A stretch of 64,000 nt of DNA. Source: Clostridia bacterium (lineage in GTDB: Bacteria > Bacillota > Clostridia > Oscillospirales > CAG-272). This document shows positions 1 through 64,000 of the stretch, one piece after another (position 1 is the first letter of the stretch; each line of letters opens with the position of its first letter). The notes under the pieces are model-generated. The model was not told the origin of the DNA. It searched no databases and saw only the letters and a list, made by a program, of their open reading frames with translations. The position numbers and the translations under genes were made by a program. The stretch spans positions 1-64,000 of the forward strand of contig JAFSYU010000020.1 in NCBI GenBank assembly GCA_017443595.1. The letters are read 5' to 3'.

Positions 1-476
1 ACAACATTGAAGTCGGAACGGCGAAAGGCTTGCAGCAGATACACGGATACATTTTTGGCGGGCTATATGATTTTGCCGGGCAGATACGTGAATTCAACAT
101 TGCAAAAGGAGGCTTCGTCTTTACACCCGCGCTGTGTTTGAGCGGAGCTCTTGCAAATATCGAAAAAATGCCTGAAACCACGCTTGAAGAAATTGTCAGG
201 AAATACGTTGATATGAATGTCGCACATCCGTTTATGGAAGGCAACGGCAGAAGCACGCGAATGTGGCTTGATATGATTCTGAAAAAGAATCTGAAAAAAT
301 GCGTTGACTGGAGCTTAATTGACAAAAAAGATTATCTCGCCGCCATGCGCATAAGCGTTGTCGATACACAAAAGATATATTCGTTAATAAAGAATGCCTT
401 GACCGACGATATCAACAACCGCGAGATCATCATGAAAGGCATTGATTATTCTTATTACTACGAGACCGAGGAATAA
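1..476 (+). CDS. Fic/Doc family protein, 5'-partial. The frame is open to the window start and the listed TTG start is probably internal.
   Basis: Motif [12 protein letters not shown] matches the Fic active-site motif HPFx(D/E)GNGRxxR. The reading frame continues upstream of position 30 with no stop. Confidence 0.7.
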
Positions 477-696
477 TAATGCTAAAAAAGTAAAGGATGA
501 GAACAACTGATGGGAAATAAAACCAAAAAAGAAGAAGAGTATTTATCACTCAAAAAGGAACAGTTAGATCATATCTGAGAAGATCATTCTCACGGCAAAT
601 AACGTCTTGACGCAATCCGGAATTACTTATCTTCCATTTTATATGGCTTTTATGCTGTAGCAAATAAAATCTCATCACTAAATAATAGGTAATATT

Positions 697-1950
697 ATGG
701 CATACAACGAATTGATAAAAAACTTCAATCGAATCCGCGATTATATGCGAGAGTTCTATATATACGGTTTCAAACGCCGTGATGAATACACAAAGAAAAG
801 TTCCCGTTCATATGATGACGAGAGACGAAGAATGGAGAGTTTGTTGGGCGATTATATGCGCTTTCGTCAAACAGCCGACGGTAAAAATGTTTTTATTTCG
901 ATAGACAGCCGTGTTTCCAACCATAACCCTTTATACAAAGCCTGGAAAGCCAAAAGCTTCACTGACGGAGACATAACACTCCACTTTGTTCTTCTGGACA
1001 TTCTTTCAACTGAAAAAAACGGCATAACACTTTCAGATATAGTTGACAAACTGTATGAAATGCTTCCCGAATCCTCAAGACAGTTTGATGAATCAACGGT
1101 TAGAAAAAAGTTAAAGGAATATACTTCCGAAGGCATAGTCAAAACAAAAAAGGAAGGAAAAACAGTTAAATACCTCCCTGAAGAGATAGCAGATGTCTCC
1201 GGTTTTTCCGACGTGCTCGATTTCTTTTCTGAAACAGCTCCGTGCGGGGTAATCGGCTCATTTCTACTTGATAAAGTGCATTCTCATAATGACCGCTTCG
1301 CGTTTAAACATCATTATATTACCGGCGCTCTTGACAGTGATATTGCCTGTTTATTGTTTGATTCAATGAAAGATAAATGCAACATCACGCTAGAAACTAT
1401 CAACCGGCACAGGGACAGGATTGCGGAAAATCACGTTATTCCTCTGCGGATCATGATCAGTGTGCAGAGCGGAAGGCAGTACCTGATGGCATATGTTCCG
1501 CGTTACAGAAGAATTACTTCATTCAGATTGGACAATATATTGTCGGTTAAAAAGGACGAGAAAACTGAAAAATTCGATTATTTCAGAGAACAGCTTGACA
1601 GAATACAGTCGCATATGTGGGGGGTTAGTACACAAAGCCGTGCCGGAAACCGTATGGAACATGTGGATTTCACAGTTACCTACAGCGACAACGAAAAACA
1701 TATTCCTAAAAGGCTTGAGCGTGAAAAACGCTGCGGAACTGTAGAACACCTTGATGATAACACAAGTCGATTCTCCGCGGATGTTTATGACGCTACAGAG
1801 CTTGTTCCATGGATAAGAACATTTATATGCAGAATCAAGGAAATCCATTTTTCTAACGAAATCCTTCAGAAACAGTTCCGCGATGACATGGAAGCAATGT
1901 ACAGATTATACGGTATAGAGGAAGGTGGTGAAAGCAATGCTGTTCAGTGA
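697..1950 (+). CDS. WYL-domain transcriptional regulator (wHTH + WYL + C-terminal extension), PafB/C-like
   Basis: 417 aa. A winged-HTH-like segment (LLDILSTEKNGITLSDIVDKLYEM) is followed by a WYL signature, GRQYLMAYVPRYRRITSFRLDNILSV (YLxAY...R.TSFRLDNI). The 3' end overlaps the next gene, indicating translational coupling. Confidence 0.6.
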   Translation: MAYNELIKNFNRIRDYMREFYIYGFKRRDEYTKKSSRSYDDERRRMESLLGDYMRFRQTADGKNVFISIDSRVSNHNPLYKAWKAKSFTDGDITLHFVLLDILSTEKNGITLSDIVDKLYEMLPESSRQFDESTVRKKLKEYTSEGIVKTKKEGKTVKYLPEEIADVSGFSDVLDFFSETAPCGVIGSFLLDKVHSHNDRFAFKHHYITGALDSDIACLLFDSMKDKCNITLETINRHRDRIAENHVIPLRIMISVQSGRQYLMAYVPRYRRITSFRLDNILSVKKDEKTEKFDYFREQLDRIQSHMWGVSTQSRAGNRMEHVDFTVTYSDNEKHIPKRLEREKRCGTVEHLDDNTSRFSADVYDATELVPWIRTFICRIKEIHFSNEILQKQFRDDMEAMYRLYGIEEGGESNAVQ

Positions 1951-2854
1951 ACTCTACAGTGCTTATTACAACGCCGTCGCTGCGATTCTGAAAGAAGCCG
2001 TAGCATCGCCGGTTTCAGCCGCCCAGATCACAATGATTGCCAAAAAATATGCATTCAGCGAGAGTTTCTTAACAATAACCGAATCTCTGAAAAACGGAGA
2101 CTGGCCTCTTCTTAACGACGACAATACCGGTGTTGTTCGGAACAGTCCTGAAATGCCCCTTACACTTCTTCAGAAAAGATGGCTGAAAGCAATCTCAAAT
2201 GATCCGAGAATACGTCTGTTCAACGTTGAAATGCCCGAATTTACGGATGTTGAGCCACTTTTCGGGTCGGATGATTTCTGCGTTTTCGACAAATACTCCG
2301 ATGGTGACAATTATGAAGATGAGCAGTACATAACACATTTCAGGATTATCCTTGATGCGATTAAAAACAAATATCCCCTGCAATTCTTTATAATGAACAG
2401 AAATGACAGATTCAGCAGACTGACAGCGCAACCTGAGTATATCGAATATTCAGAGAAGGATGATAAGTTCAGAGTCGGCATATCCGGTTTCAGATACGGA
2501 GATACAGTTAATATCGGCCGGATCCTGTCCTGTAAACGCGTAAAAAACTCTTTCCCATCAAGGACGGCCAATGGGATCAGAACAATGGGAAAAGTTGTGC
2601 TGGAAGTTACGGATGACAGAAATGCCCTGGAGAGAGTTCTGCTTCACTTCGCGCATTTTGCCAAAGAAGCGGAGAGAATTGATGAGAATCATTACCGGAT
2701 AACAATCGAATATGACCGAGATGACGAAGTTGAAATGGTTATAAGAATCCTTTCGTTCGGTCCAATGATCAAGGTTTCAGAGCCGTTTTATTTCCGGGAT
2801 CTCATAAAAAACCGTTTGTTAGATCAAAAAAACCTCATAAAAAGCTGCGAGTGA
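1925..2854 (+). CDS. Second WYL/WCX-like domain protein, the likely heterodimer partner of the upstream regulator
   Basis: 309 aa and overlaps the upstream gene. A WYL-like segment (PEYIEYSEKDDKFRVGISGFRYGDTVNIGRI) and a WCX-like tail (YRITIEYDRDDEVEMVIRILSFGPMIKVSEP) are present. The match is weaker than for the first gene. Confidence 0.4.
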   Translation: MVKAMLFSELYSAYYNAVAAILKEAVASPVSAAQITMIAKKYAFSESFLTITESLKNGDWPLLNDDNTGVVRNSPEMPLTLLQKRWLKAISNDPRIRLFNVEMPEFTDVEPLFGSDDFCVFDKYSDGDNYEDEQYITHFRIILDAIKNKYPLQFFIMNRNDRFSRLTAQPEYIEYSEKDDKFRVGISGFRYGDTVNIGRILSCKRVKNSFPSRTANGIRTMGKVVLEVTDDRNALERVLLHFAHFAKEAERIDENHYRITIEYDRDDEVEMVIRILSFGPMIKVSEPFYFRDLIKNRLLDQKNLIKSCE

Positions 2855-2876
2855 AAGACCTCGCAACTTTTTTTCC
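2845..2876 (+). terminator. Rho-independent terminator after the WYL pair
   Basis: GCGAG-tgaaagacc-CTCGC hairpin followed by aacTTTTTTT. Confidence 0.6.
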
Positions 2877-2898
2877 GTGAAAACGCTTAAAAACCGGG

Positions 2899-2904
2899 CT
2901 ATAA
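2899..2904 (+). promoter_or_regulatory. TATAAT -10 element in front of the non-coding region
   Basis: gggcTATAATaatatcgc. No convincing -35 element was found, so this is a weak call. Confidence 0.3.
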
Positions 2905-2911
2905 TAATATC

Positions 2912-3065
2912 GCAAGGTTGAAAACGGGTGTGTCAAATCACCGCTTTGCCCGAGGATATTCCAAAGGGTATGATGGTTCTCTCCGCTTGCGAGTTGGCAG
3001 TCACTTCACAGTGATGGGGTTCAAATCCCCGTATACGCAGGTTCGAATCCTGCCGTGCGTTGAAA
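2912..3065 (+). ncRNA. Candidate structured or tRNA-like ncRNA, or a long 5' leader, carrying two tandem tRNA T-arm-like hairpins
   Basis: TGGGG-TTCAAAT-CCCCG (3015-3031) and GCAGG-TTCGAAT-CCTGC (3037-3053) both carry the GGTTCGAATCC-type T-loop consensus, and a TCACT-tcac-AGTGA hairpin sits at 3001-3014. No complete cloverleaf can be drawn, and nothing across about 450 bp is credibly coding. Confidence 0.35.
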
Positions 3066-3334
3066 AACGTATCGCCAGTGGTTGGAAATCGCTCCGAAAG
3101 GGGCTCAGTACGCGTTTTGCCGCGAAGAAAAAAGTGTCTGTCGCGTCGGATAACAGCTTTACAGTCGTTTGAAGACAATGGAAAAGCAGCCTTGTCCGAT
3201 CCCGGATACCGTTTATCTGTGACAAAGGCCAGACAAATCTGTTCCGCCTTTGAAATAGAAAGCTTAAGGTTTTGGCCGCCGCCTTTTCATAGACAGGCAC
3301 GACGACATTTATAACCCTATGGAGGTTTGGAAAT

Positions 3335-4441
3335 ATGAAAACTGTAGTCATCAATGAAAAACAAAAAGGTTTCCTTTTTAAAGACGGGAAGTACATTAAA
3401 ACCGTCGGCGCCGGTAAATACAGACTGTTCGGCGGCAGAGACATCGAAGTATCCGAATATGGCAGCATCATAACAAGTGCTTACTGTACACTGGACACTT
3501 TGCTTGAAGACAAGGAATTTGCCGCAATGGTATCTGTTGTCGAAGTCAATGACGAGCAGATTGCTCTCCATTATGTCAATGGCAGATTTGCCTGTGCTCT
3601 TCCCAGGCACGGAAAATACGCTTTCTGGAATGGTAGCGATACGCACTCCTTCCAGATCGTTGATATATCTTCACCGGAAGTCGATTCAATTGTCCCGAGG
3701 TACATTTTTGACAAAATCCAGCCCACTCTGTTTACCAGAATTGAGGTTGCCGAATACCAGAAAGCTCGCCTGTATTACGACAATAGGTTCGTCCGTATTC
3801 TTGAACCCGGGACGTACTTTTTCTGGAATACAAGCGTAAAAGTCAATGTAGGGTTTGTCGATACCCGGCTTACAAAAATGGATATAACCGGTCAGGAGAT
3901 AATGACGCTCGACAAAGTTTCTCTGAGAATCAATTTCGTCTGCAACTACAAAGTTACCGATTATGTCAGAATACTGACTGAAATCGATGACTATGTTGAG
4001 CAGATGCACATCGCCGCTCAACTTGCTCTCCGGGATTACGTCGGCAAGTATAAACTTGACGAAATACTTGAGAACAAAGATGAGATGTCCAAGTATGTTT
4101 TCCAGAAACTGAAAGAAAAAGAAGCGGAGCTCTTCGTCGAAATAAAAGATGCTGGCGTCAAGGACATTATACTTCCCGGCGAGATCCGCGACATTATGAA
4201 TACCGTACTTGTGGCTGAAAAGAAAGCTCAAGCGAACGTTATCACCCGCCGCGAGGAAGTGGCCTCCACAAGATCCCTTCTGAATACAGCCAAACTCATG
4301 GAGGAAAACCAGACTCTCTACAAGCTGAAAGAACTTGAGTATGTCGAGAGGATCTGCGAAAACGTCGGAAATATCAATGTTAACGGAAATAGCGACATGC
4401 TTTCCCAGCTTCTCGGAATAGTGGGAGACAAGAAAGAATAA
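3335..4441 (+). CDS. SPFH/band-7 (slipin/stomatin-like) domain protein
   Basis: 368 aa. The C-terminal half resembles HflK/C- or stomatin-type SPFH domains followed by a coiled-coil (…LALRDYVGKYKLDEILENKDEMS…LVAEKKAQANVITRREEVAS…). Confidence 0.6.
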   Translation: MKTVVINEKQKGFLFKDGKYIKTVGAGKYRLFGGRDIEVSEYGSIITSAYCTLDTLLEDKEFAAMVSVVEVNDEQIALHYVNGRFACALPRHGKYAFWNGSDTHSFQIVDISSPEVDSIVPRYIFDKIQPTLFTRIEVAEYQKARLYYDNRFVRILEPGTYFFWNTSVKVNVGFVDTRLTKMDITGQEIMTLDKVSLRINFVCNYKVTDYVRILTEIDDYVEQMHIAAQLALRDYVGKYKLDEILENKDEMSKYVFQKLKEKEAELFVEIKDAGVKDIILPGEIRDIMNTVLVAEKKAQANVITRREEVASTRSLLNTAKLMEENQTLYKLKELEYVERICENVGNINVNGNSDMLSQLLGIVGDKKE

Positions 4442-4456
4442 TTAGAGGTAATTACT

Positions 4457-5704
4457 ATGTTTGAAATAAAAGGAACCGTTAATACAGCGATTTGCTATGC
4501 AAAAGTTGTTGAGGACGAGGCCATTGAGCAGATCCGTCGCATGTGCAGCTACGCGCTTACCGAAGAGAGCAAGGTCAGAATCATGCCTGACGTCCATTCG
4601 GGGAAAGGCTGTACTATCGGTACAACAATGACAGTGGTGGACAAAGCCTGTCCCAATGTCGTCGGCGTTGATATCGGTTGCGGAATGTATACTGTCAAAC
4701 TCGAGGATAAAACACTCGATTTTGAAAAAATCGATGAAGCATGTCACTTTATCCCTTCGGGAATGAATGTCTGGGAGGGCCGTATCGAAAGATTTGATTT
4801 AACCGGACTTCGCTGCTACCGGTCTTTAAAAGACTCCCGGCGTCTTGAACGTTCTCTTGGAACCCTTGGCGGAGGAAACCATTTCATCGAGGTCGACAGA
4901 GCATCCGACGGGACCTTTTACCTTGTTATTCACTCCGGCAGCCGCAACCTCGGCAAACAGGTAGCGGAGATCTATCAGCAGCTCGCGATTGATCTACATG
5001 CAGGTAAAGAAGATTATTTCAGACGCAGAGACGAAATCATAGAATCATACAAAGCTGAAGGAAGACGCACAGAGATACAAGCCGCGCTTAAATCTCTCGC
5101 TAAAGAATATGATGCAAAAGAATCTGATGTGCCTGAAGATATTTGCTGGCTTTACGGCTCTTTTCTCGGGGACTATCTCCACGATGTTGAAATCTGTCAG
5201 CAGTTCGCAAAAAGAAGTCGTGAAAAGATGGCGGAGATAATTCTTGAGAGAACGGGAATGACCGCGAAAGAATCGTTCCATACGATTCACAACTACATTG
5301 ATACCGATGAAATGATTCTTCGTAAAGGAGCTATCGCCGCGCATGCAGGAGAAAAAGTGCTTATTCCCATTAATATGCGCGATGGATCTGTAATCGCAAT
5401 CGGAAGAGGAAATCCTGATTGGAACTTCTCTGCTCCTCACGGTGCAGGCAGGCTTATGTCCAGGACCAAGGCGAAAGAAACTCTTGATCTTGAATCCTAT
5501 AAGGAAGCTATGGCGGGCATTTACACCACTTCAGTAAACGAACAGACAATAGACGAAGCACCCATGACCTACAAGTCTCTTGAAGACATTATTGACGTTA
5601 TCCGCGATTCTGTTGATATAGTCGACATTATGAAACCCGTTTACAACTTCAAGGCTTCAGATGACGATCTTCCTTGGAAGAAAAAGACTATTGCGGCTTC
5701 TTAA
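4457..5704 (+). CDS. rtcB: RNA-splicing ligase RtcB (3'-phosphate/5'-OH RNA ligase)
   Basis: 415 aa with the motifs MPDVHSGKGCTIGTT and GGGNHFIE, which are characteristic of RtcB. Confidence 0.85.
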   Translation: MFEIKGTVNTAICYAKVVEDEAIEQIRRMCSYALTEESKVRIMPDVHSGKGCTIGTTMTVVDKACPNVVGVDIGCGMYTVKLEDKTLDFEKIDEACHFIPSGMNVWEGRIERFDLTGLRCYRSLKDSRRLERSLGTLGGGNHFIEVDRASDGTFYLVIHSGSRNLGKQVAEIYQQLAIDLHAGKEDYFRRRDEIIESYKAEGRRTEIQAALKSLAKEYDAKESDVPEDICWLYGSFLGDYLHDVEICQQFAKRSREKMAEIILERTGMTAKESFHTIHNYIDTDEMILRKGAIAAHAGEKVLIPINMRDGSVIAIGRGNPDWNFSAPHGAGRLMSRTKAKETLDLESYKEAMAGIYTTSVNEQTIDEAPMTYKSLEDIIDVIRDSVDIVDIMKPVYNFKASDDDLPWKKKTIAAS

Positions 5705-5775
5705 TCAATCAAATATCTCTCAATGAATCACGATTGTATTCGAATTTTCTTTGCCTGATACGTTATACTGCGTAA

Positions 5776-5819
5776 AACAAAAAAACGTCCTCCGCTCTGT
5801 GGGCGGAGGAATTTTTTTC
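5776..5819. terminator. Bidirectional rho-independent terminator between rtcB and carB
   Basis: An A-run, then CCTCCGC-tctgtgg-GCGGAGG, then a T-run. Confidence 0.7.
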
Positions 5820-8800
5820 AGTTTATCGTAGATATCCCTATGTTCGCTTCTTCAAGCACGTCGAGGAGCATTCGCACGGTATCAAGTGAGGTCAGCGTAG
5901 CCACGCCGTTCTGCGCGGCGGCGCGGCGTATCTCAACGCCGTCTCCGTAATGTACGCCGGATAAGATCGCGCGCGTGTTTATTACGTAGCTTACGTAACC
6001 GGCGCGTATGGAACGCACCACCTCGTCGCTGCCCTCGCTCGGTTTGCCGAGCGTTCTTGTGCGTATGCCGTTCTCACGCAGCACGTGCGCGGTAAGCGAC
6101 GTTGCCTCTATATTGAATCCCATGTTGTAGAATCTTCTGATAAGCGGCACGGTCTCGTCCTTGTCCTCGTCCGCGACGCTTACAAGCACCGTTCCGTAGT
6201 TTTTCAGCTTCATTCCGGACGCTGTGAGCGCCTTATACGCCGCTCTGTGAAGTTTTTTGTCATAGCCTATCGCTTCTCCGGTGGACTTCATTTCCGGTGA
6301 CAGATAAGAATCCATGCCGTACAGCTTTGAGAACGAAAACGCGGGAACTTTTACGTAACAGCGTTCCTTTTCTTTCGGATATATCTCAAATATCCCCTGT
6401 TCTTTAAGCGAAATACCGAGCATAACGCGCGTACCTATATCCGCTAAGCTGAATCCCGTGGCTTTTGACAAAAACGGAACGGTACGCGACGAGCGCGGGT
6501 TGACCTCTATAATATAAACGTTGTCGTCCTTATCCACGATGAACTGAATGTTGAAAAGCCCGACTATCCCTATGCCTAACCCTAATTTTTTCGTATATTT
6601 CAGTATCAGCGCCTTGACTTTATCGGACAAGGAATACGGCGGATATACGCTTACGGAGTCGCCGGAGTGGACGCCCGTGCGTTCCACAAGCTCCATTATG
6701 CCGGGGATGAAAACGTCGCGTCCGTCGCATACGGCGTCCACCTCAACCTCTTTGCCTTTGATGTATTTATCAATAAGCACGGGCTTGTCAACGTCTATTT
6801 CAACGGCGGTCTTCAAATAATTTCTCATATCGCGCTCTTTTGCGACTATCTGCATAGCGCGCCCGCCCAAAACGAACGAGGGGCGCACGAGAACGGGATA
6901 ACCTATTTCAGCCGCCGTTTTAACGCCTTCTTCAATATCCGTCACGGCTTTGCCGCGCGGTTGGGGGATGTCAAGCGAGACGAGCAGATTTTCAAACAGG
7001 TCTCTGTTCTCCGCTCTGTCTATCGCCCCGCAGTCCGTGCCTATTATTTTTACTCCGCGTTCGTTTAACGGATCGGCAAGGTTTATTGCGGTCTGGCCGC
7101 CGAGCGTGACTATGACGCCCTCCGGTTTTTCAAGCTCTATGACGTTCATAACGTCCTCTGTGCAGAGCGGCTCGAAATAGAGTTTATCGGAGCAGGTGTA
7201 ATCCGTTGAAACGGTCTCCGGGTTGTTGTTTATTATTATAGCCTCGTATCCCGCCGCTTTTATGGTCTGAACGGCGTGGACTGTGGAATAATCAAATTCC
7301 ACGCCCTGACCGATACGTATGGGCCCCGATCCGAGCACGATCATTTTCTTTTTATCCGACACGACGGACTCGTTTTCTTCCTCATACGTTGAGTAAAAAT
7401 ACGGGATGTAGCTGTCAAACTCCGCGGCGCAGGAATCTATCATTTTAAATACCGGTTTTATGTTGTTTTTTATGCGAAGATCGTATACTTCTTTTTCGGT
7501 AACACCCCATAAAACCGCTATTTCTTTATCGGAAAATCCCGTTTTTTTGCCGTCGTATAATGCCGACAGATCAAACGGTTTTGCTTTTATTTCCGCTTCT
7601 TTTGTTACTATATTTCTTATTTTCCTTAAAAACAGGCGGTCTATAACCGTAATATCGGCTATCAGATCGACAGTCGCGCCGACGCGGAAAAGCTCGGCTA
7701 TGGCAAATATCCTGTCGTCCTTGCCGTCTTTTATATAATCAAGCAAAGCGTCTTTTGTATAGCCGTCAAATTTCGGTAAATGAAGATGATAAGCGCCGAT
7801 CTCAAGCGAGCGTATGCCTTTGAGCAGACTTTCTTCAACAGTTCTGCCCACGCTCATCGTCTCGCCGGTGGCTTTCATCTGAGTGGATAATCTGTTGTCC
7901 GCGTCCGTGAATTTATCAAACGGGAATCTCGGCAGCTTTGTCACAACGTAGTCAAGCGCCGGCTCAAATGAGGCGGGGGTATTTGCGAGCATTATCTCGT
8001 CAAGCGTCATGCCAACGCCTATTTTTGCGGAAACGCGCGCTATGGGATAGCCGCTCGCTTTGGAAGCGAGAGCCGAACTGCGCGAAACGCGCGGGTTTAC
8101 TTCTATCAAATAATACTGAAACGACTTGGGATCGAGCGCGAACTGAACGTTGCAGCCGCCCTCTATTTTAAGCGCGCGGATAATTTTAAGCGCGCTGTCG
8201 CGCAGCATATGATATTCTTTGTTCGTAAGAGTCTGCGACGGGCATACGACTATGGAATCTCCGGTATGAACGCCGACGGGATCGACGTTTTCCATATTAC
8301 ATACGGTTATTGCCGTGTCGTTTTTGTCGCGTATGACTTCGTATTCTATTTCCTTATAGCCTTTTACGCTTTTTTCGATCAAAACCTGACCGACGGGTGA
8401 AAGCGCAAGTCCGTTTTTTAAAAGCGGCACAAGCTCTTCCTCGTTTTCGGCAAAACCGCCGCCCGTGCCGCCGAGCGTGAACGCCGGGCGCAAAACGACC
8501 GGATAGCCGATCCCGGCCGCTATTTTTTTGCCTTCTTCAATATCTGAGCACGTCTGTGACGGCAGGATGGGCTCGCCTAAGCTCTCGCACAGATTTTTAA
8601 AAAGGTCTCTGTCCTCCGCCTGTTCTATACTGCTGCTCTTCGTGCCTAAAAGCTCAACGCGGCACTCTTCAAGCACGCCTTTTTTCTCAAGCGCGACGGC
8701 TAAATTAAGCCCGGTCTGTCCGCCTATGCCGGGCAGTATGGCGTCCGGTCTTTCATAGCGGATTATTTTTGCCATATATTCAAGCGTAAGAGGCTCCATA

Positions 8801-9003
8801 TAGACTTTATCGGCGATAGACGTATCGGTCATTATGGTAGCGGGGTTGCTGTTGCAGAGGACTACCTCGTAGCCCTCTTCCTTTAACGCAAGGCACGCCT
8901 GCGTGCCCGCGTAGTCAAATTCCGCCGCCTGACCTATGACTATGGGGCCGGAGCCTATGACGAGTATTTTTTTGATGTCTGTCCTTTTAGGCATTTTCCG
9001 CAC
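5818..9003 (-). CDS. carB: Carbamoyl-phosphate synthase large subunit
   Basis: 1061 aa with duplicated ATP-grasp halves and a C-terminal MGS-like domain. The length is typical for CarB. Confidence 0.95.
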
Positions 9004-10086
9004 TCCCTCTCATATATCCGATAAATTTGTCAAACAGATAATAACTGTCCTGCGGTCCGGGCGCGGATTCCGGATGATACTGCACGCTGTACGCGCGGTC
9101 CGTCTCGCATTTTACGCCCTCCACTGTTTTATCAAGCAGGTTTATATGCGTTACGGTGAGCGGCGTGTTTTTAAGGCTGTTTATATCGACCGCGTAAGAA
9201 TGGTTCTGGCTCGTTATATCTATTTTTCCGGTCTCTGCGTTTTTAACGGGGTGATTGCCGCCGCGGTGACCGAATTTGAGCTTATACGTCTTTGCTCCGT
9301 ATGCAAGCGAAAGTATCTGGTGGCCGAGACAAATGCCGAATACAGGATATTTGCCTATAAGCTCTTTTACCGTCCGTACAGTCTCCGGCACGTCCTCCGG
9401 GTCGCCGGGACCGTTAGATAAAAAAACTCCGTCCGGCCGCAGCGCTTTTATCGTTTCTGCGTCCGTGTTCCACGGAACGACGGTGACGCGGCAGCCTTTT
9501 TTATTGAGTGATCTGACGATATTCTTTTTCATTCCGCAGTCTATCGCAACTACGTGATGCGAAAGATCCGCCGAGCCGACCTCATATATGTTTTTACAGC
9601 TCACGCGCGGCACGGCGTCCTTCGGGGGCGGCGTTTTTTCAATTATTTCAAGCCCTTTTTCAAGCGGCGTGTCCGCGCCTGTAATAAGCGCTCTTCTGCT
9701 GCCTTTGTCGCGTATGGAGCGAGTCAGCTTTCTTGTATCTATACCGTAAACACCGGGTATGCCGTATTTTTTCATAACAGAGTCAAGCGTTTCGGAACAT
9801 CTGAAATTCGACGGCTCGTCATTATATTCGCGCACTATAAAAGCGCCTGTTGTGGGGGTATCCGTTTCATAATCGTCATCCGCCATACCGTAGTTTCCGA
9901 TAAGAGGATAAGTCATAACGACAGCCTGATAAGTATATGACGGGTCGGATAAGATCTCCTGATAACCCGCCATTGAAGTATTGAAAACAAGCTCAAGCAC
10001 ACAGTCCTTATCCGCGCCGAAAGAGCAGCCGTAAAACTGCTCTCCGTCTTGCAGTATTATTTTTTTGTCATATTTTTGCGCCATGA

Positions 10087-10090
<4 letters not shown>
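8987..10090 (-). CDS. carA: Carbamoyl-phosphate synthase small (glutaminase) subunit
   Basis: 367 aa with a class-I glutamine amidotransferase C-terminus (GICLGHQ). It overlaps carB. Confidence 0.9.
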
Positions 10091-14718
<4,628 letters not shown>

Positions 14719-14730
14719 ACGAGTATCTCC

Positions 14731-16485
14731 TTATTCCACATCCTGTAAGGCGTCGTAGCCCTCTTCTCCGGTACGTACCTTGACGACGTTTTCAACGTCA
14801 TAGACGAATATCTTGCCGTCGCCTATGTGACCGGTGTAAAGCACGCTTTTTGCAGTTTCAATAACGTGTCTTACGGGAACTTTGCTTACTACTATATCTA
14901 CCTGGATCTTAGGCAAAAGATTCGCTTCCACAACAACGCCGCGGTAGTATTCCGGCTGTCCCTTCTGCGCTCCGCAGCCTAAAACGTGAGATACCGTCAT
15001 ACCCGTTATGCCTATGTCCATCATGGCGTTCTTAAGCGCCTCGAATCTCTGCTCTTTGCAGATGATCTCCACCTTTGTAAACTTCGGCGATCCGTCGTCG
15101 AAGGTCGGTACTTTCTTTACCGGCACAGCCTCCGCAACGGGTGTGTCGCCGCTCACCGCAACGGCACCTTCGTAACCGTAATCAAGGCTTTCGACCGCCG
15201 GTACGAAGTCGGCATATGCGCTCGGAAGTCCGTGCTCGGTCTTGTCAAGTCCTTTGATCTCCTCTTCGGGCGATACGCGAAGTCCCACGGTCTTTTTGAT
15301 AATGAAGAACGTCAAAGTCATCATGACTGCCGTCCAGGCGAGTATGGCGACGATGCCGAGCGTCTGTATGCCGAGCAGTCTGAAATCACCCGTGTAGAAC
15401 AGACCTTTAAGTCCGGCGGGAGCGGACGGATTTGCAAGAAGACCTACCGCAATAGTGCCCCATATGCCGTTTGCAAGGTGTACGCCTACCGCGCCGACCG
15501 GGTCGTCTATGTGAAGCTTAAGATCAAGGAATTCAACTACGAATACAACAAGCAGACCGGAAACTATACCGACTATGCTTGAACCTAAAGCGTCAAGCGC
15601 GTCGCAGCCCGCCGTAATACCTACAAGGCCCGCGAGCGATGCGTTTAAGCACATTGAAACGTCCGGCTTTTTGTTTTTGATCCAGGTAAAGATCATAGTC
15701 GTGCAGGTCGCTACCGCAGGAGCGATTGTTGTCGTTAAGAAAATGGATGAAAGCGAGTTGCCGTCCCAGGCAGCCGCGCCGTTGAAGCCGTACCAGCCGA
15801 ACCATAAGATGAAGCAGCCGAGCGCTCCGAGCGTTATGGAGTGACCGGGGATGGCGTTTACTTTCTTGACCTTGCCGGCTTTGTCCTTTATGTATTTACC
15901 GAGTCTCGGACCTACCATTATGGCGCCGATCAGAGCTGTTATACCGCCCACCGAGTGTATCGCGGCGGAGCCTGCGAAATCGTGGAATCCCATTTGTGCA
16001 AGCCAGCCGTTGCTGTTCCAGACCCAGCCCGCTTCTATCGGGTATACGAAAAGCGAGATGACGCCGGAATAAATACAGTATGATAAGAATTTTGTTCTCT
16101 CCGCCATGGAGCCGGAAACTATCGTCGCCGCCGTGGCGCAGAAAACGAGGTTGAATACGAACGACGGAGCGTTGCCGTCTCTTAAAAATCCGCCGAAATC
16201 AGTTAAAATTTTCAGATTCGGCACGCCTATTATGCCAAGTACGTAATCTTCCGCCATCATAAGCGAGAAACCGAGGAGAACGAACACGACCGTGCCTATA
16301 CAGAAGTCCATAAGGTTTTTCATTATGATGTTGCCCGCGTTTTTAGCGCGTGTAAATCCCGTTTCCACCATTGCGAAGCCCGCTTGCATGAAGAACACGA
16401 GCGCCGCACCTATCAAAAACCAAACACCGAATACCTCGCTTGTAACGGTATCTTGTACTAATTTAGTTAAACTTTCGGTTGCCAT
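14731..16485 (-). CDS. amt: Ammonium transporter Amt fused to a C-terminal P-II (GlnK/GlnB) nitrogen-regulatory domain
   Basis: 584 aa. Amt transmembrane core runs to about aa 440. The C-terminal ~110 aa (KVEIICKEQRFEALKNAMMDIGITGMTVS…GDGKIFVYDVENVVKVRTGEEG) is a P-II fold. Confidence 0.8.
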   Translation of the reverse strand: MATESLTKLVQDTVTSEVFGVWFLIGAALVFFMQAGFAMVETGFTRAKNAGNIIMKNLMDFCIGTVVFVLLGFSLMMAEDYVLGIIGVPNLKILTDFGGFLRDGNAPSFVFNLVFCATAATIVSGSMAERTKFLSYCIYSGVISLFVYPIEAGWVWNSNGWLAQMGFHDFAGSAAIHSVGGITALIGAIMVGPRLGKYIKDKAGKVKKVNAIPGHSITLGALGCFILWFGWYGFNGAAAWDGNSLSSIFLTTTIAPAVATCTTMIFTWIKNKKPDVSMCLNASLAGLVGITAGCDALDALGSSIVGIVSGLLVVFVVEFLDLKLHIDDPVGAVGVHLANGIWGTIAVGLLANPSAPAGLKGLFYTGDFRLLGIQTLGIVAILAWTAVMMTLTFFIIKKTVGLRVSPEEEIKGLDKTEHGLPSAYADFVPAVESLDYGYEGAVAVSGDTPVAEAVPVKKVPTFDDGSPKFTKVEIICKEQRFEALKNAMMDIGITGMTVSHVLGCGAQKGQPEYYRGVVVEANLLPKIQVDIVVSKVPVRHVIETAKSVLYTGHIGDGKIFVYDVENVVKVRTGEEGYDALQDVE

Positions 16486-16498
16486 TTATATACACCTC

Positions 16499-18595
16499 TT
16501 ATCTTACGCTGAAAAGTATGTCGGCGTAGCTCGGGAACGGCCAGTATGATTTAGCCGTGAGCGTTTCCGCCTCATCGCACGCTACGCGCAGCCCGCACAT
16601 TTCGGAAAGCACGTCGTCGCGTATCATAACGGACTCTGCTGTTATATCGTCCGCGTCCTGCAGTTTTATAAGCGCTTTCTGCAGAGCATCCGTCTTTATG
16701 GCTATCGTGTCCGTAAGACCCGACAGCTTCTTTACAAGACCCGTTTCGTATTCGCAGGACAGATTCGGGTCAAGCGCTTTTTTGCTCTGCGCGTCCTTTG
16801 CTATATCCGACGCGAATTTTGCGACAGCCGGCAGGATCTGAGTCTTTGCCATTGATACCATGGTATTTGCCTCTATCGTTACGGTCTTGCAGTAATTTTC
16901 AAGCATTATCTCACAGCGCGACTGCAGTTCCTCAACGGAGAATACCTTGTGCGCGGTAAGCATATCCACGTTTTTCTTGTCAAGCAGATGCGGCATGCAG
17001 TCCGCCGTTGTTCTGTAATTGAGCAGTCCGCGAACTTCCGTCGCTTCCTTTATCCACGCGTCGTCGTAGCCGTTGCCGTTGAATATGATGCGCTTGTGAT
17101 CTTTTATGGTCTTCTTTATCATATCGTGCAGCGCCGTTTCAAAATCTGCCGCGCCTTCAAGTCTGTCCGCGTATATCTTCAGGCTCTCGGCTACCGCGGC
17201 GTTCAGCATTATGTTCGCGCAGGCTATGGAGTTTGAAGAACCGAGCATACGGAACTCGAATTTGTTTCCGGTGAATGCAAACGGGGAAGTTCTGTTTCTG
17301 TCGGTCGTATCGCGGTTGAATTTCGGCAGAACGTCAACGCCGAGCTTCATCTGCGTCTTTTCCGCGCCCTGATACGGCGTGTCGTTTTCTATGGCGTCAA
17401 GCACCGCACCGAGCTCGTCGCCTACGAACATTGAGATGACGGCGGGAGGCGCTTCGTTTGCGCCTAAGCGGTGGTCGTTTCCTGCCGTCGCAATGGAAAT
17501 ACGGAGCAGGTCCTGATAATCGTCAACAGCTTTGATGACCGCGCACAGGAAAAGCAAGAACTGCGCGTTTTCATACGGTGTTTCGCCCGGGGAAAGCAGG
17601 TTCTGTCCCTCGTCCGTGGCGATCGACCAGTTGTTGTGCTTGCCGGAGCCGTTCACGCCCGCGAAAGGCTTTTCGTGAAGCAGACAGACAAGTCCGTGCT
17701 TCTGCGCGACCTTCTGCATGATCTCCATTGTGAGCTGGTTGTGGTCCGTCGCAACGTTTGTTGTCGTATATATCGGCGCAAGCTCGTGCTGAGCCGGAGC
17801 AACTTCGTTATGTTCCGTTTTCGCCATGATGCCGAGCTTCCACAACTCGTCGTTTAATTCTTCCATATAAGCCGCTACTCTCGGTTTGATAGCGCCGAAG
17901 TAGTGGTCGTCCATCTCCTGGCCCTTAGGCGGCTTTGATCCGAACAAGGTTCTGCCGCAGAAACGCAGGTCGGGACGCTGATCGTACATTTCTTTTGTTA
18001 TAAGAAAATATTCCTGTTCCGGTCCGACGGACGAAACGACTCTTTTCGCGGTGTCGTTGCCGAACAGCTTAAGAACGCGCAGCGCCTGCTTGTTAAGCGC
18101 TTCCATTGAGCGAAGCAGCGGAGTCTTCTTGTCAAGCGCGTGGCCGCCGTACGAACAGAACGCGGTGGGGATACATAACGTCTTGCCTTTTATGAACGCG
18201 TAAGACGTCGGGTCCCACGCGGTATAGCCTCTCGCCTCAAACGTTGCGCGAAGACCGCCTGACGGGAAAGATGAAGCGTCCGGTTCGCCTTTTATAAGTT
18301 CCTTACCGGAAAATTCCATTATAACGCTTCCGTCGGGCGACGGGGAGATGAAGCTGTCGTGCTTTTCTGCCGTGATGCCGGTAAGCGGCTGGAACCAGTG
18401 CGTGAAGTGAGTAGCGCCTTTTGAGATCGCCCACTGTTTCATCGCAGCGGCTACGGCGTTGGCTACGCTTATGTCAAGCGTCTTGCCTTCGTCAATAGTC
18501 TGCTTCAGCGAATTATATACCTTAGCCGAAAGCGTCGCTTTCATAACTCTGTCGTCAAATACGTTCTCACCGAAATAATCCGATACGGTTTTCAT
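16499..18595 (-). CDS. glnN: Glutamine synthetase type III
   Basis: About 698 aa starting at [13 protein letters not shown], preceded by an AAAGGAG ribosome-binding site. The listed 18643 start is an upstream in-frame extension. The size and sequence fit GSIII. Confidence 0.85.
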
Positions 18596-18619
18596 TGTTT
18601 TTTTCTCCTTTTTTTGTTT

Positions 18620-18659
18620 GAAAAATGAAGAGGCGCCTTCCACAAATGTGAAAGACGCC
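18620..18659 (-). terminator. Terminator-like hairpin plus U-tract inside the glnN 5' UTR, a putative attenuator
   Basis: On the minus-strand RNA, GGCGUCUUUC-acauuugu-GGAAGGCGCC forms a 10-bp stem with two G·U pairs, followed by UCUUCAUUUUUC. It lies between the promoter and the ribosome-binding site. Confidence 0.35.
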
Positions 18660-18684
18660 TTTGCCTTTTCGTTATTACGGCGGT

Positions 18685-18713
18685 ATTATACTACATAAAA
18701 TCCGATTTGTCAA
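18685..18713 (-). promoter_or_regulatory. Near-consensus sigma-A promoter for the glnN operon
   Basis: On the minus strand, cTTGACAaatcggattttatgtagTATAATacc. The spacer is 17 bp. Confidence 0.6.
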
Positions 18714-18761
18714 GCCCTTTTTGCAATTTTTTTGAAATTTTCCTGCATTTTTTGATTTGGA

Positions 18762-18930
18762 TGTTTTGTTGGGGGTTACCCACCCCTCAGGCGCGTACCG
18801 CGCCAACCCCCAAACCCCCTACCCCTCCGGAACCCCCATTGCTCACTACGTTCGCAACGGGGAACCCCTCGGTCCCTCCCACAGATCAAAGATCTGAGGG
18901 GGCTGCCGAGACAATCGGCTGAGGGTGTGT
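18762..18930 (-). repeat. Copy 1 (inverted orientation) of a mosaic GC-rich intergenic hairpin repeat
   Basis: Contains the reverse complement of the shared core GGGGTTCCCCGTTGCGAACGTAGTGAGCAATGGGGGTTCC, a CCCTCAGATC…CTGAGGG hairpin and a GGGGTGGG…CCCC module. Confidence 0.75.
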
Positions 18931-18980
18931 TTTCGTGCAGAATTCTGAAAAGCAACGCGATGAATATATAAATGCTCACA

Positions 18981-19607
18981 TCAATTATAATTTTGATCAA
19001 TATCTCTTTTTCTGCAAATAACCTCTTCATTTCCCGTTTGTTCGTTTTTTTGAAATGTTACTTGAAGATCAAGATAATTGATATTTGCATAATCTGCGTC
19101 ATCTGATCCGGTATAAATCCGAACTGTGTTTTCATCTGTAAAACCTTCTCTGTCATAAGGTTCCCAGAATATAGCGGAACCACTCGGGTTTTTTATTTGC
19201 ACTAACAGCTGACCGTCTACCTGCTCCGCGTCAAAGTATCTGATAAAAACCGGATCGCCCTCAGCTTCAACTTTACAAACACCGTCCTTGCTTTCAACGT
19301 ATTCTACTTTACAAATATTACCTAAATAAACGGTAATATTCTTGCAGGCCGCAAATTCCTTACTGTATTGATATTTCTGATTTATCATTTTCTCCTCTTT
19401 TCTTTCACCAAACAAAACGCCTATAGGTACAGATAAGATTTCGGCAATTACCGGAAACATCGTAACGTCTGGGTAACCGATCCCGCATTCCCATTTTGAA
19501 ATTGACTGTGCGGAAATACCGAGCTTTTCGGCAAGCGCAGTTTGTGTCAAACCTTTCTCTTTTCTTAATTTTGTAATGATATTGCAAAACTCATTTAGCT
19601 TATACAT
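18981..19607 (-). CDS. XRE-family HTH transcriptional regulator with an uncharacterised C-terminal domain
   Basis: 208 aa. The N-terminal HTH_3 is KGLTQTALAEKLGISAQSISKWECG. Confidence 0.7.
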   Translation of the reverse strand: MYKLNEFCNIITKLRKEKGLTQTALAEKLGISAQSISKWECGIGYPDVTMFPVIAEILSVPIGVLFGERKEEKMINQKYQYSKEFAACKNITVYLGNICKVEYVESKDGVCKVEAEGDPVFIRYFDAEQVDGQLLVQIKNPSGSAIFWEPYDREGFTDENTVRIYTGSDDADYANINYLDLQVTFQKNEQTGNEEVICRKRDIDQNYN

Positions 19608-19689
19608 AGCTTATCCCCTTTCTATAACCAAGTATACCACAAAAACAAAGGACCGTCAATAACTGCTCAGTTGTAAATGATTTTTATAT

Positions 19690-20000
19690 TGTTGCTTTCA
19701 TCATAGAGTTGTGCCGTTAGCCCGATATTTTCCGGGGTTGTTTCGCGATTCCAGGGCGGGCGACCAATGGTCGCCCCTACGAGACGCGCGCTGCCCCCTC
19801 GATTTAAAATCGACGGGAGGGGACAGGGGGGTATGGGGGGGTTCTCGGGCGTAGCCCGAGCAAAGGGGTTCCCCGTAGCGAACATAGTGAGCAATGGGGG
19901 TTCCCGTGAGGGGTGGGAAACCACCCATTTTCGTCGGCTCCGCCGACACCTTTTTTTATTATTTCTTATTTATTCTTTATTATTTATATCGGTCTTCCCG
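19690..20000 (+). repeat. Copy 2 of the mosaic repeat family, with both GC-rich and AT-rich modules
   Basis: Modules are CGACCAATGGTCGCCCCTAC, the core GGGGTTCCCCGTAGCGAACATAGTGAGCAATGGGGGTTCCCG, GGGTGGGAAACCACCC, GTCGGCTCCGCCGAC and an AT-rich tail tttattatttcttatttattctttatt. Confidence 0.75.
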
Positions 20001-20004
20001 TTCA

Positions 20005-20035
20005 AATTAAAACGGGTGAGCGTTGCTCACCCGAA
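20005..20035 (-). terminator. Terminator of the PP2C::HATPase gene
   Basis: GGGTGAGC-gtt-GCTCACCC hairpin, followed on the minus strand by GUUUUAAUUUG. Confidence 0.55.
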
Positions 20036-20050
20036 AATCATAATTTCTGA

Positions 20051-22174
20051 TTATATATTTTTTGTTATCGTAAGATTATTTTTGCCGTCTTTATATTCAT
20101 AGCGCATATCGTCCATGCTCTTTTTTACCATAAATATCCCGAGCCCTCCGATAGGTCTTTCTTCCGCGGACAGCGTTATATCGGGATCCGGCTTTGCAAG
20201 CGGATCGTACTGCTTGCCTTGATCTATAAACGTGATAAGCACACGGCGCGGATCGTCCGCAGTTTCAAATCGGATGGTGATCTGTCCTACCTCGGGCGCG
20301 TATGCGTAATGTGCGACGTTTACGAACAGCTCCTCTACCGCGACGTTGATCTGCATCTGAGTTTTAGCAGGACACTCAAGCGCCTCAAGCCGTTCGTTTA
20401 TAAAAGCAAGCGCGCTGTCAAGATTTTCGTCCGTTGCGTCGAGCGTAAGTTCCGGCGCTTCTTTTTTGCCTTCCGGTCCGGCGTATGAGAAGCCGAGCAT
20501 GGTTATATCGTCAAACTGCGGGGCTTCACCCACGAATTTTTCTATTGCACCGCGAACGTTGGATATAAGCGCGGCAGGTTTGGCGCCGGGATCTATATTC
20601 AACGCGTCGGTCAGGCGCTCTTCTCCGAACAGGATCGTTTCGGCGTTTGTGGCCTCGGTCACGCCGTCCGTATATACGAACAGACTGTCGCCCGGATGAA
20701 GCTCAAACTCGTGCTCCTTGAATCTCATGCCTTCCATCGTCGCCACGGCGGGTGAATGACGGTATTTTATAAGCTCAAACGAGCCGTCCGCGCGGCGGAG
20801 AGCGGGATGCTCGTGTCCGGCGTTTGCGGCAATGCCCTTGCCGGTCGTTATGTCAATAACGGCAAGCCATACCGTTACGAACAGTTCCGCCTCGTTTCCT
20901 TCACATAACTGATCGTTTACGTATTTCAGGATCTCGGCAGGGCCGCCCCCCATCATGGAGCGGTTTTTGATAAGCGTCTTTGCTATGACCATGAACAGCG
21001 CCGCGGGAACTCCCTTTCCGGAAACGTCCGCCATGACAAGGCCTATATGAGAATCGTCTATCATAAAGAAATCGTAGAAGTCGCCGCCGACTTCCTTCGC
21101 CGGCGTCATTGACGCGTAAAGATCAAACTCGGTGCGGTCCGGGAACGCGGGGAATATTCGCGGAAGCATATCCGCCTGGATCTGTGCGGCAACGTTCAGC
21201 TCCGCGCCTATACGCTCCTTTTCTGCCGTTATCGCCGTCAGGTTGACAATATATCTGTTAATATCTCTTTCCATCTGTTTTACGGAATCACACAGCGTCT
21301 CCACCTCGTCGCCGGTGCGGATATTCAGACGTGAGATAGCGGAATCTTCCTTTTGTTCGTCGCTTCGATCCTGTACAAACGAACGCGCTGCATCCGAAAG
21401 CATATTGATCGGTTTTATCAGCGCTATTACTATAGCGATAAGAATGACTGCTATCAATATGATAACGGCAATCCCCATAAATATAATAATACTGCGCAGA
21501 TAATCGGCACGGTCCTGCATTATTTCGTCCATTGATATGTCAACTCCGACAAGTGCAATTGACTTTCCGTTATCATCCCTCACCGGTTCCACGGAGGTAC
21601 ACAGCCAGCCGTACGTATCGTTAGTGATGAACGCGGGAATACCGTCTTCCGGATGTTCAACTTCTTTTGCCGGTCCGGAAACAGCATGTTTTGTCCCGAG
21701 CTGACACTGCTCCTCGGTATCATCCGCATCCATTATGTATGTGATCATATTTCCTTCAAGTATCTGGACGTACAGGTATTTGACCCCGTTGCTTTCTTTG
21801 ATATCGAAAAGAACGTCGAGCATCTCGTAATAGAGATCATCCTTGATCGCGTTGGCTTTCCGGTCATATTCATCCTTGTAAGAGACGTCGCTCCAGTATT
21901 TTGCGTCGTCATATTCACCTATCTGTTTGACAGCTTCGTAATAACGGAGAAGAGCTCCCGCGTCAAGTTGAGAAGCCGCTGTTTTTGCAAGGTTTGAAGA
22001 CAGTGTCTTATAGTGATTGTCCATCGTGGAGCTGTAAACTCTGTAACTTATGGTAACCGCGATGGTTGTCAGCACCAGTGCCGCGAAAATGATAACCGCG
22101 ACGGTTTTAAAACGAAGGGAAACAAGCCTGGATTTCTTTTTGTTTGACTTTGACATTGTATTATTTCCTTTCAA
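20051..22174 (-). CDS. Membrane sensor protein carrying a PP2C (SpoIIE/RsbU-type) phosphatase fused to a HATPase_c (RsbW-like anti-sigma kinase) domain
   Basis: 707 aa. A signal anchor and an extracytoplasmic domain of about 200 aa precede a second transmembrane helix. The PP2C motifs are GGDFYDFFMIDDSHIGLVMADVSGKG and DGVTEA. The C-terminal GHKL fold is VAVEELFVNVAHYAY…GGLGIFMVKKSMD. Confidence 0.7.
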   Translation of the reverse strand: MKGNNTMSKSNKKKSRLVSLRFKTVAVIIFAALVLTTIAVTISYRVYSSTMDNHYKTLSSNLAKTAASQLDAGALLRYYEAVKQIGEYDDAKYWSDVSYKDEYDRKANAIKDDLYYEMLDVLFDIKESNGVKYLYVQILEGNMITYIMDADDTEEQCQLGTKHAVSGPAKEVEHPEDGIPAFITNDTYGWLCTSVEPVRDDNGKSIALVGVDISMDEIMQDRADYLRSIIIFMGIAVIILIAVILIAIVIALIKPINMLSDAARSFVQDRSDEQKEDSAISRLNIRTGDEVETLCDSVKQMERDINRYIVNLTAITAEKERIGAELNVAAQIQADMLPRIFPAFPDRTEFDLYASMTPAKEVGGDFYDFFMIDDSHIGLVMADVSGKGVPAALFMVIAKTLIKNRSMMGGGPAEILKYVNDQLCEGNEAELFVTVWLAVIDITTGKGIAANAGHEHPALRRADGSFELIKYRHSPAVATMEGMRFKEHEFELHPGDSLFVYTDGVTEATNAETILFGEERLTDALNIDPGAKPAALISNVRGAIEKFVGEAPQFDDITMLGFSYAGPEGKKEAPELTLDATDENLDSALAFINERLEALECPAKTQMQINVAVEELFVNVAHYAYAPEVGQITIRFETADDPRRVLITFIDQGKQYDPLAKPDPDITLSAEERPIGGLGIFMVKKSMDDMRYEYKDGKNNLTITKNI

Positions 22175-23121
22175 ATCAGGATCAGATTTACGTAAGTATT
22201 GCGGAGCGGTGCGTTATACACAATGGAGGAAACGACGTCTTCTCCTTCGCTGCATAAATAATCCGGAAGGTATGCCGTAAGCTGCTTCACGGAGAATGTT
22301 TCACATAAAGCATATGCAACTCTTCTGATCTGCTGCAGAGAAAGATTTGTTTCGATCACCTTAAGCGAATCATTTTGAGGAGCGCACATGATGAAATATT
22401 TGCAGCCGTCAAGCTCGACGCTGAGTGTCCTGCCGCCGAAAAACGCGGTTTCGTTGATGCAGAAGCCCACGTGCCGGTCAGACCATTTGACGTACGGATG
22501 AGAGGAAAACGCACAATCGCGCATCCGGTTGTAATCCTTTGGCAAAACCGGAGAAAAAACAACGTCTTCTTTTATTTCCGGGCATACGGTGACAAGCTTA
22601 AGAATTGCGTCCTGCTCAAAGCCAAGTGTTTTATAATACGGTATAATGTCCCGGCGAACGGGTTTGCCGAAAAGTGCGCAGTTGTTGTTTCTTGCATATT
22701 CCTCCACGTAATGAAACAGCGCGGTGTAGTATCCGTTTTTTCGGTATTCGGGTAAGGATCCGCCTGCGTACAGAAATTTTGCGTTTAGTGCCTCAGCCCC
22801 GTCGACAAATGAAGCGTCAAACCAATGCAGCATGCTTACAGGCTGACCGTCGACCGCATAAACCGCTGTCGTTATATGACCGAAATTTTCACGGTAAAAA
22901 AACCTGACGTAGTCTTCATCGTCGCCGAAGCAAACCTTCCAAATTCTGCACAGCGATGCTATATCTTTCTCTTCTGCAGTGCGTATTCCGTTGTCCAATT
23001 TATCAAACCTCCACGGTGAGTGTATTGAATCCGGCATAGCGCCGGTAGAAAAAGCGTTTTGATTTTGCTTTGACCATTTGTATTCCGAGCGCGGCAAGAC
23101 TTTCCTCGTCCTCGTAATCAC
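22171..23121 (-). CDS. GNAT-fold acyltransferase-like protein. The start is uncertain because the listed N-terminus overlaps the upstream gene by 118 nt.
   Basis: 316 aa as listed. A GNAT-like N-terminus begins around IRTAEEKDIASLCRIW. ATGA overlap with the downstream PP2C gene indicates coupling. Confidence 0.4.
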   Translation of the reverse strand: MITRTRKVLPRSEYKWSKQNQNAFSTGAMPDSIHSPWRFDKLDNGIRTAEEKDIASLCRIWKVCFGDDEDYVRFFYRENFGHITTAVYAVDGQPVSMLHWFDASFVDGAEALNAKFLYAGGSLPEYRKNGYYTALFHYVEEYARNNNCALFGKPVRRDIIPYYKTLGFEQDAILKLVTVCPEIKEDVVFSPVLPKDYNRMRDCAFSSHPYVKWSDRHVGFCINETAFFGGRTLSVELDGCKYFIMCAPQNDSLKVIETNLSLQQIRRVAYALCETFSVKQLTAYLPDYLCSEGEDVVSSIVYNAPLRNTYVNLILI

Positions 23122-24760
23122 GTCCGGTCTTCATAGCGAACGGGTTGAAGTCTACGGCGTTGTCACGCAGATGAAGCACTGCAGTGCCGTCATTTTCGAT
23201 ACACAGCGTAAGCTGTATATACTCGTCACCCTTTTTACGGAATGCGTTGTCTATTATTGCCTGACATACTTCCTCAACACATAAGGTAATATAATATACC
23301 TTCTTAGGATCAGCATCGTTTTCTTCACAGAAGCCTTCGGCTTTGCTCAAAAGATCGGAGATATCCGAGGAATTGGCGTCAAGCAGATATGAGAAGACCG
23401 CGTCTGTTTCTTTTCGCTTTTTGATATGGCAAACGGGGACCCAGATCGCAAGTGTTCCAAGCTCCGCCGCCAAAAAAACGAACCAGAACCATTTAATTCC
23501 AAACGATGAGAATATTACCGCAAATCCGGCAAAGCAGACGAAGGTGCGAAGCTGATTTATCAAAAATACTATTTTTTCTCTGCCTATAGTTTGAAAGCAC
23601 GAGCTCCACGTAATGCTCAATCCGGCGGGTATAACCGACAGACAGAACAGCCGCACGGCGAACGCTCCGTCGGTTACGGCATCGCCCGTAAGTCCGAACA
23701 GCGCGCAGACAGACGGCGCAAATACCGCGAAAAGCACGGATATTACCCCGCCGCATATCACACCGATACCGATGGCGAGAATCATTACGCGTTTGATCGC
23801 ATCCTTATTGTGTTCCGCATAAAACGTTCCGGACAGAGGCTGAGCCGTATCACCGAGAGCCAGATATAAAGCCAGCGCAAAATATGAAACGTTTTGAACG
23901 ACGTTCATCTGCGCCAAAGCGCTCTCGCCTCCGAGACGCAGTAATATATTATTTACGATAAGAAGCGCGGCAAACTGACCGATATAGCCGAAGGAAGAAG
24001 ACATTCCCGTTTTAAGCACGCTGAATATCAGCTTTATATCGGGTTTTGAGAATTTGAAGCGCAGTATCGCCCATTTGCGCGTAAAGTGCATTGAAAAAAT
24101 AACGATACCTATCGCTTTTCCTAATACCGTCGCGATTATCGCACCGCGCACGTCAAGCTTGAAAACGAGTATCAGGACAGCGCTTGCGGCGACGTCTGAC
24201 AGATATCCTGTCAGATATCCCGCGCTTGCGAGCTTTTCGTTATCGTCACAGCGTATGCAGTAATATAATAAAAAATATACGAAGGTCAGAGGCGCTCCCC
24301 AGAACATGATCTGCAGATAATCTTTTGTATAATTCCACAACTCCGTGCCCTCGGTCCCGGCGCCGAGCCCTTTAAGTATATACGGCATAAACAATGAGCC
24401 GAGCACGGCTATCATGACGCTGATAATCAAAGCAACTATAAGCATCTGTGAGAAGACTTTGATCCCGTCCTTCGCCCTACCCTTGCCTATCGCTCTCGTA
24501 TAATGCACGGAAGCACCGATGGCTATCCCGATGTCAAGAACGTTGAATATCATATAGACCGGCGCGACAAGCGACATTGTAGCAAGTCCCGTTTTTCCTA
24601 TGCGGATACCGATGAAGAGGGCGTCGGCAATATCTCCGAGTGCAAGTCCGAGCGACGAAAGAAGCGTCGGCCAAAGCAGCCGCCGGAACATACTGTCGGT
24701 AAACGATTTACTATTTATTCCATTTAATGCGGTATCGCTCATATCGCTCTTCCTTCCCAT
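23003..24760 (-). CDS. MATE/MOP-superfamily membrane protein fused to a C-terminal HATPase_c (anti-sigma-kinase-like) domain
   Basis: 585 aa, probably starting at M7 (24742) with ATGA coupling to the upstream gene. About 12 transmembrane helices of MATE type are followed by ITLCVEEVCQAIIDNAF…IQLTLCIENDGTAVLHLRDNAVDFNPF, a GHKL-like segment. Confidence 0.5.
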   Translation of the reverse strand: MGRKSDMSDTALNGINSKSFTDSMFRRLLWPTLLSSLGLALGDIADALFIGIRIGKTGLATMSLVAPVYMIFNVLDIGIAIGASVHYTRAIGKGRAKDGIKVFSQMLIVALIISVMIAVLGSLFMPYILKGLGAGTEGTELWNYTKDYLQIMFWGAPLTFVYFLLYYCIRCDDNEKLASAGYLTGYLSDVAASAVLILVFKLDVRGAIIATVLGKAIGIVIFSMHFTRKWAILRFKFSKPDIKLIFSVLKTGMSSSFGYIGQFAALLIVNNILLRLGGESALAQMNVVQNVSYFALALYLALGDTAQPLSGTFYAEHNKDAIKRVMILAIGIGVICGGVISVLFAVFAPSVCALFGLTGDAVTDGAFAVRLFCLSVIPAGLSITWSSCFQTIGREKIVFLINQLRTFVCFAGFAVIFSSFGIKWFWFVFLAAELGTLAIWVPVCHIKKRKETDAVFSYLLDANSSDISDLLSKAEGFCEENDADPKKVYYITLCVEEVCQAIIDNAFRKKGDEYIQLTLCIENDGTAVLHLRDNAVDFNPFAMKTGRDYEDEESLAALGIQMVKAKSKRFFYRRYAGFNTLTVEV

Positions 24761-25626
24761 ATGCGGATAAGTTCTTTAGGTCTGCGCAGCAGTTTGTGCG
24801 TTCGTAACCCCGGCAGTCCCATATCTTCCTCCGAATCAACGGTTTTGACTTCATCAGGCAAAAAGCGGTACAGTTCCCGTTTTATAAAACAGTCGCACGA
24901 CCTGTTTAAAACCTTGCAAAAACTGACGTCAAATATCTCGGGTATAACAAAAACACCTGCTGCGTACGCAACGTCTTTGTCATCCGCTTTGAAGAGTGCG
25001 CCCCACAGCTGCAGCTGTGAAAAATGACACAGCGCTTTTTCGGCGGCTGCGGTATCGGCAAGATCGTCGCCCGAGCGTCCTTCCGTCCATTTGCGGTTGA
25101 TGATACGCGCCCGATCAACGTTTTCATCGCATAACGGTTCCACAGACCATGATAAAGCCATGGAACGTCCGAGATTTACCTGATGACGCAAATTTTTGAA
25201 TTCTTTTCCGGCAAGCGCGATCTGTTCGTCTTTATCGTACAAATACGGATAATCGTCACGACAGGCGGTAAATCTGAACCTGCCGGAATAGACACGCTCC
25301 AAAAACAACATGTCCTCGTCGGTCACAAAAGAAAAGACCGGTGAACATTTTGTCAAAAGCGTGTCGATCAGCTGTTTTTTTCCGGTTTCCGTGCCGCACG
25401 GAAAAAGATACACATCTTCACCGCGTACACCGTGCCTGATAAGGAAAGCATCGTCAGATATGTATATTTCATAACCCTCGTGCTCTTGCCATACAAACAG
25501 AGAAGCAAACGTGTAAACGTACATAGTGCTGCGCGATTTTTTACGGATAAACTCTATCTTTTCCATTTGAGAAAACGTAATAGGCGTAAACCGGATCGGC
25601 GTATGGTTACCGAGATTTAATGGCAT
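24739..25626 (-). CDS. DUF2156 (LPG-synthase C-terminal / MprF-like aminoacyl-tRNA transferase fold) domain protein
   Basis: 295 aa. The assignment is by similarity to the DUF2156 family of standalone GNAT-fold aminoacyl-tRNA-dependent transferases. It is moderate-confidence and from memory. Confidence 0.4.
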   Translation of the reverse strand: MPLNLGNHTPIRFTPITFSQMEKIEFIRKKSRSTMYVYTFASLFVWQEHEGYEIYISDDAFLIRHGVRGEDVYLFPCGTETGKKQLIDTLLTKCSPVFSFVTDEDMLFLERVYSGRFRFTACRDDYPYLYDKDEQIALAGKEFKNLRHQVNLGRSMALSWSVEPLCDENVDRARIINRKWTEGRSGDDLADTAAAEKALCHFSQLQLWGALFKADDKDVAYAAGVFVIPEIFDVSFCKVLNRSCDCFIKRELYRFLPDEVKTVDSEEDMGLPGLRTHKLLRRPKELIRIWEGRAI

Positions 25627-25682
25627 AATTTAATTCTCTAAACTTAACAAAGATGATTGGCGTGTTCACAGAGACAAAAACA

Positions 25683-25979
25683 TCATTCAATACTTAAAAT
25701 ATCGACAAATCCCGTAACGTCAAAGATCTCCATGATCTCGGGTTTTACGTTCGTTATCTTCATCTCTCCCTGCTTGTTCATCACCTTCTGTGCGGCAAGA
25801 AGCACGCGCAGTCCGGCGGAAGATATGTAATCGAGTTTTTCAAAATCAAACGTGAGCCCGCTTATACCGTTGACAGATGTGCGAAGCTCTGCTTCAAGCT
25901 GCGGAGAAGTTGTGGTGTCAAGACGTCCTTCAAGTACGATCGTAAGTTTATCTCCGTTCTGATTTTTGGTGATAGTCAT
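25683..25979 (-). CDS. STAS-domain anti-sigma-factor antagonist (SpoIIAA/RsbV-like)
   Basis: 98 aa, with the signature LDYISSAGLRVLL and a conserved phospho-Ser context. Confidence 0.8.
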   Translation of the reverse strand: MTITKNQNGDKLTIVLEGRLDTTTSPQLEAELRTSVNGISGLTFDFEKLDYISSAGLRVLLAAQKVMNKQGEMKITNVKPEIMEIFDVTGFVDILSIE

Positions 25980-26019
25980 TTTATGTACGTATCCTTTCGG
26001 TTATTGTATTATTGTTTAA

Positions 26020-26087
26020 ACTCTGTCTGCAACGCAGACAGCTCCCTCGGCGAGGGAGCGCTGCTATGCCTCTTTTTTTGTGAGGCG
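26020..26087. terminator. Cluster of three hairpins between the precursor-peptide genes and the STAS gene, probably a partial terminator or attenuator
   Basis: CTGTCTGC-aac-GCAGACAG, CTCCCTCG-GCGAGGGAG and GCCTC-tttttttgt-GAGGC. Confidence 0.45.
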
Positions 26088-26107
26088 GAAAAAGCTGTGT
26101 AAGAAAA

Positions 26108-26335
26108 TTATTTTAAGGTTTTTAAGTTGAATGCGGTTTCGGTTTCTTTTTTCTTTTTCAGCTGTGATCCGGTCATTTCATTGATACTGCTGGTATCCTC
26201 GTTGCTCTCGGTTGACGCGTCCTCGTATCCCAGGGTTACGCCTTTCTTTGAGTTAACCATCGCGCGGCCTCCCGCCACTTCGTTCAACAGGTCGTCGCTC
26301 AGTTCTGCATTTTTAAGATCTTTTTTGTCAGGCAT
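26108..26335 (-). CDS. Double-glycine-leader precursor peptide (paralog 1) with a hydrophilic Ser/Thr/Asp/Glu/Lys-rich core
   Basis: 75 aa. The leader MPDKKDLKNAELSDDLLNEVAGG fits the LSxxELxxVxGG double-glycine motif. A strong ribosome-binding site is present. The 52-aa core contains no Cys. Confidence 0.6.
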   Translation of the reverse strand: MPDKKDLKNAELSDDLLNEVAGGRAMVNSKKGVTLGYEDASTESNEDTSSINEMTGSQLKKKKETETAFNLKTLK

Positions 26336-26372
26336 TGTATTTTCCTCTTTTCTTTTTATTTTTTATTTTAAA

Positions 26373-26600
26373 TTATTTCAGGATCCTAACGTGTAACACG
26401 TTTTCGGTTTCTTTTTTCTTTTTCAGCTGTGATCCGGTCGCTTCATTGATACTGCCGGTATCCTCGCTGCTCTCGGTCGACGCGTCCTCGTATCCCAGGG
26501 TTACGCCTTTCTTTGAGTTCACGGTCGCGCGGCCTCCCGCCGCTCCGTTCAACTGATCGTCGCTCAGTTCTTTTGATCTGTTTTTTTTCTCATCATCCAT
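26373..26600 (-). CDS. Double-glycine-leader precursor peptide (paralog 2, a tandem duplicate)
   Basis: 75 aa. The leader is ELSDDQLNGAAGG, and the core is 80-90% identical to paralog 1. The duplication is visible at the DNA level. Confidence 0.6.
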   Translation of the reverse strand: MDDEKKNRSKELSDDQLNGAAGGRATVNSKKGVTLGYEDASTESSEDTGSINEATGSQLKKKKETENVLHVRILK

Positions 26601-26675
26601 ATCTTTTTTCCTTTCTTATACAGCAGGCTTGAATAGCCGTACAGTCGTTTTATCCCGGTATGTATACGCAATACG

Positions 26676-26984
26676 TCACAGCAGCGGAATGATGCCGTTA
26701 TCTTTCATTTCTTTAAGACAATCCCGGCAATAGCCGTATTCAAGTTCCGAGGAATATTTCTCGGCGTCACAGCGTTTGCATCTTAATATGGCGTCTTTAA
26801 CCTGACGGTGATATCCGCCGCTGATCTTATCAAGCGCCTCTGCCGGCAGTTCGACGCCTTCCTCGTCTGCAAACCTGATAAACTCTTCTTTGGTCTTACA
26901 TTCTTTTGCCTTTTTCTTCTGCTCGTCGGTAAGGGAATCCAGAACACCCTTGAGGGCTTCATTCAGCTTATCGTCCATGATCAC
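26676..26984 (-). CDS. Nif11-type (N11P) leader-peptide precursor with a CxxC-x16-CxxC core
   Basis: 102 aa. The leader MIMDDKLNEALKGVLDSLTDEQ…EEFIRFADEEGVELPAEALDKISGG resembles the Nif11 leader family and ends in GG. The 45-aa core is YHRQVKDAILRCKRCDAEKYSSELEYGYCRDCLKEMKDNGIIPLL. A strong GAGGAG ribosome-binding site is present. Confidence 0.55.
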   Translation of the reverse strand: MIMDDKLNEALKGVLDSLTDEQKKKAKECKTKEEFIRFADEEGVELPAEALDKISGGYHRQVKDAILRCKRCDAEKYSSELEYGYCRDCLKEMKDNGIIPLL

Positions 26985-27051
26985 TTTCTCCTCATAATTT
27001 TCTTAATTTAATTATGTCCGGCGCGGCGCGGGGCGGCTGCTGTATTTCATC

Positions 27052-27531
27052 TTATCCGAGCGCCGTACGCAGAGCGGACAACGCTTTATTGTGCCGTATT
27101 TTTACCATTCCGTAACTGATACCGAGCGTCTCAGCGATCTCTGTCAGCGGCATACGGTCGTAGTAATGAAGAACTATAACGTCTGTAAGCTCATCCGGCA
27201 GGTCCTCAAGCGCCCCGGCAAGCTCACGAAGCATCTCGGCGTTTGTGACCTCGTCTTCGGGTGAGCTGTCGCCCGGCACGTCCTCCGGGATCTCTTCCGT
27301 AGGACGCGCTCTGCGGCAGTAATCTATAACGGTGTTTTTAGTGATCGTATATATCCACGTTCCGACCGACGCTTTTGACGGATCGTAGTCGTCCGCGCAG
27401 CTGAACGCTTTTACAAAAACGTCTTCGCAAAGATCTTCAACGTCACTTTCGTTATAGATACGGGAACGTATGTAGGACGTTACCTTCCCGCGATATTCGG
27501 TATACAACCGTTCTTTTTCATCCGCCGTCAT
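27052..27531 (-). CDS. ECF-type sigma-70 family RNA polymerase sigma factor
   Basis: 159 aa. Region 2 (DLCEDVFVKAF…TWIYTITKNTVIDYCRR) and region 4 (LTEIAETLGISYGMVKIRHNKALSALR) are both recognisable. Confidence 0.8.
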   Translation of the reverse strand: MTADEKERLYTEYRGKVTSYIRSRIYNESDVEDLCEDVFVKAFSCADDYDPSKASVGTWIYTITKNTVIDYCRRARPTEEIPEDVPGDSSPEDEVTNAEMLRELAGALEDLPDELTDVIVLHYYDRMPLTEIAETLGISYGMVKIRHNKALSALRTALG

Positions 27532-27734
27532 ACCGGGGATCCTCCCGGCATTTTTTTCTTTCCGGCTATTTCAGATATCTGTTGAACACCTGCCGCGGAG
27601 ACCGAGTCAAGCTCGTCGTCTGTAAGCTCGCGCTCTTCAACGCGGCGGTGAACGCCGTCTATCACCTTCTGCAGCCGGAGATCGTTTTCAAAGTGCTGAT
27701 AATCAAAGAGGTTTTGTAATTTTGTTTTTGTCAC
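27528..27734 (-). CDS. Small hypothetical protein translationally coupled to the ECF sigma gene
   Basis: 68 aa with a GTG start and a GGAGG ribosome-binding site. Its stop overlaps the sigma-factor start. It carries a leader-like ELTDDELDSVSAAG segment. Confidence 0.4.
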   Translation of the reverse strand: MTKTKLQNLFDYQHFENDLRLQKVIDGVHRRVEERELTDDELDSVSAAGVQQISEIAGKKKMPGGSPV

Positions 27735-27800
27735 TCTTGATCCTCCTTTGCCGCTTTGTCTTACGCCTGTTTATACGCAGAAAAATTCGTTATGGCAGTG

Positions 27801-27866
27801 TTTTTTTCAAATTTTTTTGATTTTTTTCGGATTTTTTCGTTTTTTTCAGTTTTTTTCGTCTTTTTG
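27801..27866. promoter_or_regulatory. Array of seven helically phased T/A-tracts, predicted intrinsically curved DNA, upstream of the sigma/peptide transcription unit
   Basis: T5-7 tracts begin at 27801, 27812, 27821, 27832, 27841, 27851 and 27861, a period of about 10 bp. The array overlaps the last codons of the ABC gene. Confidence 0.5.
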
Positions 27867-30050
27867 AACCGTATCGAGTCTCTGACGCGCTACAAGTTCC
27901 GCAAAGAAGCCTTCCTTTGCTATAAGATCGTCATACGTTCCGTCCTCAACTATTTTGCCGTGATCGAGCACGATTATGCGGTCGCACTGGCGTATAGTTG
28001 AAAGGCGGTGCGCTATGACTATACGCGTGCATTTCATCCTGTCAAGCGCGTCTGAGACCTGCTTCTGAGTTATATTGTCAAGAGCGCTCGTCGCCTCGTC
28101 AAACATAAGTATCCTCGGTTTTGGGGCAACTGCGCGAGCGATAAAGAGCCTCTGCCGCTGTCCGCCGGATATACCGCCCTGTCCCTCTGAGATAAGCGTG
28201 TTCATCCCCATGGGCATAGCGCGTATATCGTCAGCCATACCGGCTATCTCCGCCGCCTCCCACGCGTCGTCAAGCGTCAGCCACGGCGCGGAGATCGTGA
28301 TATTGGAGAAAATATCTCCGGTAAACAGTTTTCCGCTCTGCATTACCGCACCGATCTTACGGCGCAGTGATTTTAAATCGAGCTTTTTGATATCGTGTCC
28401 GTCGTAATACACGGCTCCCTTCTGCGGTGTTTCAAAGCCGAGCATTATCCTCATAAGCGTTGACTTGCCGCAGCCTGTCTTTCCGACTATGGCAACGTAC
28501 TGGCCGGGACGGATCTTCAAAGACAGATCGTCGATGACCGGCGGCATATCGTCGGTATAACGGAAAGTTATATTATTCAGCTCTATCCCTCCGGAAAGAC
28601 GCGTGACCACCTGTTTGTCAAGCGAGATCTCAGGCTCCGCCTCCATTATCGGCTTTGCCATTTCAAGCGCCGGTTTTATCTGCGCAAGTCCCGTTGCGAT
28701 ACCGGCGAGCGCGATAAACGCGCTGTTGACCATACCGTAAGCTGAGTTGAACGCGTAATACTCCGCTACCGAGACGTTTGTCTTTACCGCGATGAAAAAC
28801 ATTGCTATGGTGCCGACAAGCGAAACGGCGAGAGTAATGACGGATGAGATCTTCAGAAACAGCGGCGGATCGTAAAGGAGCTTTGCGTCCTTTGCGTACA
28901 TTTTGCCCCATTTGGCAAACGCTCTCTGCTCCGCGCCCGAAAGCTTTATTTTCTGTATACCGGATATAAGCTGATAACTCATACCCAATTCCTTGCTTTC
29001 GTGCTCCATGCTCTGACGCGTTATCTTCATCTGTATGAAGATCCTGATAACGGTGATCAAAAGCGTTGCAAAAGTGACTATGAGCGCGGGCGCGACGAGC
29101 GCGGGCGCGTATTTGAATATCTGGAAAATATATACTATGGAGAATACCGACGCCATTCCCGTAGTCAGAAACATACTTGCTATCTGGCTGCAAAGTCCGT
29201 TTATGTAACCGGCGCGGTTAGAAAGCTCACCGGCGCTGTAATCCTTGAAGAAATCCGGCGGCAGCGAAAGGATCCGCATCATGGTCGCCGCTTCTACCGA
29301 AAGATTCAGCTTTGTTCCTATGCGCGACGTCAGAAGCGCGCGGACGGACGTAAAGAGAAGAATGCTCAGCGACGCGCTTATCATAAATACAGCCGTGCCG
29401 ATAAGCGCCGAAGCGCTGCCCGACGTTATAACGTACGAAAACAGATAATTGTTGAGCCGCGGTATCAGCATACCTATGCCGGTCACCGCAAGCATTGCAA
29501 GTATAAGCGGAATGATATCCGAAAACGATATCTGCTGGATTATATATTTAAGTAAGCTTCCGACCGTCATTTTTGAGATCGGGAACGGTTTATAGAAAGC
29601 TATTGCTTCCTTTTCTATAATATCCTGATTTTTGCGGTTGATCCGCACCGTTTTTCCGAGCTTCCTGTCATAAAAGCTGTAGCCGTTCAGTCCGGTGGGT
29701 ATCAGAGCGACGACGCTGCCGTCGTCCCGGCGCGTGCCAAGCATCGCTCCTATCGCGTCGCGGTACCAGCCCTTTTCAAGTTCTACGGAGCGGCGCATGA
29801 ATCCCGCGGGACGCAGCAGATATTCAAGCACCTCGTTCATATCAGTGATCGCATCCGGCACTTCCTGCGCTGCAACGTGATAATATTTTAAAATATCTCC
29901 TATCGCGTCAGCCGTGATCTGTCTGTCGTCATTGAGCGATTTGCTCATCCGGCGGCCCATAACGGCGTCCGCCATCTGCTCAAACGACTCTTCAAACACC
30001 GCCTGATCCGCGTCTTTTCTTTTGCGTATCTGTTCATCAAACCAGCCCAT
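27846..30050 (-). CDS. NHLM-type bacteriocin ABC transporter, ATP-binding/permease subunit, with a degenerate non-catalytic N-terminal domain
   Basis: 734 aa. An N-terminal domain of about 160 aa lacking the catalytic Cys is followed by a six-helix permease and an ABC ATPase with Walker A GKTGCGKST and signature LSGGQRQR. Confidence 0.7.
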   Translation of the reverse strand: MGWFDEQIRKRKDADQAVFEESFEQMADAVMGRRMSKSLNDDRQITADAIGDILKYYHVAAQEVPDAITDMNEVLEYLLRPAGFMRRSVELEKGWYRDAIGAMLGTRRDDGSVVALIPTGLNGYSFYDRKLGKTVRINRKNQDIIEKEAIAFYKPFPISKMTVGSLLKYIIQQISFSDIIPLILAMLAVTGIGMLIPRLNNYLFSYVITSGSASALIGTAVFMISASLSILLFTSVRALLTSRIGTKLNLSVEAATMMRILSLPPDFFKDYSAGELSNRAGYINGLCSQIASMFLTTGMASVFSIVYIFQIFKYAPALVAPALIVTFATLLITVIRIFIQMKITRQSMEHESKELGMSYQLISGIQKIKLSGAEQRAFAKWGKMYAKDAKLLYDPPLFLKISSVITLAVSLVGTIAMFFIAVKTNVSVAEYYAFNSAYGMVNSAFIALAGIATGLAQIKPALEMAKPIMEAEPEISLDKQVVTRLSGGIELNNITFRYTDDMPPVIDDLSLKIRPGQYVAIVGKTGCGKSTLMRIMLGFETPQKGAVYYDGHDIKKLDLKSLRRKIGAVMQSGKLFTGDIFSNITISAPWLTLDDAWEAAEIAGMADDIRAMPMGMNTLISEGQGGISGGQRQRLFIARAVAPKPRILMFDEATSALDNITQKQVSDALDRMKCTRIVIAHRLSTIRQCDRIIVLDHGKIVEDGTYDDLIAKEGFFAELVARQRLDTVQKDEKN

Positions 30051-30062
30051 TACGTCACCCCC

Positions 30063-32258
30063 TTATTCCGACGTCACGAGCCTTTTGTACGCGCCGTCAA
30101 GAGCCATAAGCTGTTCGTGCGTACCGCGCTCCACGACCTTGCCGTGATCTAAAACGACTATCTCGTCACAGTCACGTATAGTTGAGAGCCTGTGAGCTAT
30201 AACGATGCAGGTTATGCCGCGGTTCTTAATGGAATTCACCACTTCGTACTCTGTTTTGGCGTCAAGCGCGCTTGTCGCCTCGTCAAGTATGATTACAGTG
30301 GGATCCTGCGCAAGAACGCGCGCGATCTCTATACGCTGACGCTGACCGCCGGAGAAATCCTTGCCGCCTTCCGTCAGTACGTACTGGTATCCGCCCTCAC
30401 GCTGTATTATATCCTCATGTATCTGAGCGTCGCGCGCGGCAAGAACTACCTCAAAATCTTCTATTGAATTGTCCCACATTTTTATATTGTTGGATATCGT
30501 GTCTTCAAAAAGGATGATATCCTGATCCACAACGGCTACCGAACCGGTGAACACGCTGCGGTCTATCCGGGAGATCGTTTTGCCGTCAAAGAGTATTTCC
30601 CCACTCCACGGCTGATAAAGTCCGGATATGAGTTTTGATAACGTGGATTTTCCGCAGCCGGACATTCCGACGAACGCCACGCGCTGCCCCTGTTTAAGGT
30701 CAAGGCTGAAATCCTCTATGAGCGGCGCTTCAAGCCGCGAATATCCGAACGTCACGTTCTTCATCTGAAGCGAACCGGAAAGCTTGTCAAAGCCGTCTTC
30801 TTCTCCGTCTGCGCCGTGCTCCTTACTGTTGTGTGCAAATACGGGATCCTCCGGATATTCCATAACGTCTTCTATACGCTCCATTGACGTTCTCATCTCC
30901 TGCATCGTCTGTCCGGCGGAGATAAGATCTGCCGCGGGAGCTATGAACGAGGCGAGAAATCCCTGGAACGCGAATATCATACCGGGTGTAAACTTGCCGA
31001 TCATCACAAGCCATACGCCGAGGATAAGGACCGCCGTGTTCATTATGCCGGAGATCAAAGACGGGATCATTCCGAGATACTGATTTATACGTTCAAAACG
31101 TACTTTCTGCGTATTGACAGACGCCTGGTATCCGGACCATTTTTCAAAATAGCCGTTTTCCGCGCCGCTTGCCTTTATAGTCTCTATCATTTCCACGCCG
31201 GATACGGTGGCGGCAACGAGCTTACCGCTGTCGCGCATCATAACGCGCGTGATGTTCACACGTTTTTTAGATATGTACCGCGAGATCAAAAGCTGAAAGA
31301 TAACGGACGCGACGCCTACGAGCGTGAGTATCCATGAATATCTGATCATGACCGCGAGATAGAAGATCATCATCACCGTGTTCAGTGCGAGCGGTGCGAG
31401 AGTGTTCACTATCTCACCGGCGATATCGGCGTTCAGTTCTTTGCGCTGCTGTATATCGCCCGCCATACGCTGTGAGAAAAACTCCATGGGCAGACGGAGC
31501 ACTTTCCACATATACGTGCTGTTTCCGACGACCGCCATTTTGCCGTCGAGCTTGAGAGAGTATATCGCGTTTATCCAGTTCGCAATAAGCTGAATTACCG
31601 CTATTATGCTCAGACCGACAAAAAACGGTATGAACCAGCCCGGCTGATTCTGCGTCAGAAGTTCGTCTAAGAAAACGCGCGAAAATCCGGCTGATACTAT
31701 TCCTACGAGAGTTGAGATCACGGAGGTTATTATAACAAACGCCACAGCGCCGCCGGCGCCGCGCAGTCTCTTTTTCGTAAAGCTCATTATGCGCTTAGGC
31801 TCTCCGCCCGGCTCAAACTCTTCTCCGGGTTCTATCATAAGGCAGATGCCGGTAAAGCTCTCGTCAAATTTTTCAAGCGTTACGGTATAATCTCCCCTTG
31901 CCGGATCGTTCAAATACACCTTGTTGCCGCGGAATCCGTCGCATACTACAAAGTGGTTGAATTCCCAGTGGATAATGCACGGGAACGTTCCTTTTGCACG
32001 GAGCGTCTCCGGCTCAAAACGGTATCCCTTAGCCGTAAAGCCGTAGTTTCTCGCCGCTTTGAGGATATTGCCCGCCTTGCTGCCGTCACGCGAGACTCCG
32101 CAGTCACGTCTGACCTGTTCAAGCGGCACCCATTTGTTGTAATACGCCATGACCATACACAGGCAGGCGGCGCCGCATTCAAGCGCCTCCATCTGCATGA
32201 TCACAGGTACTTTAGCCCTGCCTTTTGTGACAGGCTGATTTATATTCTTTTTGCTCAT
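30063..32258 (-). CDS. Peptidase-containing ABC transporter (PCAT) with C39 double-glycine peptidase, permease and ATPase domains
   Basis: 731 aa. The C39 motif is QMEALECGAACLCMVMAYY. A permease and an ABC ATPase (GMSGCGKST, LSGGQRQR) follow. Confidence 0.85.
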   Translation of the reverse strand: MSKKNINQPVTKGRAKVPVIMQMEALECGAACLCMVMAYYNKWVPLEQVRRDCGVSRDGSKAGNILKAARNYGFTAKGYRFEPETLRAKGTFPCIIHWEFNHFVVCDGFRGNKVYLNDPARGDYTVTLEKFDESFTGICLMIEPGEEFEPGGEPKRIMSFTKKRLRGAGGAVAFVIITSVISTLVGIVSAGFSRVFLDELLTQNQPGWFIPFFVGLSIIAVIQLIANWINAIYSLKLDGKMAVVGNSTYMWKVLRLPMEFFSQRMAGDIQQRKELNADIAGEIVNTLAPLALNTVMMIFYLAVMIRYSWILTLVGVASVIFQLLISRYISKKRVNITRVMMRDSGKLVAATVSGVEMIETIKASGAENGYFEKWSGYQASVNTQKVRFERINQYLGMIPSLISGIMNTAVLILGVWLVMIGKFTPGMIFAFQGFLASFIAPAADLISAGQTMQEMRTSMERIEDVMEYPEDPVFAHNSKEHGADGEEDGFDKLSGSLQMKNVTFGYSRLEAPLIEDFSLDLKQGQRVAFVGMSGCGKSTLSKLISGLYQPWSGEILFDGKTISRIDRSVFTGSVAVVDQDIILFEDTISNNIKMWDNSIEDFEVVLAARDAQIHEDIIQREGGYQYVLTEGGKDFSGGQRQRIEIARVLAQDPTVIILDEATSALDAKTEYEVVNSIKNRGITCIVIAHRLSTIRDCDEIVVLDHGKVVERGTHEQLMALDGAYKRLVTSE

Positions 32259-32271
32259 AATATATAAACCG

Positions 32272-32532
32272 TCAATTTATTACGTACGTGATAGGAGCGA
32301 CCTCTTTTACGCTGCCGTCGGCATCTTTTACCTCAACTCTGCCGAAAATGCTCCACGTCAGCATACCGATAAGCAGTATCAAAAGCGCAAGAAGCACGAT
32401 CCATACAGAAGGAGAAGTGACTCGGATATAGTCGTTAAGCGACTCCGGGCTTGTTACCTGTTTGATGCTCTTTTCTCTGAAAATGCTGTTTTTTGACTGA
32501 TCTTCCGACATTTTATATCCCTCCCAAATCAT
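32272..32532 (-). pseudogene. HlyD-family NHLM secretion protein reduced to its N-terminal membrane-anchor fragment
   Basis: 86 aa (…SPESLNDYIRVTSPSVWIVLLALLILLIGMLTWSIFGRV…) matches only the N-terminal ~80 aa of periplasmic adaptor proteins that normally run to about 400 aa. Confidence 0.5.
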
Positions 32533-33217
32533 TTTTTACAAAAGCGTAGAATTTTGCGCGTATATCCTTTGCCTGATCACGGCGTAAAAGATACGTTTTA
32601 CCGTCTCTGCTCATACAGTCTTTATATGTCATTCTTGATATATGGTTCATATTAAGCGTGACGCCCTTTTTGATCTGAAGAAAGGAATCGTCAAGCAGCT
32701 CGTCTATCTCTTTAAACGGTTTCCTTATGGAATACACGGTATTGTTGCTGCAGGTGATCTCCGTGTTGTGGCCGTGTCCCTCCACGCGTATGATCTCATC
32801 CTGATAAAGTACGTTGATGACCCGGTCTATCCGTACCGTCAGCGTATGACGCGGTTCCGTCTTTGTCTGCAGGCGGCGGAAGACCTCAACTATGTCTTCC
32901 TGCGACACGGGCTTGACAAGATAATGCACGGCGTCTACGGAAAAAGCATCCACCGCGTGTTCCCGGCTGCTTGTGATAAAAGCCACCGGCGTGTGCGGAC
33001 AGACAGCCTTCATCTGTTTGGCGATCTCTATACCGTTTTCCTCTTTCATGTAAACGTCGCAAAGGAGCAGATCGTAAACGGCGCCGTCCCCGGCTGCTTT
33101 CAGCAGGTCCCTGCCTTCCGAAAACCGGTCAATACGGTAATTGCCGGAAATATTGAAGATCATTTCCTGCAGATTGTATACTTCTTCATTGTCATCATTC
33201 AAAATGGCAATATGCAA
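32513..33217 (-). CDS. LytTR-family response regulator (REC + LytTR DNA-binding domain)
   Basis: 234 aa. The receiver domain has the LLLCDVYM phospho-acceptor-Asp context, and a C-terminal LytTR domain follows. No cognate histidine kinase lies in the window. Confidence 0.8.
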   Translation of the reverse strand: MHIAILNDDNEEVYNLQEMIFNISGNYRIDRFSEGRDLLKAAGDGAVYDLLLCDVYMKEENGIEIAKQMKAVCPHTPVAFITSSREHAVDAFSVDAVHYLVKPVSQEDIVEVFRRLQTKTEPRHTLTVRIDRVINVLYQDEIIRVEGHGHNTEITCSNNTVYSIRKPFKEIDELLDDSFLQIKKGVTLNMNHISRMTYKDCMSRDGKTYLLRRDQAKDIRAKFYAFVKNDLGGI

Positions 33218-33284
33218 TTCCGATCGTCTCCTTTAATTTAATTATAATATACGATTATATAGTATTATTACCATATTTCAAGAG

Positions 33285-33329
33285 AAACGGCACAACCGGT
33301 AGTAAAAAACGGCACAAGTGGTAATAAAA
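33285..33329. promoter_or_regulatory. Pair of 22-bp-phased direct repeats, a candidate LytTR binding site upstream of the regulator gene
   Basis: AAACGGCACAACCGGTAGTAAAA and AAACGGCACAAGTGGTAATAAAA. The ACGGCACAA cores are 22 bp apart, and the pair sits about 68-112 bp upstream of the start codon. Confidence 0.5.
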
Positions 33330-33559
33330 TAAGGTATTATACGTAATATTGTCGATTTAAAAAGCAAAATAAAAGCCGATATTTGACGGTATTGCTATAG
33401 CGGCGCCTTTTCGTGCAGATCCGCTTCGCTTGCCCGCGGGCAAGCTTCACTTTGCTTCACGTCCCGCCCCGGAAAAACACCTGACCAAACAAAAGCGCCG
33501 GGAGCATATAAGTCACCCGACGCGCGTTTTGGGTTTACGTAAAGCCCCGTGCCGGGGTA

Positions 33560-34729
33560 TTATTCCGTCTGTCCCGACGGAACCGTTATATCCGTTTCAC
33601 GCGGAAGCGGTTTTCCCAAAGTCGGGACGTTGTTTTCATCAAACTCAATTTTTTGTATATAAGCGTATCTGCCTTCCACGCCGGCATCCGGCGCCGCCAT
33701 CCCGTGATACGACATCCACACCTCGGACCCGTCCGGCGAATAAAAGAACGCGCAGTGACCCGGAGCGTAGACTCCGTTTGCCGAACTGAATATCGGCTCT
33801 TTGCTCTTTTTCCAGTTGTCCGGGTCCAAAAAATTCTTTTTCGTCGTGTCTTCCCCGACGTAATGAAGCATTCCGAGACAGTAGTATTCGCTCCAGCAGC
33901 CGCTTGCGGAATAAATCAGATATATTTCTCCGTTATGCTTTAAAAATACGGGTCCCTCGTTTACTCTGCCGTCGTTATCCTTGTCCGTTCCTCTTTGCTC
34001 CCAGTCGTACTGCGGATACGTTATCCTTACGCGCTTTGTGCCGACTTTCCACGGACTTGACATATCGGCAAGCATAACGACCTGTCCTTTATCTTCCGAA
34101 AAATAGCAGAAGGCCGTATATATATTGCCGCTCTCCTCGTCGTAATATACCGTCTGGTCTATACAGATCTGATTTGCCAGCGTCTGTCCCTTGAAATGAT
34201 AATCGCCGAAAGGATCGCCGTCTTCCGATTCAAGGCACAGCATACGCATAGATCCGAAATCATAGCCGTTTGTGCACGCGCACGTATAAACGTACCATTT
34301 ATCCTCAGTAGGCATATAATGCAGCTCCGGCGCCCAGACGTTAAAGCCCAGAGTCCGGCTGCCGCCTATGCTGTCCCCTGTCTTTATAAGATCTTTATAT
34401 TCGCCGTTTATAAAAAGATCTTCGACCGTCCTGCTCCTGTAAAGCCGTACCTGTACGACCTCCGTTGCAAGACCGTAATAATATCCGTTGTGATAAACTA
34501 TAAAAGGATCCGGCATTGATTTGTCCGATATGGGATTGTTGAACGTTTTCAACGTCTTCTGCTCCTTTTCCGTTTCGGCTTCTGTCTCAGTCTCCGTTTC
34601 CGTCGTTTCTTCCGTCTGTTTATCGGTGATCTGTTCAGTCACGGTTCCCGTCTGCTCCGGCTGCGGTACGCACGAGCATAAAAGAAGTGCTGTCAGAAGC
34701 GCCGCCGCGGCTCTTACCGTTTTTTTCAT
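33560..34729 (-). CDS. Glycoside hydrolase family 43 lipoprotein
   Basis: 389 aa. A lipoprotein signal peptide (LLCSC) is followed by a GH43 beta-propeller. Confidence 0.7.
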   Translation of the reverse strand: MKKTVRAAAALLTALLLCSCVPQPEQTGTVTEQITDKQTEETTETETETEAETEKEQKTLKTFNNPISDKSMPDPFIVYHNGYYYGLATEVVQVRLYRSRTVEDLFINGEYKDLIKTGDSIGGSRTLGFNVWAPELHYMPTEDKWYVYTCACTNGYDFGSMRMLCLESEDGDPFGDYHFKGQTLANQICIDQTVYYDEESGNIYTAFCYFSEDKGQVVMLADMSSPWKVGTKRVRITYPQYDWEQRGTDKDNDGRVNEGPVFLKHNGEIYLIYSASGCWSEYYCLGMLHYVGEDTTKKNFLDPDNWKKSKEPIFSSANGVYAPGHCAFFYSPDGSEVWMSYHGMAAPDAGVEGRYAYIQKIEFDENNVPTLGKPLPRETDITVPSGQTE

Positions 34730-34730
34730 T

Positions 34731-34910
34731 TCAGTTCTCCTTAACTGTCCATTCCTCTAATTCTTGTTTTGTGATATTCATTTTGGTAATAAGACCGTTA
34801 TAACTTATGTCGTATTGTTCTTTACTTATTGCGCCGTGTTCTTTGAGCGTGTCAAGTGTGTGTATCTGTTTTAAAAACAGGAATTTCTTTTGTTCATCCG
34901 TCATATCCAT
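34731..34910 (-). CDS. Small SHOCT-like protein, a 57-aa ORF below the 60-aa cutoff of the supplied ORF track
   Basis: MDMTDEQKKFLFLKQIHTLDTLKEHGAISKEQYDISYNGLITKMNITKQELEEWTVKEN. The LKEHGAISKEQYD segment is a SHOCT-like motif. Its stop lies 2 nt before the GH43 start. Confidence 0.3.
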   Translation of the reverse strand: MDMTDEQKKFLFLKQIHTLDTLKEHGAISKEQYDISYNGLITKMNITKQELEEWTVKEN

Positions 34911-35745
34911 CGTACCCGTCTAAATAATTGTGGTATTCGCCGCCTGATTTATACCCCGGGAACGTGTCAAGACAAACGGCGTGTATGCTGTTGAAAATGC
35001 TTTTTTCCACGTTCGGATCGTTCTCGCACAGTTTTTTTATAAGCAGTTTTACTTCAAGCCGCTTTGATTCGCCCACGTCAACGGCGCTTCTCTCCGTCAT
35101 TTTACACGCGCAGCGTATGAAATCGAGCCCGTTGTACTTAGCCCATGAGATTATATCGTCCTCGCGCACGCAGTAAAGCGGGCGAATAAGCTCCATTCCC
35201 TCAAAATTGGTGCTGTGAAGCTTCGGCAGCATAGCCTGGAGCTGCGAGCCGTAGAGCATTGCCATAACGGTAGTTTCAATAACGTCGTTCAAATGGTGTC
35301 CGAGCGCTATTTTGTTGCACCCGAGCTCTTTTGCCTTTGCGTAAAGATGGCCGCGGCGCATACGCGCGCAGAGATAACACGGCGTTTTGTCGACGGAATC
35401 CGCAACTGCAAATATATCGCTTTCAAATATCCTTGCCGGGATATTCAGTTTTTTTGCGTTATTTTCTATCTTTTTTCTGTTTGCTTCACTGTAACCGGGA
35501 TCCATTATAAGAAATTCAAGCTCAAACGGTATCTCGCTGTATCTTTGCAGCATCTGTAAAAGCTTTGCCATAAGCATGGAATCCTTACCGCCGGAGATGC
35601 AGGCGGCAATTTTGTCTTTGGGCTTTATAAGCTCGTATCTTTTAACCGCTTCAACGAACGGATTCCAGAGCTGTTTTCTGTATTTTTTGTTTATGCTGCG
35701 CTCGGCTTGCTGATAAAATTCAAGCTCTTTACCCATTTTTAACAC
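34894..35745 (-). CDS. ttcA: tRNA 2-thiocytidine(32) synthetase TtcA
   Basis: 283 aa with the PP-loop SGGKDS and the CxxC motifs of the TtcA family. Confidence 0.8.
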   Translation of the reverse strand: MLKMGKELEFYQQAERSINKKYRKQLWNPFVEAVKRYELIKPKDKIAACISGGKDSMLMAKLLQMLQRYSEIPFELEFLIMDPGYSEANRKKIENNAKKLNIPARIFESDIFAVADSVDKTPCYLCARMRRGHLYAKAKELGCNKIALGHHLNDVIETTVMAMLYGSQLQAMLPKLHSTNFEGMELIRPLYCVREDDIISWAKYNGLDFIRCACKMTERSAVDVGESKRLEVKLLIKKLCENDPNVEKSIFNSIHAVCLDTFPGYKSGGEYHNYLDGYDGYDG

Positions 35746-36445
35746 CCGTTATATCCTTTATCACCTCGCCGGAGATAATGTATCCGGCGACTGTCGGCAC
35801 GAACGAAACGCTGCCCGGCACGGCTTTGCCGGCAGTCCCGTCGTATTCGCCGGTCTTTATCGGCGGCTCTTTTGAGTATACGACTTTCAAATTTTTCACG
35901 CCGCGCTTTTTAAGCTCCGCGCGCATCACGCGGGCAAGCGGGCAGACGGAGGTTTTATAAATATCAGCCACCTCAAACGCGGTCGGATCGAGTTTGTTGC
36001 CCGCGCCCATGCTGCTGATTACCGGCACGTTTGCCTCTTTTGCTTTCATTATTATGCCTATTTTGCCCGTAACCGTGTCTATCGCGTCTATAACGTAATC
36101 GTACTTTGAAAAATCAAAACCGCCATCCGTTTCCGGACAGAAAAACACTTTATGCAGATTTAAAACAACGTCCGGGTTTATGTCTTTGAAACGCTTTGCC
36201 GCCGCTTCGACTTTCGGCACACCCACGGTCGAATGAGTCGCTATTATCTGGCGGTTTATGTTCGACTCGCTTACGACGTCGTTATCAATAAGATCGAGCG
36301 TGCCGACTCCGCATCTCACAAGCGCCTCGGCGGCGTTGCCGCCCACACCGCCTATACCGAATACGGCGACGCGGCTGTTTTTCAGTTTTTCCAACGCTTC
36401 TTTGCCTAAAAGAAGCTCGGTTCTTTCAAATATGTAAGACATCAT
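35729..36445 (-). CDS. tcdA: tRNA threonylcarbamoyladenosine dehydratase (ThiF/MoeB-like TcdA/CsdL)
   Basis: 238 aa with the Rossmann motif VAVFGIGGVGG and a ThiF-family fold. Confidence 0.75.
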   Translation of the reverse strand: MMSYIFERTELLLGKEALEKLKNSRVAVFGIGGVGGNAAEALVRCGVGTLDLIDNDVVSESNINRQIIATHSTVGVPKVEAAAKRFKDINPDVVLNLHKVFFCPETDGGFDFSKYDYVIDAIDTVTGKIGIIMKAKEANVPVISSMGAGNKLDPTAFEVADIYKTSVCPLARVMRAELKKRGVKNLKVVYSKEPPIKTGEYDGTAGKAVPGSVSFVPTVAGYIISGEVIKDITGVKNG

Positions 36446-37200
36446 TTATCCCTTTGCAGAAATTCAAACACGCGGTTTTTGTAATCCGGCGCCTCGTCAA
36501 ACACGGTGTGGCCGTACGGCGGCCCGTACATATAAAGCTCACAGCCGATTTTCATCGCTATATCGACGGACGCTTCCGGCGGCAGTATTTTGTCTTCCGA
36601 GCTGCCTAAAACGAGCGTAGGGCATTTTATCTCGCCTAACCTGTCGGATACGTCAAACCCGTCGGACGCGTTGTATAACAGCTCAAACCGTTTCAGTTCT
36701 TCTTCGCTGAGTTCTATATGCGGTACTTTCATCCCTGCCGCCTGCGCGACGCCGTCGGAATAAAGCACAGCCATAAAATTATTTATTTTTTCTTTTATAT
36801 CGCCGCCCGCAAACGCCGGCCCGGATATCATTTTAGGCGCGGTGGAACATAAAACGAGTTTTTCGACAAGGTCGGGATGATCGAGTGCAAACTGCTGCGC
36901 CGCCATTCCGCCCTGCGACACGCCGAAAATGCACGCTTTTTCGATCCCGAGTGCGTTCATCACAGCCGCGGTATCCTCCGCCATATCTTTTATGCTGTAG
37001 CCGTCAGACAAATTAAGCCGTCTGTCAAGCAGATAAACGGTATAGTCGTTTGTAAATACGGAATAAGCCGCCGCTATCGACGCCTCGTATACAAGCACGC
37101 TTTTTACGCTCAGCCCCGGCAGGATGACAAGCGCCTTATCGCCCGTGCCGAATTTTATATACTGCAGATGCAGTTCGTTTGTTTTAACGGTATGGATCAT
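36442..37200 (-). CDS. Alpha/beta-hydrolase fold protein
   Basis: 252 aa with the nucleophile elbow GVSQGG. Confidence 0.65.
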   Translation of the reverse strand: MIHTVKTNELHLQYIKFGTGDKALVILPGLSVKSVLVYEASIAAAYSVFTNDYTVYLLDRRLNLSDGYSIKDMAEDTAAVMNALGIEKACIFGVSQGGMAAQQFALDHPDLVEKLVLCSTAPKMISGPAFAGGDIKEKINNFMAVLYSDGVAQAAGMKVPHIELSEEELKRFELLYNASDGFDVSDRLGEIKCPTLVLGSSEDKILPPEASVDIAMKIGCELYMYGPPYGHTVFDEAPDYKNRVFEFLQRDK

Positions 37201-37299
37201 AACAGCTCCGTATGGATTTGATAACCGAATTATATACTATTTGCGCGTAAATATCAATATGTTTTATGAAAATTATTATGCAGAAAATAATAAGCGCGC

Positions 37300-37650
37300 G
37301 GGTGTGAGGGGGGACACACCGCGCGCGGCTAAAGCCGCAAAAGCCCCGAGTATTCGGGGGGAGGCGGGGGTTTGGGGGTGGATAGGGGGGGTGGCCCGGG
37401 GTTCCCCAAAAACGAGGAACGAGTTTTTGGGGGTTCACGGGCGGGGGAATCCACAAAGCGCCGGGTGAGGGGTTCCCAGTTGCGAACAGAGTGAGCAACG
37501 GGGGTTCCCGGAACGGCGCACAGATCGTCGCGACAGCGACACCGATTTTTATTATTTATTATTTCTTCTTTATTCTTTATTCTTTAAGACGGACGACCAA
37601 TGGTCGCCCCTACATTGATTTATTTAAAACGGCGGAGACCAAGCCCCGCC
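37300..37650 (+). repeat. Copy 3 of the mosaic repeat family
   Basis: The core GGGGTTCCCAGTTGCGAACAGAGTGAGCAACGGGGGTTCCCG, GTCGCGACAGCGAC, the AT-rich module and the CGACCAATGGTCGCCCCTAC module are present in a different order from copy 2. Confidence 0.75.
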
Positions 37651-37666
37651 GTGAATTCATTTATTT

Positions 37667-39076
37667 TTATTTCGCCGTGTAGAACGCCACGACGGCTTTA
37701 TGCATATTGTAAACGTCAAATTTTGATACCACCTCGTACGGCGCGTGCATCGATATTACCGGAACGCCGACGTCGACTGTGTCTATGTTCTTTTCCGATA
37801 TAAACTTTGCGACCGTTCCGCCGCCGCCCTGATCTACCTTGCCGAGCTCGGCCGTCTGCCATACGACGCCCGCGTCGTCAAAAATCTTTCTTATCCTGCC
37901 TACGTATTCGCCCGACGCGTCGTTGGTGCTCGATTTGCCGCCGCCGCCCGTGTATTTGCAGAGCGCAATGCCGCAGTTGATTATTGCCGAGTTGTTTATC
38001 TCGTAAGCTCCGGCAAAGTTCGGATCGTACGCCGCGGAAACGTCCGCGGACAGACAAACTGAATTCGCGCGGACGATGCGCTCGCTTTTGCCTAATGCTT
38101 CGCAAATATCGGCTATTATATCGCAGAACGCGCTTGTTTTCATACCGGTGTTGCCGTCAGATCCGGTCTCTTCCTTATCCGCAAGTATGCTCATAACGGT
38201 CTTTTTCGGTTTATTAAGCGACAGTATCGCCGTGATCTCGGGATACGCGCAGACTTTGTCGTCGTGTCCGTACGCGGCGATCAGCGATCTGTCAAGACCG
38301 ATGTCGCGCGCTTTCATAGCTGGAACGGCGCAGAGCTCGGCGGACTGGAAATCAGCCTCGGTCATGCCGTATTTTTCGTTAAGTAACCTGAGCAGATTCA
38401 GCTTTATCGCCTCCGGCGTTTCATTGTCGAAAGGCATGCTGCCGGATAACAGATTGAGCTGTTCGCCCTCTATAGCCGCGCCGAGATTCTTTGCGTACTG
38501 ATCGCGCGCGAGGTGCGGCAGTATGTCGTTTACGTAGAACAGCGGATCAGATTCGTCCTCGCCCAGTATGACGTCAACTGTCTTGCTGTCCGCAAGCGTC
38601 ACGGTGCCGTGAAGCGCAAGCGGTATTGCCGTCCACTGATATTTTTTAATGCCGCCGTAGTAGTGCGTCTTCATAAACGCCATTCCGCCCGCCTCGTATA
38701 CGGGATGAGCTTTAAGGTCAAGACGCGGAGAGTCTATATGCGCCGCCGTCAGAGCGATGCCTTTTTCTATATCCTCGCTTCCGATTATAAAGAAATATAC
38801 GCTTTTGCCGCGGTTGTTATAGTAGTATTTTTCCCCGGCTTTTACTTTTTTGCCGAATTTGTATTCTTTAAAGCCTTTTTTCTTTGCAAGAGCTATGGAG
38901 TAAGCGGACGCGTCTCTTTCCGTCTTTGCGTTGTCCAAGAATTTCTTGTAATCCTCGCAGTACGCAAACACGGCTTCTTTTTCATCCGGGCATTTTTCAA
39001 AAGCCGTTTTCTTTTTATAGACCAGCTTTTCCTTTAAAAGTTCGCCCTCTGATTTTTTCTTCTCGTTCTTTGGCAT
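37667..39076 (-). CDS. M18-family aminopeptidase
   Basis: 469 aa. The HIDSPRLDLK motif and overall similarity point to aspartyl/M18 aminopeptidases. Confidence 0.7.
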   Translation of the reverse strand: MPKNEKKKSEGELLKEKLVYKKKTAFEKCPDEKEAVFAYCEDYKKFLDNAKTERDASAYSIALAKKKGFKEYKFGKKVKAGEKYYYNNRGKSVYFFIIGSEDIEKGIALTAAHIDSPRLDLKAHPVYEAGGMAFMKTHYYGGIKKYQWTAIPLALHGTVTLADSKTVDVILGEDESDPLFYVNDILPHLARDQYAKNLGAAIEGEQLNLLSGSMPFDNETPEAIKLNLLRLLNEKYGMTEADFQSAELCAVPAMKARDIGLDRSLIAAYGHDDKVCAYPEITAILSLNKPKKTVMSILADKEETGSDGNTGMKTSAFCDIIADICEALGKSERIVRANSVCLSADVSAAYDPNFAGAYEINNSAIINCGIALCKYTGGGGKSSTNDASGEYVGRIRKIFDDAGVVWQTAELGKVDQGGGGTVAKFISEKNIDTVDVGVPVISMHAPYEVVSKFDVYNMHKAVVAFYTAK

Positions 39077-39095
39077 TATTTTACCCTTCCTTTAT

Positions 39096-39824
39096 TTAGT
39101 TCTTTGTGTTTTTTCTCATAAGAGTTATTTCGTCCGCCTCGCAGAAGCGGTCAAAATTGTCCTCCGTTATTTTGTACTCACATCCGCATCTGCAGCAGCG
39201 CAACGCAAAACAATCATATCTGACAACAAGCTCTATGTCGCCGCTGCAGTTGTTTTCCGGTTCTCCGCCCAGAAGCAGCATATTGTTCACGTCGCCTTTC
39301 GACAGCTCGTTATCCTGCTTTTCGGCACAGTCGCAGTATATCCTGCCGTCGCACATAAGCTCTTTTGTCACGGTGGATATCATAGGCAATAGCGAAAGGT
39401 CCGGAGCGACTCTGCCTGTATACTCTTCCTCGTCGTTATCAAAATAGTCAAGCGCGTCGTTTTCCTGCAGCAGATCGTATAATTCTTTTTCCGCTCTTTC
39501 AAGCTGTTCTTCCACGTTTTCCTTCGTTCCCGTAAAACAGATATCCATACCCGACATGGGACAGGCTAAAAGCGTAAGAGGTCTTTCAAGCACAGACTGT
39601 TTTGAGAGTATGAATTCGTGATCCGTACCGCATACGAAGCACGGCACGGAAAGTCTTATCTTGCCGTCTGACGTATAGGTCATTTTCATTTCACTGTCAA
39701 ATTTGGGGCATTTGAGCTTTATCATATCTCCGGACAGTGCAAATACGCCCACCATGCTCTTCACCGCCTGACCGCAGGTGGGACAGCGGTACGCCACCGT
39801 CGTGTTTTTGGGCTTGATTATCAT
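39096..39824 (-). CDS. Cys-rich hypothetical protein with multiple zinc-ribbon-like CxxC pairs
   Basis: 242 aa. CPTCGQ, CFVCG, CDGRIYCDC and CCRCGC are present. Confidence 0.5.
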   Translation of the reverse strand: MIIKPKNTTVAYRCPTCGQAVKSMVGVFALSGDMIKLKCPKFDSEMKMTYTSDGKIRLSVPCFVCGTDHEFILSKQSVLERPLTLLACPMSGMDICFTGTKENVEEQLERAEKELYDLLQENDALDYFDNDEEEYTGRVAPDLSLLPMISTVTKELMCDGRIYCDCAEKQDNELSKGDVNNMLLLGGEPENNCSGDIELVVRYDCFALRCCRCGCEYKITEDNFDRFCEADEITLMRKNTKN

Positions 39825-40645
39825 TATAAGTTCCTTTCGTAATAAAACAGATATTGCTGTGCTATTCCGGCGTACTCGCCGAGTGAAGACGTATCGAGCC
39901 TGCCGTCAAAATACTTGTCTATCGTCTTTTTTATCCAGACGTCTATCGGAAACGCGCTTGTCTTGTCAAGCGCGAAAAGCAGCGTGCATGACGCGACCTT
40001 CGGACCTACGCCCTTTATTGTGCAAAGCTCGGCCAGTCCCTGCTCGTATGTATATTCGTCTCTTATCTTACACAGGTCCATACCGTTTGTGCAGTGCTGT
40101 GCCGCGGATATGAGATAACCGGCGCGAAAACCGGTCTTTAGGGCTTTAAGTCCGTCCTCGCCCGCCGCAAGCAGTGCTTCCGGCGTCGGGAACGCGTAAT
40201 ACTTTTTGCCGCCGTACTCAAATTCTTCCCCATAGCTTTTACATACCGCGTTTATAAGCGATTTTATCCTGGGTATATTGTTATTTTGCGATATTATAAA
40301 ACTGCAAAGCGTTTCCCACGGGTCCTGGCGCAGTATCCTTATCCCGTCACCCGACTCCATGGCTTTTGTTATAACTTCATTTTCAAAGTGATTTTTTATA
40401 TCCGTGTTGACCAGATCGTAATCCGTATCAAGCCCCAGATATCTTTTCCATATATCATTATATTCGTCTTTTGTGCAGTTAAGATATACGTGTCCTTCAT
40501 CCTGCGATACGCGTAAGACTCTGCCGAAAGCGACGCCCTCCCAGACGCCGTCCCCGTCTTTTTCAAAACGGAACGCCTGGCCGCAGTCAAAGATTTTATC
40601 AAGATCAAAGTGTTTTGGCCTTTTAAGCACAAGAATATCGCCCAT
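39824..40645 (-). CDS. ogg: 8-oxoguanine DNA glycosylase/AP lyase (HhH-GPD family)
   Basis: 273 aa with the HhH-GPD motif IKGVGPKVASCTLLFALD and a catalytic Lys/Asp context. Confidence 0.75.
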   Translation of the reverse strand: MGDILVLKRPKHFDLDKIFDCGQAFRFEKDGDGVWEGVAFGRVLRVSQDEGHVYLNCTKDEYNDIWKRYLGLDTDYDLVNTDIKNHFENEVITKAMESGDGIRILRQDPWETLCSFIISQNNNIPRIKSLINAVCKSYGEEFEYGGKKYYAFPTPEALLAAGEDGLKALKTGFRAGYLISAAQHCTNGMDLCKIRDEYTYEQGLAELCTIKGVGPKVASCTLLFALDKTSAFPIDVWIKKTIDKYFDGRLDTSSLGEYAGIAQQYLFYYERNL

Positions 40646-40701
40646 AATACTTGATTTTTCCCTGTTTTTTTGATATGATATATAAAAAGGAGATTATTGT
40701 G

Positions 40702-41406
40702 ATGAAAGAACAGATATATACAATTCCCGTAAATACCGCGTTTGAAAAATCGCAGGCGGACAAAACGTGCGGATGCCCTTTCTGCACTATGAAAGAGATC
40801 TTGCAGAAAAACGAGCTTGAACTGATCACCGGCGCTTCCATGATGGAGCCGGACATACGCATAAAAACAAACGAGCTGGGCTTCTGCAAAAAGCATTACG
40901 ATATGATGCTGTTAATGAAAAACCGCCTCGGCATAGCTCTTATGCTTGAATCTCATTTAGACGAACTTGGCAAAAAAGTCAAAGCAAAAGGACTTATGCC
41001 GCTTATAAAGGGCAAAGGAAACGCGGTTTGCGAGGATCTGAAAAAGTTAGAGGAAAGCTGCTACGTCTGCGGCAAGATAGAATTCCATATAGATAAAATG
41101 TTTGAGTGCGCCGTGTTTTTGTGGAGCACGGATACGGATTTCCGCAAAAAGACCGCGGATCAGCCGTTTTTCTGTCTGCCGCATTACAGACGCTTTATAG
41201 AATACGCAAAGCGCGATATGTCAAAAAAAGATTACGACGATTTTTACAAAGCCGTATCCGGCATAGAAAACGCGTATCTTGACACTCTGCGTGAAGACGT
41301 GTCATGGTTCTGCAAGAAATTTGACTACCGCTACGCGGACGAGCCGTGGGGCAATTCAAAAGATTCCATAGAACGCGCGACTGCGTTTTTGAACGGAAGA
41401 GTGTGA
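40702..41406 (+). CDS. Hypothetical Cys-containing protein of unknown function
   Basis: 234 aa from MKEQIYT with an AAAGGAG ribosome-binding site. The listed 40651 start is an upstream extension. Confidence 0.5.
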   Translation: MKEQIYTIPVNTAFEKSQADKTCGCPFCTMKEILQKNELELITGASMMEPDIRIKTNELGFCKKHYDMMLLMKNRLGIALMLESHLDELGKKVKAKGLMPLIKGKGNAVCEDLKKLEESCYVCGKIEFHIDKMFECAVFLWSTDTDFRKKTADQPFFCLPHYRRFIEYAKRDMSKKDYDDFYKAVSGIENAYLDTLREDVSWFCKKFDYRYADEPWGNSKDSIERATAFLNGRV

Positions 41407-41532
41407 AATAAAAATTAAAAGGCGGCGGGGCGATCACAGATCGCCCGTTTCACGTTCCGCAGGAACATATCGCGTCCCGTAAGGGACATATCACCTCACA
41501 GATACGTCGCCTTTCAATATATGCTTCGCGTG

Positions 41533-42972
41533 TTATTTATACATGACCGGAAACCACTTTTCCGAGTATTCGGTAACTTCCGCTTCTTTTTCTTTATATT
41601 TTTCAAACGTGAGCTCTTTTGATATCAGATCGCTGAAAGCGCCCGCGGTGTTTGAATAAAGCGTGGGATAACCTGATCTCATAGCTATAACAAAGTCGTA
41701 ATTCGGATTGTTCATTATCACGTTCAGGCTGTTAACGGAGCCGTTGTCGCGCAGGACGTCAAGCATATTGTGATAAAGAAAATCGTATTTTATATACTCA
41801 GTTGAAGAAGCGAAAAGCGCTTCTATGAGATCTCCGGACATCCTGTCGTCCGCCGCATATTCGGGGATGCAAAGCACTACGGCGTCGTCTGAGATGTACG
41901 AGCCGTATTCTCCGTCTTTATTATATTTCGGGAACGGCAGCATTCCCCATACGACGGAAGAATCCGCCATTTCCTCCGCGGCAAACACCGTGTCTATGCA
42001 AAACAGCACTCCGCCCGCGGTAAACGTATCCGCCGGTGAATCCGATCTGAAAGGTCTTTGCAGAGTTGAAAGCAGCTCCACCTTGTTTTTGTATTCTTCC
42101 GTAAAAGTATTTGCGTACGGCGTTTTATCCATGCCGCTGTTTGCAAAGTCAAATCCGGAGCCGGATAAAAGCATCCTTTCATATTTGACGTTTTCTTTTA
42201 CAACGGCGGTGCCTTTGCCGGCTGATGAAGCGGCGGCGGCGCATTCCACGTACTTTTCAAGCGTCCATTCTCCGTCGGACACAAGAGAATACATATCGTA
42301 ACCGAGCTGTTTCGCCAGCTCTTTGTTGAAATATATGCAGTATATCTTTTCAGGCTCAAAACAGCCCTCTCCGGATAAAGCGTACGTTCCGTGGCCGGCG
42401 GAGAACGCGTTAAGCGCGTCGGCGCTGAAATAATCGGCTTTAAGGTCGAGTCCCGGCACGGTGCGCAGACTTTTTACAAGTCCGTCCGCTATAAGCGAGC
42501 CGACAAGACTGATCGGTACGGCGATAACGTCCGCAAAATACTCTTTTTTCTTAACGGCGGCTTTTAGTTTGTTGTACAGATCTTCCTCGGAAAAGCTGAC
42601 CACGTTTACGGTGGCGTCCAGTTTTTCCTTTATTTTGTCCGCGCGCACGACCCTGTCCGACGTGAGCGGAGTTGCGGAGCCGTCGCCTTCATAAAACAGC
42701 GTATCGGTCGCGGCAACGAGTATGCGCATGCCGGAGTATTTAAGGGCGTCAAGCTGCTGCAGCGTGTCGTCCGCGTTTTTTTTCATTTCATCCGAAGTCT
42801 TTTTGTCAACTACTATCTCTTTGACCTCGTTCGTGTCCGTCCCTTCCTGCGTGTCATCTTCCGCGGTCGTTACGGTCTCTTTGCCGTCTACGTTGTTTAT
42901 GATTATAATACCGCAGGACTGCAAACACAAAAGGACGGCGGCGAAAACGGCTAACAATTTAAGTCTTTTCAT
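41533..42972 (-). CDS. ABC transporter extracellular solute-binding lipoprotein
   Basis: 479 aa with a lipoprotein signal peptide (LLCLQSCG). Confidence 0.65.
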   Translation of the reverse strand: MKRLKLLAVFAAVLLCLQSCGIIIINNVDGKETVTTAEDDTQEGTDTNEVKEIVVDKKTSDEMKKNADDTLQQLDALKYSGMRILVAATDTLFYEGDGSATPLTSDRVVRADKIKEKLDATVNVVSFSEEDLYNKLKAAVKKKEYFADVIAVPISLVGSLIADGLVKSLRTVPGLDLKADYFSADALNAFSAGHGTYALSGEGCFEPEKIYCIYFNKELAKQLGYDMYSLVSDGEWTLEKYVECAAAASSAGKGTAVVKENVKYERMLLSGSGFDFANSGMDKTPYANTFTEEYKNKVELLSTLQRPFRSDSPADTFTAGGVLFCIDTVFAAEEMADSSVVWGMLPFPKYNKDGEYGSYISDDAVVLCIPEYAADDRMSGDLIEALFASSTEYIKYDFLYHNMLDVLRDNGSVNSLNVIMNNPNYDFVIAMRSGYPTLYSNTAGAFSDLISKELTFEKYKEKEAEVTEYSEKWFPVMYK

Positions 42973-43796
42973 ACCTGCTCTATAAGATCCATCGCTGCTT
43001 TCATGATATCCGATCCGTCGTAATCCTCTATCCTTCCCGTATCGGCAAGGTTTGCAAGCGCCGGATCTATCGGTATGCGCGCAAGCACCGGCAGACCGAA
43101 TTCAACGGCAGCGGCGTCCGCGGAGCCTTTACCGAATATATAATGCTCTTTTCCGCAGTCCGGGCATTTGAAATAACTGAAGTTTTCCACAAGACCGATT
43201 ATGGGCACGTTCATCATCTTTGCCATATTAACAGCCTTTGAAACGATAAGCGAAACGAGCTCCTGCGGGCTTGTTACTATGATTATCCCGTCAAGCGGTA
43301 TGGACTGGAACACGGTAAGCGGAACGTCGCCCGTTCCGGGAGGCATATCCACGTACATGAAGTCCACGTTGCCCCATATAACGTCCGTCCAGAACTGTTT
43401 TACGGTGCCGGATATGACCGGTCCGCGCCAGACGACCGGGGATTTTTCATTTTCAAGCAGAAGATTTACGGATATTACCTCTATTCCCTTTTTTGAAGTG
43501 AACGGGATAATGCCGAGGTCGTCTCCGTCGCAAAGACCGTGAAGCCCGAAAGCCTTCGGGATAGACGGTCCGGTCACGTCCGCGTCAAGTATCGCGGTCC
43601 TGTGACCTCTTTTTGCGCTCTCCGCCGCCAACAGCGACGTTACGAGAGATTTGCCTACGCCGCCCTTGCCGGAAACGACGCCTATAACCTTTTTTACGTT
43701 TGAGTATTGATTGCACGGTTCTTTTTGCGGAACGCGCGACGAGCAGTTTTCACTGCAGGACGAGCAATCGTGAGTACAGTTTTCAGCCATGATCAT
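42969..43796 (-). CDS. Mrp/NBP35/ApbC-family Fe-S cluster carrier ATPase
   Basis: 275 aa with a Cys-rich N-terminus and the deviant Walker A VSGKGGVGKS. Confidence 0.8.
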   Translation of the reverse strand: MIMAENCTHDCSSCSENCSSRVPQKEPCNQYSNVKKVIGVVSGKGGVGKSLVTSLLAAESAKRGHRTAILDADVTGPSIPKAFGLHGLCDGDDLGIIPFTSKKGIEVISVNLLLENEKSPVVWRGPVISGTVKQFWTDVIWGNVDFMYVDMPPGTGDVPLTVFQSIPLDGIIIVTSPQELVSLIVSKAVNMAKMMNVPIIGLVENFSYFKCPDCGKEHYIFGKGSADAAAVEFGLPVLARIPIDPALANLADTGRIEDYDGSDIMKAAMDLIEQV

Positions 43797-43968
43797 TTTT
43801 CCTTTTAAATAAAATGCTTTGTTATTGTTTAATTATAACCTCAAAACTGTCTTATATCAACAAAATTTAGTGGATTTTTTATTAAAAATATTGTGAGGAG
43901 TTGATTATTTCATACTCTTGTGGTAAAATAGATGAAAAAAAGCGGTTTTTTTCTTAAAAGAGGCAAAT

Positions 43969-44166
43969 ATGGACGTGATAAGGATCAATGAAAACGACGT
44001 TCTTGAACTTAAAAAGAAGCATCCGTGCGGTTCTTTTTTGTTCAAAGTCATAAGGACCGGTTCGGACGTAAGGATAATATGTCAGGGCTGCGGACGCGAC
44101 CTGACTCTGCCGCGCGAAAAACTTGAAAAAAGCATAAAAAAGATCGTTGGTAAAGAAAATGACTGA
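43969..44166 (+). CDS. DUF951-family small protein
   Basis: 65 aa with a CGSF…CQGCGR zinc-ribbon-like motif. It overlaps the prfA start. Confidence 0.5.
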   Translation: MDVIRINENDVLELKKKHPCGSFLFKVIRTGSDVRIICQGCGRDLTLPREKLEKSIKKIVGKEND

Positions 44167-45229
44167 AAAACTTGATCAGATAGTTGAAAAACTGAATAAA
44201 ATAGACGCGGAGCTGCTCGATCCCGCGGTCGTTTCCGATCCCGCCAAGTACCGCGAGCTTATGAAGGAGCGCAAAAACATCCTTCCCGTAGTTGAAAAAT
44301 ACATGGAATACAAATCGCATCTGCAAAGCAGGGCGGAAGCGGAGGAGATATTATCCTCCGGCGACAGCGAGCTTTACGAGCTTGCAAAAGCCGAGCTTGA
44401 CGAAGCCGAGGAAAATATCAAAAAAAGCTATGAAGAATTAAAAATACTGCTTTTGCCGCGCGACCCGAACGACGACAAAAATGTCGTTATAGAAATACGC
44501 GGCGGCGCGGGCGGCGACGAGGCTGCGCTTTTCTCATACGTTTTGTACCGTATGTACTGTATGTACGCGGACAGTATGAAATGGAAAACGGAGCTTATGT
44601 ACTGCAATGAAACGGAGCTGGGCGGATTTAAGGAAGTGTCGTTTACCATAACCGGCGACGGCGCGTATTCGCGGCTCAAATTCGAATCCGGCGTCCACCG
44701 CGTTCAGCGCGTGCCGGAGACGGAGGCGCAGGGGCGCATACACACCTCCACCGTCACGGTCGCGGTGCTTCCCGAAGCGGATGACGTTGAGGTGGAGATA
44801 AACCCGGCTGATATAAAATTCGAGACGTGCAAATCAAGCGGCGCGGGCGGTCAGCATATAAACAAGACCGAATCCGCCATACGCCTGTATCACAAACCCA
44901 CGGGTATTATAATCGAATGTCAGGACGAGCGCAGCCAGTTCAAAAACAAGGACAAAGCGTTAAAACTGCTGAAAACGAAGCTCTACGATATGAAGCGCCG
45001 GGAACAGCACGATAAAATAGCAAACGAGCGCAAAAGCCAGGTCGGCACGGGCGACAGAAGCGAGCGTATCCGCACGTATAACTACCCGCAGAGCCGCGTC
45101 ACCGATCACCGCATAAATATGACTGTATACTCGCTTGAATCGTTTTTGAACGGCGACATGAACGCGATGATAGACGCGCTGATAACCGCGGACACGGCGG
45201 CAAAACTGTCTATGGAGACGGAGAATTGA
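44147..45229 (+). CDS. prfA: Peptide chain release factor 1
   Basis: 360 aa with GGQ (SSGAGGQHINKTESA) and an RF1-type tripeptide region (RVQRVPETEAQGRIHTST). Confidence 0.9.
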   Translation: MVKKMTEKLDQIVEKLNKIDAELLDPAVVSDPAKYRELMKERKNILPVVEKYMEYKSHLQSRAEAEEILSSGDSELYELAKAELDEAEENIKKSYEELKILLLPRDPNDDKNVVIEIRGGAGGDEAALFSYVLYRMYCMYADSMKWKTELMYCNETELGGFKEVSFTITGDGAYSRLKFESGVHRVQRVPETEAQGRIHTSTVTVAVLPEADDVEVEINPADIKFETCKSSGAGGQHINKTESAIRLYHKPTGIIIECQDERSQFKNKDKALKLLKTKLYDMKRREQHDKIANERKSQVGTGDRSERIRTYNYPQSRVTDHRINMTVYSLESFLNGDMNAMIDALITADTAAKLSMETEN

Positions 45230-46836
45230 AAACACTTTATCTTACTTCAAAAGAAAACGATATAAAAACCGCGGCACAGATCATTCTGAGCGGCGGTACC
45301 GTCGCGTTCCCGACTGAGACGGTGTACGGCTTAGGCGGCGACGCAACGAGGCCGGACTGCGCAAAAAAGATATACGCGTCAAAAGGCAGACCGTCCGACA
45401 ATCCGCTTATAATACACCTGTCAAAAGCCGAAGAAGCGGAAAAATACGCGTACACGAACGATATATATTACAAATTGACAAACGCGTTCTGCCCCGGGCC
45501 TTTGACCGTGATCCTGCCTAAAAAGGATATCATCCCGTATGAAGTGACCGGCGGGCTTGACACGGTTGCGGTAAGGATACCGTCGCACCCGGTCGCACGG
45601 GCGTTTATTGAAGCGTGCGACGTCGCGATCGCCGCTCCGTCAGCCAACCGTTCCGGTTCTCCGTCGCCTACGAGCGCAAAGCACGTAAAAGACGATCTTG
45701 ACGGGAAAATAGACGCGCTGATAGACGGCGGCCGGTGCGAAATAGGGCTTGAATCAACTATCGTGAAACTGAAAGACGGCTTTGCCGTCATACTGCGTCC
45801 GGGCGCCGTTACGGAGGAAATGCTCTCGGCGGTCGTTCCCGTAAGACGCGACGGCAGCCTTTACGTAAAGCCGGATGAAAACGTACGTCCGGAAGCGCCG
45901 GGCATGAAATACCGTCATTACGCGCCGGACATGCCCGTGACGCTTCTGAAAGGCCCGCATAACGACGTTGTTTCGTATATGAAAAACAGGCTTGAAGAAG
46001 ATGAAAGCACGGGTATCATCTGCCTGCAAAGCGATGAAAAATATTTACGCGGCAAAAACGTAAAATATATGCCAAACGACGCGGCGGGACAGGCAAACAG
46101 CCTGTTTGCGCTTCTGCGCGAATATAAGGGAACGGATGCGAAACGTATTTATTCCGTAACGCCGTCGCGCACGGGGCTCGGGCTTGCCGTATGCAACCGC
46201 CTGACTAAAGCGGCCGGATTCGATATTGAATACGTGGGTATAACGATACCCGTTCTCGGACTTACCGGGCAGAGCGGCGCGGGAAAAAGCACGGCGGCAA
46301 AATATTTTGCAAAGCTCGGAGCGTACGTATGCGACTGCGATGAGATATACCACGGTATGCTGTACAGGAATTCGCCCATGATAAAAGAGCTTAAAAAGCA
46401 TTTTCCGTTTGCCGTTAAGGACGGCGCGCTTGACAGACCGGCTCTTGCGGAAGCGGTGTTTTCCGATAAAGAAAAGCTTTCCCTGCTCAATTCGATAACG
46501 CACGGCGTCATACTTGACGAGGTGAGAAAACGGCTTTACGAAGCGCAGGATAAAGGATATAAATTCGCGGTGGTCGACGCGTCGCAGCTGTTTGAATCCG
46601 GTTACGACGCGGAATGTACGGCGGTCATAGGCGTGTGCGCGGACGAGGAAACGCGCATAAAAAGGATAACGGAGCGGGACGGGATAAGCCGTCAAAAAGC
46701 GTTGTCCCGCATAACCGGTCAGCATAACGAGGACTTTTTCCGCGTATATTGTGATACGGTGATTGAAAACGACGGGGACGAGGCAAAGCTTGAAGGCGAG
46801 GCCGCCCGCACGGTAAGCAGATACATAAAGGAATAA
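45226..46836 (+). CDS. Fusion of L-threonylcarbamoyladenylate synthase (Sua5/YrdC/TsaC) and dephospho-CoA kinase (CoaE)
   Basis: 536 aa. The YrdC domain (GGTVAFPTETVYGLGGDA, KGRPSDNPLIIH) and a Sua5 C-domain are followed by a CoaE P-loop LTGQSGAGKST from about aa 330. The ORF is continuous. Confidence 0.7.
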   Translation: MKTLYLTSKENDIKTAAQIILSGGTVAFPTETVYGLGGDATRPDCAKKIYASKGRPSDNPLIIHLSKAEEAEKYAYTNDIYYKLTNAFCPGPLTVILPKKDIIPYEVTGGLDTVAVRIPSHPVARAFIEACDVAIAAPSANRSGSPSPTSAKHVKDDLDGKIDALIDGGRCEIGLESTIVKLKDGFAVILRPGAVTEEMLSAVVPVRRDGSLYVKPDENVRPEAPGMKYRHYAPDMPVTLLKGPHNDVVSYMKNRLEEDESTGIICLQSDEKYLRGKNVKYMPNDAAGQANSLFALLREYKGTDAKRIYSVTPSRTGLGLAVCNRLTKAAGFDIEYVGITIPVLGLTGQSGAGKSTAAKYFAKLGAYVCDCDEIYHGMLYRNSPMIKELKKHFPFAVKDGALDRPALAEAVFSDKEKLSLLNSITHGVILDEVRKRLYEAQDKGYKFAVVDASQLFESGYDAECTAVIGVCADEETRIKRITERDGISRQKALSRITGQHNEDFFRVYCDTVIENDGDEAKLEGEAARTVSRYIKE

Positions 46837-46838
46837 AT

Positions 46839-47411
46839 ATGAAACAGGCAATAAAACGCAGCGTTGCCGCAATAGTTTTAGTCGCGCTCGCGGTAGCGTC
46901 CGGCTTCGGCATACAGCAGCTTTATTATGCGATACAGAATAAAAACTACCCCACGGCATATTCGGAATACGTTGACAAATATTCCGAGCAGTACAGCGTG
47001 CCGAAGGACGTTATTTACGCCGTCATAAAGGTGGAAAGCAATTTCAGATACGACGCGGAATCTTACAAAAAAGCCCGCGGACTGATGCAGCTCATGCCCG
47101 GCACGTACGAGTGGATGTGCGGCAGGGAGAAGATAGATCCGGGGGCGTACAGCATTGACGATCCGGAGATGAACATAAGGATAGGCACGTGTTATCTTGC
47201 ATATCTTTACGGAGAATTTGAGATATGGGACACCGTGTTCGCGGCTTATAACGCCGGTCACGGCATAGTGCGGCAGTGGCTTGCAGACGAGCAGTACGGC
47301 AAGGACGGACATCTTATAAACATACCGTATCCGGAGACCTCCTCGTTCGTAAAAAAAGTCGCGGACGCAAGAGCTGTGTATGAAAAGATACTGAAGCGCA
47401 GTGAAAAATAA
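46839..47411 (+). CDS. Lytic transglycosylase (SLT domain)
   Basis: 190 aa. ESNFRYDAES and GLMQLMPGT are SLT catalytic motifs. Confidence 0.8.
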   Translation: MKQAIKRSVAAIVLVALAVASGFGIQQLYYAIQNKNYPTAYSEYVDKYSEQYSVPKDVIYAVIKVESNFRYDAESYKKARGLMQLMPGTYEWMCGREKIDPGAYSIDDPEMNIRIGTCYLAYLYGEFEIWDTVFAAYNAGHGIVRQWLADEQYGKDGHLINIPYPETSSFVKKVADARAVYEKILKRSEK

Positions 47412-47416
47412 CGCTG

Positions 47417-47450
47417 TGACGGGCGGCCGGCGGCCGCCCGTTTTATTTGT
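47417..47450 (+). terminator. Rho-independent terminator
   Basis: Palindrome GGGCGGCCGGCGGCCGCCC followed by TTTTATTT. Confidence 0.7.
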
Positions 47451-47587
47451 TGCGTCTGTTTTTCACGTTTGCATAAACTGCGCGGTACATAAGCGAAAAA
47501 ATGCATTATTTCAGTTGTTTTATGCGGCAAAATATGCATAAAATGCAGGAAACGCCTTAAAATATTTCAAAAATTAAATAAAAGTAG

Positions 47588-47616
47588 TTGACAAGAACGT
47601 ATTATTGTGATAAAAT
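47588..47616 (+). promoter_or_regulatory. Sigma-A promoter for the ABC transporter operon
   Basis: TTGACA, a 17-bp spacer, and an extended -10 TGaTAAAAT. Confidence 0.55.
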
Positions 47617-47652
47617 CATCTCAATTATTTAATACCGAAAGGAAAAAATAAA

Positions 47653-48615
47653 ATGAAAAAAACTTTATCGGCAATTTTAGCAGTTATACTCTGCGCATCG
47701 TTCTGCCTGCTTGCGGCGTCATGTAATTCAACCGGTAAGAAATACACGGTAGGCATAGTCCAGCTCGTACAGCACGTGGCGCTTGACGCCGCTACCGACG
47801 GCTTTAAAAAAGCCCTTACCGATAAACTCGGTGAAGGCAACGTAACGTTTGATTATCAAAACGCGTCCGGCGACACGGCAAACTGCGCAACGATAGTAAA
47901 CGGCTTTGTTTCAAACAAGGTAGACCTTATAATGGCTAACGCTACTCCGGCTCTCCAGGCGGCTTACAACGCCACCCGGACGATACCGATACTCGGAACG
48001 TCCGTCACGGAATACGGCGTCGCTCTCGGCATAGAGAACTTCAACGGCACGGTCGGTTCAAACGTTTCCGGTACGTCAGACCTTGCTCCGCTTGACGAGC
48101 AGGCTCAGATGATAATAGACCTGTTCCCCGAGGCAAAGACTGTCGGTCTGCTTTACTGCAACGCCGAGGCTAACTCGCAGTATCAGGTAAAGGTCGTCAA
48201 GGAATATCTTGAGGCAAAAGGCATAACCTGCAAGACCTATACGTTCAGCGACTCTAACGACATTTCAGCCGTTACGACAGCCGCCGCTGCGGAAATAGAC
48301 GTGCTCTATATCCCGACGGACAACGCCGCCGCAGCTTCCGCTGAAATAATAGGCAATATTTTAAGAGACAAGAAAATACCCGCTGTAGCAGGCGAAGAAG
48401 GCATCTGCACAAAGTGCGGCGTTGCCACGCTTTCCATAAGCTACTACGATCTCGGTTACAAGACCGGTGAGATGGCGGCGGATATACTCAAGGGCGACAA
48501 GAAGATAGAAGAAATGCCTATCGCATACGCCCCCACCACTAAAAAATACAACAAGACCATAGCGGATGAACTTGGCGTCACGATCCCCGAAGGATACGTA
48601 GCGATAGAACAGTAA
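47653..48615 (+). CDS. ABC transporter substrate-binding lipoprotein (COG2984/TrpX-like)
   Basis: 320 aa with lipoprotein signal ASCNS. It is the first of three co-oriented ABC genes. Confidence 0.7.
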   Translation: MKKTLSAILAVILCASFCLLAASCNSTGKKYTVGIVQLVQHVALDAATDGFKKALTDKLGEGNVTFDYQNASGDTANCATIVNGFVSNKVDLIMANATPALQAAYNATRTIPILGTSVTEYGVALGIENFNGTVGSNVSGTSDLAPLDEQAQMIIDLFPEAKTVGLLYCNAEANSQYQVKVVKEYLEAKGITCKTYTFSDSNDISAVTTAAAAEIDVLYIPTDNAAAASAEIIGNILRDKKIPAVAGEEGICTKCGVATLSISYYDLGYKTGEMAADILKGDKKIEEMPIAYAPTTKKYNKTIADELGVTIPEGYVAIEQ

Positions 48616-48653
48616 CCGCAAAACGGCCGGAAGGCTGAAAGGATTTATACAGC

Positions 48654-49553
48654 ATGGGTAATTTTCTCGGAAGTATGCCCGGAGCCATAGCACAGGGACT
48701 TATCTGGGGCATAATGGCTATAGGCGTTTACATAACGTTTCGAATACTTGACATAGCCGACCTTACCGTTGACGGTACGGTATGTACGGGCGCGGCCGTT
48801 TGCGCCGTTCTCGTCGCATCCGGCGTCAACGTATGGCTTGCAATACTTATCGCCACGCTCGCGGGAATACTCGCCGGGTGTATCACCTGGTTCTTCCACG
48901 TGATACTCGGCATACCGGCTATACTCGCCGGAATACTGACGCAGCTTATGCTGTGGTCCGTAAACTTAAAAATAATGGGCGGCGCTAACAAGCCGCTTTC
49001 GGCAAGAAACCTTTACGTGCTTTTAACACAGATGGACGTGCCGCGTTCACTGATATTCTTAGGGATAGCGGCGGTCATCATAATAGCTTTGCTGTATCTG
49101 TTCTTCGGCACGGAGATAGGCTGCGCCATACGCGCTACCGGCTGCAACGGCGCAATGAGCCGCGCGCAGGGCATAAACACCGACCTTATGAAGCTGCTCG
49201 GTCTTGCGCTGTCAAACGGTATAGTCGCTTTGGCGGGTTCGATCCTCTGTCAGTATCAGGGCTTTTCCGATATCAATATGGGAAAAGGCGCGATAGTCAC
49301 CGGACTTGCGTCCGTTATAATAGGCGAGGCGGTAGTCAAGCGCATAAGCAAAAACTTTGCCGTTAAGCTCGCCGGCGTTTTCATAGGTTCCGTGATATAC
49401 TGGATAGTATATCAGACGGTAGTGTTCTTCAAAGTGGACACGGACCTTCTGAAAATGCTTTCCGCTCTGCTCGTCGCCGTATTCCTGGGTATCCCGTATC
49501 TTAAAAAGAAAATAGGCGGGAAAAAGAACAAGGGAGGCGCCGTAAATGGATAA
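48654..49553 (+). CDS. ABC transporter permease (COG4120-like)
   Basis: 299 aa, polytopic. Confidence 0.7.
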   Translation: MGNFLGSMPGAIAQGLIWGIMAIGVYITFRILDIADLTVDGTVCTGAAVCAVLVASGVNVWLAILIATLAGILAGCITWFFHVILGIPAILAGILTQLMLWSVNLKIMGGANKPLSARNLYVLLTQMDVPRSLIFLGIAAVIIIALLYLFFGTEIGCAIRATGCNGAMSRAQGINTDLMKLLGLALSNGIVALAGSILCQYQGFSDINMGKGAIVTGLASVIIGEAVVKRISKNFAVKLAGVFIGSVIYWIVYQTVVFFKVDTDLLKMLSALLVAVFLGIPYLKKKIGGKKNKGGAVNG

Positions 49554-50352
49554 CGTAATGCTTTCCCTTACCGGTATTGTCAAAAAATTCAATCCCGGCA
49601 CGATAAACGAAAAAGTAGCGCTGAACGGTCTTGACCTCACGCTTGAAAAGGGTGATTTCGTTACCGTTATAGGCGGCAACGGAGCCGGCAAAAGCACTAT
49701 GCTGAACGCCATTTCCGGCGTCTGGCGCATTGACAGCGGCTCAATAGTCCTTGACGGAGTTGATATAACGAATCTTCCGGAATACAAACGCGCAAAATAT
49801 CTGGGCAGAGTGTTCCAGGATCCGATGATGGGCACCGCCGCGGATATGCAGATAGAAGAAAATCTGGCGCTGGCGTCGCGCCGCGGCAAGCGCAAGACGT
49901 TTGCCCCCGGCATAAAAAAAGCGGAACGCGCGTCATACGCGGAAGCGTTATCCGAGCTCGGACTCGGGCTTGAGACCCGTCTTTCCGAGAAAGTCGGTAT
50001 GCTGTCCGGCGGACAGAGACAGGCGCTTACGCTGCTTATGGCGGCTATGAAACAGCCCAAGCTGCTTTTGCTTGACGAGCATACGGCGGCTCTTGACCCT
50101 AAGACGGCCGCAAAGGTGCTTGAGATAACGGAGCGTATAGTAAACGAAAACAATCTTACCACGCTTATGATAACTCACAACATGAAAGACGCCATAGTGC
50201 ACGGCAACAGACTTATAATGATGCACGAGGGCAAAGTTATAGTAGACGTGTCAGGCGAGGAAAAAACGCGGCTCACGGTTGAAGATCTGCTTGAGATGTT
50301 CACAAAAGCGAGCGGCGGAGAGTTTACAAACGACCGCGCGATACTTTCATAA
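49546..50352 (+). CDS. ABC transporter ATP-binding protein (COG1101-like)
   Basis: 268 aa with Walker A GGNGAGKST and signature LSGGQRQ. Confidence 0.85.
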   Translation: MDNVMLSLTGIVKKFNPGTINEKVALNGLDLTLEKGDFVTVIGGNGAGKSTMLNAISGVWRIDSGSIVLDGVDITNLPEYKRAKYLGRVFQDPMMGTAADMQIEENLALASRRGKRKTFAPGIKKAERASYAEALSELGLGLETRLSEKVGMLSGGQRQALTLLMAAMKQPKLLLLDEHTAALDPKTAAKVLEITERIVNENNLTTLMITHNMKDAIVHGNRLIMMHEGKVIVDVSGEEKTRLTVEDLLEMFTKASGGEFTNDRAILS

Positions 50353-50354
50353 AA

Positions 50355-50400
50355 CAAACGATAAACGGGCAGCCGCAAAGGCCGCCCGTTCTTTTTTATT
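50355..50400. terminator. Bidirectional terminator between the ABC ATPase gene and marR
   Basis: ACGGGC…GCCCGT hairpin flanked by A- and T-runs. Confidence 0.65.
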
Positions 50401-50403
50401 TGT

Positions 50404-50829
50404 TTACTTTAAGGATGCTTTGATGTTTTCAAGATTTTTTATAAAAAAGTCTTTTTCCGTCTCCGTAAGTCCTTTGACGAATCCTTCGTTTATCCTTTCT
50501 ATGGCGGCGTTAAGATCTTCCGTGGTCTTTTTGCCCTTCTCCGTCAGATAAACGTGAGTTTTGCGCAGGTCTTTTTCGTCAACTACGCGGTCTACAAGAC
50601 CGTCCTTTTCCATTTTACGGAGCGTTATGCTTATGGTAGGTGCTTTCATACCGGTCTTTTCGGCAAGGGAGAGCTGAGTTCCTCCGTCCTTGACGTAAAG
50701 CTGAGAAAGAAGCGTTCTGTATGCGTTCTTGATGCCTAAATTCTCCGCTTCAATACGCACGCGCAGTGTGTAAAGACTTGAGATCTCCTTGATGAGCACG
50801 GATGCGTATTCACCTTTTTTTGTTTTCAT
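50404..50829 (-). CDS. MarR-family transcriptional regulator
   Basis: 141 aa with a wHTH (LSLAEKTGMKAPTISITLRKMEKDGLV). Confidence 0.8.
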   Translation of the reverse strand: MKTKKGEYASVLIKEISSLYTLRVRIEAENLGIKNAYRTLLSQLYVKDGGTQLSLAEKTGMKAPTISITLRKMEKDGLVDRVVDEKDLRKTHVYLTEKGKKTTEDLNAAIERINEGFVKGLTETEKDFFIKNLENIKASLK

Positions 50830-50951
50830 TATAATGTTCCTCCTTGTTTTGTCAAAATCATTATAATCTTTATAATTCTGTTTGTCAACAGTTTACGGAA
50901 AATTTCATTTACTTTTCAGATAAGATACAAAAAAACAACAGATTATGTGAT

Positions 50952-51440
50952 TCAGACCGTTTCAAACTGTATGGATACGCTTTTTCCGTCCGTTTTTATA
51001 ACGCAGTAAGACGGTCTGCCCGCTGACGGGCGCGAAATACTGCCGGGATTGCAGACGTATACGGTCTTATCTTCTTTTTTTATTTCATTATAATACTGCC
51101 TGTGCGTATGGCCGAACAGAGCTATATCACAGCCGCTCTGCGCGGCAAAGCTCTCGTATCTCTGCATACCGAACTTTACGCCGTATCCGTCGCCGTGACA
51201 CATAATGATATCAAGTCCGCAAAGCTGTACGCGCAACAGCGGCGGCTCTTTTGAATAGTGATCGCAGTTGCCTTTAACGGTCAGAAGACCTGTCACAGGA
51301 GGAAGAGAAAGATATTTCGTATCCTCCGCGCCGTCGCCCAAATGGATGACGCATTCAATTTCCGGGTATCTGTCAACGACCGTCTGCATATTATAGGACG
51401 ACCCGTGAGAATCCGAAAAAACGATTATCGTTTTATGCAT
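50952..51440 (-). CDS. YfcE/MJ0936-type metallophosphoesterase
   Basis: 162 aa with VFSDSHG and GHTH motifs. Confidence 0.75.
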   Translation of the reverse strand: MHKTIIVFSDSHGSSYNMQTVVDRYPEIECVIHLGDGAEDTKYLSLPPVTGLLTVKGNCDHYSKEPPLLRVQLCGLDIIMCHGDGYGVKFGMQRYESFAAQSGCDIALFGHTHRQYYNEIKKEDKTVYVCNPGSISRPSAGRPSYCVIKTDGKSVSIQFETV

Positions 51441-51507
51441 AGTACGCTCCTTCCGGTATCAAATCGCAAATTGCGGCATAGTATATTATGAAAAGGGGGA
51501 TAGATAT

Positions 51508-51762
51508 ATGGAACTGAATAAAAAAAGTCTGCAAGATCTCACGGCGCTCTCCGATGACGAGCTGCGCGAAAAAATAAATTCAATAGCACAGTCCGCGGGG
51601 ATAGACAGATCCCGCACCGCACCGTATTTAAAAGATATATCCGGGATAAAAAAGAAGCTCAATTCACTGTCGGACGCGCAGATAAAAGCGCTTCTGTCGG
51701 CATTAGGTGAAGATAACGTCAGAAAAATAAAAGAGGGCCTTGACAATGGATCAAAGCGGTGA
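51508..51762 (+). CDS. Small hypothetical protein
   Basis: 84 aa, hydrophilic and helical. It is the first of three co-oriented small ORFs. Confidence 0.35.
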   Translation: MELNKKSLQDLTALSDDELREKINSIAQSAGIDRSRTAPYLKDISGIKKKLNSLSDAQIKALLSALGEDNVRKIKEGLDNGSKR

Positions 51763-52027
51763 TATATTATCCGCGCTTTTGTCCGACCCGGAAAAGCTTT
51801 CCGCGGCGGTCTCCGCCGTATCTTCAATGCTTGGAAACTCCTCTCCGTCAGGCGACGGGGAGGAAGAAGTAAAAAAGCCGGCGCTGCCGGAAAAGCAGTC
51901 CGAGGGAGCGGCGCTCATAAAAGCGCTCAAACCCTTTCTCTCCCGGGAAAGACAGGAAAGAGCGGATAAAGCCATACGTCTGCTTTCGCTTGCCTCGCTC
52001 GCCTCGGAATTCAAAGACTTAAGGTGA
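51740..52027 (+). CDS. Small hypothetical Ser/Ala-rich protein
   Basis: 95 aa. It overlaps the previous ORF by 23 nt. Confidence 0.35.
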   Translation: MTMDQSGDILSALLSDPEKLSAAVSAVSSMLGNSSPSGDGEEEVKKPALPEKQSEGAALIKALKPFLSRERQERADKAIRLLSLASLASEFKDLR

Positions 52028-52031
52028 TCTT

Positions 52032-52274
52032 ATGTACGCACAGCAATACAGACAACCGCCGAAGGATTACTGCGGCACGGCGATGCAGCCGAAAGAACAG
52101 ATAAATACCCGGCAGCCCGAGCAAACGGAAAGATCTTCAGCACCGGTGCGGTTATTATCCTCCGTCGGAACGGATGAGATACTGATAGCCGTTATTATTT
52201 TTATAGTTATATCGTCGGGCGGTTGGGAGAAAAACGCCCTTTTGCTTATGGCGCTCGTTTTTATTCTTCTTTAG
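52032..52274 (+). CDS. Small hypothetical membrane-anchored protein
   Basis: 80 aa with a C-terminal transmembrane helix. Confidence 0.35.
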   Translation: MYAQQYRQPPKDYCGTAMQPKEQINTRQPEQTERSSAPVRLLSSVGTDEILIAVIIFIVISSGGWEKNALLLMALVFILL

Positions 52275-52836
52275 TATCTTTTTCGGGCTCTTCTTTTGTT
52301 TTCTTCTTCCTGAAAATAACGAACTTGCTGAAGAAATAATTTATAATTACCGTACCTATCGACGCTATGAGCTTAATAAGATTTTCGTTGAAATGCAAGA
52401 CGGTCACAAACAGAGCGAGTATCGCCTCTTCTATCAAAAGCGAGGCTACGCGCGCGCCGACGAACGAGACAATCTCACGGAAAACCGTCTTTCCGCTTTT
52501 GTCTTTGCTTTGAAACACGAAAAACTTATTCGTTACGTATGCAAACGCCACCGCGGCGACCCACGCTATGACGTTTACGACGAGCGTCCACCAGCTGACG
52601 TTGTCCTGCATACCGGGGATATTTACGAGCGGATAAAAAACGAGATAATTTACAAGCGTGGTAAGTCCGCCGAAAACTACGTAAAGCACGACTTCCTTAT
52701 GCTTTTTTATCCAAGCGTTCGCTTTTTTGAAGAAAATCAGATATAAAACGCCCAAAACGAACAGGACGCAGCCGGCTATTATCAGCCACGTGCTTATTTT
52801 AACTCCGAATATCGTATCGTTTAAAAATGCAGTCAT
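52261..52836 (-). CDS. GtrA-family membrane protein
   Basis: 191 aa with four transmembrane helices and GtrA-like sequence. Confidence 0.6.
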   Translation of the reverse strand: MTAFLNDTIFGVKISTWLIIAGCVLFVLGVLYLIFFKKANAWIKKHKEVVLYVVFGGLTTLVNYLVFYPLVNIPGMQDNVSWWTLVVNVIAWVAAVAFAYVTNKFFVFQSKDKSGKTVFREIVSFVGARVASLLIEEAILALFVTVLHFNENLIKLIASIGTVIINYFFSKFVIFRKKKTKEEPEKDTKEE

Positions 52837-53429
52837 TATTTTTCTCCGTCAAAATCTTTGATCAAATCTATCGTTTTTTGTTTGCCGTAAAGTCTGTTTA
52901 ACGCCTCGCACAGCGCTTTTGCCGAGATATTGTCCGGCAAGGACAGAGCGCGGCAGAGCTTTTTTCTTTTTCCGGATGAGTCTTCACAGCCGAAAAGACC
53001 GTAATTATACAGATCCGTCCTTGTTATAACGTCCGTTTCAGGCTCTTTTGTCGAGGTAAACGGCAAAAACAGATCGCACAGCGTTTTCGCGTCCGTTCCC
53101 TCAACGCCCAGATATCCTTCTTTTGACTGCGTGGTCTTGCGCTTTTCCCTGCCCTTTATCTGCGGGATATATACGTTATAAATTTTGTCGTTCGGCAGGA
53201 TGCCTTTTAAGTGACCGCGTATAAGATTTCCCGCGCTGTCGCTGTCCGTGGCTATTATAACGCCGTCCTTGCACAGCGCTTTTATATAGTCCTTTTTTTG
53301 TTTGTCTTTAAAAATACCGAAGCCGTCCGTAGTTATTACCGTCGCGTCGATAATGGAAGAGAGTTTTATCTTATCGTACTTGCCCTCAACGATAACGGGC
53401 AGATCTATCTTTATTTTCATATACTGCAA
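52836..53429 (-). CDS. rnmV: Ribonuclease M5 (Toprim domain)
   Basis: 197 aa with Toprim motifs VIVEGKYD and ATDSDSAG. Confidence 0.75.
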   Translation of the reverse strand: MQYMKIKIDLPVIVEGKYDKIKLSSIIDATVITTDGFGIFKDKQKKDYIKALCKDGVIIATDSDSAGNLIRGHLKGILPNDKIYNVYIPQIKGREKRKTTQSKEGYLGVEGTDAKTLCDLFLPFTSTKEPETDVITRTDLYNYGLFGCEDSSGKRKKLCRALSLPDNISAKALCEALNRLYGKQKTIDLIKDFDGEK

Positions 53430-54436
53430 ACAAGCTGCATTAAGACGCCCCAGTTATCGGACGACGTGTTTTTGACCGCTTTGTCCGCTTCGTAACAGGC
53501 GTGCAAAAATCTGAAACAGCGTTTTTCCGGTATCTCCGCGACGGACGGATACGCGAGTTTAACTATATATTCGTTAATGCCGAGCTGAGTCGCCGCCTGC
53601 TGATACGTAAGTCCGCTTTTCTGCGCTAACTTTATGCGGCAGAGCTTTTCAGCCTCCGCTATTATGGAAGATAATATAAATTGCGGCTTTTCCGCGCGGC
53701 TTTTAGCGTCTTTAATATACATGGCGAGCGCGGACGGGTCGCGTTTTCTTATATTATCCGATATGAAAAACGCGGAAAAACTGATCTTCTGCGGTATAAG
53801 TTCTTCAATATCCGCGCGGTTTATTTCCGCTCTGCCCTTCTCCGCAGCGTACGCGCAGAGCTTTGATATTGCGGATGAAAGCTCCGTCATACCCGTGCCG
53901 CAGCGGGCTGTGAGATATGAAACGTCGCTATCCGATACGGCTATATTCTCGGATTCAAAATGGCGTATCACCCATTTCTGTACACGCGCCGGCGACAGCT
54001 TATCAAAAAACAGCGTTGTGCCTTTTATTTTTAATAAAGCCGCTTTATCGTCCTTGCCCGTGCCGGTGAACTCATCCTCCGTTGCGTATATGACAAGGAT
54101 GATATACGGAAACTTTCCCGCTTTTTCTATTATCTCGTCGGCTTTCTTTTTATATCTCTGCTGAACATAAGGATAGCCGGAATTATACCATACGATCATG
54201 CGGCGCTCGGAAAACTGCGGCAGCATATCCGCAAGTTCAAGCACCCTCTCCGCCTGGTCGGGTCCGGATACCGTTGTGAAATTCAGATCGGCAACGTCCT
54301 CCGGTATGACCGCGCCTTTAAGGTCGAGCAAAAAACGGCGCTTCAAATACTCCTCGCCTCCGTACAGAAAGTACAGTCCGGCGGGGGGGGATGCAATTAT
54401 TTCTTTTGTCAGCTTTACTATGTCCTGTTTTTCCAT
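53417..54436 (-). CDS. holA: DNA polymerase III delta subunit
   Basis: 339 aa. YFLYGGEEYL at the N-terminus and overall HolA similarity. Confidence 0.75.
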   Translation of the reverse strand: MEKQDIVKLTKEIIASPPAGLYFLYGGEEYLKRRFLLDLKGAVIPEDVADLNFTTVSGPDQAERVLELADMLPQFSERRMIVWYNSGYPYVQQRYKKKADEIIEKAGKFPYIILVIYATEDEFTGTGKDDKAALLKIKGTTLFFDKLSPARVQKWVIRHFESENIAVSDSDVSYLTARCGTGMTELSSAISKLCAYAAEKGRAEINRADIEELIPQKISFSAFFISDNIRKRDPSALAMYIKDAKSRAEKPQFILSSIIAEAEKLCRIKLAQKSGLTYQQAATQLGINEYIVKLAYPSVAEIPEKRCFRFLHACYEADKAVKNTSSDNWGVLMQLVCSI

Positions 54437-54458
54437 TTTCCGCCCTTAATATTTAAAT

Positions 54459-55556
54459 TTATACGTTCAGGCTCAGATCCCCCGGCTTTATCCATTTGAT
54501 TTTTCTCATTATCTCGGATATTCCGAGCGAAATACCCGCGGGAAGTATGAAATACATAACGAGTATTTTTATAATAACGAGCCACGGCGCCTCGGCTGCG
54601 GCTCCGAACCCGGACATGGTCTCTTCGTTTATCATAGTCATAAAGCTCTGTATCGGTCCTACGAGACCGGACGTGCCCATGCCTGAGCCTACAGGGTTGC
54701 CGTACATTTTTAAAAGCAGCGTCGAAACGGGGCCGAGTATGGCCGAAGATAAAATCGCCGGTATCCATACGCGCGGATTTCTTACTATATTCGGCATCTG
54801 AAGCATACTTGTGCCTATGCCCTGAGATACAAGACCGCCGACCTTGTTTTCACGGAAGCTGATGACCGCAAAACCTATCATATTCGCACAGCAGCCGACC
54901 GTAGCCGCGCCCGCGGCAAGCCCGGACAAGCCGAGTGAAACGCCTATCGCAGCGGAGCTTATCGGCAGCGTTAAGAACATACCCATGAGCACGGATATAA
55001 CTATACCCATTACGAACGGATGCTGAGGCACCGCCCAGTTGATGATACCGCCGAGCCATGACATGAAAGCAGAAACGGGCGGTCCGACGAGCAGACCGAC
55101 AGCTGAACCGGTGACGACGGTCACGAGCGGCGTTACAAGTATATCCACCTTTGTTTTGCCGGAAACGAGCCTGCCAATCTCGATACCTACGTACGCGGCG
55201 ATAAACGCGCCGAGCGGTTCACCGGGCGAGCGGAGATTTATAAGTCCGCTTTCCGCTATTATAGTGCCGCCTATTATCTGCGAAGCGTAAGCGCCCACCA
55301 TACCGCAGACAGCCGCGGATATGGTAACGAGCGGCGACTGCTTGAATTTTATAGCCACGCCCGCGCCTATACCTGCGCCCATTACGAACTGCGCGGTCTT
55401 GCCGACGGAAACTATAAGATTTCCTATAAATCCGGGGATATACGAGCCTATCTGCGCTATTATAGTACCTATGATAAGCGTTGCGAAAAGCCCCGTGGCC
55501 ATTCCGGACAAGCCGTCTATAAACAGTCTTTTTAAATATTCTTTTACTTTTTTCAT
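54459..55556 (-). CDS. PTS EIIC-like / PfoR-family integral membrane protein
   Basis: 365 aa, polytopic and Gly-rich. It resembles COG3641. Confidence 0.55.
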   Translation of the reverse strand: MKKVKEYLKRLFIDGLSGMATGLFATLIIGTIIAQIGSYIPGFIGNLIVSVGKTAQFVMGAGIGAGVAIKFKQSPLVTISAAVCGMVGAYASQIIGGTIIAESGLINLRSPGEPLGAFIAAYVGIEIGRLVSGKTKVDILVTPLVTVVTGSAVGLLVGPPVSAFMSWLGGIINWAVPQHPFVMGIVISVLMGMFLTLPISSAAIGVSLGLSGLAAGAATVGCCANMIGFAVISFRENKVGGLVSQGIGTSMLQMPNIVRNPRVWIPAILSSAILGPVSTLLLKMYGNPVGSGMGTSGLVGPIQSFMTMINEETMSGFGAAAEAPWLVIIKILVMYFILPAGISLGISEIMRKIKWIKPGDLSLNV

Positions 55557-55635
55557 TATTATTACCTCTTATAAAATCATAATGATTATACTATTTTTTT
55601 CATAAAAAGTCAAGGTAAAATAAAATAAAAAAGTG

Positions 55636-55664
55636 TTGACAATATAGCTCGTTTTTGGTATAAT
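55636..55664 (+). promoter_or_regulatory. Consensus sigma-A promoter for the dockerin protein gene
   Basis: TTGACA, a 17-bp spacer, and an extended -10 TGgTATAAT. Confidence 0.6.
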
Positions 55665-55704
55665 ATATCCGATTACGGTATAAACCCCAAGAAAGGACAC
55701 AAAA

Positions 55705-58700
55705 ATGAAAAAACTGATTTCCGTTTTGCTTCTTATGTGCATGTTGGCATCCTGCGCCGCTTCTGTAACGGTCGCGACAGGTGACACCGAAACGAAGCCG
55801 GTAACGCTTTCGTTTGACTCAAATTCGTTATCTTATTTCGGTTCAGCCAACGATACGAACGTAAGCATAGTAGACGACGAGACCGATTCCGGTCACTCCG
55901 TTAAATTTGAGCTTAAATCCGCTTCTAACGATCCTTACGTATTCTTTAACGTAAGCAGTTACGTCAGCAAGCTCGGACTTACGTCTTCTTTCCCTGCAGC
56001 AAATGAAATAAAATATATTATTTTGAAAATTAAACAGGAAGCCTGTTCAAACAACATATTCAGGATATATTTCTCCACGTCGGTTTCCGCGGGTCCCAAC
56101 GAGCAATTCACCGCGACATCATCGTTTGACGTAGGGCTTGAGGTCTGGCAGTACGTCGTTTTTGACATGAGCAAGTCGACCGGTTGGACCGGTAAGATAA
56201 GCAACCTGCGTCTCGACTGGATAACAAGCGGCAACAGCGACGGAGAATCTCTGTGCATAAACGAGATCATATTTGCAAAAAACGACGATGAAGCCGCGCC
56301 GTATATAAAAGCGGCGGAAGGCACCGGTGAAGATACGCATCCTATGACAAGCGCACAGCAGCAGATCGCAGATTATATCCTTGCAAACGTTAAAGATCTT
56401 GCACCGGAAATATCCAACGATAAAATAACGGCGGCATACGAAGATTCAAGTATTGCGTTGTGGTTCGACCATTCCTATAAAAACACGCCCGCTGAGGACG
56501 TAACTTCCACCGGGCTGAATTCGTATCAGATAAAACTCGCCAAGAACGAGATAGAAGGCTGTCATCTGATGCTCGCTTCCACCGCGGATAAAACCGGTCT
56601 CACGCTTGAGATATCCGACTTTGTAAACGGAAACGGCGACGTGCTGACTAAAGAAGTCTGCTACGGATACTATTTCGACGACGTGGACGGTTATACGGTA
56701 GCCGACCCGATACCGCTGCTCGAACACGAATTCGATCTTACCGCCAACAGAAGCAAAATGTTCATCATAAAAGTTAAATCCACCGCCAAAACTCCGTCCG
56801 GTCAATATGCCGCGACGGCGGTCCTTAAAGACGCGGACGGCAGGGAAATAAAGAAAGCTAACGTTTACGCATACGTCTGGAATTTTGCTCTGCCGGAAAC
56901 TTCAAGCTGCAAAACGCTTACCGATCTCGGTTGGTGGTGTATTTACGAAGGTCACAAATTATTCGCCGGCGACGATTCGCTTATATATTCGAAATATTAC
57001 GAATATCTGCTTGAAAATAAAATGTGCGCGTATACGCTGCCGTACAGCAACGATGGAAAATACGATGACGACAGAGTGGAAAAATATCTCAATGATCCGC
57101 GAATGACCGCGTACACACTTACGTGGAAAACTGAATTCAGCGAGTCGATGATAACAAAAGCGTATAACAGAGTATCAAAAAATCAGACTTGGCTCGATAA
57201 AGCTTATTTCTACCCGGTTGACGAGCCTATGACAAAAGACAAGCTCGATGAAGTCATATCCGACGCAACACGTATTAAGAGCATTTTCGGGGACAGCTAC
57301 AAACTTATAACCCCTATGCACTGGAACAGCCTGTATGACAAAGAATATAAGGTTGACGCGTTTGAATACGTAAAAGGTTACGTAAACGTATGGTGCCCGC
57401 ACACGTTCTTCTTCAACACTTACGCGGACAAGCAGGCCAATCCCGCGCTCACGTACCGCAATTATAAGAAGCTGGAAGACAATATCGGCACGTTCCCGGC
57501 AAGAATGGCAGAAGAACAGGCAAACGGAAACGAGGTATGGTGGTACGTAACGAGATTCCCGCAGGATCCCGAGATCGCGCTGTCCATGAACGATAAATCC
57601 GTAAGGCACAGGATCCTGTTCTGGCAGCAGAAGCTTTATAACGTTGACGGTTTCCTTTACTACGCGGCAAACGACTGGTATCATATAGAAGGCACAGAAG
57701 AACACAGATATATGTGGGACAAAAAACACGAGGTAGATACCGGCACGATAAATCCGTTTAACTTCTACGGCAACGGCGTTCTCGTGTACAGCGGCGCGGG
57801 ACTTCAGGAATACCTTGACAGATACAGCGAAGGCGACTATGGAGCCGTCGGATATTACGGACCGGTAGGTTCGCTCAGGCTTGAATCCGTACGCGACGGT
57901 ATTGAAGACTACGATTACTTTACACTTCTCGATCAGAAATACGGCGAGGGAACGTCCGACGTTATAATCAAAATGATAACGACTTCTCTCGGAAATTATA
58001 ATTTGGACGAAGAACTCTTCGCAAGGCTGCGCACGATACTCGGTAACCTTATAGCAAGCGACAGCATCACGCTTCCCAAGCCCGAATGCACCGTTAAGTT
58101 CGCAGATTACGACGGAACGGTTTTAAGTGAAAAAACTTATAATTACGGTGATAAGCTCACGGCGCCGACCGGACTTACGCGTGAAGCGGACGCTGTCGGC
58201 TCATACGTTTTCAGAACGTGGGATATAGGATATCCGGACGTCTGCACGGAAGACGCGACCTATACCGCCGTATACAACGTCACTTACAATAACTATACCG
58301 TGAAATTCCTTAACTATGACGGCAAGTTATTGAGCACAAAGACGTATCACTACGGTGATAAGATCTCAACGCCGAGAACCCCCACACGCAAAGCTGACGA
58401 ATACGGCAAATACACGTTCAAAGCATGGAATAAAGAGGTCTCTACGTGTACCGGCGACGAAGAATTTACAGCGGTATACGATATTGCCTATACGGATTAC
58501 ACCGTTAAATTCCTTGACTATGACGGCACGGTACTGAGCGAGCAGAAATATCATTACGACGATAAGATAAATGCTCCGGAAGATCCGACCCGTAAAGCGG
58601 ACAACGTATACACGTACACGTTCAAAGGCTGGGATAAAGAAGTTGCAAACTGCAAAGGCAACGAAGAATTTACCGCCGTTTATGATCCCGCTTATATCGA

Positions 58701-59295
58701 TTACACGGTAAAATTCCTTGACTATGACGGAAAAGTTCTGAGCGAGCAAAAATATCATTACGGTGATAAAATAAATACGCCTGAAAAAGATCCTACCCGC
58801 AATGCGGACGAATACGGCACGTATACGTTCAAAGGATGGGATAAAAAGGTCGAAAGCTGCACCGGCAGCGAAGACTTTACGGCGGTATATGATATCAAAT
58901 ATACTGATTACACTGTAAAATTCCTTGATTATGACGGCAAAGTTCTAAGTGAGAAAACTTATCACTACGATGATAAGATAACAGCTCCCGAAGATCCCGC
59001 ACGTGAAGCAGACGAAGAATTTACGTATGAGTTCACCGGCTGGGATAAAGAAGTTACCGTCTGCAAGGGCAGCGAGGAATTCACGGCCGTTTACGGCAGT
59101 ACGCCCGCCAAGACAGTCATACCGGGAGATATGAACGGTGACGGAGAAGCAGACAATAAGGACGTTGTTTCACTGTTCAGATACGTTTCCGGCACGGAAA
59201 AACTCGAAGATGAATCTATCTACGATTTCAACGGCGATAAAGAAGTAAACAACAAAGACGTTGTTGAACTGTTCAGATATCTCAGTGCAAAATAA
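55705..59295 (+). CDS. Large secreted lipoprotein with a central glycoside-hydrolase-like (DUF4091-like) domain, five Listeria/Bacteroides-type repeats and a C-terminal type-I dockerin
   Basis: 1196 aa. A signal peptide with lipobox (MLASCAA) is present. The C-terminal dockerin duplicated segment is DMNGDGEADNKDVVSLFRYVSG…DFNGDKEVNNKDVVELFRYLS. Confidence 0.75.
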   Translation: MKKLISVLLLMCMLASCAASVTVATGDTETKPVTLSFDSNSLSYFGSANDTNVSIVDDETDSGHSVKFELKSASNDPYVFFNVSSYVSKLGLTSSFPAANEIKYIILKIKQEACSNNIFRIYFSTSVSAGPNEQFTATSSFDVGLEVWQYVVFDMSKSTGWTGKISNLRLDWITSGNSDGESLCINEIIFAKNDDEAAPYIKAAEGTGEDTHPMTSAQQQIADYILANVKDLAPEISNDKITAAYEDSSIALWFDHSYKNTPAEDVTSTGLNSYQIKLAKNEIEGCHLMLASTADKTGLTLEISDFVNGNGDVLTKEVCYGYYFDDVDGYTVADPIPLLEHEFDLTANRSKMFIIKVKSTAKTPSGQYAATAVLKDADGREIKKANVYAYVWNFALPETSSCKTLTDLGWWCIYEGHKLFAGDDSLIYSKYYEYLLENKMCAYTLPYSNDGKYDDDRVEKYLNDPRMTAYTLTWKTEFSESMITKAYNRVSKNQTWLDKAYFYPVDEPMTKDKLDEVISDATRIKSIFGDSYKLITPMHWNSLYDKEYKVDAFEYVKGYVNVWCPHTFFFNTYADKQANPALTYRNYKKLEDNIGTFPARMAEEQANGNEVWWYVTRFPQDPEIALSMNDKSVRHRILFWQQKLYNVDGFLYYAANDWYHIEGTEEHRYMWDKKHEVDTGTINPFNFYGNGVLVYSGAGLQEYLDRYSEGDYGAVGYYGPVGSLRLESVRDGIEDYDYFTLLDQKYGEGTSDVIIKMITTSLGNYNLDEELFARLRTILGNLIASDSITLPKPECTVKFADYDGTVLSEKTYNYGDKLTAPTGLTREADAVGSYVFRTWDIGYPDVCTEDATYTAVYNVTYNNYTVKFLNYDGKLLSTKTYHYGDKISTPRTPTRKADEYGKYTFKAWNKEVSTCTGDEEFTAVYDIAYTDYTVKFLDYDGTVLSEQKYHYDDKINAPEDPTRKADNVYTYTFKGWDKEVANCKGNEEFTAVYDPAYIDYTVKFLDYDGKVLSEQKYHYGDKINTPEKDPTRNADEYGTYTFKGWDKKVESCTGSEDFTAVYDIKYTDYTVKFLDYDGKVLSEKTYHYDDKITAPEDPAREADEEFTYEFTGWDKEVTVCKGSEEFTAVYGSTPAKTVIPGDMNGDGEADNKDVVSLFRYVSGTEKLEDESIYDFNGDKEVNNKDVVELFRYLSAK
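58080..59100 (+). repeat. Five tandem coding repeats of about 189 bp (~63 aa each) inside the dockerin protein gene
   Basis: The unit YTVKFLDYDGKVLSEQKYHYGDKINTPEDPTRKADEYGTYTFKGWDKEV..C.G.EEFTAVYD recurs five times, with near-identical DNA segments. Confidence 0.8.
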
Positions 59296-59316
59296 AATAT
59301 AATGCATGCAAAGGCA

Positions 59317-59350
59317 AACCCGTCATCTCCCGATGGCGGGTTTGTTTTTG
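59317..59350 (+). terminator. Terminator of the dockerin protein gene
   Basis: AAACCCGTCATC…GATGGCGGGTTT hairpin followed by GTTTTTG. Confidence 0.65.
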
Positions 59351-59371
59351 TGCCGAGCGGCAGTTCTTTTT

Positions 59372-59405
59372 TTACTATTGACTTTATACTTTTTTTATGG
59401 TACAA
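59372..59405 (+). promoter_or_regulatory. Sigma-A promoter for the MATE transporter gene
   Basis: TTGACT, a 17-bp spacer, and an extended -10 TGgTACAAT. Confidence 0.5.
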
Positions 59406-59428
59406 TGCTTCATATTATGGGGTATTAT

Positions 59429-60817
59429 ATGGGAAAAATAAAAGAGTTTTTTACAGACAGATCGTTTTTTAAAACCGTATTAAAAATAGCTTTGCCCATG
59501 GTTATACAGAACGGTATTACAAATCTTGTAAACGTTTTGGATAACGTCATGGTCGGGAGTATCAGCAGTGAGGCGACGTCCGGTGTTGCGATAATAAACC
59601 AGTTTATGTTCGTTTTTTATCTTCTCACCTTCGGCGCCGTATCCGCCGCCGGCATTTTTACCGCGCAGTATCACGGAAAAGGCGATAACGAAAACGTGCG
59701 CGCCACGTTCCGTATCAAAATAATGATCTGTCTTGCCGCGTCTGTTACCGGTATACTTCTTTTCGCGTTATTTAAAGACTTTTTCATAAATATGTTCCTT
59801 ACCGACACAGGCGCCGGGATAGATCCGGAGTTGACGTTTACGCTCGGAGCGGAATATCTTTTCGTCATGCTTTTCGGTATCGTTCCGTATTCGCTGTCAC
59901 AGGCTTACGCTTCCACCCTGCGCGAAACAAAACGCACGGTGCTTCCGCTTATAGCGGGTCTGTCAGCCGTTATAATAAACCTGTTTTTAAACTACGCGCT
60001 CATTTTCGGCAAATTGGGATTTCCGGCGCTCGGTGTTGCCGGCGCGGCACTGGCTACGGTTATCTCAAGATACGCGGAATTTCTGATACTTGTTATCTGC
60101 ACGCACACAACATCAAAGAAAAGCCCGTTTATCACAGGTGCGTATAAAAGCTTACGCGTGCCCGGCTTACTTATAAGAAAAGTTGTCAGAATGGGCTTTC
60201 CGCTTATTCTGAACGAGGGTTTATGGGCGCTTGCCATAACGCTGCGAAATCAATGCTACTCTACACGCGGACTGCACGCGGTCACCGCTATAAGCATTTC
60301 CTCAACCTTTTCTAATCTTTTCAGCGCCGTATATCTGTCGCTCGGAGCGGCAACTATGGTAATAATAGGAAATATGCTCGGCGCGGGACAGATAGAGCAG
60401 GCAAAGAAAACTAACAAAAAACTGCTTGCGTTTTCCGTTTTATGCTCTGTTGTTCTGGGTATTATCATGGCTTCTTTATCGGGTGTTTTTCCCAAATTCT
60501 ACAACACCACGGAGCAAGCCGCCGCGCTTACGGTATTTATGCTCATAGTCCGCGCGGCGACTATGCCGTTTTCCTCTTATACGAACGTCGCGTATTTCAC
60601 GCTGCGCTCCGGCGGCAAAGTGTTTATTACCGTTTTGTTTGACAGCGCGTTCATGTGGGCTGTCGTTATGCCGCTGTCGTTTATTCTTTCACGTTTTACG
60701 AATATAGACATACATCCCATGTTTATAATATGCGAGGGGACCGAGTTTCTTAAAATGATGCTTGGATATATACTGTTGAAGCGCGGGACCTGGGCTGTGA
60801 GCCTTGTTGACAGGTAA
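59429..60817 (+). CDS. MATE-family efflux transporter
   Basis: About 462 aa from MGKIKEFF. The listed 59306 start runs through the upstream terminator and promoter. Twelve transmembrane helices with MATE motifs are present. Confidence 0.75.
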   Translation: MGKIKEFFTDRSFFKTVLKIALPMVIQNGITNLVNVLDNVMVGSISSEATSGVAIINQFMFVFYLLTFGAVSAAGIFTAQYHGKGDNENVRATFRIKIMICLAASVTGILLFALFKDFFINMFLTDTGAGIDPELTFTLGAEYLFVMLFGIVPYSLSQAYASTLRETKRTVLPLIAGLSAVIINLFLNYALIFGKLGFPALGVAGAALATVISRYAEFLILVICTHTTSKKSPFITGAYKSLRVPGLLIRKVVRMGFPLILNEGLWALAITLRNQCYSTRGLHAVTAISISSTFSNLFSAVYLSLGAATMVIIGNMLGAGQIEQAKKTNKKLLAFSVLCSVVLGIIMASLSGVFPKFYNTTEQAAALTVFMLIVRAATMPFSSYTNVAYFTLRSGGKVFITVLFDSAFMWAVVMPLSFILSRFTNIDIHPMFIICEGTEFLKMMLGYILLKRGTWAVSLVDR

Positions 60818-60880
60818 GACCGCATATACTTGATATATTCACAATATTTATATATAATGATATAAAAAAGGAGGCGCTTT

Positions 60881-62167
60881 ATGGGGTACGGGTCGATACT
60901 TATCGGTATAGCTTTTCTGTTTGTTCCGTCTTTCGGCATATATGATTTTATTCCGGATGCGATAGGCTATGCGCTTTTGCTCATCGGTCTGTCAAAAACG
61001 GCGCAGCTTAACAACGATCTGCAAAACAGCAGAAAGTATTTCAGATATCTTTTCTTTCTGACCCTTGCAAAGCTCCTTTTGATATATCCGCTATCGGGCT
61101 TAAACGACGAGATGACGCAGATGCTGTACGTTTTCTTTTTTGCAATAGCGGAAACGGTCTTTCTGGTCCCGGCGTTTTCAAATCTGTGCGAGGGAAGCTA
61201 TTATCTTTCTTCACGCGCCGGCTGCTCCGTGTCTGACAGAGCGTATTCCGATCTGAAGCTCGTATCAAAAATATTCATATTCGGGCGCGCGATACTCGCG
61301 GTGATACCGGAGCTTACCGTGCTTGCAAACAACGCGTACCGGGAAGAGCTGACGGTTGAAGAACTAAATAAACCTACAATATATGACAGCAAATATATTA
61401 TAACGTTTGCGTGCATTGCGCTGTCGCTTCTGATAGGGATAGTATTTTATATACTTGTGATGAGATATTTTATTCCTCTTATAAAAGACAAAGCGTCGTA
61501 TAGTGAAATAAAACGCCGCTATGACGAGGAAATAACGTCAAATCAGGCTAAACGCGTATATAATTCCGTAAATACCGCGTCTTTGCTTTTCACGTTTGCA
61601 TCTGTTTTTATGGCAACGCTGTATTTTTACGGCTGGGATATTTTGATAGACGTCATCGCCGCGGCCCTGACGACAGCCGGATTTATTATGTTAAAAAACG
61701 TTGTAAACACAAAAAAAGCCGTTATTTTATCCGCGGTTTTCGCAGTTGTTACGGCGGCGGCGTCCGGGTTTGAATACTACACAGCAAAAACGTATTTTAC
61801 GGACGCGTCGTATATAACGAGCGCGTCTATGAGGGCGTATATAATATCCGCATCGGCAAAAGCGGCGGGATTTTTAATATTTTCATCCCTTATCTATTAT
61901 TTTTACAGATGCCTTTGCATAACAGTGAAAAATCACATAAAATCTCCTACTTTTGACGAGGAAGGGTACAAGAACAGGCTGTATAAAAAGTGCCGCGTCT
62001 TATGCGGCGCCGGTATAGCGGCGTGCGGTATATCCGCCGTGTCGGGATTTTTGTTCTCGTATTCCGAGCTGTTCCGCTTTGCCGGTCTGATCTGCTTCGG
62101 CGCGTACGCGATATATTTGTATATAACAACGACAAAGCTGTGCGAGGAGCTTTCAAGATTTATCTGA
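60881..62167 (+). CDS. Polytopic hypothetical membrane protein
   Basis: 428 aa with about 10 transmembrane helices and no recognisable motif. Confidence 0.5.
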   Translation: MGYGSILIGIAFLFVPSFGIYDFIPDAIGYALLLIGLSKTAQLNNDLQNSRKYFRYLFFLTLAKLLLIYPLSGLNDEMTQMLYVFFFAIAETVFLVPAFSNLCEGSYYLSSRAGCSVSDRAYSDLKLVSKIFIFGRAILAVIPELTVLANNAYREELTVEELNKPTIYDSKYIITFACIALSLLIGIVFYILVMRYFIPLIKDKASYSEIKRRYDEEITSNQAKRVYNSVNTASLLFTFASVFMATLYFYGWDILIDVIAAALTTAGFIMLKNVVNTKKAVILSAVFAVVTAAASGFEYYTAKTYFTDASYITSASMRAYIISASAKAAGFLIFSSLIYYFYRCLCITVKNHIKSPTFDEEGYKNRLYKKCRVLCGAGIAACGISAVSGFLFSYSELFRFAGLICFGAYAIYLYITTTKLCEELSRFI

Positions 62168-62181
62168 TATAAAAAGTTTAA

Positions 62182-62205
62182 AAGCATCCGTTTTTGCGGA
62201 TGCTT
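62182..62205. terminator. Terminator hairpin, copy A
   Basis: AAGCATCCG-tttttg-CGGATGCTT, preceded by an A-run. Confidence 0.55.
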
Positions 62206-62387
62206 CAATTTGTTGACAAAGTATTTTTCAGAGAAATACCTTCCCCCTTGGGGAAGGTGGCACAACGGAACGTTGTGACGAAAGGGGCTTTTCAAACTGC
62301 AAAAATCATTTTATAGCCTCTTCCGTCACTTCGTGACACCTTCTCCAAAGGAGAAGGTAAAACAAAAACTGCTTTGTCTTCACTCTG

Positions 62388-62418
62388 AAGCATCCGTTTT
62401 TGCGGATGCTTTTTTATT
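62388..62418. terminator. Terminator hairpin, copy B, an identical 24-nt hairpin
   Basis: AAGCATCCG-tttttg-CGGATGCTT followed by TTTTTTATT. Confidence 0.6.
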
Positions 62419-63166
62419 ACAGTGATGAAAGAAGCTTTAAAAACTTTGTGTCGTTCATCTGCTCGTTTGTTATATATTTCCCGTTATAAAACAGCGAGTA
62501 CGTCGTGACCGGCGTCGGGGCGTTCTGCGCTTCATCTCTGCTCTTGATCTGCACGGCTTTGAATTCTATTCCGTGTTCTTTTGCCGTCTGCTCCACTACC
62601 GGAACGTATTTTGCGTTGAACGGGCACTGATACGTGTAGTATAAAACGAATCCGTCCTCATCCGTGTGCGGATGCTTTGCGCAGGGTTTAAACGCCGGCT
62701 TGACCGCGCTTTTATCAAAAGGCAGATGCCATAGCTGTATACCGTTGTCCGCCTCGTCGCAAGCAGTAAATCCTTTGTATTTTAAATATTTCGGATCGGC
62801 TAAAAACGGTTTTTTCTTCTCCGAAGATAATATACACAGACCTTTTCTGCCTTTTTCTTTGCTGTCTTTTATACATTCGTTAAGCAGATCGTTTGAATAT
62901 CCGTGACCTTTGAAAGATCCGGATACCCACAGGCAGTCTATATACGTATACCCGTCCGCTTCGATCGGACACCACGCGTTTTCCGCGGGGATGTATTCAA
63001 TAAAGCATTTGCCGCGCTCTGCGCTTTTCAAAAACACGAGTCCCTCGTCAAACCGATCGGTCAGCCATGATTTTTTTGACGAGACCTGTACGTCCTTGTC
63101 GTTTGATATGGCGCAGCAAATATGCTCGGATCCAATATTGTCTTTTGTTACTCTTATGTATTCCAT
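62417..63166 (-). CDS. GNAT-family N-acetyltransferase with a YoaP-like C-terminal domain
   Basis: About 249 aa from MEYIRVTKDNIG with a GGAGAT ribosome-binding site. The listed 63268 start extends into the repeat element. Confidence 0.65.
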   Translation of the reverse strand: MEYIRVTKDNIGSEHICCAISNDKDVQVSSKKSWLTDRFDEGLVFLKSAERGKCFIEYIPAENAWCPIEADGYTYIDCLWVSGSFKGHGYSNDLLNECIKDSKEKGRKGLCILSSEKKKPFLADPKYLKYKGFTACDEADNGIQLWHLPFDKSAVKPAFKPCAKHPHTDEDGFVLYYTYQCPFNAKYVPVVEQTAKEHGIEFKAVQIKSRDEAQNAPTPVTTYSLFYNGKYITNEQMNDTKFLKLLSSL

Positions 63167-63174
63167 AATATCTC

Positions 63175-63465
63175 CTTTTTTAATGCGGGTCGTCGAGGCG
63201 CCGACCCCTACGATTCGGAAGGGGGAGAGACTCCTCCCCTGCAAACGGGTCGCCGTGGCTCTGACCACTACGGTTGATGCGCCGACCCCTCAGATATTCT
63301 GAGGGAGGGGTAAGAGGGGGTTTGGGGGGTGTGTCGAGGGGTTCCCCGTTGCGAACGAACGTGAGCAATGGGGGTTCACGAGAGGGGTGGGGCCACCCAA
63401 ATGCGCCGCCGGGGCGGTGCACAATTCGTCGGCTGCGCCGACCCCTACCGTCTGAATTTTTAATT
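63175..63465 (+). repeat. Copy 4 of the mosaic repeat family
   Basis: GTCGTCGAGGCGCCGACCCCTAC, CCCTCAGATATTCTGAGGG, the core GGGGTTCCCCGTTGCGAACGAACGTGAGCAATGGGGGTTCACG, GGGGTGGGGCCACCC and GTCGGCTGCGCCGACCCCTAC. Confidence 0.75.
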
Positions 63466-63467
63466 TT

Positions 63468-64000
63468 TTACCACCCGAATTTCTCGTAATTCGGTTCTAT
63501 CACGGTTTTATTATACTCCATTCCTCCGGGGAAATTTGCGCTCTTTAGGATGCCGGGAGTGATGCCCTTTTCAAGCAGTTTTTCGACCGCCACGCTCGTT
63601 ATGCTCCACATTATGTAATCGGACGCTATGCCGGACGCGGCGCCGAATTTCGCCTCTATGCCCGGCACGTCTATCATCGCCTCGGCGGCAGGCGCGCAGT
63701 TGTCTATCGTTACGGTCGCTATCTCATACAGCTTTTTGCCGGACGGATGAACGGGATCTACCTGCACTGCATACTCCATTGACGTAAACGCTATCACCTT
63801 TATACCCAGCTGTACCGCTTCATACGCGAGATCCACTATCTTTTTCGTTCTGCCGGAAACGGAGCTTAAAAACAGCACGTCGCCCGGGCGGAAATTTGAC
63901 TGTGTAAGCGCATATCTCGCCGCCGCGCCCTGAGTGTTATTCCACCCAAGATCCGAATTATCGCGCGCTCTCGCGTCGTTTTCGACTTTCAGATCATAGC
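63468..64000 (-). CDS. SIS (sugar-isomerase) domain protein, 5'-partial. It extends beyond the window end.
   Basis: The frame is open to position 64000. An SIS phosphosugar-binding segment (FLSSVSGRTKKIVDLAYEAVQLGIKVIAFTS) is present. Confidence 0.6.
   Translation of the reverse strand, partial: YDLKVENDARARDNSDLGWNNTQGAAARYALTQSNFRPGDVLFLSSVSGRTKKIVDLAYEAVQLGIKVIAFTSMEYAVQVDPVHPSGKKLYEIATVTIDNCAPAAEAMIDVPGIEAKFGAASGIASDYIMWSITSVAVEKLLEKGITPGILKSANFPGGMEYNKTVIEPNYEKFGW

Follow-up and report, generated by a model that had tools for sequence, protein, structure and literature searches.

A conserved tRNA-related RNA beside an SPFH gene in a probable RNA-repair module of gut Clostridia

Near the start of the window (the whole stretch of 64,000 nucleotides analyzed here), two WYL-domain regulator genes, a gene-free stretch and genes for an SPFH protein and the RNA ligase RtcB follow one another on the same strand. 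Do these elements form a single RNA-repair module, what does the gene-free stretch encode, and do the WYL proteins control it in the manner of RtcR? A sequence-only reading had proposed a module of this kind centered on RtcB, with the WYL proteins substituting for RtcR. Re-examination of the window found every element described in that reading in its place, and the interpretation as an RNA-repair-type module was supported, while the architecture of the RNA, the core of the module and the role given to the WYL genes had to be revised.

Results

Gene content and boundaries

Gene calls and domain searches gave the following layout:

1-476, + strand: 3' part of a Fic-domain gene, truncated by the window edge (Pfam Fic, E 6.6e-11)
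697-5704, + strand: module, from the two WYL genes to RtcB (gene calls plus domain searches)
697-1950, + strand: WYL1, 417 aa (PADLOC WYL, E 3.4e-11)
1925-2854, + strand: WYL2, about 305 aa, HTH-WYL-WCX (PADLOC WYL, E 2.3e-5)
2855-3334: gene-free stretch, 480 bp
3321-3325, + strand: Shine-Dalgarno GGAGG of the SPFH gene (sequence)
3335-4441, + strand: SPFH/stomatin-family (slipin) protein, 368 aa (Band_7, E 8e-27)
4457-5704, + strand: RtcB RNA 3'-phosphate/5'-OH ligase, 415 aa (Pfam RtcB, E 3e-55)
5788-5810, both strands: bidirectional intrinsic terminator closing the operon (terminator scan)

The gene-free stretch is thus somewhat longer than the roughly 450 bp first given for it. The partial Fic gene is present as described, with a reading frame open back to base 3 and the 12-residue motif in the window translation, but it is an unrelated neighbor outside the module, since Fic homologues were found near related modules in 0 of 80 loci. 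The terminator at the operon end also serves the convergent carB (5818-9003, minus strand); according to the ORF list, carA-like genes have the same minus-strand orientation as carB. As the sequence-only reading had it, RtcR and Rsr are lacking from the window, as is RtcA. There is no sigma-54-like site with two or fewer mismatches in positions 1-5819, and no sigma-54 activator was found within the 64-kb window using an NtrC sigma-54-interaction-domain probe.

Pfam alone did not carry the WYL genes over its threshold (WYL 21.4 bits, cutoff 21.8; WCX E 0.0055). Their identity is confirmed by the agreement of the PADLOC profile, the Pfam domains of homologues (PF13280 in those of WYL1, PF25583 (WCX) in some of those of WYL2, with the NCBI name 'WYL domain-containing protein') and AlphaFold/Foldseek comparisons. 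In WYL1, the wHTH, WYL and WCX domains come after an additional winged-helix-like region of ~95 aa at the N-terminus; the WYL1 family profile matched PafB, PafC and BrxR over residues 217-290, and an ArsR/SmtB wHTH over 114-187. The 5' end of WYL2 overlaps the 3' end of WYL1; its true start is likely the ATG at 1937, and its homologues begin MIFSELYSAYYN. For both predicted structures the best solved folds were PafBC, DriD, CapW and BrxR (Foldseek E 5.5e-10 to 1e-7): the WYL1 model (pLDDT 56) matched PafBC 9fnd best (E 5.5e-10), then DriD, CapW and BrxR, and the WYL2 model (pLDDT 68) matched DriD 8tp8 (4e-8) and PafBC 9fnd (7e-8), then BrxR and CapW.

WYL1 and WYL2 share with these regulators the three-domain HTH-WYL-WCX fold and a palindromic site abutting the promoter, as for PafBC, DriD of Caulobacter, CapW and BrxR, and with mycobacterial pafB/pafC the arrangement as two adjacent, overlapping genes. 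They differ in having only 9-17% sequence identity to them, in the additional N-terminal region of WYL1, and in their candidate target, which would be the RNA-SPFH-RtcB operon rather than DNA-repair genes or a defense system. The ligand of PafBC, DriD and CapW is single-stranded DNA, as the titles of their solved structures also indicate, and the earlier suggestion that the WYL proteins sense RNA fragments is therefore pure conjecture.

The SPFH protein is a soluble one, with a ~135-aa extension where a membrane anchor would be and no hydrophobic segment (maximum 19-residue Kyte-Doolittle mean 0.79). Its nearest solved relatives are the PH stomatin and human stomatin 16-mers, and homologues at least 70% identical number in the thousands. 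RtcB also matched the PHROG tRNA-splicing ligase (E 1.8e-126), and its translation contains the motifs PDVHSGKGC, HSGSRNLG, HNY and PHGAGR, which we take to be metal- and GMP-binding.

A structured RNA with a single conserved T-arm

Covariation models built from related loci show that a structured RNA takes up most of the gene-free stretch, with the following parts:

~2911-3300, + strand: structured RNA of ~390 nt with 13 or more helices (covariation models)
2911-2990, + strand: 5' domain (model R3, 59.6 bits; 73 loci matched)
2912-2917 with 2984-2990, + strand: P1, closing the 5' junction
2924-2930 with 2939-2944, + strand: hairpin P2
2946-2956 with 2960-2973, + strand: hairpin P3
3000-3015, + strand: lineage-variable hairpin (sequence)
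3015-3031, + strand: first T-arm-like hairpin, GGGG UUCAAAU CCCC (sequence)
3037-3053, + strand: conserved T-arm, 5-bp stem, loop UUCGAAU, invariant G-C closing pair
3055-3072, + strand: hairpin P5
3075-3085, + strand: hairpin P6, GG in the loop
3091-3104, + strand: hairpin P7
3134-3300, + strand: 3' domain (model R1, 99.2 bits)
3134-3142 with 3292-3300, + strand: P8, long closing helix
3178-3190 with 3278-3290, + strand: P10
3194-3203 with 3268-3276, + strand: P11
3204-3211, + strand: conserved GGAUACCG
3211-3214 with 3260-3263, + strand: P11b
3223-3235 with 3240-3252, + strand: P13/P12

Across the three segments, 89-91% of cells are paired, compared to 32-48% in slid controls. The 5' domain, a three-way junction of P1, P2 and P3, has 89.1% of cells paired (32-48% slid) and 208 double-change cells (33-47 slid). 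The T-arm segment (3037-3104; model R2, 68.1 bits) has 89.7% paired (36-47% slid) and 334 double-change cells (41-73 slid); its T-stem pairs in 100% of cells, with exchanges between C-G and U-A and between G-C and A-U, and P5 forms a hairpin in every locus with sequence unrelated between loci. In the 3' domain, with a variable hairpin and the nested series P10 to P13 inside P8, 90.5% are paired (33-45% slid), with 671 double-change cells (115-172 slid). Model R1 gave exactly one + strand match apiece in 74 of 81 sources, and P8 pairs better with the 3' strand of its own locus (duplex energy -15.5 kcal/mol) than with the strands of other loci (-9.3; p 1e-22). All RNA model matches and T-loop motifs lie on the + strand, and the folding z-score is -2.4 for that strand versus -0.2 for the minus strand.

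The two T-arm-like hairpins first noticed are both present, but related loci preserve the second alone; a hairpin of the 3015-3031 kind occurs in a minority, and other loci have zero to three unrelated hairpins at the position of 3000-3031. The proposed tRNA-like RNA is real and tRNA-related, though instead of a small tRNA- or Y-like molecule it is a multi-domain RNA whose tRNA-like part is reduced to a T-arm. The Rfam search that had been suggested gave no family assignment: the gene-free stretch matched none of the Rfam 15 families, Y RNA included, the tRNA model reached 21.8 bits on the window (threshold 29), and ARAGORN found no tRNA in the window. The single conserved T-arm is the remnant of a tRNA-like part, and the RNA is tRNA-derived.

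Promoter and upstream motif

Between the WYL genes and the RNA lie four overlapping or adjacent signals:

2840-2882, + strand: inverted repeat AAAAGCTGCGAG / CTCGCAACTTTT, seven-T run and CCGTGAAA (sequence)
2846-2865, + strand: terminator-like site (terminator scan)
2877-2882, + strand: -35-like hexamer GTGAAA, 17-nt spacer to the -10 (promoter scan)
2900-2905, + strand: -10 hexamer TATAAT, sigma-70-type promoter (promoter scan, 10/12 matches)

The TATAAT element noted earlier, with GTGAAA 17 nt upstream, thus belongs to a sigma-70-type promoter directly after the terminator of the WYL genes and directly before the structured RNA. The element at 2840-2882 is that intrinsic terminator, and it may in addition supply an operator, a UP element and the -35 to the promoter of the RNA. 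The motif TCGCAACTTTTTTTCCGTG (2861-2879) occurs as a single copy in the 64 kb. Among related loci the invariant promoter motif is TCGCARCTTTTTTTCCGTG, found in 35/53 low-GC RNA loci versus 1/60 high-GC RNA loci without WYL genes; it stays with the RNA where the WYL genes are displaced or absent, and extra copies lie upstream of other module genes. The -10 of related loci is TAAAAT, TAGAAT or TATACT, 6-7 nt ahead of helix P1. Within the RNA the terminator scan gave a single terminator-like match (3193-3208), with a weak T run and located in conserved P11/GGAUACCG; it found no convincing terminator between the RNA and the SPFH Shine-Dalgarno.

Conservation across loci

The order WYL1-WYL2-RNA-SPFH-RtcB was met again in 80 species-level genomes, and since the RNA also covaries strongly, the arrangement is beyond chance. 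Cultured carriers include Oscillibacter valericigenes Sjm18-20 and Robinsoniella peoriensis. RNA and SPFH occur together in 71 of 72 loci, and RtcB is present in 49 of 62 and missing from 13. The core of the module is therefore the RNA with SPFH, an effectively invariant pair, and RtcB, which the sequence-only reading had put at the center, is a frequent member. The link it drew between the WYL genes and this module held in the neighborhood check, in which the pair lies directly upstream in 44 of the 50 loci with enough flank; the pair is confined to low-GC (Clostridia-like) loci, where it co-occurs with the promoter motif. Accessory genes of sister loci encode RlaP, a CCA-adding enzyme and a DUF2828+DUF7788 protein, which is presumably TROVE/vWA-like.

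A search anchored on the P3 RNA motif alone picked out 64 metagenome loci, and in 56 of them an SPFH gene lies downstream on the same strand. The 5' domain also occurs, with covarying P1 and P2, in unrelated high-GC metagenome loci, where it is followed by two tandem cloverleaf tRNA-like units (37-62 bits against Rfam tRNA), SPFH and RtcB; the ~165-nt 3' domain was not detected in these loci. The flanks of the high-GC RNA-SPFH-RtcB units hold neither WYL genes nor a sigma-54 activator, and that WYL proteins take over from RtcR is a conjecture.

Discussion

We consider it probable, with room for considerable doubt, that the locus is a damage-induced ribonucleoprotein RNA-repair module, the Clostridial form of an association between SPFH/Band-7, a cognate RNA and RtcB. 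WYL1 and WYL2 would form a PafBC-like heterodimer seated on the palindrome and T-tract (roughly -35 to -70), and binding of a nucleic-acid damage signal by the WYL domains (single-stranded DNA by analogy, or possibly RNA fragments) would switch the promoter by activation or de-repression. The RNA, released from the transcript or acting within it, would bind the SPFH oligomer to give a Ro/Y-RNA-like or vault-like ribonucleoprotein, in which a tRNA-elbow mimic (the T-loop and the GG loop of P6) may help to hold broken tRNA-like substrates for RtcB to seal; RlaP, the CCA-adding enzyme or the TROVE-like protein would take part as well in the loci that have them. This reading is favored by the recurring gene order, the covariation of the RNA and the common + strand of all RNA signals, by the match of both WYL folds to PafBC, DriD, CapW and BrxR and a motif that tracks the WYL lineage, by the repair-type accessory genes of sister loci, and by the SPFH genes of RNA-anchored loci and the tandem tRNA-like units of high-GC relatives. 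The low confidence of the WYL1 model counts against it, and so does a motif that, as terminator, UP element and -35 at once, could be conserved without any operator role.

Part of this arrangement was already predicted: Burroughs and Aravind (2016), as related in bioRxiv 10.1101/312249, described SPFH/Band-7 with a tRNA-like RNA and RtcB as 'Band-7-associated tRNA'. This prediction and the SPFH gene present in the P. aeruginosa rtc locus further favor the module. As far as that account goes, both systems have a Band-7/SPFH gene adjoining RtcB and accompanied by a non-coding RNA related to tRNA, and both are occasionally linked to RlaP and to Rsr/TROVE-like proteins; the high-GC loci with the 5' domain carry tRNA-like units above the Rfam tRNA threshold. 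The window RNA differs from the system so described in lacking a cloverleaf, in its length and large 3' domain, and in the attached WYL pair and fixed promoter motif. The Salmonella operon of Rsr (Ro60), the Y RNAs YrlA/YrlB, RtcB and RtcA under RtcR control (Hughes et al., 2020, PMC7790460) is likewise an rtcB operon that encodes a partly tRNA-like non-coding RNA next to an RNA-associated protein that forms rings or cages, and by analogy expression here would follow nucleic-acid damage. The window, however, has no Rsr, RtcA, RtcR, sigma-54 promoter or Rfam Y RNA match; SPFH stands in the place of Ro60, and WYL regulators in that of the CARF-type activator. ROOL, GOLLD, OLE and raiA resemble the window RNA in being several hundred nucleotides long with many covarying helices, in occurring in Bacillota of gut and rumen and in their relationship to tRNAs, but the window RNA belongs to no Rfam 15 family, has a fixed partner gene in SPFH and is the first element of an operon.

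Because no terminator separates it from SPFH, the RNA could be purely a 5' leader, riboswitch-like or protein-binding and with no trans function, that governs how the SPFH-rtcB mRNA is translated or how stable it is and might sense tRNA/RNA-fragment state or serve SPFH autoregulation. Such a leader would fit an RNA that begins at the predicted transcription start, ends ~20 nt before the SPFH Shine-Dalgarno and stays promoter-proximal even with another gene inserted ahead of SPFH. We regard it as unlikely, if still a serious contender: no expression platform or conserved terminator/antiterminator pair was found, the ribosome-binding site is unpaired in the consensus, the size, helix number and tRNA ancestry better suit ribonucleoprotein RNAs, and the cloverleaf units at this position in high-GC relatives are expected to be processed out. 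Quite improbable is an anti-phage or conflict system under BrxR- or CapW-like WYL control, with an SPFH-RNA particle as effector or sensor and RtcB as optional self-repair. The nearest WYL folds do include these defense regulators, the PADLOC WYL profile matched, RtcB is dispensable and its type is close to phage RtcB; yet PADLOC has no family that matches SPFH, RtcB or an accessory 205-aa protein, SPFH relatives number 0 among 2.9 million viral contigs, there is no constant nuclease or toxin gene, and the accessory genes are of repair type.

That the WYL genes are neighbors with a regulon of their own (for example a DNA-damage response), the motif being only a terminator and strong promoter, seems very unlikely. 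Terminator, UP element and -35 roles alone could explain the conservation of the motif, the promoter already has 10 of 12 consensus positions, and the hairpin arms covary as in a terminator stem (GCAGC/GCTGC versus GCAAC/GTTGC); Clostridial loci without adjacent WYL genes retain the motif, which counts against WYL control. Set against this, 44 of the 50 loci keep WYL1-WYL2-motif-RNA in one fixed order, orientation and spacing, stem and T-tract are conserved beyond the needs of a terminator although the proteins are only 45-57% identical, the high-GC clade without WYL genes nearly lacks the motif, and extra copies precede other module genes. We give almost no weight to the T-arm hairpins being a functionless decayed tRNA gene or integration-site remnant in an otherwise unconstrained spacer: the sub-threshold tRNA score and the ARAGORN result would suit it, but 71 of 72 loci conserve the whole spacer, whose three segments, each modeled on its own, show compensatory changes by the hundred, and these covariation counts refute it.

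Returning to the repair module, about a fifth of loci do without RtcB, and repair by ligation therefore cannot be the module's whole function. The locus is a widely conserved gut-Clostridia variant of the predicted Band-7-associated-tRNA RNA-repair module.

Organization of the locus

All of the elements that the sequence-only reading had listed for the first 5.8 kb were found by open reading frame, domain, promoter and terminator scans, with the module itself lying on the forward strand.

Features of the first 5.8 kb of the window
1–476: Fic-domain gene, cut by the window edge (frame open to base 3; 12-residue motif carried)
697–1950 and 1925/1937–2854 (+): two overlapping regulator genes, here WYL1 and WYL2
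2846–2865: terminator-like hairpin in the spacer
2855–3334: gene-free stretch of 480 bp
ending at 2905 (+): promoter-like site, GTGAAA, 17 nt, TATAAT
3015–3031 and 3037–3053 (+): two T-loop-like hairpins
3335–4441 (+): SPFH/Band-7 gene
4457–5704 (+): rtcB, 15 nt from the SPFH gene
5788–5810: bidirectional terminator, common to the operon end and the convergent carB

The claim that the locus lacks RtcR, a sigma-54 promoter and Rsr also holds: TGGCAC-N5-TTGCW was not found in 1–5819 with up to two mismatches, a sigma-54 activator domain probe had no tblastn match anywhere in the 64-kb window, and neither TROVE nor vWA domains were found in the five ORFs scanned in 1–5819. No RtcA cyclase gene accompanies rtcB, as the operon ends at the terminator at 5788–5810 and is followed by convergent carB. 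The window RtcB (4457–5704) matches a phage 'tRNA splicing ligase' family (phrog_1075, E 1.8e-126). The Fic gene does stand beside the module in the window, as had been described, but none of 80 related loci carries Fic, which rules it out as a module part.

In Pfam the regulators are borderline (WYL 21.4 bits against a cutoff of 21.8, WCX E 0.0055). The PADLOC WYL profile matches both (E 3.4e-11 and 2.3e-5), PF13280 or PF25583 is present in thousands of close homologues, a profile of the WYL1 family matches PafB, PafC and BrxR at residues 217–290 and ArsR/SmtB winged helices at 114–187, and the best solved folds for the AlphaFold models (pLDDT 56 and 68) in Foldseek are PafBC, DriD, CapW and BrxR over nearly the full length. 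Since these sources agree, both proteins are HTH-WYL-WCX transcription factors, with a winged HTH, an Sm-like WYL domain and a WCX domain. WYL1 has an additional N-terminal region of ~95 residues that is strongly conserved. The pafB and pafC genes overlap, as the WYL1 and WYL2 genes do, and in PafBC, DriD and CapW a single-stranded DNA ligand of the WYL domain switches DNA binding or activation.

A large structured RNA in the spacer

Comparison of sister loci showed sequence conservation across the whole spacer between WYL2 and the SPFH gene, and we modelled three segments of the ~390-nt RNA encoded there (~2911–3300) separately with covariance models, counting base pairs on the resulting alignments. 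As a control, the count was repeated after each 3' partner had been moved by 1–3 columns (slid control).

Pairing and covariation in the three segments of the spacer RNA, counted on alignments made by the models, which lean towards the modelled structure
5' domain, 2911–2990 (+), P1 closing a junction with P2 and P3: 73 sequences; paired 89.1% (slid 32–48%); both-side changes 208 (slid 33–47)
Middle segment, 3037–3104 (+), T-arm, P5, P6 and P7: 76 sequences; paired 89.7% (slid 36–47%); both-side changes 334 (slid 41–73)
3' core, 3170–3306 (+), P10 to P13: 74 sequences; paired 90.5% (slid 33–45%); both-side changes 671 (slid 115–172)

Conservation of structure, on which the proposal of a tRNA-like RNA depended, is therefore found in all three segments, with 89.1–90.5% of cells paired compared to 32–48% in the slid controls. 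The bias of the model-made alignments is limited, as judged from the slid controls and from an alignment of the 3' core made with MAFFT only, which predates any model and gives 88% pairing with compensatory changes in 29 of 32 pairs. MAFFT-only alignments of the 5' domain and the T-arm region left P1, P5 and P6 unaligned, so covariance-model alignments were needed there; E-values from these purpose-built models are rough. The long helix P8 (3134–3142 with 3292–3300), which closes the 3' domain, has a wholly different sequence from locus to locus, and each strand pairs far better with its own partner (-15.5 kcal/mol) than with those of other loci (-9.3 kcal/mol, p 1e-22).

Strand and boundaries are well defined. 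All T-loop motifs lie on the forward strand, which is the only strand to fold better than shuffled sequence (z -2.4, against -0.2 for the minus strand). An RNA from the minus strand is ruled out by this last value and by the absence of minus-strand matches to the 5' domain and 3' core models. The middle-segment model has one minus-strand match, at 5061–5121 of sister locus L002, just downstream of RtcB. This match is unrelated, consisting of a tRNA- or tmRNA-like 3' end (GGGTTCGAATCCCACCATCTCCGCCA) and then a terminator; ARAGORN makes no full tRNA call there, and it may be an integration-site remnant. The start of the RNA follows the -10 hexamer by 6–7 nt, its end is separated from the SPFH Shine-Dalgarno sequence by ~20 nt, and a terminator scan found no convincing terminator between the RNA and the SPFH gene. 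Apart from a sub-threshold tRNA near-match, no Rfam 15 family matched in the window or in 11 sister loci, which rules out membership in the catalogued families, including Y RNA, ROOL, GOLLD, OLE, raiA and T-box.

Conservation of the module in Clostridia

We fetched 80 species-level loci through the SPFH protein family and counted each element only over loci with sufficient flank. All 80 belong to Clostridia, including Oscillospiraceae, Lachnospiraceae, Christensenellaceae and Ruminococcus. The WYL genes had been proposed to form one module with rtcB, and in related genomes the WYL1-WYL2 pair does recur immediately upstream, on the same strand and in the same order (44/50 loci). RtcB lies downstream of SPFH in 49 of 62 loci and the RNA is present in 71 of 72, while at least nine loci have WYL1-WYL2-RNA-SPFH without any RtcB. 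RtcB is therefore optional, and the RNA and SPFH are the core. Only one locus with sufficient flank (L071, 5305–6001) is without the RNA according to each of the three models; it still has the WYL1 and WYL2 genes, the promoter motif and the genes for SPFH and RtcB, and may be a natural RNA-loss variant.

Several sister loci carry repair-type genes inserted in the operon. An RlaP nucleotidyltransferase is found in two: L060 (3830–5936) has RlaP (E 1e-88) between SPFH and RtcB, together with a CCA-adding enzyme that carries an HD domain, and in L049 (7123–7887) RlaP alone follows SPFH. A DUF2828+DUF7788 protein that carries a DTSGSM motif of vWA type, and that we take to be related to Ro/TROVE proteins, is encoded between WYL2 and the RNA in three others (L065, 3116–4759; L073, 3900–5393; L021, 570–2171), and in L065 and L073 its gene stands behind its own copy of the TCGCARCTTTTTTTCCGTG motif.

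Two further small accessory families in sister operons have no function assigned. One is a conserved protein of ~205–220 aa inserted between the RNA and SPFH (L025, 5366–5983; L001, 800–1468; L021, 2802–3449; L051, 5351–5989), or after SPFH in L023 (7261–7812); it has no Pfam, PADLOC or PHROG match and may be an unrecognised module component. The other is a gene of ~200 aa with a weak DUF2247 match between SPFH and RtcB (L039, 7173–7811; L042, 7171–7794; L062, 1191–1733), and L039 and L042 have a second copy of the promoter motif just upstream of it. In one locus without RtcB (L076, 7473–8882), a sigma-54-type activator directly follows SPFH; it is 49% identical to an approximate NtrC central-domain probe and is the sole such protein in 200 loci.

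The SPFH protein is very strongly conserved, with thousands of homologues of at least 70% identity. It is nearest to the archaeal and human stomatins, which form 16-mer cages, and has no hydrophobic anchor; from this kinship and the missing anchor it is probably a soluble oligomer. In the sequence, residues 1 to ~135 can be seen to repeat the beta-hairpin motif with which the SPFH domain begins. The strict pairing of the gene with the RNA suggests that SPFH may bind the RNA. SPFH relatives were absent from a viral contig collection, and a phage or prophage origin was rejected on this basis.

Relationship to tRNA

Of the two T-arm-like hairpins in the sequence-only reading, the one at 3037–3053 is conserved across loci, while that at 3015–3031 is present only in a minority. 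The conserved hairpin is a textbook T-arm: the stem has 5 bp, the G-C pair that closes it is invariant, and the loop reads UUCGAAU. Stem positions show C-G/U-A and G-C/A-U exchanges. The hairpin is followed by P6, a stem of 3–5 bp that always has GG in its loop. As P6 resembles a D-arm, a T-loop/D-loop 'elbow' is plausible.

The proposed likeness to tRNA thus stands through the T-arm, but the Rfam tRNA match (21.8 bits) is below the threshold of 29 and the window contains no Rfam match to Y RNA. No cloverleaf was found in the window, where ARAGORN makes no call and the Rfam tRNA score is below threshold, and a genuine tRNA or tmRNA gene in the spacer is ruled out by Rfam and ARAGORN. The calls that ARAGORN makes in a few sister loci place the anticodon anomalously and are inconsistent in tRNA identity. 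The acceptor stem implied by the Rfam tRNA alignment (2985–2991 with 3054–3060) is unsupported because its two strands belong to the covarying helices P1 and P5; P5 sequences vary freely and P1 stays constant.

Searching metagenome contigs with the sequence signature of P3 alone recovered a same-strand SPFH homologue within 1.8 kb in 56 of the 64 matches that had at least 1.5 kb downstream. About half of the P3-signature matches came from high-GC organisms, whose SPFH and RtcB proteins are 32–36% and ~29% identical to those of the window. SPFH follows in 30 of 31 of these high-GC loci and then RtcB in 17 of 21, with a WYL gene in only 1 of 21. The 5' domain is still recognisable in them, and P1 and P2 covary in these sequences outside model building. 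After it come one or two tRNA-like units, abutting and scoring 37–62 bits, above the Rfam tRNA threshold, with odd or inconsistent anticodon loops; the model of the 3' core detected no ~165-nt 3' domain in high-GC loci. Paired units abut or overlap by 1–2 nt in L100 (6890–7034), L155 (375–520), L159 (5248–5395), L107 (7428–7570) and others, and ARAGORN gives these units two-base or inconsistent anticodons (Leu, Ile, Gln, Thr, others). Five high-GC loci (L087, L092, L096, L100, L085) have a different conserved palindrome ~60–100 nt upstream of the P3 motif, before the 5' domain (ATTGCCGG...CCGGCAAT or ATTGGCGC...GCGCCAAT), which could be another operator or an additional 5' hairpin.

[quoted passage not shown] The high-GC loci, with 5' domain, tRNA-like units, SPFH and RtcB, match this system as that passage describes it, and in the window too the SPFH/Band-7 gene adjoins the RtcB gene. 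Because the 5' domain is common to both groups, the Clostridial RNA looks like a remodelled descendant in which the 5' domain and a single T-arm were kept, the cloverleaves were lost and the ~165-nt 3' domain is present.

An invariant promoter motif

The motif TCGCA(A/G)CTTTTTTTCC(G/A)TG, with the -10 hexamer 20 nt later, is essentially invariant even though the proteins of these loci are only 45–57% identical. Its inverted repeat precedes it, usually within the last codons of WYL2, so that one element serves as the terminator hairpin of the WYL genes and forms a palindrome beside the -35. Where extra DNA parts WYL2 from the RNA the palindrome travels with the RNA, and the motif is retained in loci without adjacent WYL genes. 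Additional copies precede the DUF2828+DUF7788 gene (L065, L073) and the DUF2247-like gene ahead of RtcB (L039, L042); the 64-kb window contains exactly one copy. In the metagenome loci found through the RNA, 35 of 53 low-GC (Clostridia-like) loci carry the motif compared to 1 of 60 high-GC loci, parallel to the WYL genes. From this co-occurrence, and by analogy with the mode of action of PafBC, DriD and CapW, we infer that the WYL pair, as an activator or a repressor, binds at the motif as a candidate operator.

Proposed function and alternatives

From the observed locus anatomy, RNA structure, gene and motif co-occurrence and evolutionary tie to tRNA-like units, we propose, as the best reading, a mechanism in which each binding and functional step is inferred. 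A PafBC-like WYL heterodimer would control a sigma-70-type promoter upon a nucleic-acid damage signal, and its transcript would give rise to the structured RNA as well as to SPFH and RtcB. With an SPFH oligomer the RNA would assemble into a particle on which broken tRNA-like RNAs are presented or held, to be repaired by RtcB, or elsewhere by RlaP, the CCA-adding enzyme or TROVE-like partners. A more novel reading is possible, although we consider it less likely than not: the ~390-nt RNA would be an uncatalogued class of large structured bacterial RNA derived from tandem tRNA-like units, and would join a soluble oligomer of stomatin type in a particle resembling Ro/Y RNA or a vault, one that is the true functional core and can work without RtcB, and that in Clostridia is switched on by a PafBC-like WYL heterodimer reading a damage signal.

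The conserved RNA lies directly ahead of the SPFH gene and could instead be a purely cis-acting leader. A riboswitch- or T-box-type leader would have a conserved expression platform (a terminator/antiterminator pair or a sequestered ribosome-binding site), yet none was found: there is no conserved terminator between the RNA and the start codon, the SPFH Shine-Dalgarno sequence is unpaired in the consensus fold, and Rfam gave no T-box or riboswitch match. Another explanation, that the module is a defence-type system, draws on the regulators, the only core proteins with a match to a known defence family in PADLOC; the restriction of such matches to the regulators and the lack of a constant effector argue against it. 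Nor are the WYL genes likely to be unrelated neighbours, given their fixed arrangement and the distribution of the motif.

This type of module has already been predicted, as far as the passage cited for the b7a-tRNA system describes it, and earlier literature notes that the rtc locus of P. aeruginosa includes an SPFH gene. No link of WYL regulators to RtcB or to slipins, or of slipin to RtcB, appeared in the literature that we searched, a set to which Burroughs and Aravind (2016) did not belong. As far as we have checked, three aspects are new: how far the RNA extends, how it is structured and that Rfam lacks it; the RNA and SPFH, rather than RtcB, as the core that stays constant; and the WYL pair, specific to Clostridia, together with the invariant promoter motif.

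For a decade the SPFH-RNA-RtcB system has stood as an untested prediction; it can now be tested, with an RNA of defined boundaries and at least 13 helices, three covariance models, a promoter motif and a candidate dedicated regulator, in cultured carriers such as Oscillibacter valericigenes (in strain Sjm18-20 the locus lies at ~467.7–480.7 kb of AP012044.1), Robinsoniella peoriensis and Hominibacterium faecale. Should the RNA assemble with the soluble stomatin-like protein into a particle, the result would be a new ribonucleoprotein of bacteria, to be compared with Ro/Y RNA or vaults, and a stomatin-type cage would for the first time have a role independent of membranes. The RNA would also exemplify the reshaping of tRNA-like units into a large structured RNA. 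Since gut and rumen Clostridia commonly carry the module, it may matter for their survival of ribotoxins, antibiotics or DNA damage.

Follow-up and report, generated by a model that had tools for sequence, protein, structure and literature searches.

What kind of repeat do the GC-rich hairpin blocks between the genes of a 64,000-nucleotide stretch of clostridial DNA (the window) represent, and how do they spread? A sequence-only reading of the window had described four copies of a ~40-bp core that lie between genes and are richer in GC than their surroundings. Direct reading, pattern searches and a covariance model built from the repeat family all bore this out: we found a core of ~42 nt in four copies, where 0 were expected by chance, and shuffled versions of the window gave 0 core matches. 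The blocks that carry the cores have a GC content of 62.7-65.8% compared to 47.8% for the window, and all four are intergenic. The blocks and the gene enclosed by two of them are as follows:

18762-18930, minus strand: cluster 1, a mosaic of hairpin modules, GC 62.7%, z=-3.7 for the fold as single-stranded DNA, lying between the XRE stop (18981) and the glutamine synthetase III promoter (18713-18685)
19735-19990, plus strand: cluster 2, GC 64.4%, arranged as REP hairpin, G-run, hairpin, core, two hairpins and AT-rich tail, with the terminator of the upstream SpoIIE-type gene (20033-20013) on one side and the XRE promoter (19659-19631) on the other
37289-37625, plus strand: cluster 3, at the M18 aminopeptidase / alpha/beta-hydrolase junction, fold z=-6.0
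63178-63450, plus strand: cluster 4, GC 64.8%, fold z=-3.2, filling nearly all of the gap between the SIS-domain gene (stop 63468) and the YoaP-like gene (start 63166)
18981-19607, minus strand: XRE/HTH_3 gene, 208 aa, between clusters 1 and 2; context, not repeat

Copies 1 and 2 are inverted with respect to each other, with 48-nt arms that are 90% complementary and the XRE gene between them. The earlier statement that two copies flank this gene is correct; the addition that they do so at the edge of a peptide island is loose, because copy 2 is separated by some 6 kb from the start of the bacteriocin-like island (C39-peptidase ABC transporter, LytTR regulator, sigma factor; about 25.7-33.2 kb). 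The covariance model recovered the four cores and, in addition, a fifth, variant hairpin:

18827-18868, minus strand: core copy 1, found by pattern searches and the covariance model (69.9 bits, E=7e-15), laid out as GGGGTT-CCCCGTTGC-GAAC GTA GTGA-GCAATGGGG-GTTCCGG
19865-19906, plus strand: core copy 2, found by pattern searches and the covariance model (73.3 bits)
37469-37510, plus strand: core copy 3, found by pattern searches and the covariance model
37458-37519, plus strand: setting of core copy 3, which sits inside a host hairpin (GCGCCG...CGGCGC), at its tip
63338-63380, plus strand: core copy 4 (66.2 bits), in which the variable loop centre is 4 nt long
37398-37439, plus strand: variant ('type 2') core in cluster 3 (covariance model match 37392-37445, 32.3 bits, E=7e-6), with the frame GGGGTTCCCC...GGGGGTTCACG as in the core and another inner hairpin, AAAAACGAG-GAA-CGAGTTTTT

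On the G-rich strand of the blocks, the core is a discrete unit of ~47 nt with the layout (R)TA-GGGG-TT-[CCCCG NNGC / GA AC-N2-4-G(T/A) GA / GCNN T GGGG]-G-TTC(C/A)CG-TA, and its hairpin is strand-specific. The stem consists of 9 bp with a fixed G·T wobble, the 11-nt loop GAAC...GNGA is conserved, and the 47-nt unit is bounded by GGGGTTC(C)CCGT repeats that are direct and not inverted. In MAFFT alignment A2, the stem was 98.5% paired, two of its pairs showed compensatory changes (UA44/AU12/CG2 and UA43/CG14/AU1), and the G·U wobble was kept in 48/60 sequences. Among 104 distinct metagenome copies, the stem was 94.8% paired, compared to at most 56% when the partners were slid, with covarying pairs AU45/UA40/CG17 and CG62/UA39 and the wobble present as G·U in 76/104. 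Variant inner hairpins retained the frame of the core, the wobble and the tandem G·A pairs. Two candidates for an outer helix were rejected: columns 5-6/51-52 of the core alignment were only 46.7% paired, and a GGG/CCC helix (columns 8-10/47-49), 85% paired, is unsupported because it showed no compensatory change. Selection acts on the core hairpin of one strand; a function at the RNA level would likewise leave G·T wobbles.

Every accessory module named in the sequence-only reading was found and could be assigned coordinates, to which we add the G-run:

19761-19780 and 37594-37613, minus strand: CGACCAATGGTCGCCCCTAC module, a GTAG-headed REP that reads GTAGGGG-CGACC-ATT-GGTCG on the minus strand
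63189-63211, minus strand: GTCG..GCCGACCCCTAC module, a GTAG-headed REP of the third commonest class, GTAGGGG-TCGGCGCCTCGACGAC
63428-63448, minus strand: GTCG..GCCGACCCCTAC module, a GTAG-headed REP, GTAGGGG-TCGGC-GCA-GCCGAC
19910-19926 and 63384-63398: GGGGTGGG-N-CCACCC module
63286-63306, and inverted at 18874-18900: CCCTCAGAT..CTGAGGG module
19951-19990 and 37545-37583: AT-rich tail
18807-18837, minus strand: G-run module, which fits the G-quadruplex motif GGGGTAGGGGGTTTGGGGG, with the GTAGGGG head on the G-rich strand

Read on the opposite strand, the accessory 'CCCCTAC' hairpins become palindromes with a GTAG head. Such a GTAG-headed REP consists of GTAGGGG and a 5-9-bp stem of variable sequence and belongs to the C-rich strand of the blocks. 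Across 1.2 Mb of loci, a hairpin of 5 bp or more came after GTAGGGG at 272/305 sites; the stems form compensatory classes (CGACC/GGTCG, CGATC/GATCG, CGAGC/GCTCG), the commonest REP class of the family being GTAGGGG-CGACC-ATT-GGTCG. All five GTAGGGG sites of the window lie within the four blocks, in which two unit types, GTAG-headed REPs and the ~47-nt core, are mixed. The REP hallmark of a palindrome with a GTAG-type 5' head is present in the accessory modules and, in part, in the core; the core departs from the standard GTAG REP, since its head is G/ATA in only 60/178 copies and CGA, AAA or GCC in the remainder. REP orientation is mostly uniform inside a block, cluster 4 having three GTAG REPs on the minus strand and the core on the plus strand, and the order and spacing of the modules vary between copies. 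We did not find in the blocks the regular spacing and alternating REP orientation that, together with conserved linkers, define a strict BIME. The inverted identical REP pairs that were seen, with about 180-200 nt between the partners, all lie inside genes for the REP-associated tyrosine transposase (RAYT). The blocks act like BIMEs, yet they are not BIMEs in the strict E. coli sense.

Beyond the window, the core was found in hundreds of further places and not only in the four copies of the sequence-only reading. A duplicated larger segment, which that reading had named as an alternative, fails because the repeats alone match and the flanks do not. Two GTDB Clostridiales MAGs carry the core at 46 loci, it is present in >120 rumen-metagenome contigs among the matches listed, the covariance model gave 189 matches in 0.77 Mb, and the cores have 178 distinct flanking contexts; cluster 2 is 82-89% identical to about 12 copies at other loci. 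A pattern scan of IMG/VR gave no core match in viral contigs, BLAST with cluster 2 gave no match in plasmids or phage records, and a search of the whole window against Rfam 15 gave nothing at gathering score, with only two chance-level hits (E=0.2-0.8) when three block regions were searched up to E=1. With regard to gene context, tandem genes flank 17 cores in sense and 15 in antisense orientation, convergent genes flank 16 and divergent genes only three. The family thus shows the high copy number, extragenic location and preference for sites after genes that characterise REPs, which are found mostly between unidirectionally and convergently transcribed genes (PMC3733652). Recurrent neighbours are ECF sigma factors, XRE-TPR regulators, dockerin/CotH proteins, ABC transporters and aminotransferases; no recurrent mobility gene was found beside the repeats among the neighbours in 1.2 Mb of loci. 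Many metagenome contigs end in the repeats. The family is multi-copy and lineage-restricted, in uncultured rumen Clostridia.

Close relatives have a given junction empty or with a different mosaic. At the cluster-3 site of two loci (L178/L179), whose M18 protein is 89% identical to that of the window, the genes overlap by 4 nt and there is no intergenic region; in a third (L180, 93% identical) the site holds a different mosaic of 431 nt. Elsewhere, a ~400-nt block in L088 corresponds to about 90 nt in L171. The idea that the repeats mark boundaries of recombination or islands gained some support, as synteny with the Tb.RUG.108 contig (L042) stops exactly at the start of copy 1 and this contig carries a different HTH-TPR gene and different clusters at the place of the XRE gene. 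As to a mobile cassette made up of clusters 1 and 2 and the XRE gene, the right-hand flank of L042 differs too, and a metagenome mis-join is possible. The core flanks 'GGGATA...GGGATA' and 'GTAGTA...GTAGTA' were considered as target-site duplications and rejected, as they are really tandem duplications of the unit.

No transposase was found in the window itself, in agreement with the sequence-only reading: a six-frame Y1/RAYT search of the whole window gave no match. Pfam scans of 32 window ORFs, taken with the listed domains of the genes at 10.5-24.6 kb, gave no transposase or integrase; together they cover the window from about 10 kb onwards apart from some small ORFs. Using verified IS200, IS608 and 4ER8 queries, phmmer gave no Y1/RAYT protein in the window and the first 46 loci; a weak match in L041, considered as a Y1 transposase, turned out to be an electron-transfer flavoprotein. 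A search of 1.2 Mb of loci for IS200-like genes likewise gave none. A Y1-HUH transposase, which the sequence-only reading had proposed to look for elsewhere in the genome, was found as a RAYT gene, both in a family-carrying MAG and on another scaffold of the window's assembly; the gene is intact in relatives, among them L171 and L027. The former, MAG UBA1248, carries the core in at least nine loci and a RAYT gene at L027:360-956, the product of which matches the NCBIfam model 'REP-associated tyrosine transposase' (E=4e-16) and aligns in its HUH and Tyr motifs with E. coli TnpA-REP (PDB 4ER8). REPs of the class GTAGGGGAGGGG..CCCCTCCC, which have the GTAGGGG head of the family, are present twice upstream of this gene (258-281, 312-336) and three times inside it, and the same class also occurs in intergenic regions, where it hosts cores. 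MAG UBA1248 has the gene arrangement of a REPtron, a RAYT with adjacent cognate REPs in the same genome.

In the window's assembly, the RAYT gene lies on scaffold_142 and is disrupted by a core. The window is scaffold_257, and the two probably belong to the same genome, as suggested by the shared assembly and by their similar composition (tetranucleotide r=0.98). Over 2 kb, orthologous rarA-RAYT loci share 93.5% identity, and the sole gap inside the RAYT gene is the 47-nt core. The empty form reads GGCGGGAGC/AAGCCCCCGCCCTAC, and the filled form has ATAGGGG...TTCACGTA at the same point. This insertion lies in the loop of an in-gene REP, results in a frameshift and a stop codon, is accompanied by a C>T change at the junction and, by comparison of filled and empty site, has no target-site duplication. 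The core-split RAYT is present in 21 database sequences. Translational bypass of the insert, in the style of phage T4 gene 60, was rejected: a GUA-to-GUA hop leads into the wrong frame, and TAG and TAA close the insert in both relevant frames. With bypass ruled out, the split gene is therefore read as disrupted, so that mobility in the window's genome today would need another copy or enzyme.

Taken together, we consider it probable that the blocks are BIME-like mosaics of REP-type hairpins that are spread by a RAYT via single-stranded DNA. The hairpins, the GTAG heads and the RAYT genes with matching REPs support the REP/BIME-like interpretation already offered in the sequence-only reading. 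A point against the role of the RAYT is that the literature places the RAYTs of Clostridia in a group without a link to abundant REPs (PMC5581495).

A transposase-free origin of the mosaics is unlikely in our view. Here, template switching or slippage between hairpins, together with gene conversion or homologous recombination, would generate the blocks, and the RAYT gene would be just another REP-bearing site. The core unit is indeed tandemly duplicated in L022, L026 and L007, the modules are shuffled with no single fixed element, and the family is abundant in the window's probable genome in spite of the disrupted RAYT. Since the REP stems around the 47-nt insertion occur elsewhere with a core inside, in a second GGCGGG..[core]..CCCGCC copy outside the RAYT gene, a possible conversion donor exists; the insertion in the RAYT gene could be a gene conversion from a REP already carrying the core, and the substitution at its junction fits this. 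On the other hand, 15 or more host hairpins whose stems are unrelated have a core nested in them, which requires repeated de novo entry and not conversion between homologous copies. In addition, the unit boundaries are sharp (47 nt), RAYTs of other bacteria recognise exactly such a combination of GTAG head and hairpin (PDB 4ER8; PMC3733652), and REPs of the same class are found in and beside the RAYT gene.

Selection by the host for RNA or DNA hairpins or G-quadruplexes is more improbable still as the explanation of the copy number. In that case, the blocks would be kept for their usefulness as insulators or terminators, as stabilisers of mRNA 3' ends or as binding sites for proteins such as gyrase or nucleoid proteins, and secondary roles of this kind are known for E. 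coli REPs (PMC2817692). The strong folds (z=-2.3 to -6.0) and the retained G·U wobbles are in line with this, as is the presence of exactly one G-quadruplex motif per block and none elsewhere, i.e. only four in 64 kb compared to 0.08 expected. Several blocks end in a hairpin plus a T-rich tail and score as terminator-like, and blocks lie downstream of genes and rarely between divergent promoters. However, the 17 sense and 15 antisense cores show no orientation bias with respect to transcription, and clusters 1-3 each lie between a terminator of the upstream gene and a promoter of the downstream gene, and therefore in largely untranscribed gaps. Both points also weaken the suggestion of the sequence-only reading that the copies may act as RNA structures. 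The empty or differently filled junctions of close relatives, the destruction of a gene by one copy and the lack of an Rfam match likewise speak against it.

A MITE, i.e. an element derived by deletion from an ordinary DDE insertion sequence and mobilised by the transposase of the latter, would also be small, non-coding, multi-copy and intergenic, with contigs often breaking at the repeat, and yet this part of the sequence-only reading is highly improbable, as the 47-nt unit has direct and not terminal inverted repeats at its ends, the filled/empty site lacks a target-site duplication, and the genes beside the repeats in 1.2 Mb of loci include no recurrent DDE transposase.

If the blocks are RAYT-mobilised mosaics, we infer that the RAYT is the enzyme that moves the repeats and that its substrate would be single-stranded DNA and not RNA. 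The hairpins would form on single-stranded DNA, e.g. at replication forks, where a putative RAYT (Y1/HUH), one per genome, would recognise head plus hairpin and cut and rejoin the strand. Candidate substrates are GTAGGGG-CGACC-ATT-GGTCG, GTAGGGCGGGGGCTTGCTCCCGCC and the 47-nt core. Units would be copied to new sites without target duplication, and the core may often enter the loop of an existing hairpin, such nesting building up the mosaics.

We tentatively extend this model by two points, although we rather doubt that the extension holds as a whole. The core could be a 'parasite of a parasite' that targets REP loops and is able to switch off the RAYT, and the clostridial RAYTs could represent a new arrangement in which the transposase gene itself contains an inverted pair of cognate REPs, a REPIN, that is in frame and encloses the HUH motif. 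The in-frame REP pair is conserved as DNA: 13/13 synonymous third positions are identical compared to ~53% in the rest of the gene, and the two protein motifs encoded by the pair co-vary without exception in 181 homologs. If functional, the pair would point to a link of a new kind between a domesticated transposase and the repeats that belong to it.

What is known of REP/RAYT systems comes almost entirely from Proteobacteria, and to our knowledge the movement of single REPs has never been seen directly. The family described here provides natural filled and empty sites at base-pair resolution, a 47-nt unit with a covarying stem, and an intact and a disrupted candidate transposase in genomes that are about 93% identical; this material suits a biochemical and population-genetic test of REP mobility. 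Moreover, the repeats break metagenome assemblies and mark junctions at which close relatives differ in gene order and operon structure, which matters for the binning and comparison of rumen MAGs.

Among known systems, IS200/IS605 elements have a Y1/HUH enzyme that recognises imperfect DNA hairpins in a strand-specific manner and inserts without target duplication. The RAYT shares this enzyme fold family, as verified here, but the repeats contain no transposase gene and are units of 20-47 nt and not IS ends. IS1397 and ISKpn1 insert into the loops of REP palindromes. The REP loop is the target here as well, with the difference that the insert is a 47-nt non-coding hairpin and not an IS3-family element with a transposase. 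The BOX elements of Streptococcus pneumoniae, a Firmicute, are composed of modular, shuffled sub-units that fold into hairpins, and have neither a GTAG head nor a linked RAYT; Rickettsia palindromic elements are 100-150 bp long and tolerated in frame inside protein genes. Our family resembles the former in its modular, shuffled hairpin sub-units and the latter in its in-frame palindromic repeats, but has no sequence similarity to either.

With the GTAG superfamily (Di Nocera et al. 2013, PMC3733652), the repeats share the terminal GTAG, a 6-9-bp stem in which G·T pairs are allowed, and several loop formats. According to the same survey, some families are 'inserted within small palindromes', some REPs lie within genes, and REPs serve as IS targets; it mentions Rickettsia palindromic elements, and Clostridia/Firmicutes 0 times (PMC3733652). 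The 47-nt core with its conserved 11-nt loop and GGGGTTC direct-repeat frame differs from the superfamily and has no counterpart described there, and no REP population of Clostridia is described in the cited REP literature. Closest are the proteobacterial REP/BIME and REPIN systems with their RAYTs in E. coli, Pseudomonas and Stenotrophomonas. As described in PMC2817692, PMC3116915 and PMC3733652, these also comprise short imperfect palindromes with a 5' GTAG-type head in hundreds of copies, which are extragenic, form clustered mosaics mostly after genes and fall into several stem classes per genome, and a single-copy Y1/HUH gene with cognate REPs beside it. Unlike these systems, the family resides in Gram-positive rumen Clostridia, has GTAGGGG as its head, forms mosaics without regular alternating REP pairs, and includes a second, larger hairpin unit, the core, which nests in REP loops; its RAYT has an inverted REP pair inside the reading frame and not just flanking REPs, and within this lineage some RAYT genes have been inactivated by a core.

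The sequence-only reading had claimed a core shared by four regions of the window, and both direct reading and pattern searches recovered it in the GC-rich blocks at 18762-18930 (minus strand), 19735-19990, 37289-37625 and 63178-63450 (all plus strand), with each accessory module that had been listed found in its place. The core pattern gave no matches in shuffled windows.

Core copies in the window
18827-18868, minus strand, core copy 1 (pattern search)
19865-19906, plus strand, core copy 2 (pattern search)
37392-37445, fifth, divergent core inside block 3 (covariance model of the core)
37458-37519, host hairpin GCGCCG..core..CGGCGC, with core copy 3 nested in it
37469-37510, plus strand, core copy 3 (pattern search)
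63338-63380, plus strand, core copy 4 (pattern search)

As had also been read, the blocks were GC-rich (62.7-65.8% against 47.8% for the window), all of them were intergenic, and copies 1 and 2, mutually inverted, flanked a 208-aa HTH_3/XRE gene; XRE-type regulators adjoin blocks in two of the loci fetched from elsewhere (L024 and L033) too. The reported absence of a transposase held, in that neither a transposase nor an integrase was detected when the whole window was searched in six frames for Y1/RAYT and most ORFs were scanned with Pfam. The window is an ordinary chromosomal stretch, encoding glutamine synthetase III, CTP synthase, RF-1, Sua5, the DNA polymerase III delta subunit and a bacteriocin-type ABC/C39 locus, and two ENA metagenome scaffolds were identical to it over 14 kb.

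The bacteriocin-like locus (25683-33217) comprises a STAS protein, a sigma factor, a LytTR response regulator and two ABC transporters, of which one includes a C39 peptidase domain. It also contains two direct repeats of 202 nt (26105-26571, 88% identical), in which small peptide genes may lie. A 1196-aa ORF (55705-59295) carries five tandem units of ~205 nt (58083-59091, 65-78% identical) followed by two dockerin-like 56-nt repeats (59128-59279); in other loci, homologs of its product again lie beside repeat blocks, and CotH, RCC1 and dockerin domains are present in a related protein. Between the genes at 60881-62167 and 62417-63166, a 49-nt inverted repeat pair (62180-62413, 73% complementary) with AAAAGCATCCGTTTTTGCGGATGCTT hairpins looks like back-to-back terminators. 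Canonical G-quadruplex motifs occur once per block and nowhere else in the 64 kb (19815-19841, 37356-37391 and 63303-63329 on the plus strand, 18807-18837 on the minus strand), always on the G-rich strand and adjoining the core; a first-order Markov simulation predicted 0.08 instead of four. AT-rich, 7-mer-periodic tails often bound the blocks (window 19951-19990 and 37545-37583; 883-1280 of metagenome contig L088), as TTATTCT/TTAATTC at the 3' side and, in L088, as the complement at the 5' side.

On its G-rich strand, the core reads GGGG-TT-CCCCGTTGC-GAAC-N2-4-G(T/A)GA-GCAATGGGG-G-TTC(C/A)CG. In a structure-blind MAFFT alignment of 60 copies, the 9-bp stem was 98.5% paired, two stem positions had changes on both sides (UA44/AU12/CG2 and UA43/CG14/AU1), and the fifth pair, a G·T wobble, was retained in 48 of the 60. 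Among 104 distinct metagenome copies, whose alignment was fitted to the covariance model and is thus biased towards the structure, the stem was 94.8% paired against at most 56% with slid partners, with covarying pairs (AU45/UA40/CG17 and CG62/UA39) and the wobble G·U in 76. Since the wobble would be an A·C mismatch on the opposite strand, it is the G-rich strand that folds. At the loop ends, GAAC...GNGA is invariant, and the loop centre is free. Alternative inner hairpins share the frame GGGGTTCCCC...GGGGGTTC and retain the wobble and a tandem G·A/A·G step; one variant, CCCCGAAAACGAG-GWA-CGAGTTTTTGGGG, is the fifth window copy and another is CCCCGCCGC-GAAAA-GCGGTGGGG. Two proposed outer helices were unsupported in the 60-copy alignment.

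The 'CCCCTAC' hairpins among the accessory modules are, on the opposite strand, GTAGGGG followed by a stem-loop, and a hairpin of at least 5 bp followed GTAGGGG at 272 of 305 sites in 1.2 Mb of loci. The resulting REP classes are set apart by compensatory stem changes:

GTAGGGG-CGACC-ATT-GGTCG, with variants CGATC/GATCG and CGAGC/GCTCG
GTAGGGG-AGGGG-TYT-CCCCT
GTAGGGG-TCGGCG..CGACGA

All five GTAGGGG sites of the window lie within the four blocks, and about one third of cores start with (G/A)TAGGGG.

The core is not confined to the four window sites. An exact-pattern scan of 185,579 species genomes matched 46 loci, many at contig ends and all in the Clostridiales MAGs Tb.RUG.108 and UBA1248, and at least 120 further loci came from metagenome contigs (JAEEG metagenome project and JGI contigs with Ga... 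identifiers). The covariance model detected 189 copies across the 0.77 Mb that was fetched, and 178 distinct flanking contexts were counted; no match came from viral contigs, phage records, plasmids or Rfam. Because the repeats alone match the window and their flanks do not, this is a dispersed family, and duplication of a larger segment is ruled out.

IS200 and E. coli RAYT query sequences, verified against PDB (the RAYT being identical to 4ER8 chain A), were run against all six-frame ORFs and identified no Y1 transposase in the window or the first 46 loci, and one on L088. With the L088 gene as query, a homolog overlooked by the first search was found in one of the 46 loci (L027:360-956, UBA1248). 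Its intact product of 198 aa matched the NCBIfam family 'REP-associated tyrosine transposase' with E=4e-16, under the family's cut-off, and could be aligned with 4ER8 at its HUH and Tyr motifs. Homologs number more than 1,300, most of them 166-175 aa long and from Clostridia or Oscillospiraceae MAGs, and some carry the source name RayT. Two GTAGGGGAGGGG..CCCCTCCC REPs lie ahead of the L027 gene and three more within it. The Y1-HUH transposase that the sequence-only reading had suggested seeking elsewhere is encoded on L027 and, in split form, on L088 and on scaffold_142 of the window's own assembly.

Every clostridial RAYT gene examined carries in its reading frame two identical inverted 24-nt GTAG-headed REPs, ~180-200 nt apart on either side of the HUH motif (L175:10127-10150 plus and 10285-10308 minus; L171:3130/3332; L169:3130/3332; L027:531/748). 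The motif pair that they encode is 'VGEGSPLP'/'GRGDPSPT' in one subfamily and 'VGRGLAPA'/'AGASPRPT' in the second. Within the two REP segments, synonymous third positions were identical in 13/13 cases compared to ~53% elsewhere in the gene, and the two motif types co-vary, with no cross-combinations among 181 homologs.

The rarA-RAYT locus exists in an intact form (L169, L171 and L173; proteins P0121 and P0242) and a form split into 106-aa and 64-aa ORFs (L088, L170, L174 and L177). Over 2 kb, L171 and L088 share 93.5% identity, and their single gap within the RAYT gene is 47 nt: the empty site reads ACGGCGGGAGC directly followed by AAGCCCCCGCCCTAC, and the filled site ACGGCGGGAGT, the insert ATAGGGGTTCCCCGTTGCGAACATAGTGAGCAATGGGGGTTCACGTA and again AAGCCCCCGCCCTAC. 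The insert occupies the loop of a REP hairpin within the coding sequence and causes a frameshift and a stop. This locus gives direct evidence for the core as a unit able to insert. The split form is common, its 90% cluster holding 21 sequences, and the tetranucleotide composition of scaffold_142 (r=0.98 to the window) suggests that the two may belong to one genome. Elsewhere at least 15 unrelated host stems carry the core at their tip, and 53 contexts had an enclosing stem of at least 6 bp compared to ~26 in a shuffled control.

The blocks also turn over between relatives. L178 and L179 have an M18 aminopeptidase 89% identical to that of the window, and its gene overlaps the hydrolase gene by 4 nt (ATGA); in the window, 466 nt separate the two genes, made up of a terminator-like hairpin (by reading of the sequence), block 3 and a promoter-like site (near-consensus TTGATA-17-TATAAT, 37257-37229). 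In the regions compared (window 37130-37740, L178:4340-4480), the repeat-bearing insertion coincides with one operon split into two transcription units. L178 has family members elsewhere, so its lineage is not naive. In L180 (93% identical), a different 431-nt mosaic fills the junction, and a convergent intergenic region spans ~90 nt in L171 and ~400 nt in L088. A Tb.RUG.108 contig (L042:2900-4698, compared with window 18545-20000) is 98% identical up to base 18758, just ahead of the start of copy 1 at 18762, and from there on the two diverge: the contig has other repeat blocks, which enclose a different regulator gene of HTH-TPR type, and the genes that follow are not those of the window. The break fits the earlier idea of boundary marking, mis-assembly being possible.

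Cores are often found between tandem genes (17 sense, 15 antisense) and convergent genes (16), and rarely between divergent genes (3). The glutamine synthetase gene has a perfect sigma-70-type promoter, with cluster 1 upstream of it; cluster 2 lies between the terminator of its upstream gene and the XRE promoter, and cluster 3 ahead of the next gene's promoter. The lack of orientation bias and the placement in transcriptional gaps argue against a role inside neighbouring mRNAs.

A REP/BIME-type system with a RAYT is the best-supported reading; the REP/BIME-like character proposed from the sequence is supported by the GTAG-headed hairpin modules and the RAYT genes in related genomes. From the known biochemistry of its family, the RAYT would move the hairpins as single-stranded DNA. 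The main rival is transposase-free spread via template switching and gene conversion, kept in play by a substitution at the insertion junction and by copies that could have served as donors. That the blocks have a purely structural role selected by the host fits the data poorly, as does the MITE-like origin also considered earlier, given that no target duplication accompanies the 47-nt insert (L171/L088, empty against filled).

REP plus RAYT is already known as a kind of system. By its published definition, the main REP superfamily has a GTAG head and, behind it, a stem of 6-9 bp that may include G·T pairs (PMC3733652), a description that the accessory modules match. The AT-rich tails recall A/T runs reported to surround REP doublets in Pseudomonas (PMC3337134). 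The REP survey does not mention Clostridia or Firmicutes (PMC3733652); one RAYT group is also found in Clostridia, and this group was not linked to abundant repeats (PMC5581495). We found no description of a REP/RAYT system in this host group in that literature (PMC3733652, PMC5581495), nor of the in-frame inverted REP pair in the RAYT literature. Compared to the known systems, new are the host lineage, the nesting of a GGGG-framed 47-nt hairpin in REP loops, the base-pair-resolved insertion of a single 47-nt unit, the RAYT gene disrupted by such a unit, and the in-frame inverted REP pair within clostridial RAYT genes.

What the first reader, a model, noticed from the sequence alone, without database searches (positions are those of the whole stretch)
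19608..33330. RiPP/bacteriocin-like island with no canonical modifying enzyme
Nineteen minus-strand genes are involved, listed from the high-coordinate end:
- a LytTR response regulator with LytTR-type direct repeats;
- a truncated HlyD gene;
- an NHLM-type PCAT with a C39 peptidase, and a partner ABC with a degenerate C39-like domain;
- a phased A-tract array;
- a 68-aa ORF coupled to an ECF sigma factor;
- a Nif11-type leader precursor with a CxxC-x16-CxxC core;
- two tandem GG-leader peptides with hydrophilic cores;
- a terminator-hairpin cluster;
- a STAS anti-anti-sigma factor;
- a DUF2156 protein;
- a MATE::HATPase fusion;
- a GNAT-like protein;
- a sensor PP2C::HATPase fusion;
- an XRE regulator.

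Leader peptides, a double-glycine peptidase exporter and a dedicated sigma/partner-switching circuit together argue for a secreted, processed peptide system. No lanthipeptide, thiazole/oxazole, radical-SAM or YcaO enzyme is present. The only candidate tailoring enzymes are the DUF2156 aminoacyl-tRNA-transferase fold and the GNAT-like protein. This could be an undescribed peptide class, for example aminoacylated or acylated peptides, or a peptide-signalling circuit.
Basis: partly seen in the sequence, partly recalled or inferred. Interest (0 to 1): 0.82.

Follow-up and report, generated by a model that had tools for sequence, protein, structure and literature searches.

The report
Peptide exporter island with sigma-factor circuit
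A rumen Clostridia genome carries a double-glycine peptide export system with enzyme-free, very hydrophilic cargo peptides and a conserved, apparently undescribed regulatory set (a small leader-like protein, an ECF sigma factor and a partner-switching module), while the two supposed tailoring enzymes belong to a separate, widely conserved cassette.

Summary
The genes and DNA features are mostly real: 15 minus-strand ORFs, not 19. The exporter pair passes TIGR03796 and TIGR03797, and its C39 domain closely matches LahT150. The peptide leaders fail the Nif11 thresholds, and the "truncated HlyD" is a conserved mini-protein.

Two reciprocal context scans split the island into two parts.

1. DUF2156–MATE::HATPase–GNAT–PP2C::HATPase is syntenic in 35 rumen Clostridia genomes. 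Of 14 loci with at least 6 kb upstream, 12 have no exporter or peptides. So there is no co-occurrence support for DUF2156 or GNAT as peptide tailoring enzymes.

2. Across 44 exporter lineages, including human-gut ones, miniHlyD–PCAT–ABC2 recurs with:
- the 68-aa ORF plus ECF sigma (18 lineages);
- STAS/PP2C partner switching (17–19);
- Nif11-like precursors (14);
- radical-SAM (12) or LanM (2) maturases.

This window is an enzyme-free variant, probably exporting unmodified peptides.

The 68-aa ORF belongs to an uncatalogued family of at least 121 clusters. It has a PCAT-type recognition helix ending in invariant AAG and sits behind a conserved ECF-type promoter. It may couple sigma activity to export, as Bordetella BtrA/BtrS does; this is untested.

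Verdict: new variant of a known kind, moderate interest.

The parts
33254..33281 (-). Sigma-70-like promoter of the exporter operon (TTGAAA-16-TATAAT, 11 of 12 matches)
33285..33317 (-). Two exact 11-nt direct repeats (TTGTGCCGTTT), 22 nt start to start, abutting the -35 element. Candidate LytTR binding site.
   Evidence: these are the only exact copies in the window
32513..33217 (-). Response regulator with a LytTR DNA-binding domain. No histidine kinase is present in the island.
   Evidence: Found next to this exporter clade in only 2 of 44 lineages.
32272..32532 (-). Mini-HlyD: an 86-aa membrane-anchored protein matching only the N-terminal 44 positions of TIGR03794
   Evidence: Conserved as 72-190-aa proteins upstream of the PCAT in related loci.
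30063..32258 (-). Peptidase-containing ABC transporter (NHLM ABC1) with an intact C39 Cys/His/Asp
   Evidence: TIGR03796 950 bits. The C39 domain scores 247 bits against LahT150, PDB 6MPZ. Full-length match to PCAT1, PDB 4RY2.
27846..30050 (-). Partner ABC exporter subunit (NHLM ABC2). Its N-terminal 175-aa domain is of unknown fold.
   Evidence: TIGR03797 717 bits. No similarity to C39.
27800..27865 (.). Phased A/T-tract array (period 9-11 nt) upstream of the ECF-type promoter. It overlaps the last codons of ABC2.
27771..27797 (-). ECF-type promoter, TGCC-N16-CGTATAA, 37 nt upstream of the orf68 start
   Evidence: The only match in the window. Conserved upstream of orf68 homologues. Of 58 matches in 1.3 Mb of related loci, 34 lie directly upstream of orf68.
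27528..27734 (-). orf68: a small protein of an uncatalogued family. It has a conserved N-terminal LFDYQxF...LQxxID region, a PCAT-type recognition helix (ELTDDELDSVSAAG) and a variable charged tail. It is translationally coupled to the sigma gene.
27052..27531 (-). ECF sigma factor, closest to SigZ but below that model's cutoff
   Evidence: Found with orf68 in 18 of 44 exporter lineages.
26676..26984 (-). 102-aa cargo: a divergent Nif11-like leader ending in ISGG, then a 45-aa CxxC-x16-CxxC (zinc-ribbon-like) core
   Evidence: Similar GG-leader/CxxC..CxxC cargos occur in L041 and L076.
26373..26600 (-). 75-aa GG-leader peptide, copy a, with a hydrophilic 52-aa core
26108..26335 (-). 75-aa GG-leader peptide, copy b
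26024..26086 (-). Three consecutive RNA hairpins after the peptide genes, with no U-tract. Possible processing or attenuation site.
   Evidence: z = -3.84
25683..25979 (-). STAS anti-sigma-antagonist with the DYISSAGL phospho-serine motif
   Evidence: motif read directly from the sequence
24739..25626 (-). Standalone DUF2156 (aminoacyl-tRNA transferase fold). Belongs to the conserved cassette, not to the peptide module.
   Evidence: Closest solved relative is 2HQY.
23003..24760 (-). MATE transporter fused to a HATPase_c_2 domain whose G1/G2 glycines are lost. Probably a binding-only domain.
22171..23121 (-). GNAT (Acetyltransf_9). The true start is probably downstream, near residue 29-42.
20051..22174 (-). 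Membrane sensor fused to a PP2C (SpoIIE) phosphatase and a HATPase_c_2 kinase. It is a fusion of the two adjacent genes seen in human-gut relatives.
20013..20033 (-). Intrinsic-terminator-like hairpin ending the cassette

Best explanation
The region is a composite of two units.

UNIT 1: a LahT/NHLM-type double-glycine peptide export system.
- A LytTR-controlled promoter probably drives LytTR-miniHlyD-PCAT-ABC2 (inferred from the repeats and the promoter-like site).
- A separate ECF-type promoter, preceded by phased A-tracts, drives orf68-ECF sigma. It probably also drives the three cargo genes that follow on the same strand, up to a hairpin cluster (inferred).
- The cargo peptides carry leaders in the register the C39 domain needs (hydrophobic -4, -7 and -12, then GG). 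No maturase is present, so they are most likely cleaved and exported unmodified (inferred).
- The cargos are a small zinc-ribbon-like peptide and two very hydrophilic 52-residue peptides. They do not look like pore-forming bacteriocins. Their role (signal, surface or matrix component, or other) is open.

UNIT 2: STAS-DUF2156-MATE::HATPase-GNAT-PP2C::HATPase.
- This is a partner-switching module built around a membrane transporter.
- The sensor PP2C::HATPase protein would set the phosphorylation state of STAS. Unphosphorylated STAS would then bind the degenerate HATPase domain on the MATE transporter (inferred from domain logic).
- DUF2156 and GNAT ride with this module, not with the peptides.

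LINK BETWEEN THE UNITS
Partner-switching modules and the orf68-ECF pair recur next to this exporter clade. Unit 2 is therefore probably a regulatory partner of export or of the sigma factor.

MOST LIKELY ROLE OF orf68 (speculative)
orf68 is a PCAT-engaged regulator of the co-translated ECF sigma: an exported or cleaved anti-sigma factor, or a pro-signal. That would tie cargo transcription to exporter activity, as BtrA/BtrS/BtrUVW do for the Bordetella type III system.
For: - Family scores for the exporter.
- C39 domain scores 247 bits against LahT150 with the catalytic residues aligned. LahT needs hydrophobic residues at -4, -7 and -12 (PMC6363468); the window leaders fit by direct reading.
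- No maturase in the island or flanks.
- The cassette is syntenic in 35 loci, and 12 of the 14 with at least 6 kb upstream lack the exporter.
- Reciprocal scan of 80 exporter loci: of 57 with at least 1.2 kb downstream, 35 have the ECF sigma and 34 have orf68.
- Per 44 lineages: STAS 19, PP2C 17, ECF and orf68 18 each, radical SAM 12, LanM 2, DUF2156 and GNAT 4 each.
- The arrangements differ and GC content ranges from 39% to 66%.
- The ECF-type promoter is conserved upstream of orf68.
- The orf68 family has 121 clusters and an invariant AAG.
- HATPase motif comparison.
- Bordetella btr locus content (PMC7498569).
Against: - There is no expression, cleavage or export data.
- Co-transcription of the cargo genes with the sigma gene is inferred only from orientation and the lack of another detected promoter.
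- The context scans sample only close relatives of the two anchor proteins (49-79% identity for the DUF2156-anchored loci, 56-79% for the ABC2-anchored loci). Many contigs are short, so absences are uncertain, and an exporter could lie elsewhere in cassette-only genomes.
- DUF2156 (at 23% identity) again sits between ABC2 and a PP2C sensor in the distant locus L052. Other conjugating enzymes (GH3, methyltransferase plus GNAT) occupy the same slot in L046 and L110. A chemical link to the peptides is therefore not excluded.
- orf68 ends its recognition helix in AAG rather than GG, so it may not be cleaved.
- HATPase-type anti-sigma factors classically control group-3 sigma factors, not ECF sigma factors.
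Confidence: 0.55

Rival explanations
1. DUF2156 (aminoacyl-tRNA dependent) and/or GNAT modify the Lys/Ser/Thr/Asp/Glu-rich cores before export, giving an undescribed aminoacylated or acylated peptide class.
For: - The enzymes are adjacent and on the same strand.
- The cores are rich in modifiable side chains.
- A divergent DUF2156 recurs beside ABC2 in L052.
- GH3, methyltransferase and GNAT enzymes sit in the equivalent slot of other exporter loci.
- GNAT acylation of Lys in leader-bearing RiPPs is known (nostolysamides; abstract listed).
Against: - The cassette is conserved at 49-88% identity in 35 genomes, while the peptides have only 2-5 homologues in 5.8 billion proteins.
- Twelve of 14 well-flanked cassette loci lack peptides and exporter.
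- Only 4 of 44 exporter lineages carry the close DUF2156 ortholog (at least 40% identity) together with GNAT.
- The enzymes always sit inside the STAS...PP2C module beside a transporter, not beside the precursors.
- All characterised DUF2156 substrates found in the literature search are lipids or sterols.
Confidence: 0.1
2. A peptide quorum-sensing circuit. The orf68 tail or the 75-aa peptides are secreted signals. The extracytoplasmic domain of the PP2C sensor, or an unlinked kinase feeding the LytTR regulator, senses them and closes a positive loop through STAS and the sigma factor.
For: - orf68 has the layout of a pro-pheromone: a conserved 'leader' and a short, hypervariable tail.
- There is a LytTR regulator with repeats at its own promoter.
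- Sensor domains are present on the PP2C proteins: 5TMR-LYT and dCache in relatives.
- The sigma promoter appears autoregulated.
Against: - There is no histidine kinase in the island.
- LytTR accompanies this exporter clade in only 2 of 44 lineages.
- The tails are charged and of low complexity, with no conserved feature.
- The AAG motif is not a canonical cleavage site.
- The N-terminal part of orf68 is more conserved than the last 13 leader residues that LahT150 needs for recognition (PMC6363468). That suggests an intracellular partner.
Confidence: 0.2
3. No functional link between the units. The exporter/peptide island was inserted next to an unrelated conserved cassette in one rumen lineage, and the adjacency is inherited.
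For: - The exporter sits beside the DUF2156 cassette only in the closest relatives (L001-L003, L007, L037).
- The context upstream of the cassette is otherwise variable.
Against: - STAS/PP2C modules, with standalone or fused HATPase and with or without MATE, recur beside this exporter clade.
- They do so in at least four different arrangements, upstream or downstream, in genomes of 39-66% GC.
- That is far more than a few such modules per genome would give by chance (rough estimate, not computed).
Confidence: 0.12
4. The cassette is an envelope-remodelling or self-protection device. DUF2156 aminoacylates a membrane lipid, the MATE domain moves it outward (a split MprF-like arrangement), GNAT caps it, and the partner switch tunes this in response to envelope or peptide stress.
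For: - All known DUF2156 activities found are tRNA-dependent lipid or sterol aminoacylation.
- The DUF2156 and MATE genes overlap.
- A GH3 enzyme with weak similarity to the lyso-ornithine-lipid synthetase OlsH occupies the same slot in L046.
- The cassette is useful without any exporter, which would explain its wide distribution.
Against: - The MATE hit is to drug/cation antiporters, not to known lipid flippases.
- The closest solved relative is an uncharacterised standalone protein, 2HQY, not MprF.
- There are no lipid data.
Confidence: 0.15

Closest known systems
LahT and the lah lanthipeptide cluster of Lachnospiraceae bacterium C6A11 (PDB 6MPZ; PMC6363468), and more broadly the NHLM export system TIGR03796/03797/03794 for Nif11/NHLP-leader peptides
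   Same: - The C39 domain scores 247 bits against LahT150 and the catalytic residues are conserved.
- Both ABC subunits pass their equivalog cutoffs.
- There are several precursors with leaders ending in GG and hydrophobic residues at -4, -7 and -12.
   Different: - No LanM, cyclodehydratase or radical-SAM partner is present.
- The window leaders fail TIGR03798.
- HlyD is reduced to an 86-aa anchor.
- The cores are hydrophilic and mostly lack Cys.
- An orf68-ECF sigma pair and a partner-switching module are attached.
Bordetella btr locus: ECF sigma BtrS, secreted anti-sigma BtrA, partner switchers BtrU/W/V, interleaved with transporters and amino-acid enzymes (PMC7498569)
   Same: - An ECF sigma factor with a small adjacent protein that carries an export signal.
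- A PP2C/kinase/STAS trio.
- A transporter and amino-acid-handling enzymes interleaved.
- All attached to a dedicated secretion machine.
   Different: - The secretion system is different (type III versus PCAT), and the host is Gram-negative.
- There is no sequence homology between orf68 and BtrA.
- The analogy is one of architecture only and is untested here.
LytTR-regulated class II bacteriocin/competence loci (Com, Blp, Pln type; from general knowledge)
   Same: - GG-leader peptides, a PCAT, and a LytTR regulator.
- Direct repeats about 21-22 nt apart at its promoter.
   Different: - No cognate histidine kinase or recognisable pheromone.
- No immunity gene.
- The cores are not amphipathic or hydrophobic.
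- LytTR is not a conserved partner of this exporter clade.
Faecalibacterium MAM and its PCAT (PMC8836110, PMC12184118), and PCAT1 with its cargo in Clostridium thermocellum (PDB 4RY2)
   Same: - Unmodified GG-leader proteins of unknown primary function, exported by a PCAT in Clostridia.
- The mam gene always lies near a four-gene 'sporulation' cluster, which may be the same partner-switching association.
   Different: - There is no sequence similarity between the cargos.
- A MAM sequence recalled from memory gave no hit in the loci.
- The papers do not name the four genes.
MprF / aminoacyl-phosphatidylglycerol synthases and other DUF2156 transferases; standalone DUF2156 structure 2HQY
   Same: PF09924 domain (73 bits); a profile of the family matches 2HQY at E = 3e-31.
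   Different: - It is standalone, with no fused flippase.
- It is embedded in a partner-switching operon.
- Its substrate is unknown.
GNAT-acylated RiPPs with long leaders (nostolysamides, seen; selidamides, from memory)
   Same: A GNAT near leader-bearing precursors.
   Different: - Here the GNAT co-occurs with the MATE/PP2C cassette, not with precursors.

Membership tests
NHLM/NHLP bacteriocin export system | ABC1 subunit with C39 peptidase (TIGR03796) | tested here: met
   950.2 bits against a cutoff of 853.3. Cys/His/Asp align with LahT150.
NHLM/NHLP bacteriocin export system | ABC2 subunit (TIGR03797) | tested here: met
   716.9 bits against a cutoff of 709.4
NHLM/NHLP bacteriocin export system | Full-length HlyD-type secretion protein (TIGR03794, 421 positions) | tested here: not met
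   37 bits against a cutoff of 156.2; only positions 2-44 match. Relatives have 72-190-aa versions.
Nif11-like leader peptide precursors (TIGR03798 / PF07862) | Leader scores above the curated cutoff | tested here: not met
   The window 102-aa protein scores 13.4 against 32.3, and 15.6 against 23.8. Its close homologues also fail. Precursors in related exporter loci pass or come close: 56.2, 33.9, 31.2.
Double-glycine (C39) substrates | GG/GA/GS at -2/-1 with hydrophobic residues at -4, -7 and -12 | tested here: met
   Direct reading gives V/A-4, L-7, L-12 for the 75-aa peptides and I-4, L-7, L-12 for the 102-aa protein. The rule comes from PMC6363468. orf68 fits the register only if cut after AA.
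Double-glycine (C39) substrates | Actual cleavage and export | not testable with these tools
   Needs an in-vitro protease assay or supernatant mass spectrometry.
RiPP biosynthetic gene cluster | A leader-dependent modifying enzyme in the cluster | tested here: not met
   No lanthipeptide synthetase, YcaO, radical-SAM or ATP-grasp maturase in the island or in about 20 kb of flanks. The only ATP-grasp Pfam hits in the flanks belong to the carbamoyl-phosphate synthase large subunit. Relatives have rSAM/SPASM or LanM.
Class II (unmodified) bacteriocin locus | Cationic amphipathic or hydrophobic core, and an immunity gene | tested here: not met
   Cores have GRAVY of -0.9 to -1.0 and net charge of about +1. 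No small membrane immunity ORF was identified.
Partner-switching system (RsbU/V/W type) | STAS protein with a phosphorylatable Ser, a PP2C phosphatase and a HATPase_c_2 kinase | tested here: met
   STAS 53.9 bits with DYISSAGL, SpoIIE 151 bits, HATPase_c_2 76 bits with N/G1/G2 motifs kept. Phosphotransfer itself was not tested.
Partner-switching system (RsbU/V/W type) | A sigma factor bound by the HATPase anti-sigma domain | not testable with these tools
   The only nearby sigma factor is ECF-type. Binding is unknown.
MprF / aminoacyl-lipid synthases | DUF2156 (LPG_synthase_C) catalytic domain | tested here: met
   73.4 bits against a cutoff of 27.5
MprF / aminoacyl-lipid synthases | Fused or dedicated lipid flippase, and an aminoacyl-lipid product | tested here: inconclusive
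   The adjacent overlapping gene is a MATE transporter, not an MprF-type flippase domain. The product is not testable.
LytTR peptide quorum-sensing loci | Cognate histidine kinase next to the LytTR regulator | tested here: not met
   No kinase ORF between 18.6 and 36 kb.

The most novel reading that the evidence does not exclude
The orf68 family comprises at least 121 clusters at 50% identity and has no Pfam or NCBIfam model. It may be a new class of PCAT-engaged regulators.

- Each member is a small helical protein, co-translated with an ECF sigma factor.
- Its C-terminal helix mimics a double-glycine leader but ends in invariant AAG.
- It would be bound, cleaved or exported by the PCAT. Sigma activity, and with it cargo transcription, would then follow exporter activity.
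- A STAS/PP2C/HATPase partner switch would gate the system.

This would be a Gram-positive counterpart of FlgM and of BtrA/BtrS. It would operate across gut Clostridia, including human-gut radical-SAM and lanthipeptide clusters.
Probability: 0.3. Interest if true: 0.8.

Novelty: new variant of a known kind. Interest (0 to 1): 0.55.

Why it matters
- It removes a tempting but unsupported claim of a new RiPP chemistry.
- It shows that a common exporter clade of rumen and human-gut Clostridia comes with a conserved regulatory set: a small leader-like protein, an ECF sigma factor and a partner switch. Six full-text searches on combinations of these components found no description of it.
- If orf68 links sigma activity to export, it would explain how these abundant gut peptide clusters are switched on, and it would give a handle for activating silent clusters.
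- The enzyme-free rumen variant also raises the question of what very hydrophilic, unmodified exported peptides and mini zinc-ribbons do outside the cell.

Tried and rejected
- Word-based homology searches for the 75-aa and 102-aa peptides returned only 5 and 2 relatives. The peptides could therefore not be used as anchors for context analysis.
- The NCBIfam leader models were run on peptides from related loci L002, L003, L006 and L007. None passed.
- The first literature search, on DUF2156/MATE/STAS, was swamped by unrelated words.
- Four searches combining PCAT, double-glycine or leader-peptide, ECF or sigma-factor, anti-sigma or partner-switching or SpoIIE terms found nothing relevant.
- The IIBacFinder paper on gut class II bacteriocins says nothing on such regulators.
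- The 'degenerate C39-like' N-terminal domain of ABC2 was tested three ways:
  - BLAST gave E = 3.4.
  - hhalign gave a probability of 0.7%.
The fold therefore remains untested.
- The orf68 model has pLDDT 71 and pTM 0.29. It gives only helix positions and was not used for fold search.
- A MAM sequence recalled from memory gave no hit in the loci.
- Rfam found nothing between 18 and 38 kb.
- An orf68 HMM hits cargo leaders only marginally (E about 0.006). orf68 is therefore a distinct family and not just another precursor.
- One look-up of a window protein by exact sequence found no record.

Full report
**1. What is in the sequence**

Between 18.9 and 33.3 kb there are 15 minus-strand ORFs, not 19. 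Domain and family searches confirm most labels:
- a response regulator with a LytTR domain;
- an 86-aa protein matching only the first 44 positions of the NHLM HlyD model;
- a PCAT above the TIGR03796 cutoff (950 against 853);
- a partner ABC just above the TIGR03797 cutoff (717 against 709);
- an ECF sigma factor;
- STAS;
- DUF2156 (LPG_synthase_C, 73 bits);
- MatE fused to HATPase_c_2;
- a GNAT;
- SpoIIE (PP2C) fused to HATPase_c_2;
- an XRE regulator, which lies just outside the stated start coordinate.

The non-coding features are also real:
- Two exact 11-nt repeats, 22 nt apart, abut a strong sigma-70-like promoter upstream of the LytTR gene. They are the only exact copies in the window.
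- An A/T-tract array with a period of 9-11 nt lies at 27800-27865.
- The 75-aa peptide genes are a 202-nt duplication.
- Three hairpins follow the peptide genes, z = -3.84.

Some labels do not hold:
- The 102-aa protein fails both Nif11 models.
- The 75-aa peptides match nothing.
- The N-terminal domain of the partner ABC shows no similarity to C39 by BLAST or by profile-profile comparison.

The flanks are housekeeping genes. On one side are type III glutamine synthetase, Amt-PII, asparagine synthase, CTP synthase, PurF and CarAB. On the other are GH43, a PP-loop ATPase, ThiF, a peptidase, RF-1 and Sua5. Neither side carries a RiPP maturase. Rfam finds no known RNA.

**2. The exporter is a close relative of a characterised one**

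The C39 domain matches LahT150 (PDB 6MPZ) at 247 bits over 148 residues, and the catalytic Cys, His and Asp positions are conserved. The full-length protein aligns end to end with PCAT1.

LahT removes Nif11-type leaders. It needs hydrophobic residues at -4, -7 and -12, and tolerates almost any core (PMC6363468). Read directly, the window peptides fit this rule:
- ELSDDLLNEVAGG and ELSDDQLNGAAGG for the 75-aa peptides;
- ELPAEALDKISGG for the 102-aa protein.

These peptides are therefore credible substrates even though the leader HMMs fail.

**3. The peptides are lineage-specific; the 'tailoring' genes are not**

The 75-aa peptides have 5 homologues, and the 102-aa protein 2, in a 5.8-billion-protein database. 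All of these are 68% identical or more. A near-identical contig, L001, carries three copies of the 75-aa gene instead of two.

The DUF2156 protein, by contrast, has more than 170 relatives. The 120 listed are 57-100% identical.

A genome scan anchored on DUF2156 returned 35 loci from rumen Clostridia MAGs.
- Wherever the contig extends, the order DUF2156-MATE::HATPase-GNAT-PP2C::HATPase is kept. The one exception is L023, where no GNAT hit was found. MATE::HATPase is 66-85% identical.
- Of the 14 loci with at least 6 kb upstream, only L001 and L002 (the two closest relatives) have the exporter.
- Two further loci with shorter upstream flanks also carry it: L003 and L007.
- L006 has only a Nif11-like leader ORF upstream, with no exporter hit in its 5 kb of flank.
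- The rest have unrelated, variable neighbours and no GG-leader ORFs.

On co-occurrence grounds, DUF2156 and GNAT are therefore not peptide-specific enzymes.

**4. What does travel with the exporter**

The reciprocal scan, anchored on the partner ABC, returned 80 metagenomic loci. They are 56-79% identical, come from rumen and human gut, and range from 39% to 66% GC.
- The mini-HlyD, PCAT and ABC2 are almost always together.
- Of 57 loci with at least 1.2 kb downstream, 35 carry a homologue of the ECF sigma and 34 a homologue of the 68-aa ORF, usually immediately after ABC2.

Collapsed to 44 exporter lineages at 90% identity, the counts are as follows. They are lower bounds, because many contigs are short.

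| Feature | Lineages (of 44) |
|---|---|
| STAS | 19 |
| ECF sigma | 18 |
| orf68 | 18 |
| PP2C | 17 |
| Nif11-like precursors | 14 |
| 465-aa radical-SAM/SPASM protein | 12 |
| MATE::HATPase | 8 |
| DUF2156 | 4 |
| GNAT | 4 |
| LanM | 2 |
| LytTR | 2 |

Identities of the associated genes were checked. The 465-aa protein is radical SAM/SPASM. The 936-aa protein is LanM (462 bits). Several of the precursors pass TIGR03798.

The typical human-gut layout is STAS - 5TMR-LYT::PP2C - standalone HATPase - miniHlyD - PCAT - ABC2 - orf68 - ECF - one to seven Cys-rich Nif11-like precursors - radical SAM.

Other arrangements put the partner-switching genes downstream. Some include MATE::HATPase with a variable enzyme slot:
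- nothing in L105;
- a GH3-family enzyme in L046;
- a methyltransferase plus a GNAT in L110;
- DUF2156 and GNAT in the rumen lineage.

In L052, a divergent DUF2156 sits between ABC2 and an EamA-dCache-HAMP-PP2C protein.

The window is therefore an enzyme-free member of a recurrent multi-module system. Its PP2C::HATPase is a fusion of two genes that are adjacent but separate in the human-gut relatives.

**5. The 68-aa ORF**

It is a real gene.
- Thirty-six distinct homologues were found in the loci.
- A full HMMER scan of 1.84 billion representatives found 121 clusters at E no higher than 1e-3. Almost all are 59-127 aa.
- The consensus is MExKLxxLFDYQxFExNxxLQxxIDxxHxRYxxxELSDDELxxVSAAG, followed by a variable, charged tail of 10-25 residues. 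F10, Q13 and A47 are invariant, and A48 and G49 nearly so.
- No Pfam or NCBIfam model matches any of 80 members.
- The AlphaFold model gives three short helices and a disordered tail (pLDDT 71).

The last helix resembles the PCAT recognition helix. The hydrophobic register (V-4, L-7, E-8, L-12) fits only if the scissile bond follows AA, a non-canonical pair. An HMM of the family hits true cargo leaders only marginally, so this is a distinct family.

Upstream of orf68 there is a conserved ECF-type promoter: TGCC or AGCC, about 17 nt, then CGTAT(A/C)A.
- It occurs once in the window (27797-27771).
- It accounts for 34 of 58 pattern matches in 1.3 Mb of related loci.

This pattern points to autoregulation. 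The cargo genes lie downstream on the same strand.

**6. How it most likely works**

Shown:
- the gene content;
- the recognition-motif fit;
- the conserved promoter;
- the conserved neighbourhoods.

Inferred:
- The exporter operon is driven from the LytTR-repeat promoter.
- The ECF sigma transcribes orf68, itself and probably the three cargo genes.
- The PCAT removes the leaders and exports unmodified cores.
- The PP2C::HATPase sensor sets STAS phosphorylation.
- STAS binds the MATE-fused HATPase domain. That domain has lost the G1/G2 glycines in all orthologues and so looks like a binding-only domain.

The role of orf68 is speculative. I favour a PCAT-engaged regulator of the sigma factor.

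The closest documented architecture is the Bordetella btr locus. It holds the ECF sigma BtrS, an adjacent secreted anti-sigma BtrA, and the BtrU/W/V partner switchers. These are interleaved with an MFS transporter, an ABC transporter, alanine racemase and gamma-glutamylcysteine synthetase, all controlling a secretion system (PMC7498569). That resemblance is one of layout, not of sequence.

**7. What the cargo might be**

The 52-residue cores are strongly hydrophilic (GRAVY about -1), nearly neutral, free of Cys and highly conserved between paralogues. Related rumen loci carry equally hydrophilic, Lys-rich cores.

GG-leader peptides with CxxC...CxxC cores recur in L041 and L076. None of these look like membrane-active bacteriocins, and their function is open.

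The Faecalibacterium MAM protein is a precedent. It is a GG-leader envelope protein, proposed on bioinformatic and modelling grounds to be exported by a PCAT, and its gene always lies near a four-gene 'sporulation' cluster (PMC8836110, PMC12184118).

**8. Novelty and verdict**

The exporter and the idea of leader-directed export are known. The claim of a new peptide chemistry is not supported.

What appears new is twofold:
- the conserved coupling of this exporter clade to an uncatalogued small protein, an ECF sigma factor and partner-switching modules, for which six full-text searches found no description;
- the existence of an enzyme-free variant.

I rate it a new variant of a known kind, of moderate interest.

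Main caveats:
- Contigs are short and the sampling of loci is biased towards close relatives of the anchors.
- There are no complete-genome profiles.
- There is no experimental evidence.
- Diverse conjugating enzymes recur inside the partner-switch module without explanation, which keeps a small probability alive for peptide or small-molecule tailoring.

Noticed in passing
window 18822-18869 and 19864-19911; related copy at 37482-37500: The XRE regulator gene is bracketed by 48-nt inverted repeats that are 90% complementary, with 994 nt between the arms. A third, partial copy of the core lies 17 kb away. This could be a small mobile or invertible element, or a repeated regulatory hairpin.
   Followed up: partly
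L001 9736-10493, compared with window 26108-26600: A near-identical contig from another sample carries three tandem copies of the 75-aa peptide gene instead of two. The middle copy is a chimera of the other two, so this is a copy-number and recombination polymorphism.
   Followed up: partly
P0090 (389 aa, one 3.2-kb contig): A natural-looking in-frame fusion of the STAS protein to the DUF2156 protein, joined by a short Pro/Asp linker. This hints that STAS regulates DUF2156 directly.
   Followed up: partly
L041 7195-7644; L076 13028-13237; window 26676-26984: Short GG-leader peptides whose cores are CxxC-x10-16-CxxC mini zinc-ribbons recur beside this exporter clade in unrelated genomes. This may be an unrecognised cargo type.
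   Followed up: partly
L057 5589-5936: A 115-aa ORF joins the conserved N-terminal part of orf68 directly to a sigma region-4 segment. It is either a deletion pseudogene or a fusion pointing to an orf68-sigma interaction.
   Followed up: no
L046 14507-16120; L110 3816-5255; L052 12237-16247: The slot between the transporter domain and the PP2C sensor holds different conjugating enzymes in different lineages: GH3 family, SAM methyltransferase plus GNAT, or DUF2156 next to an EamA-dCache-HAMP-PP2C fusion. No explanation so far accounts for this.
   Followed up: partly
window 22171-23121: The longest GNAT ORF overlaps the end of the MATE::HATPase gene by 119 nt. Most homologues align only from residue 42-46, so the real start is probably an internal Met (around residue 29).
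   Followed up: no
window 5818-18643: A compact nitrogen/nucleotide block (CarAB, PurF-like, CTP synthase, asparagine synthase, Amt-PII fusion, type III glutamine synthetase) lies directly downstream of the island on the same strand.
   Followed up: no
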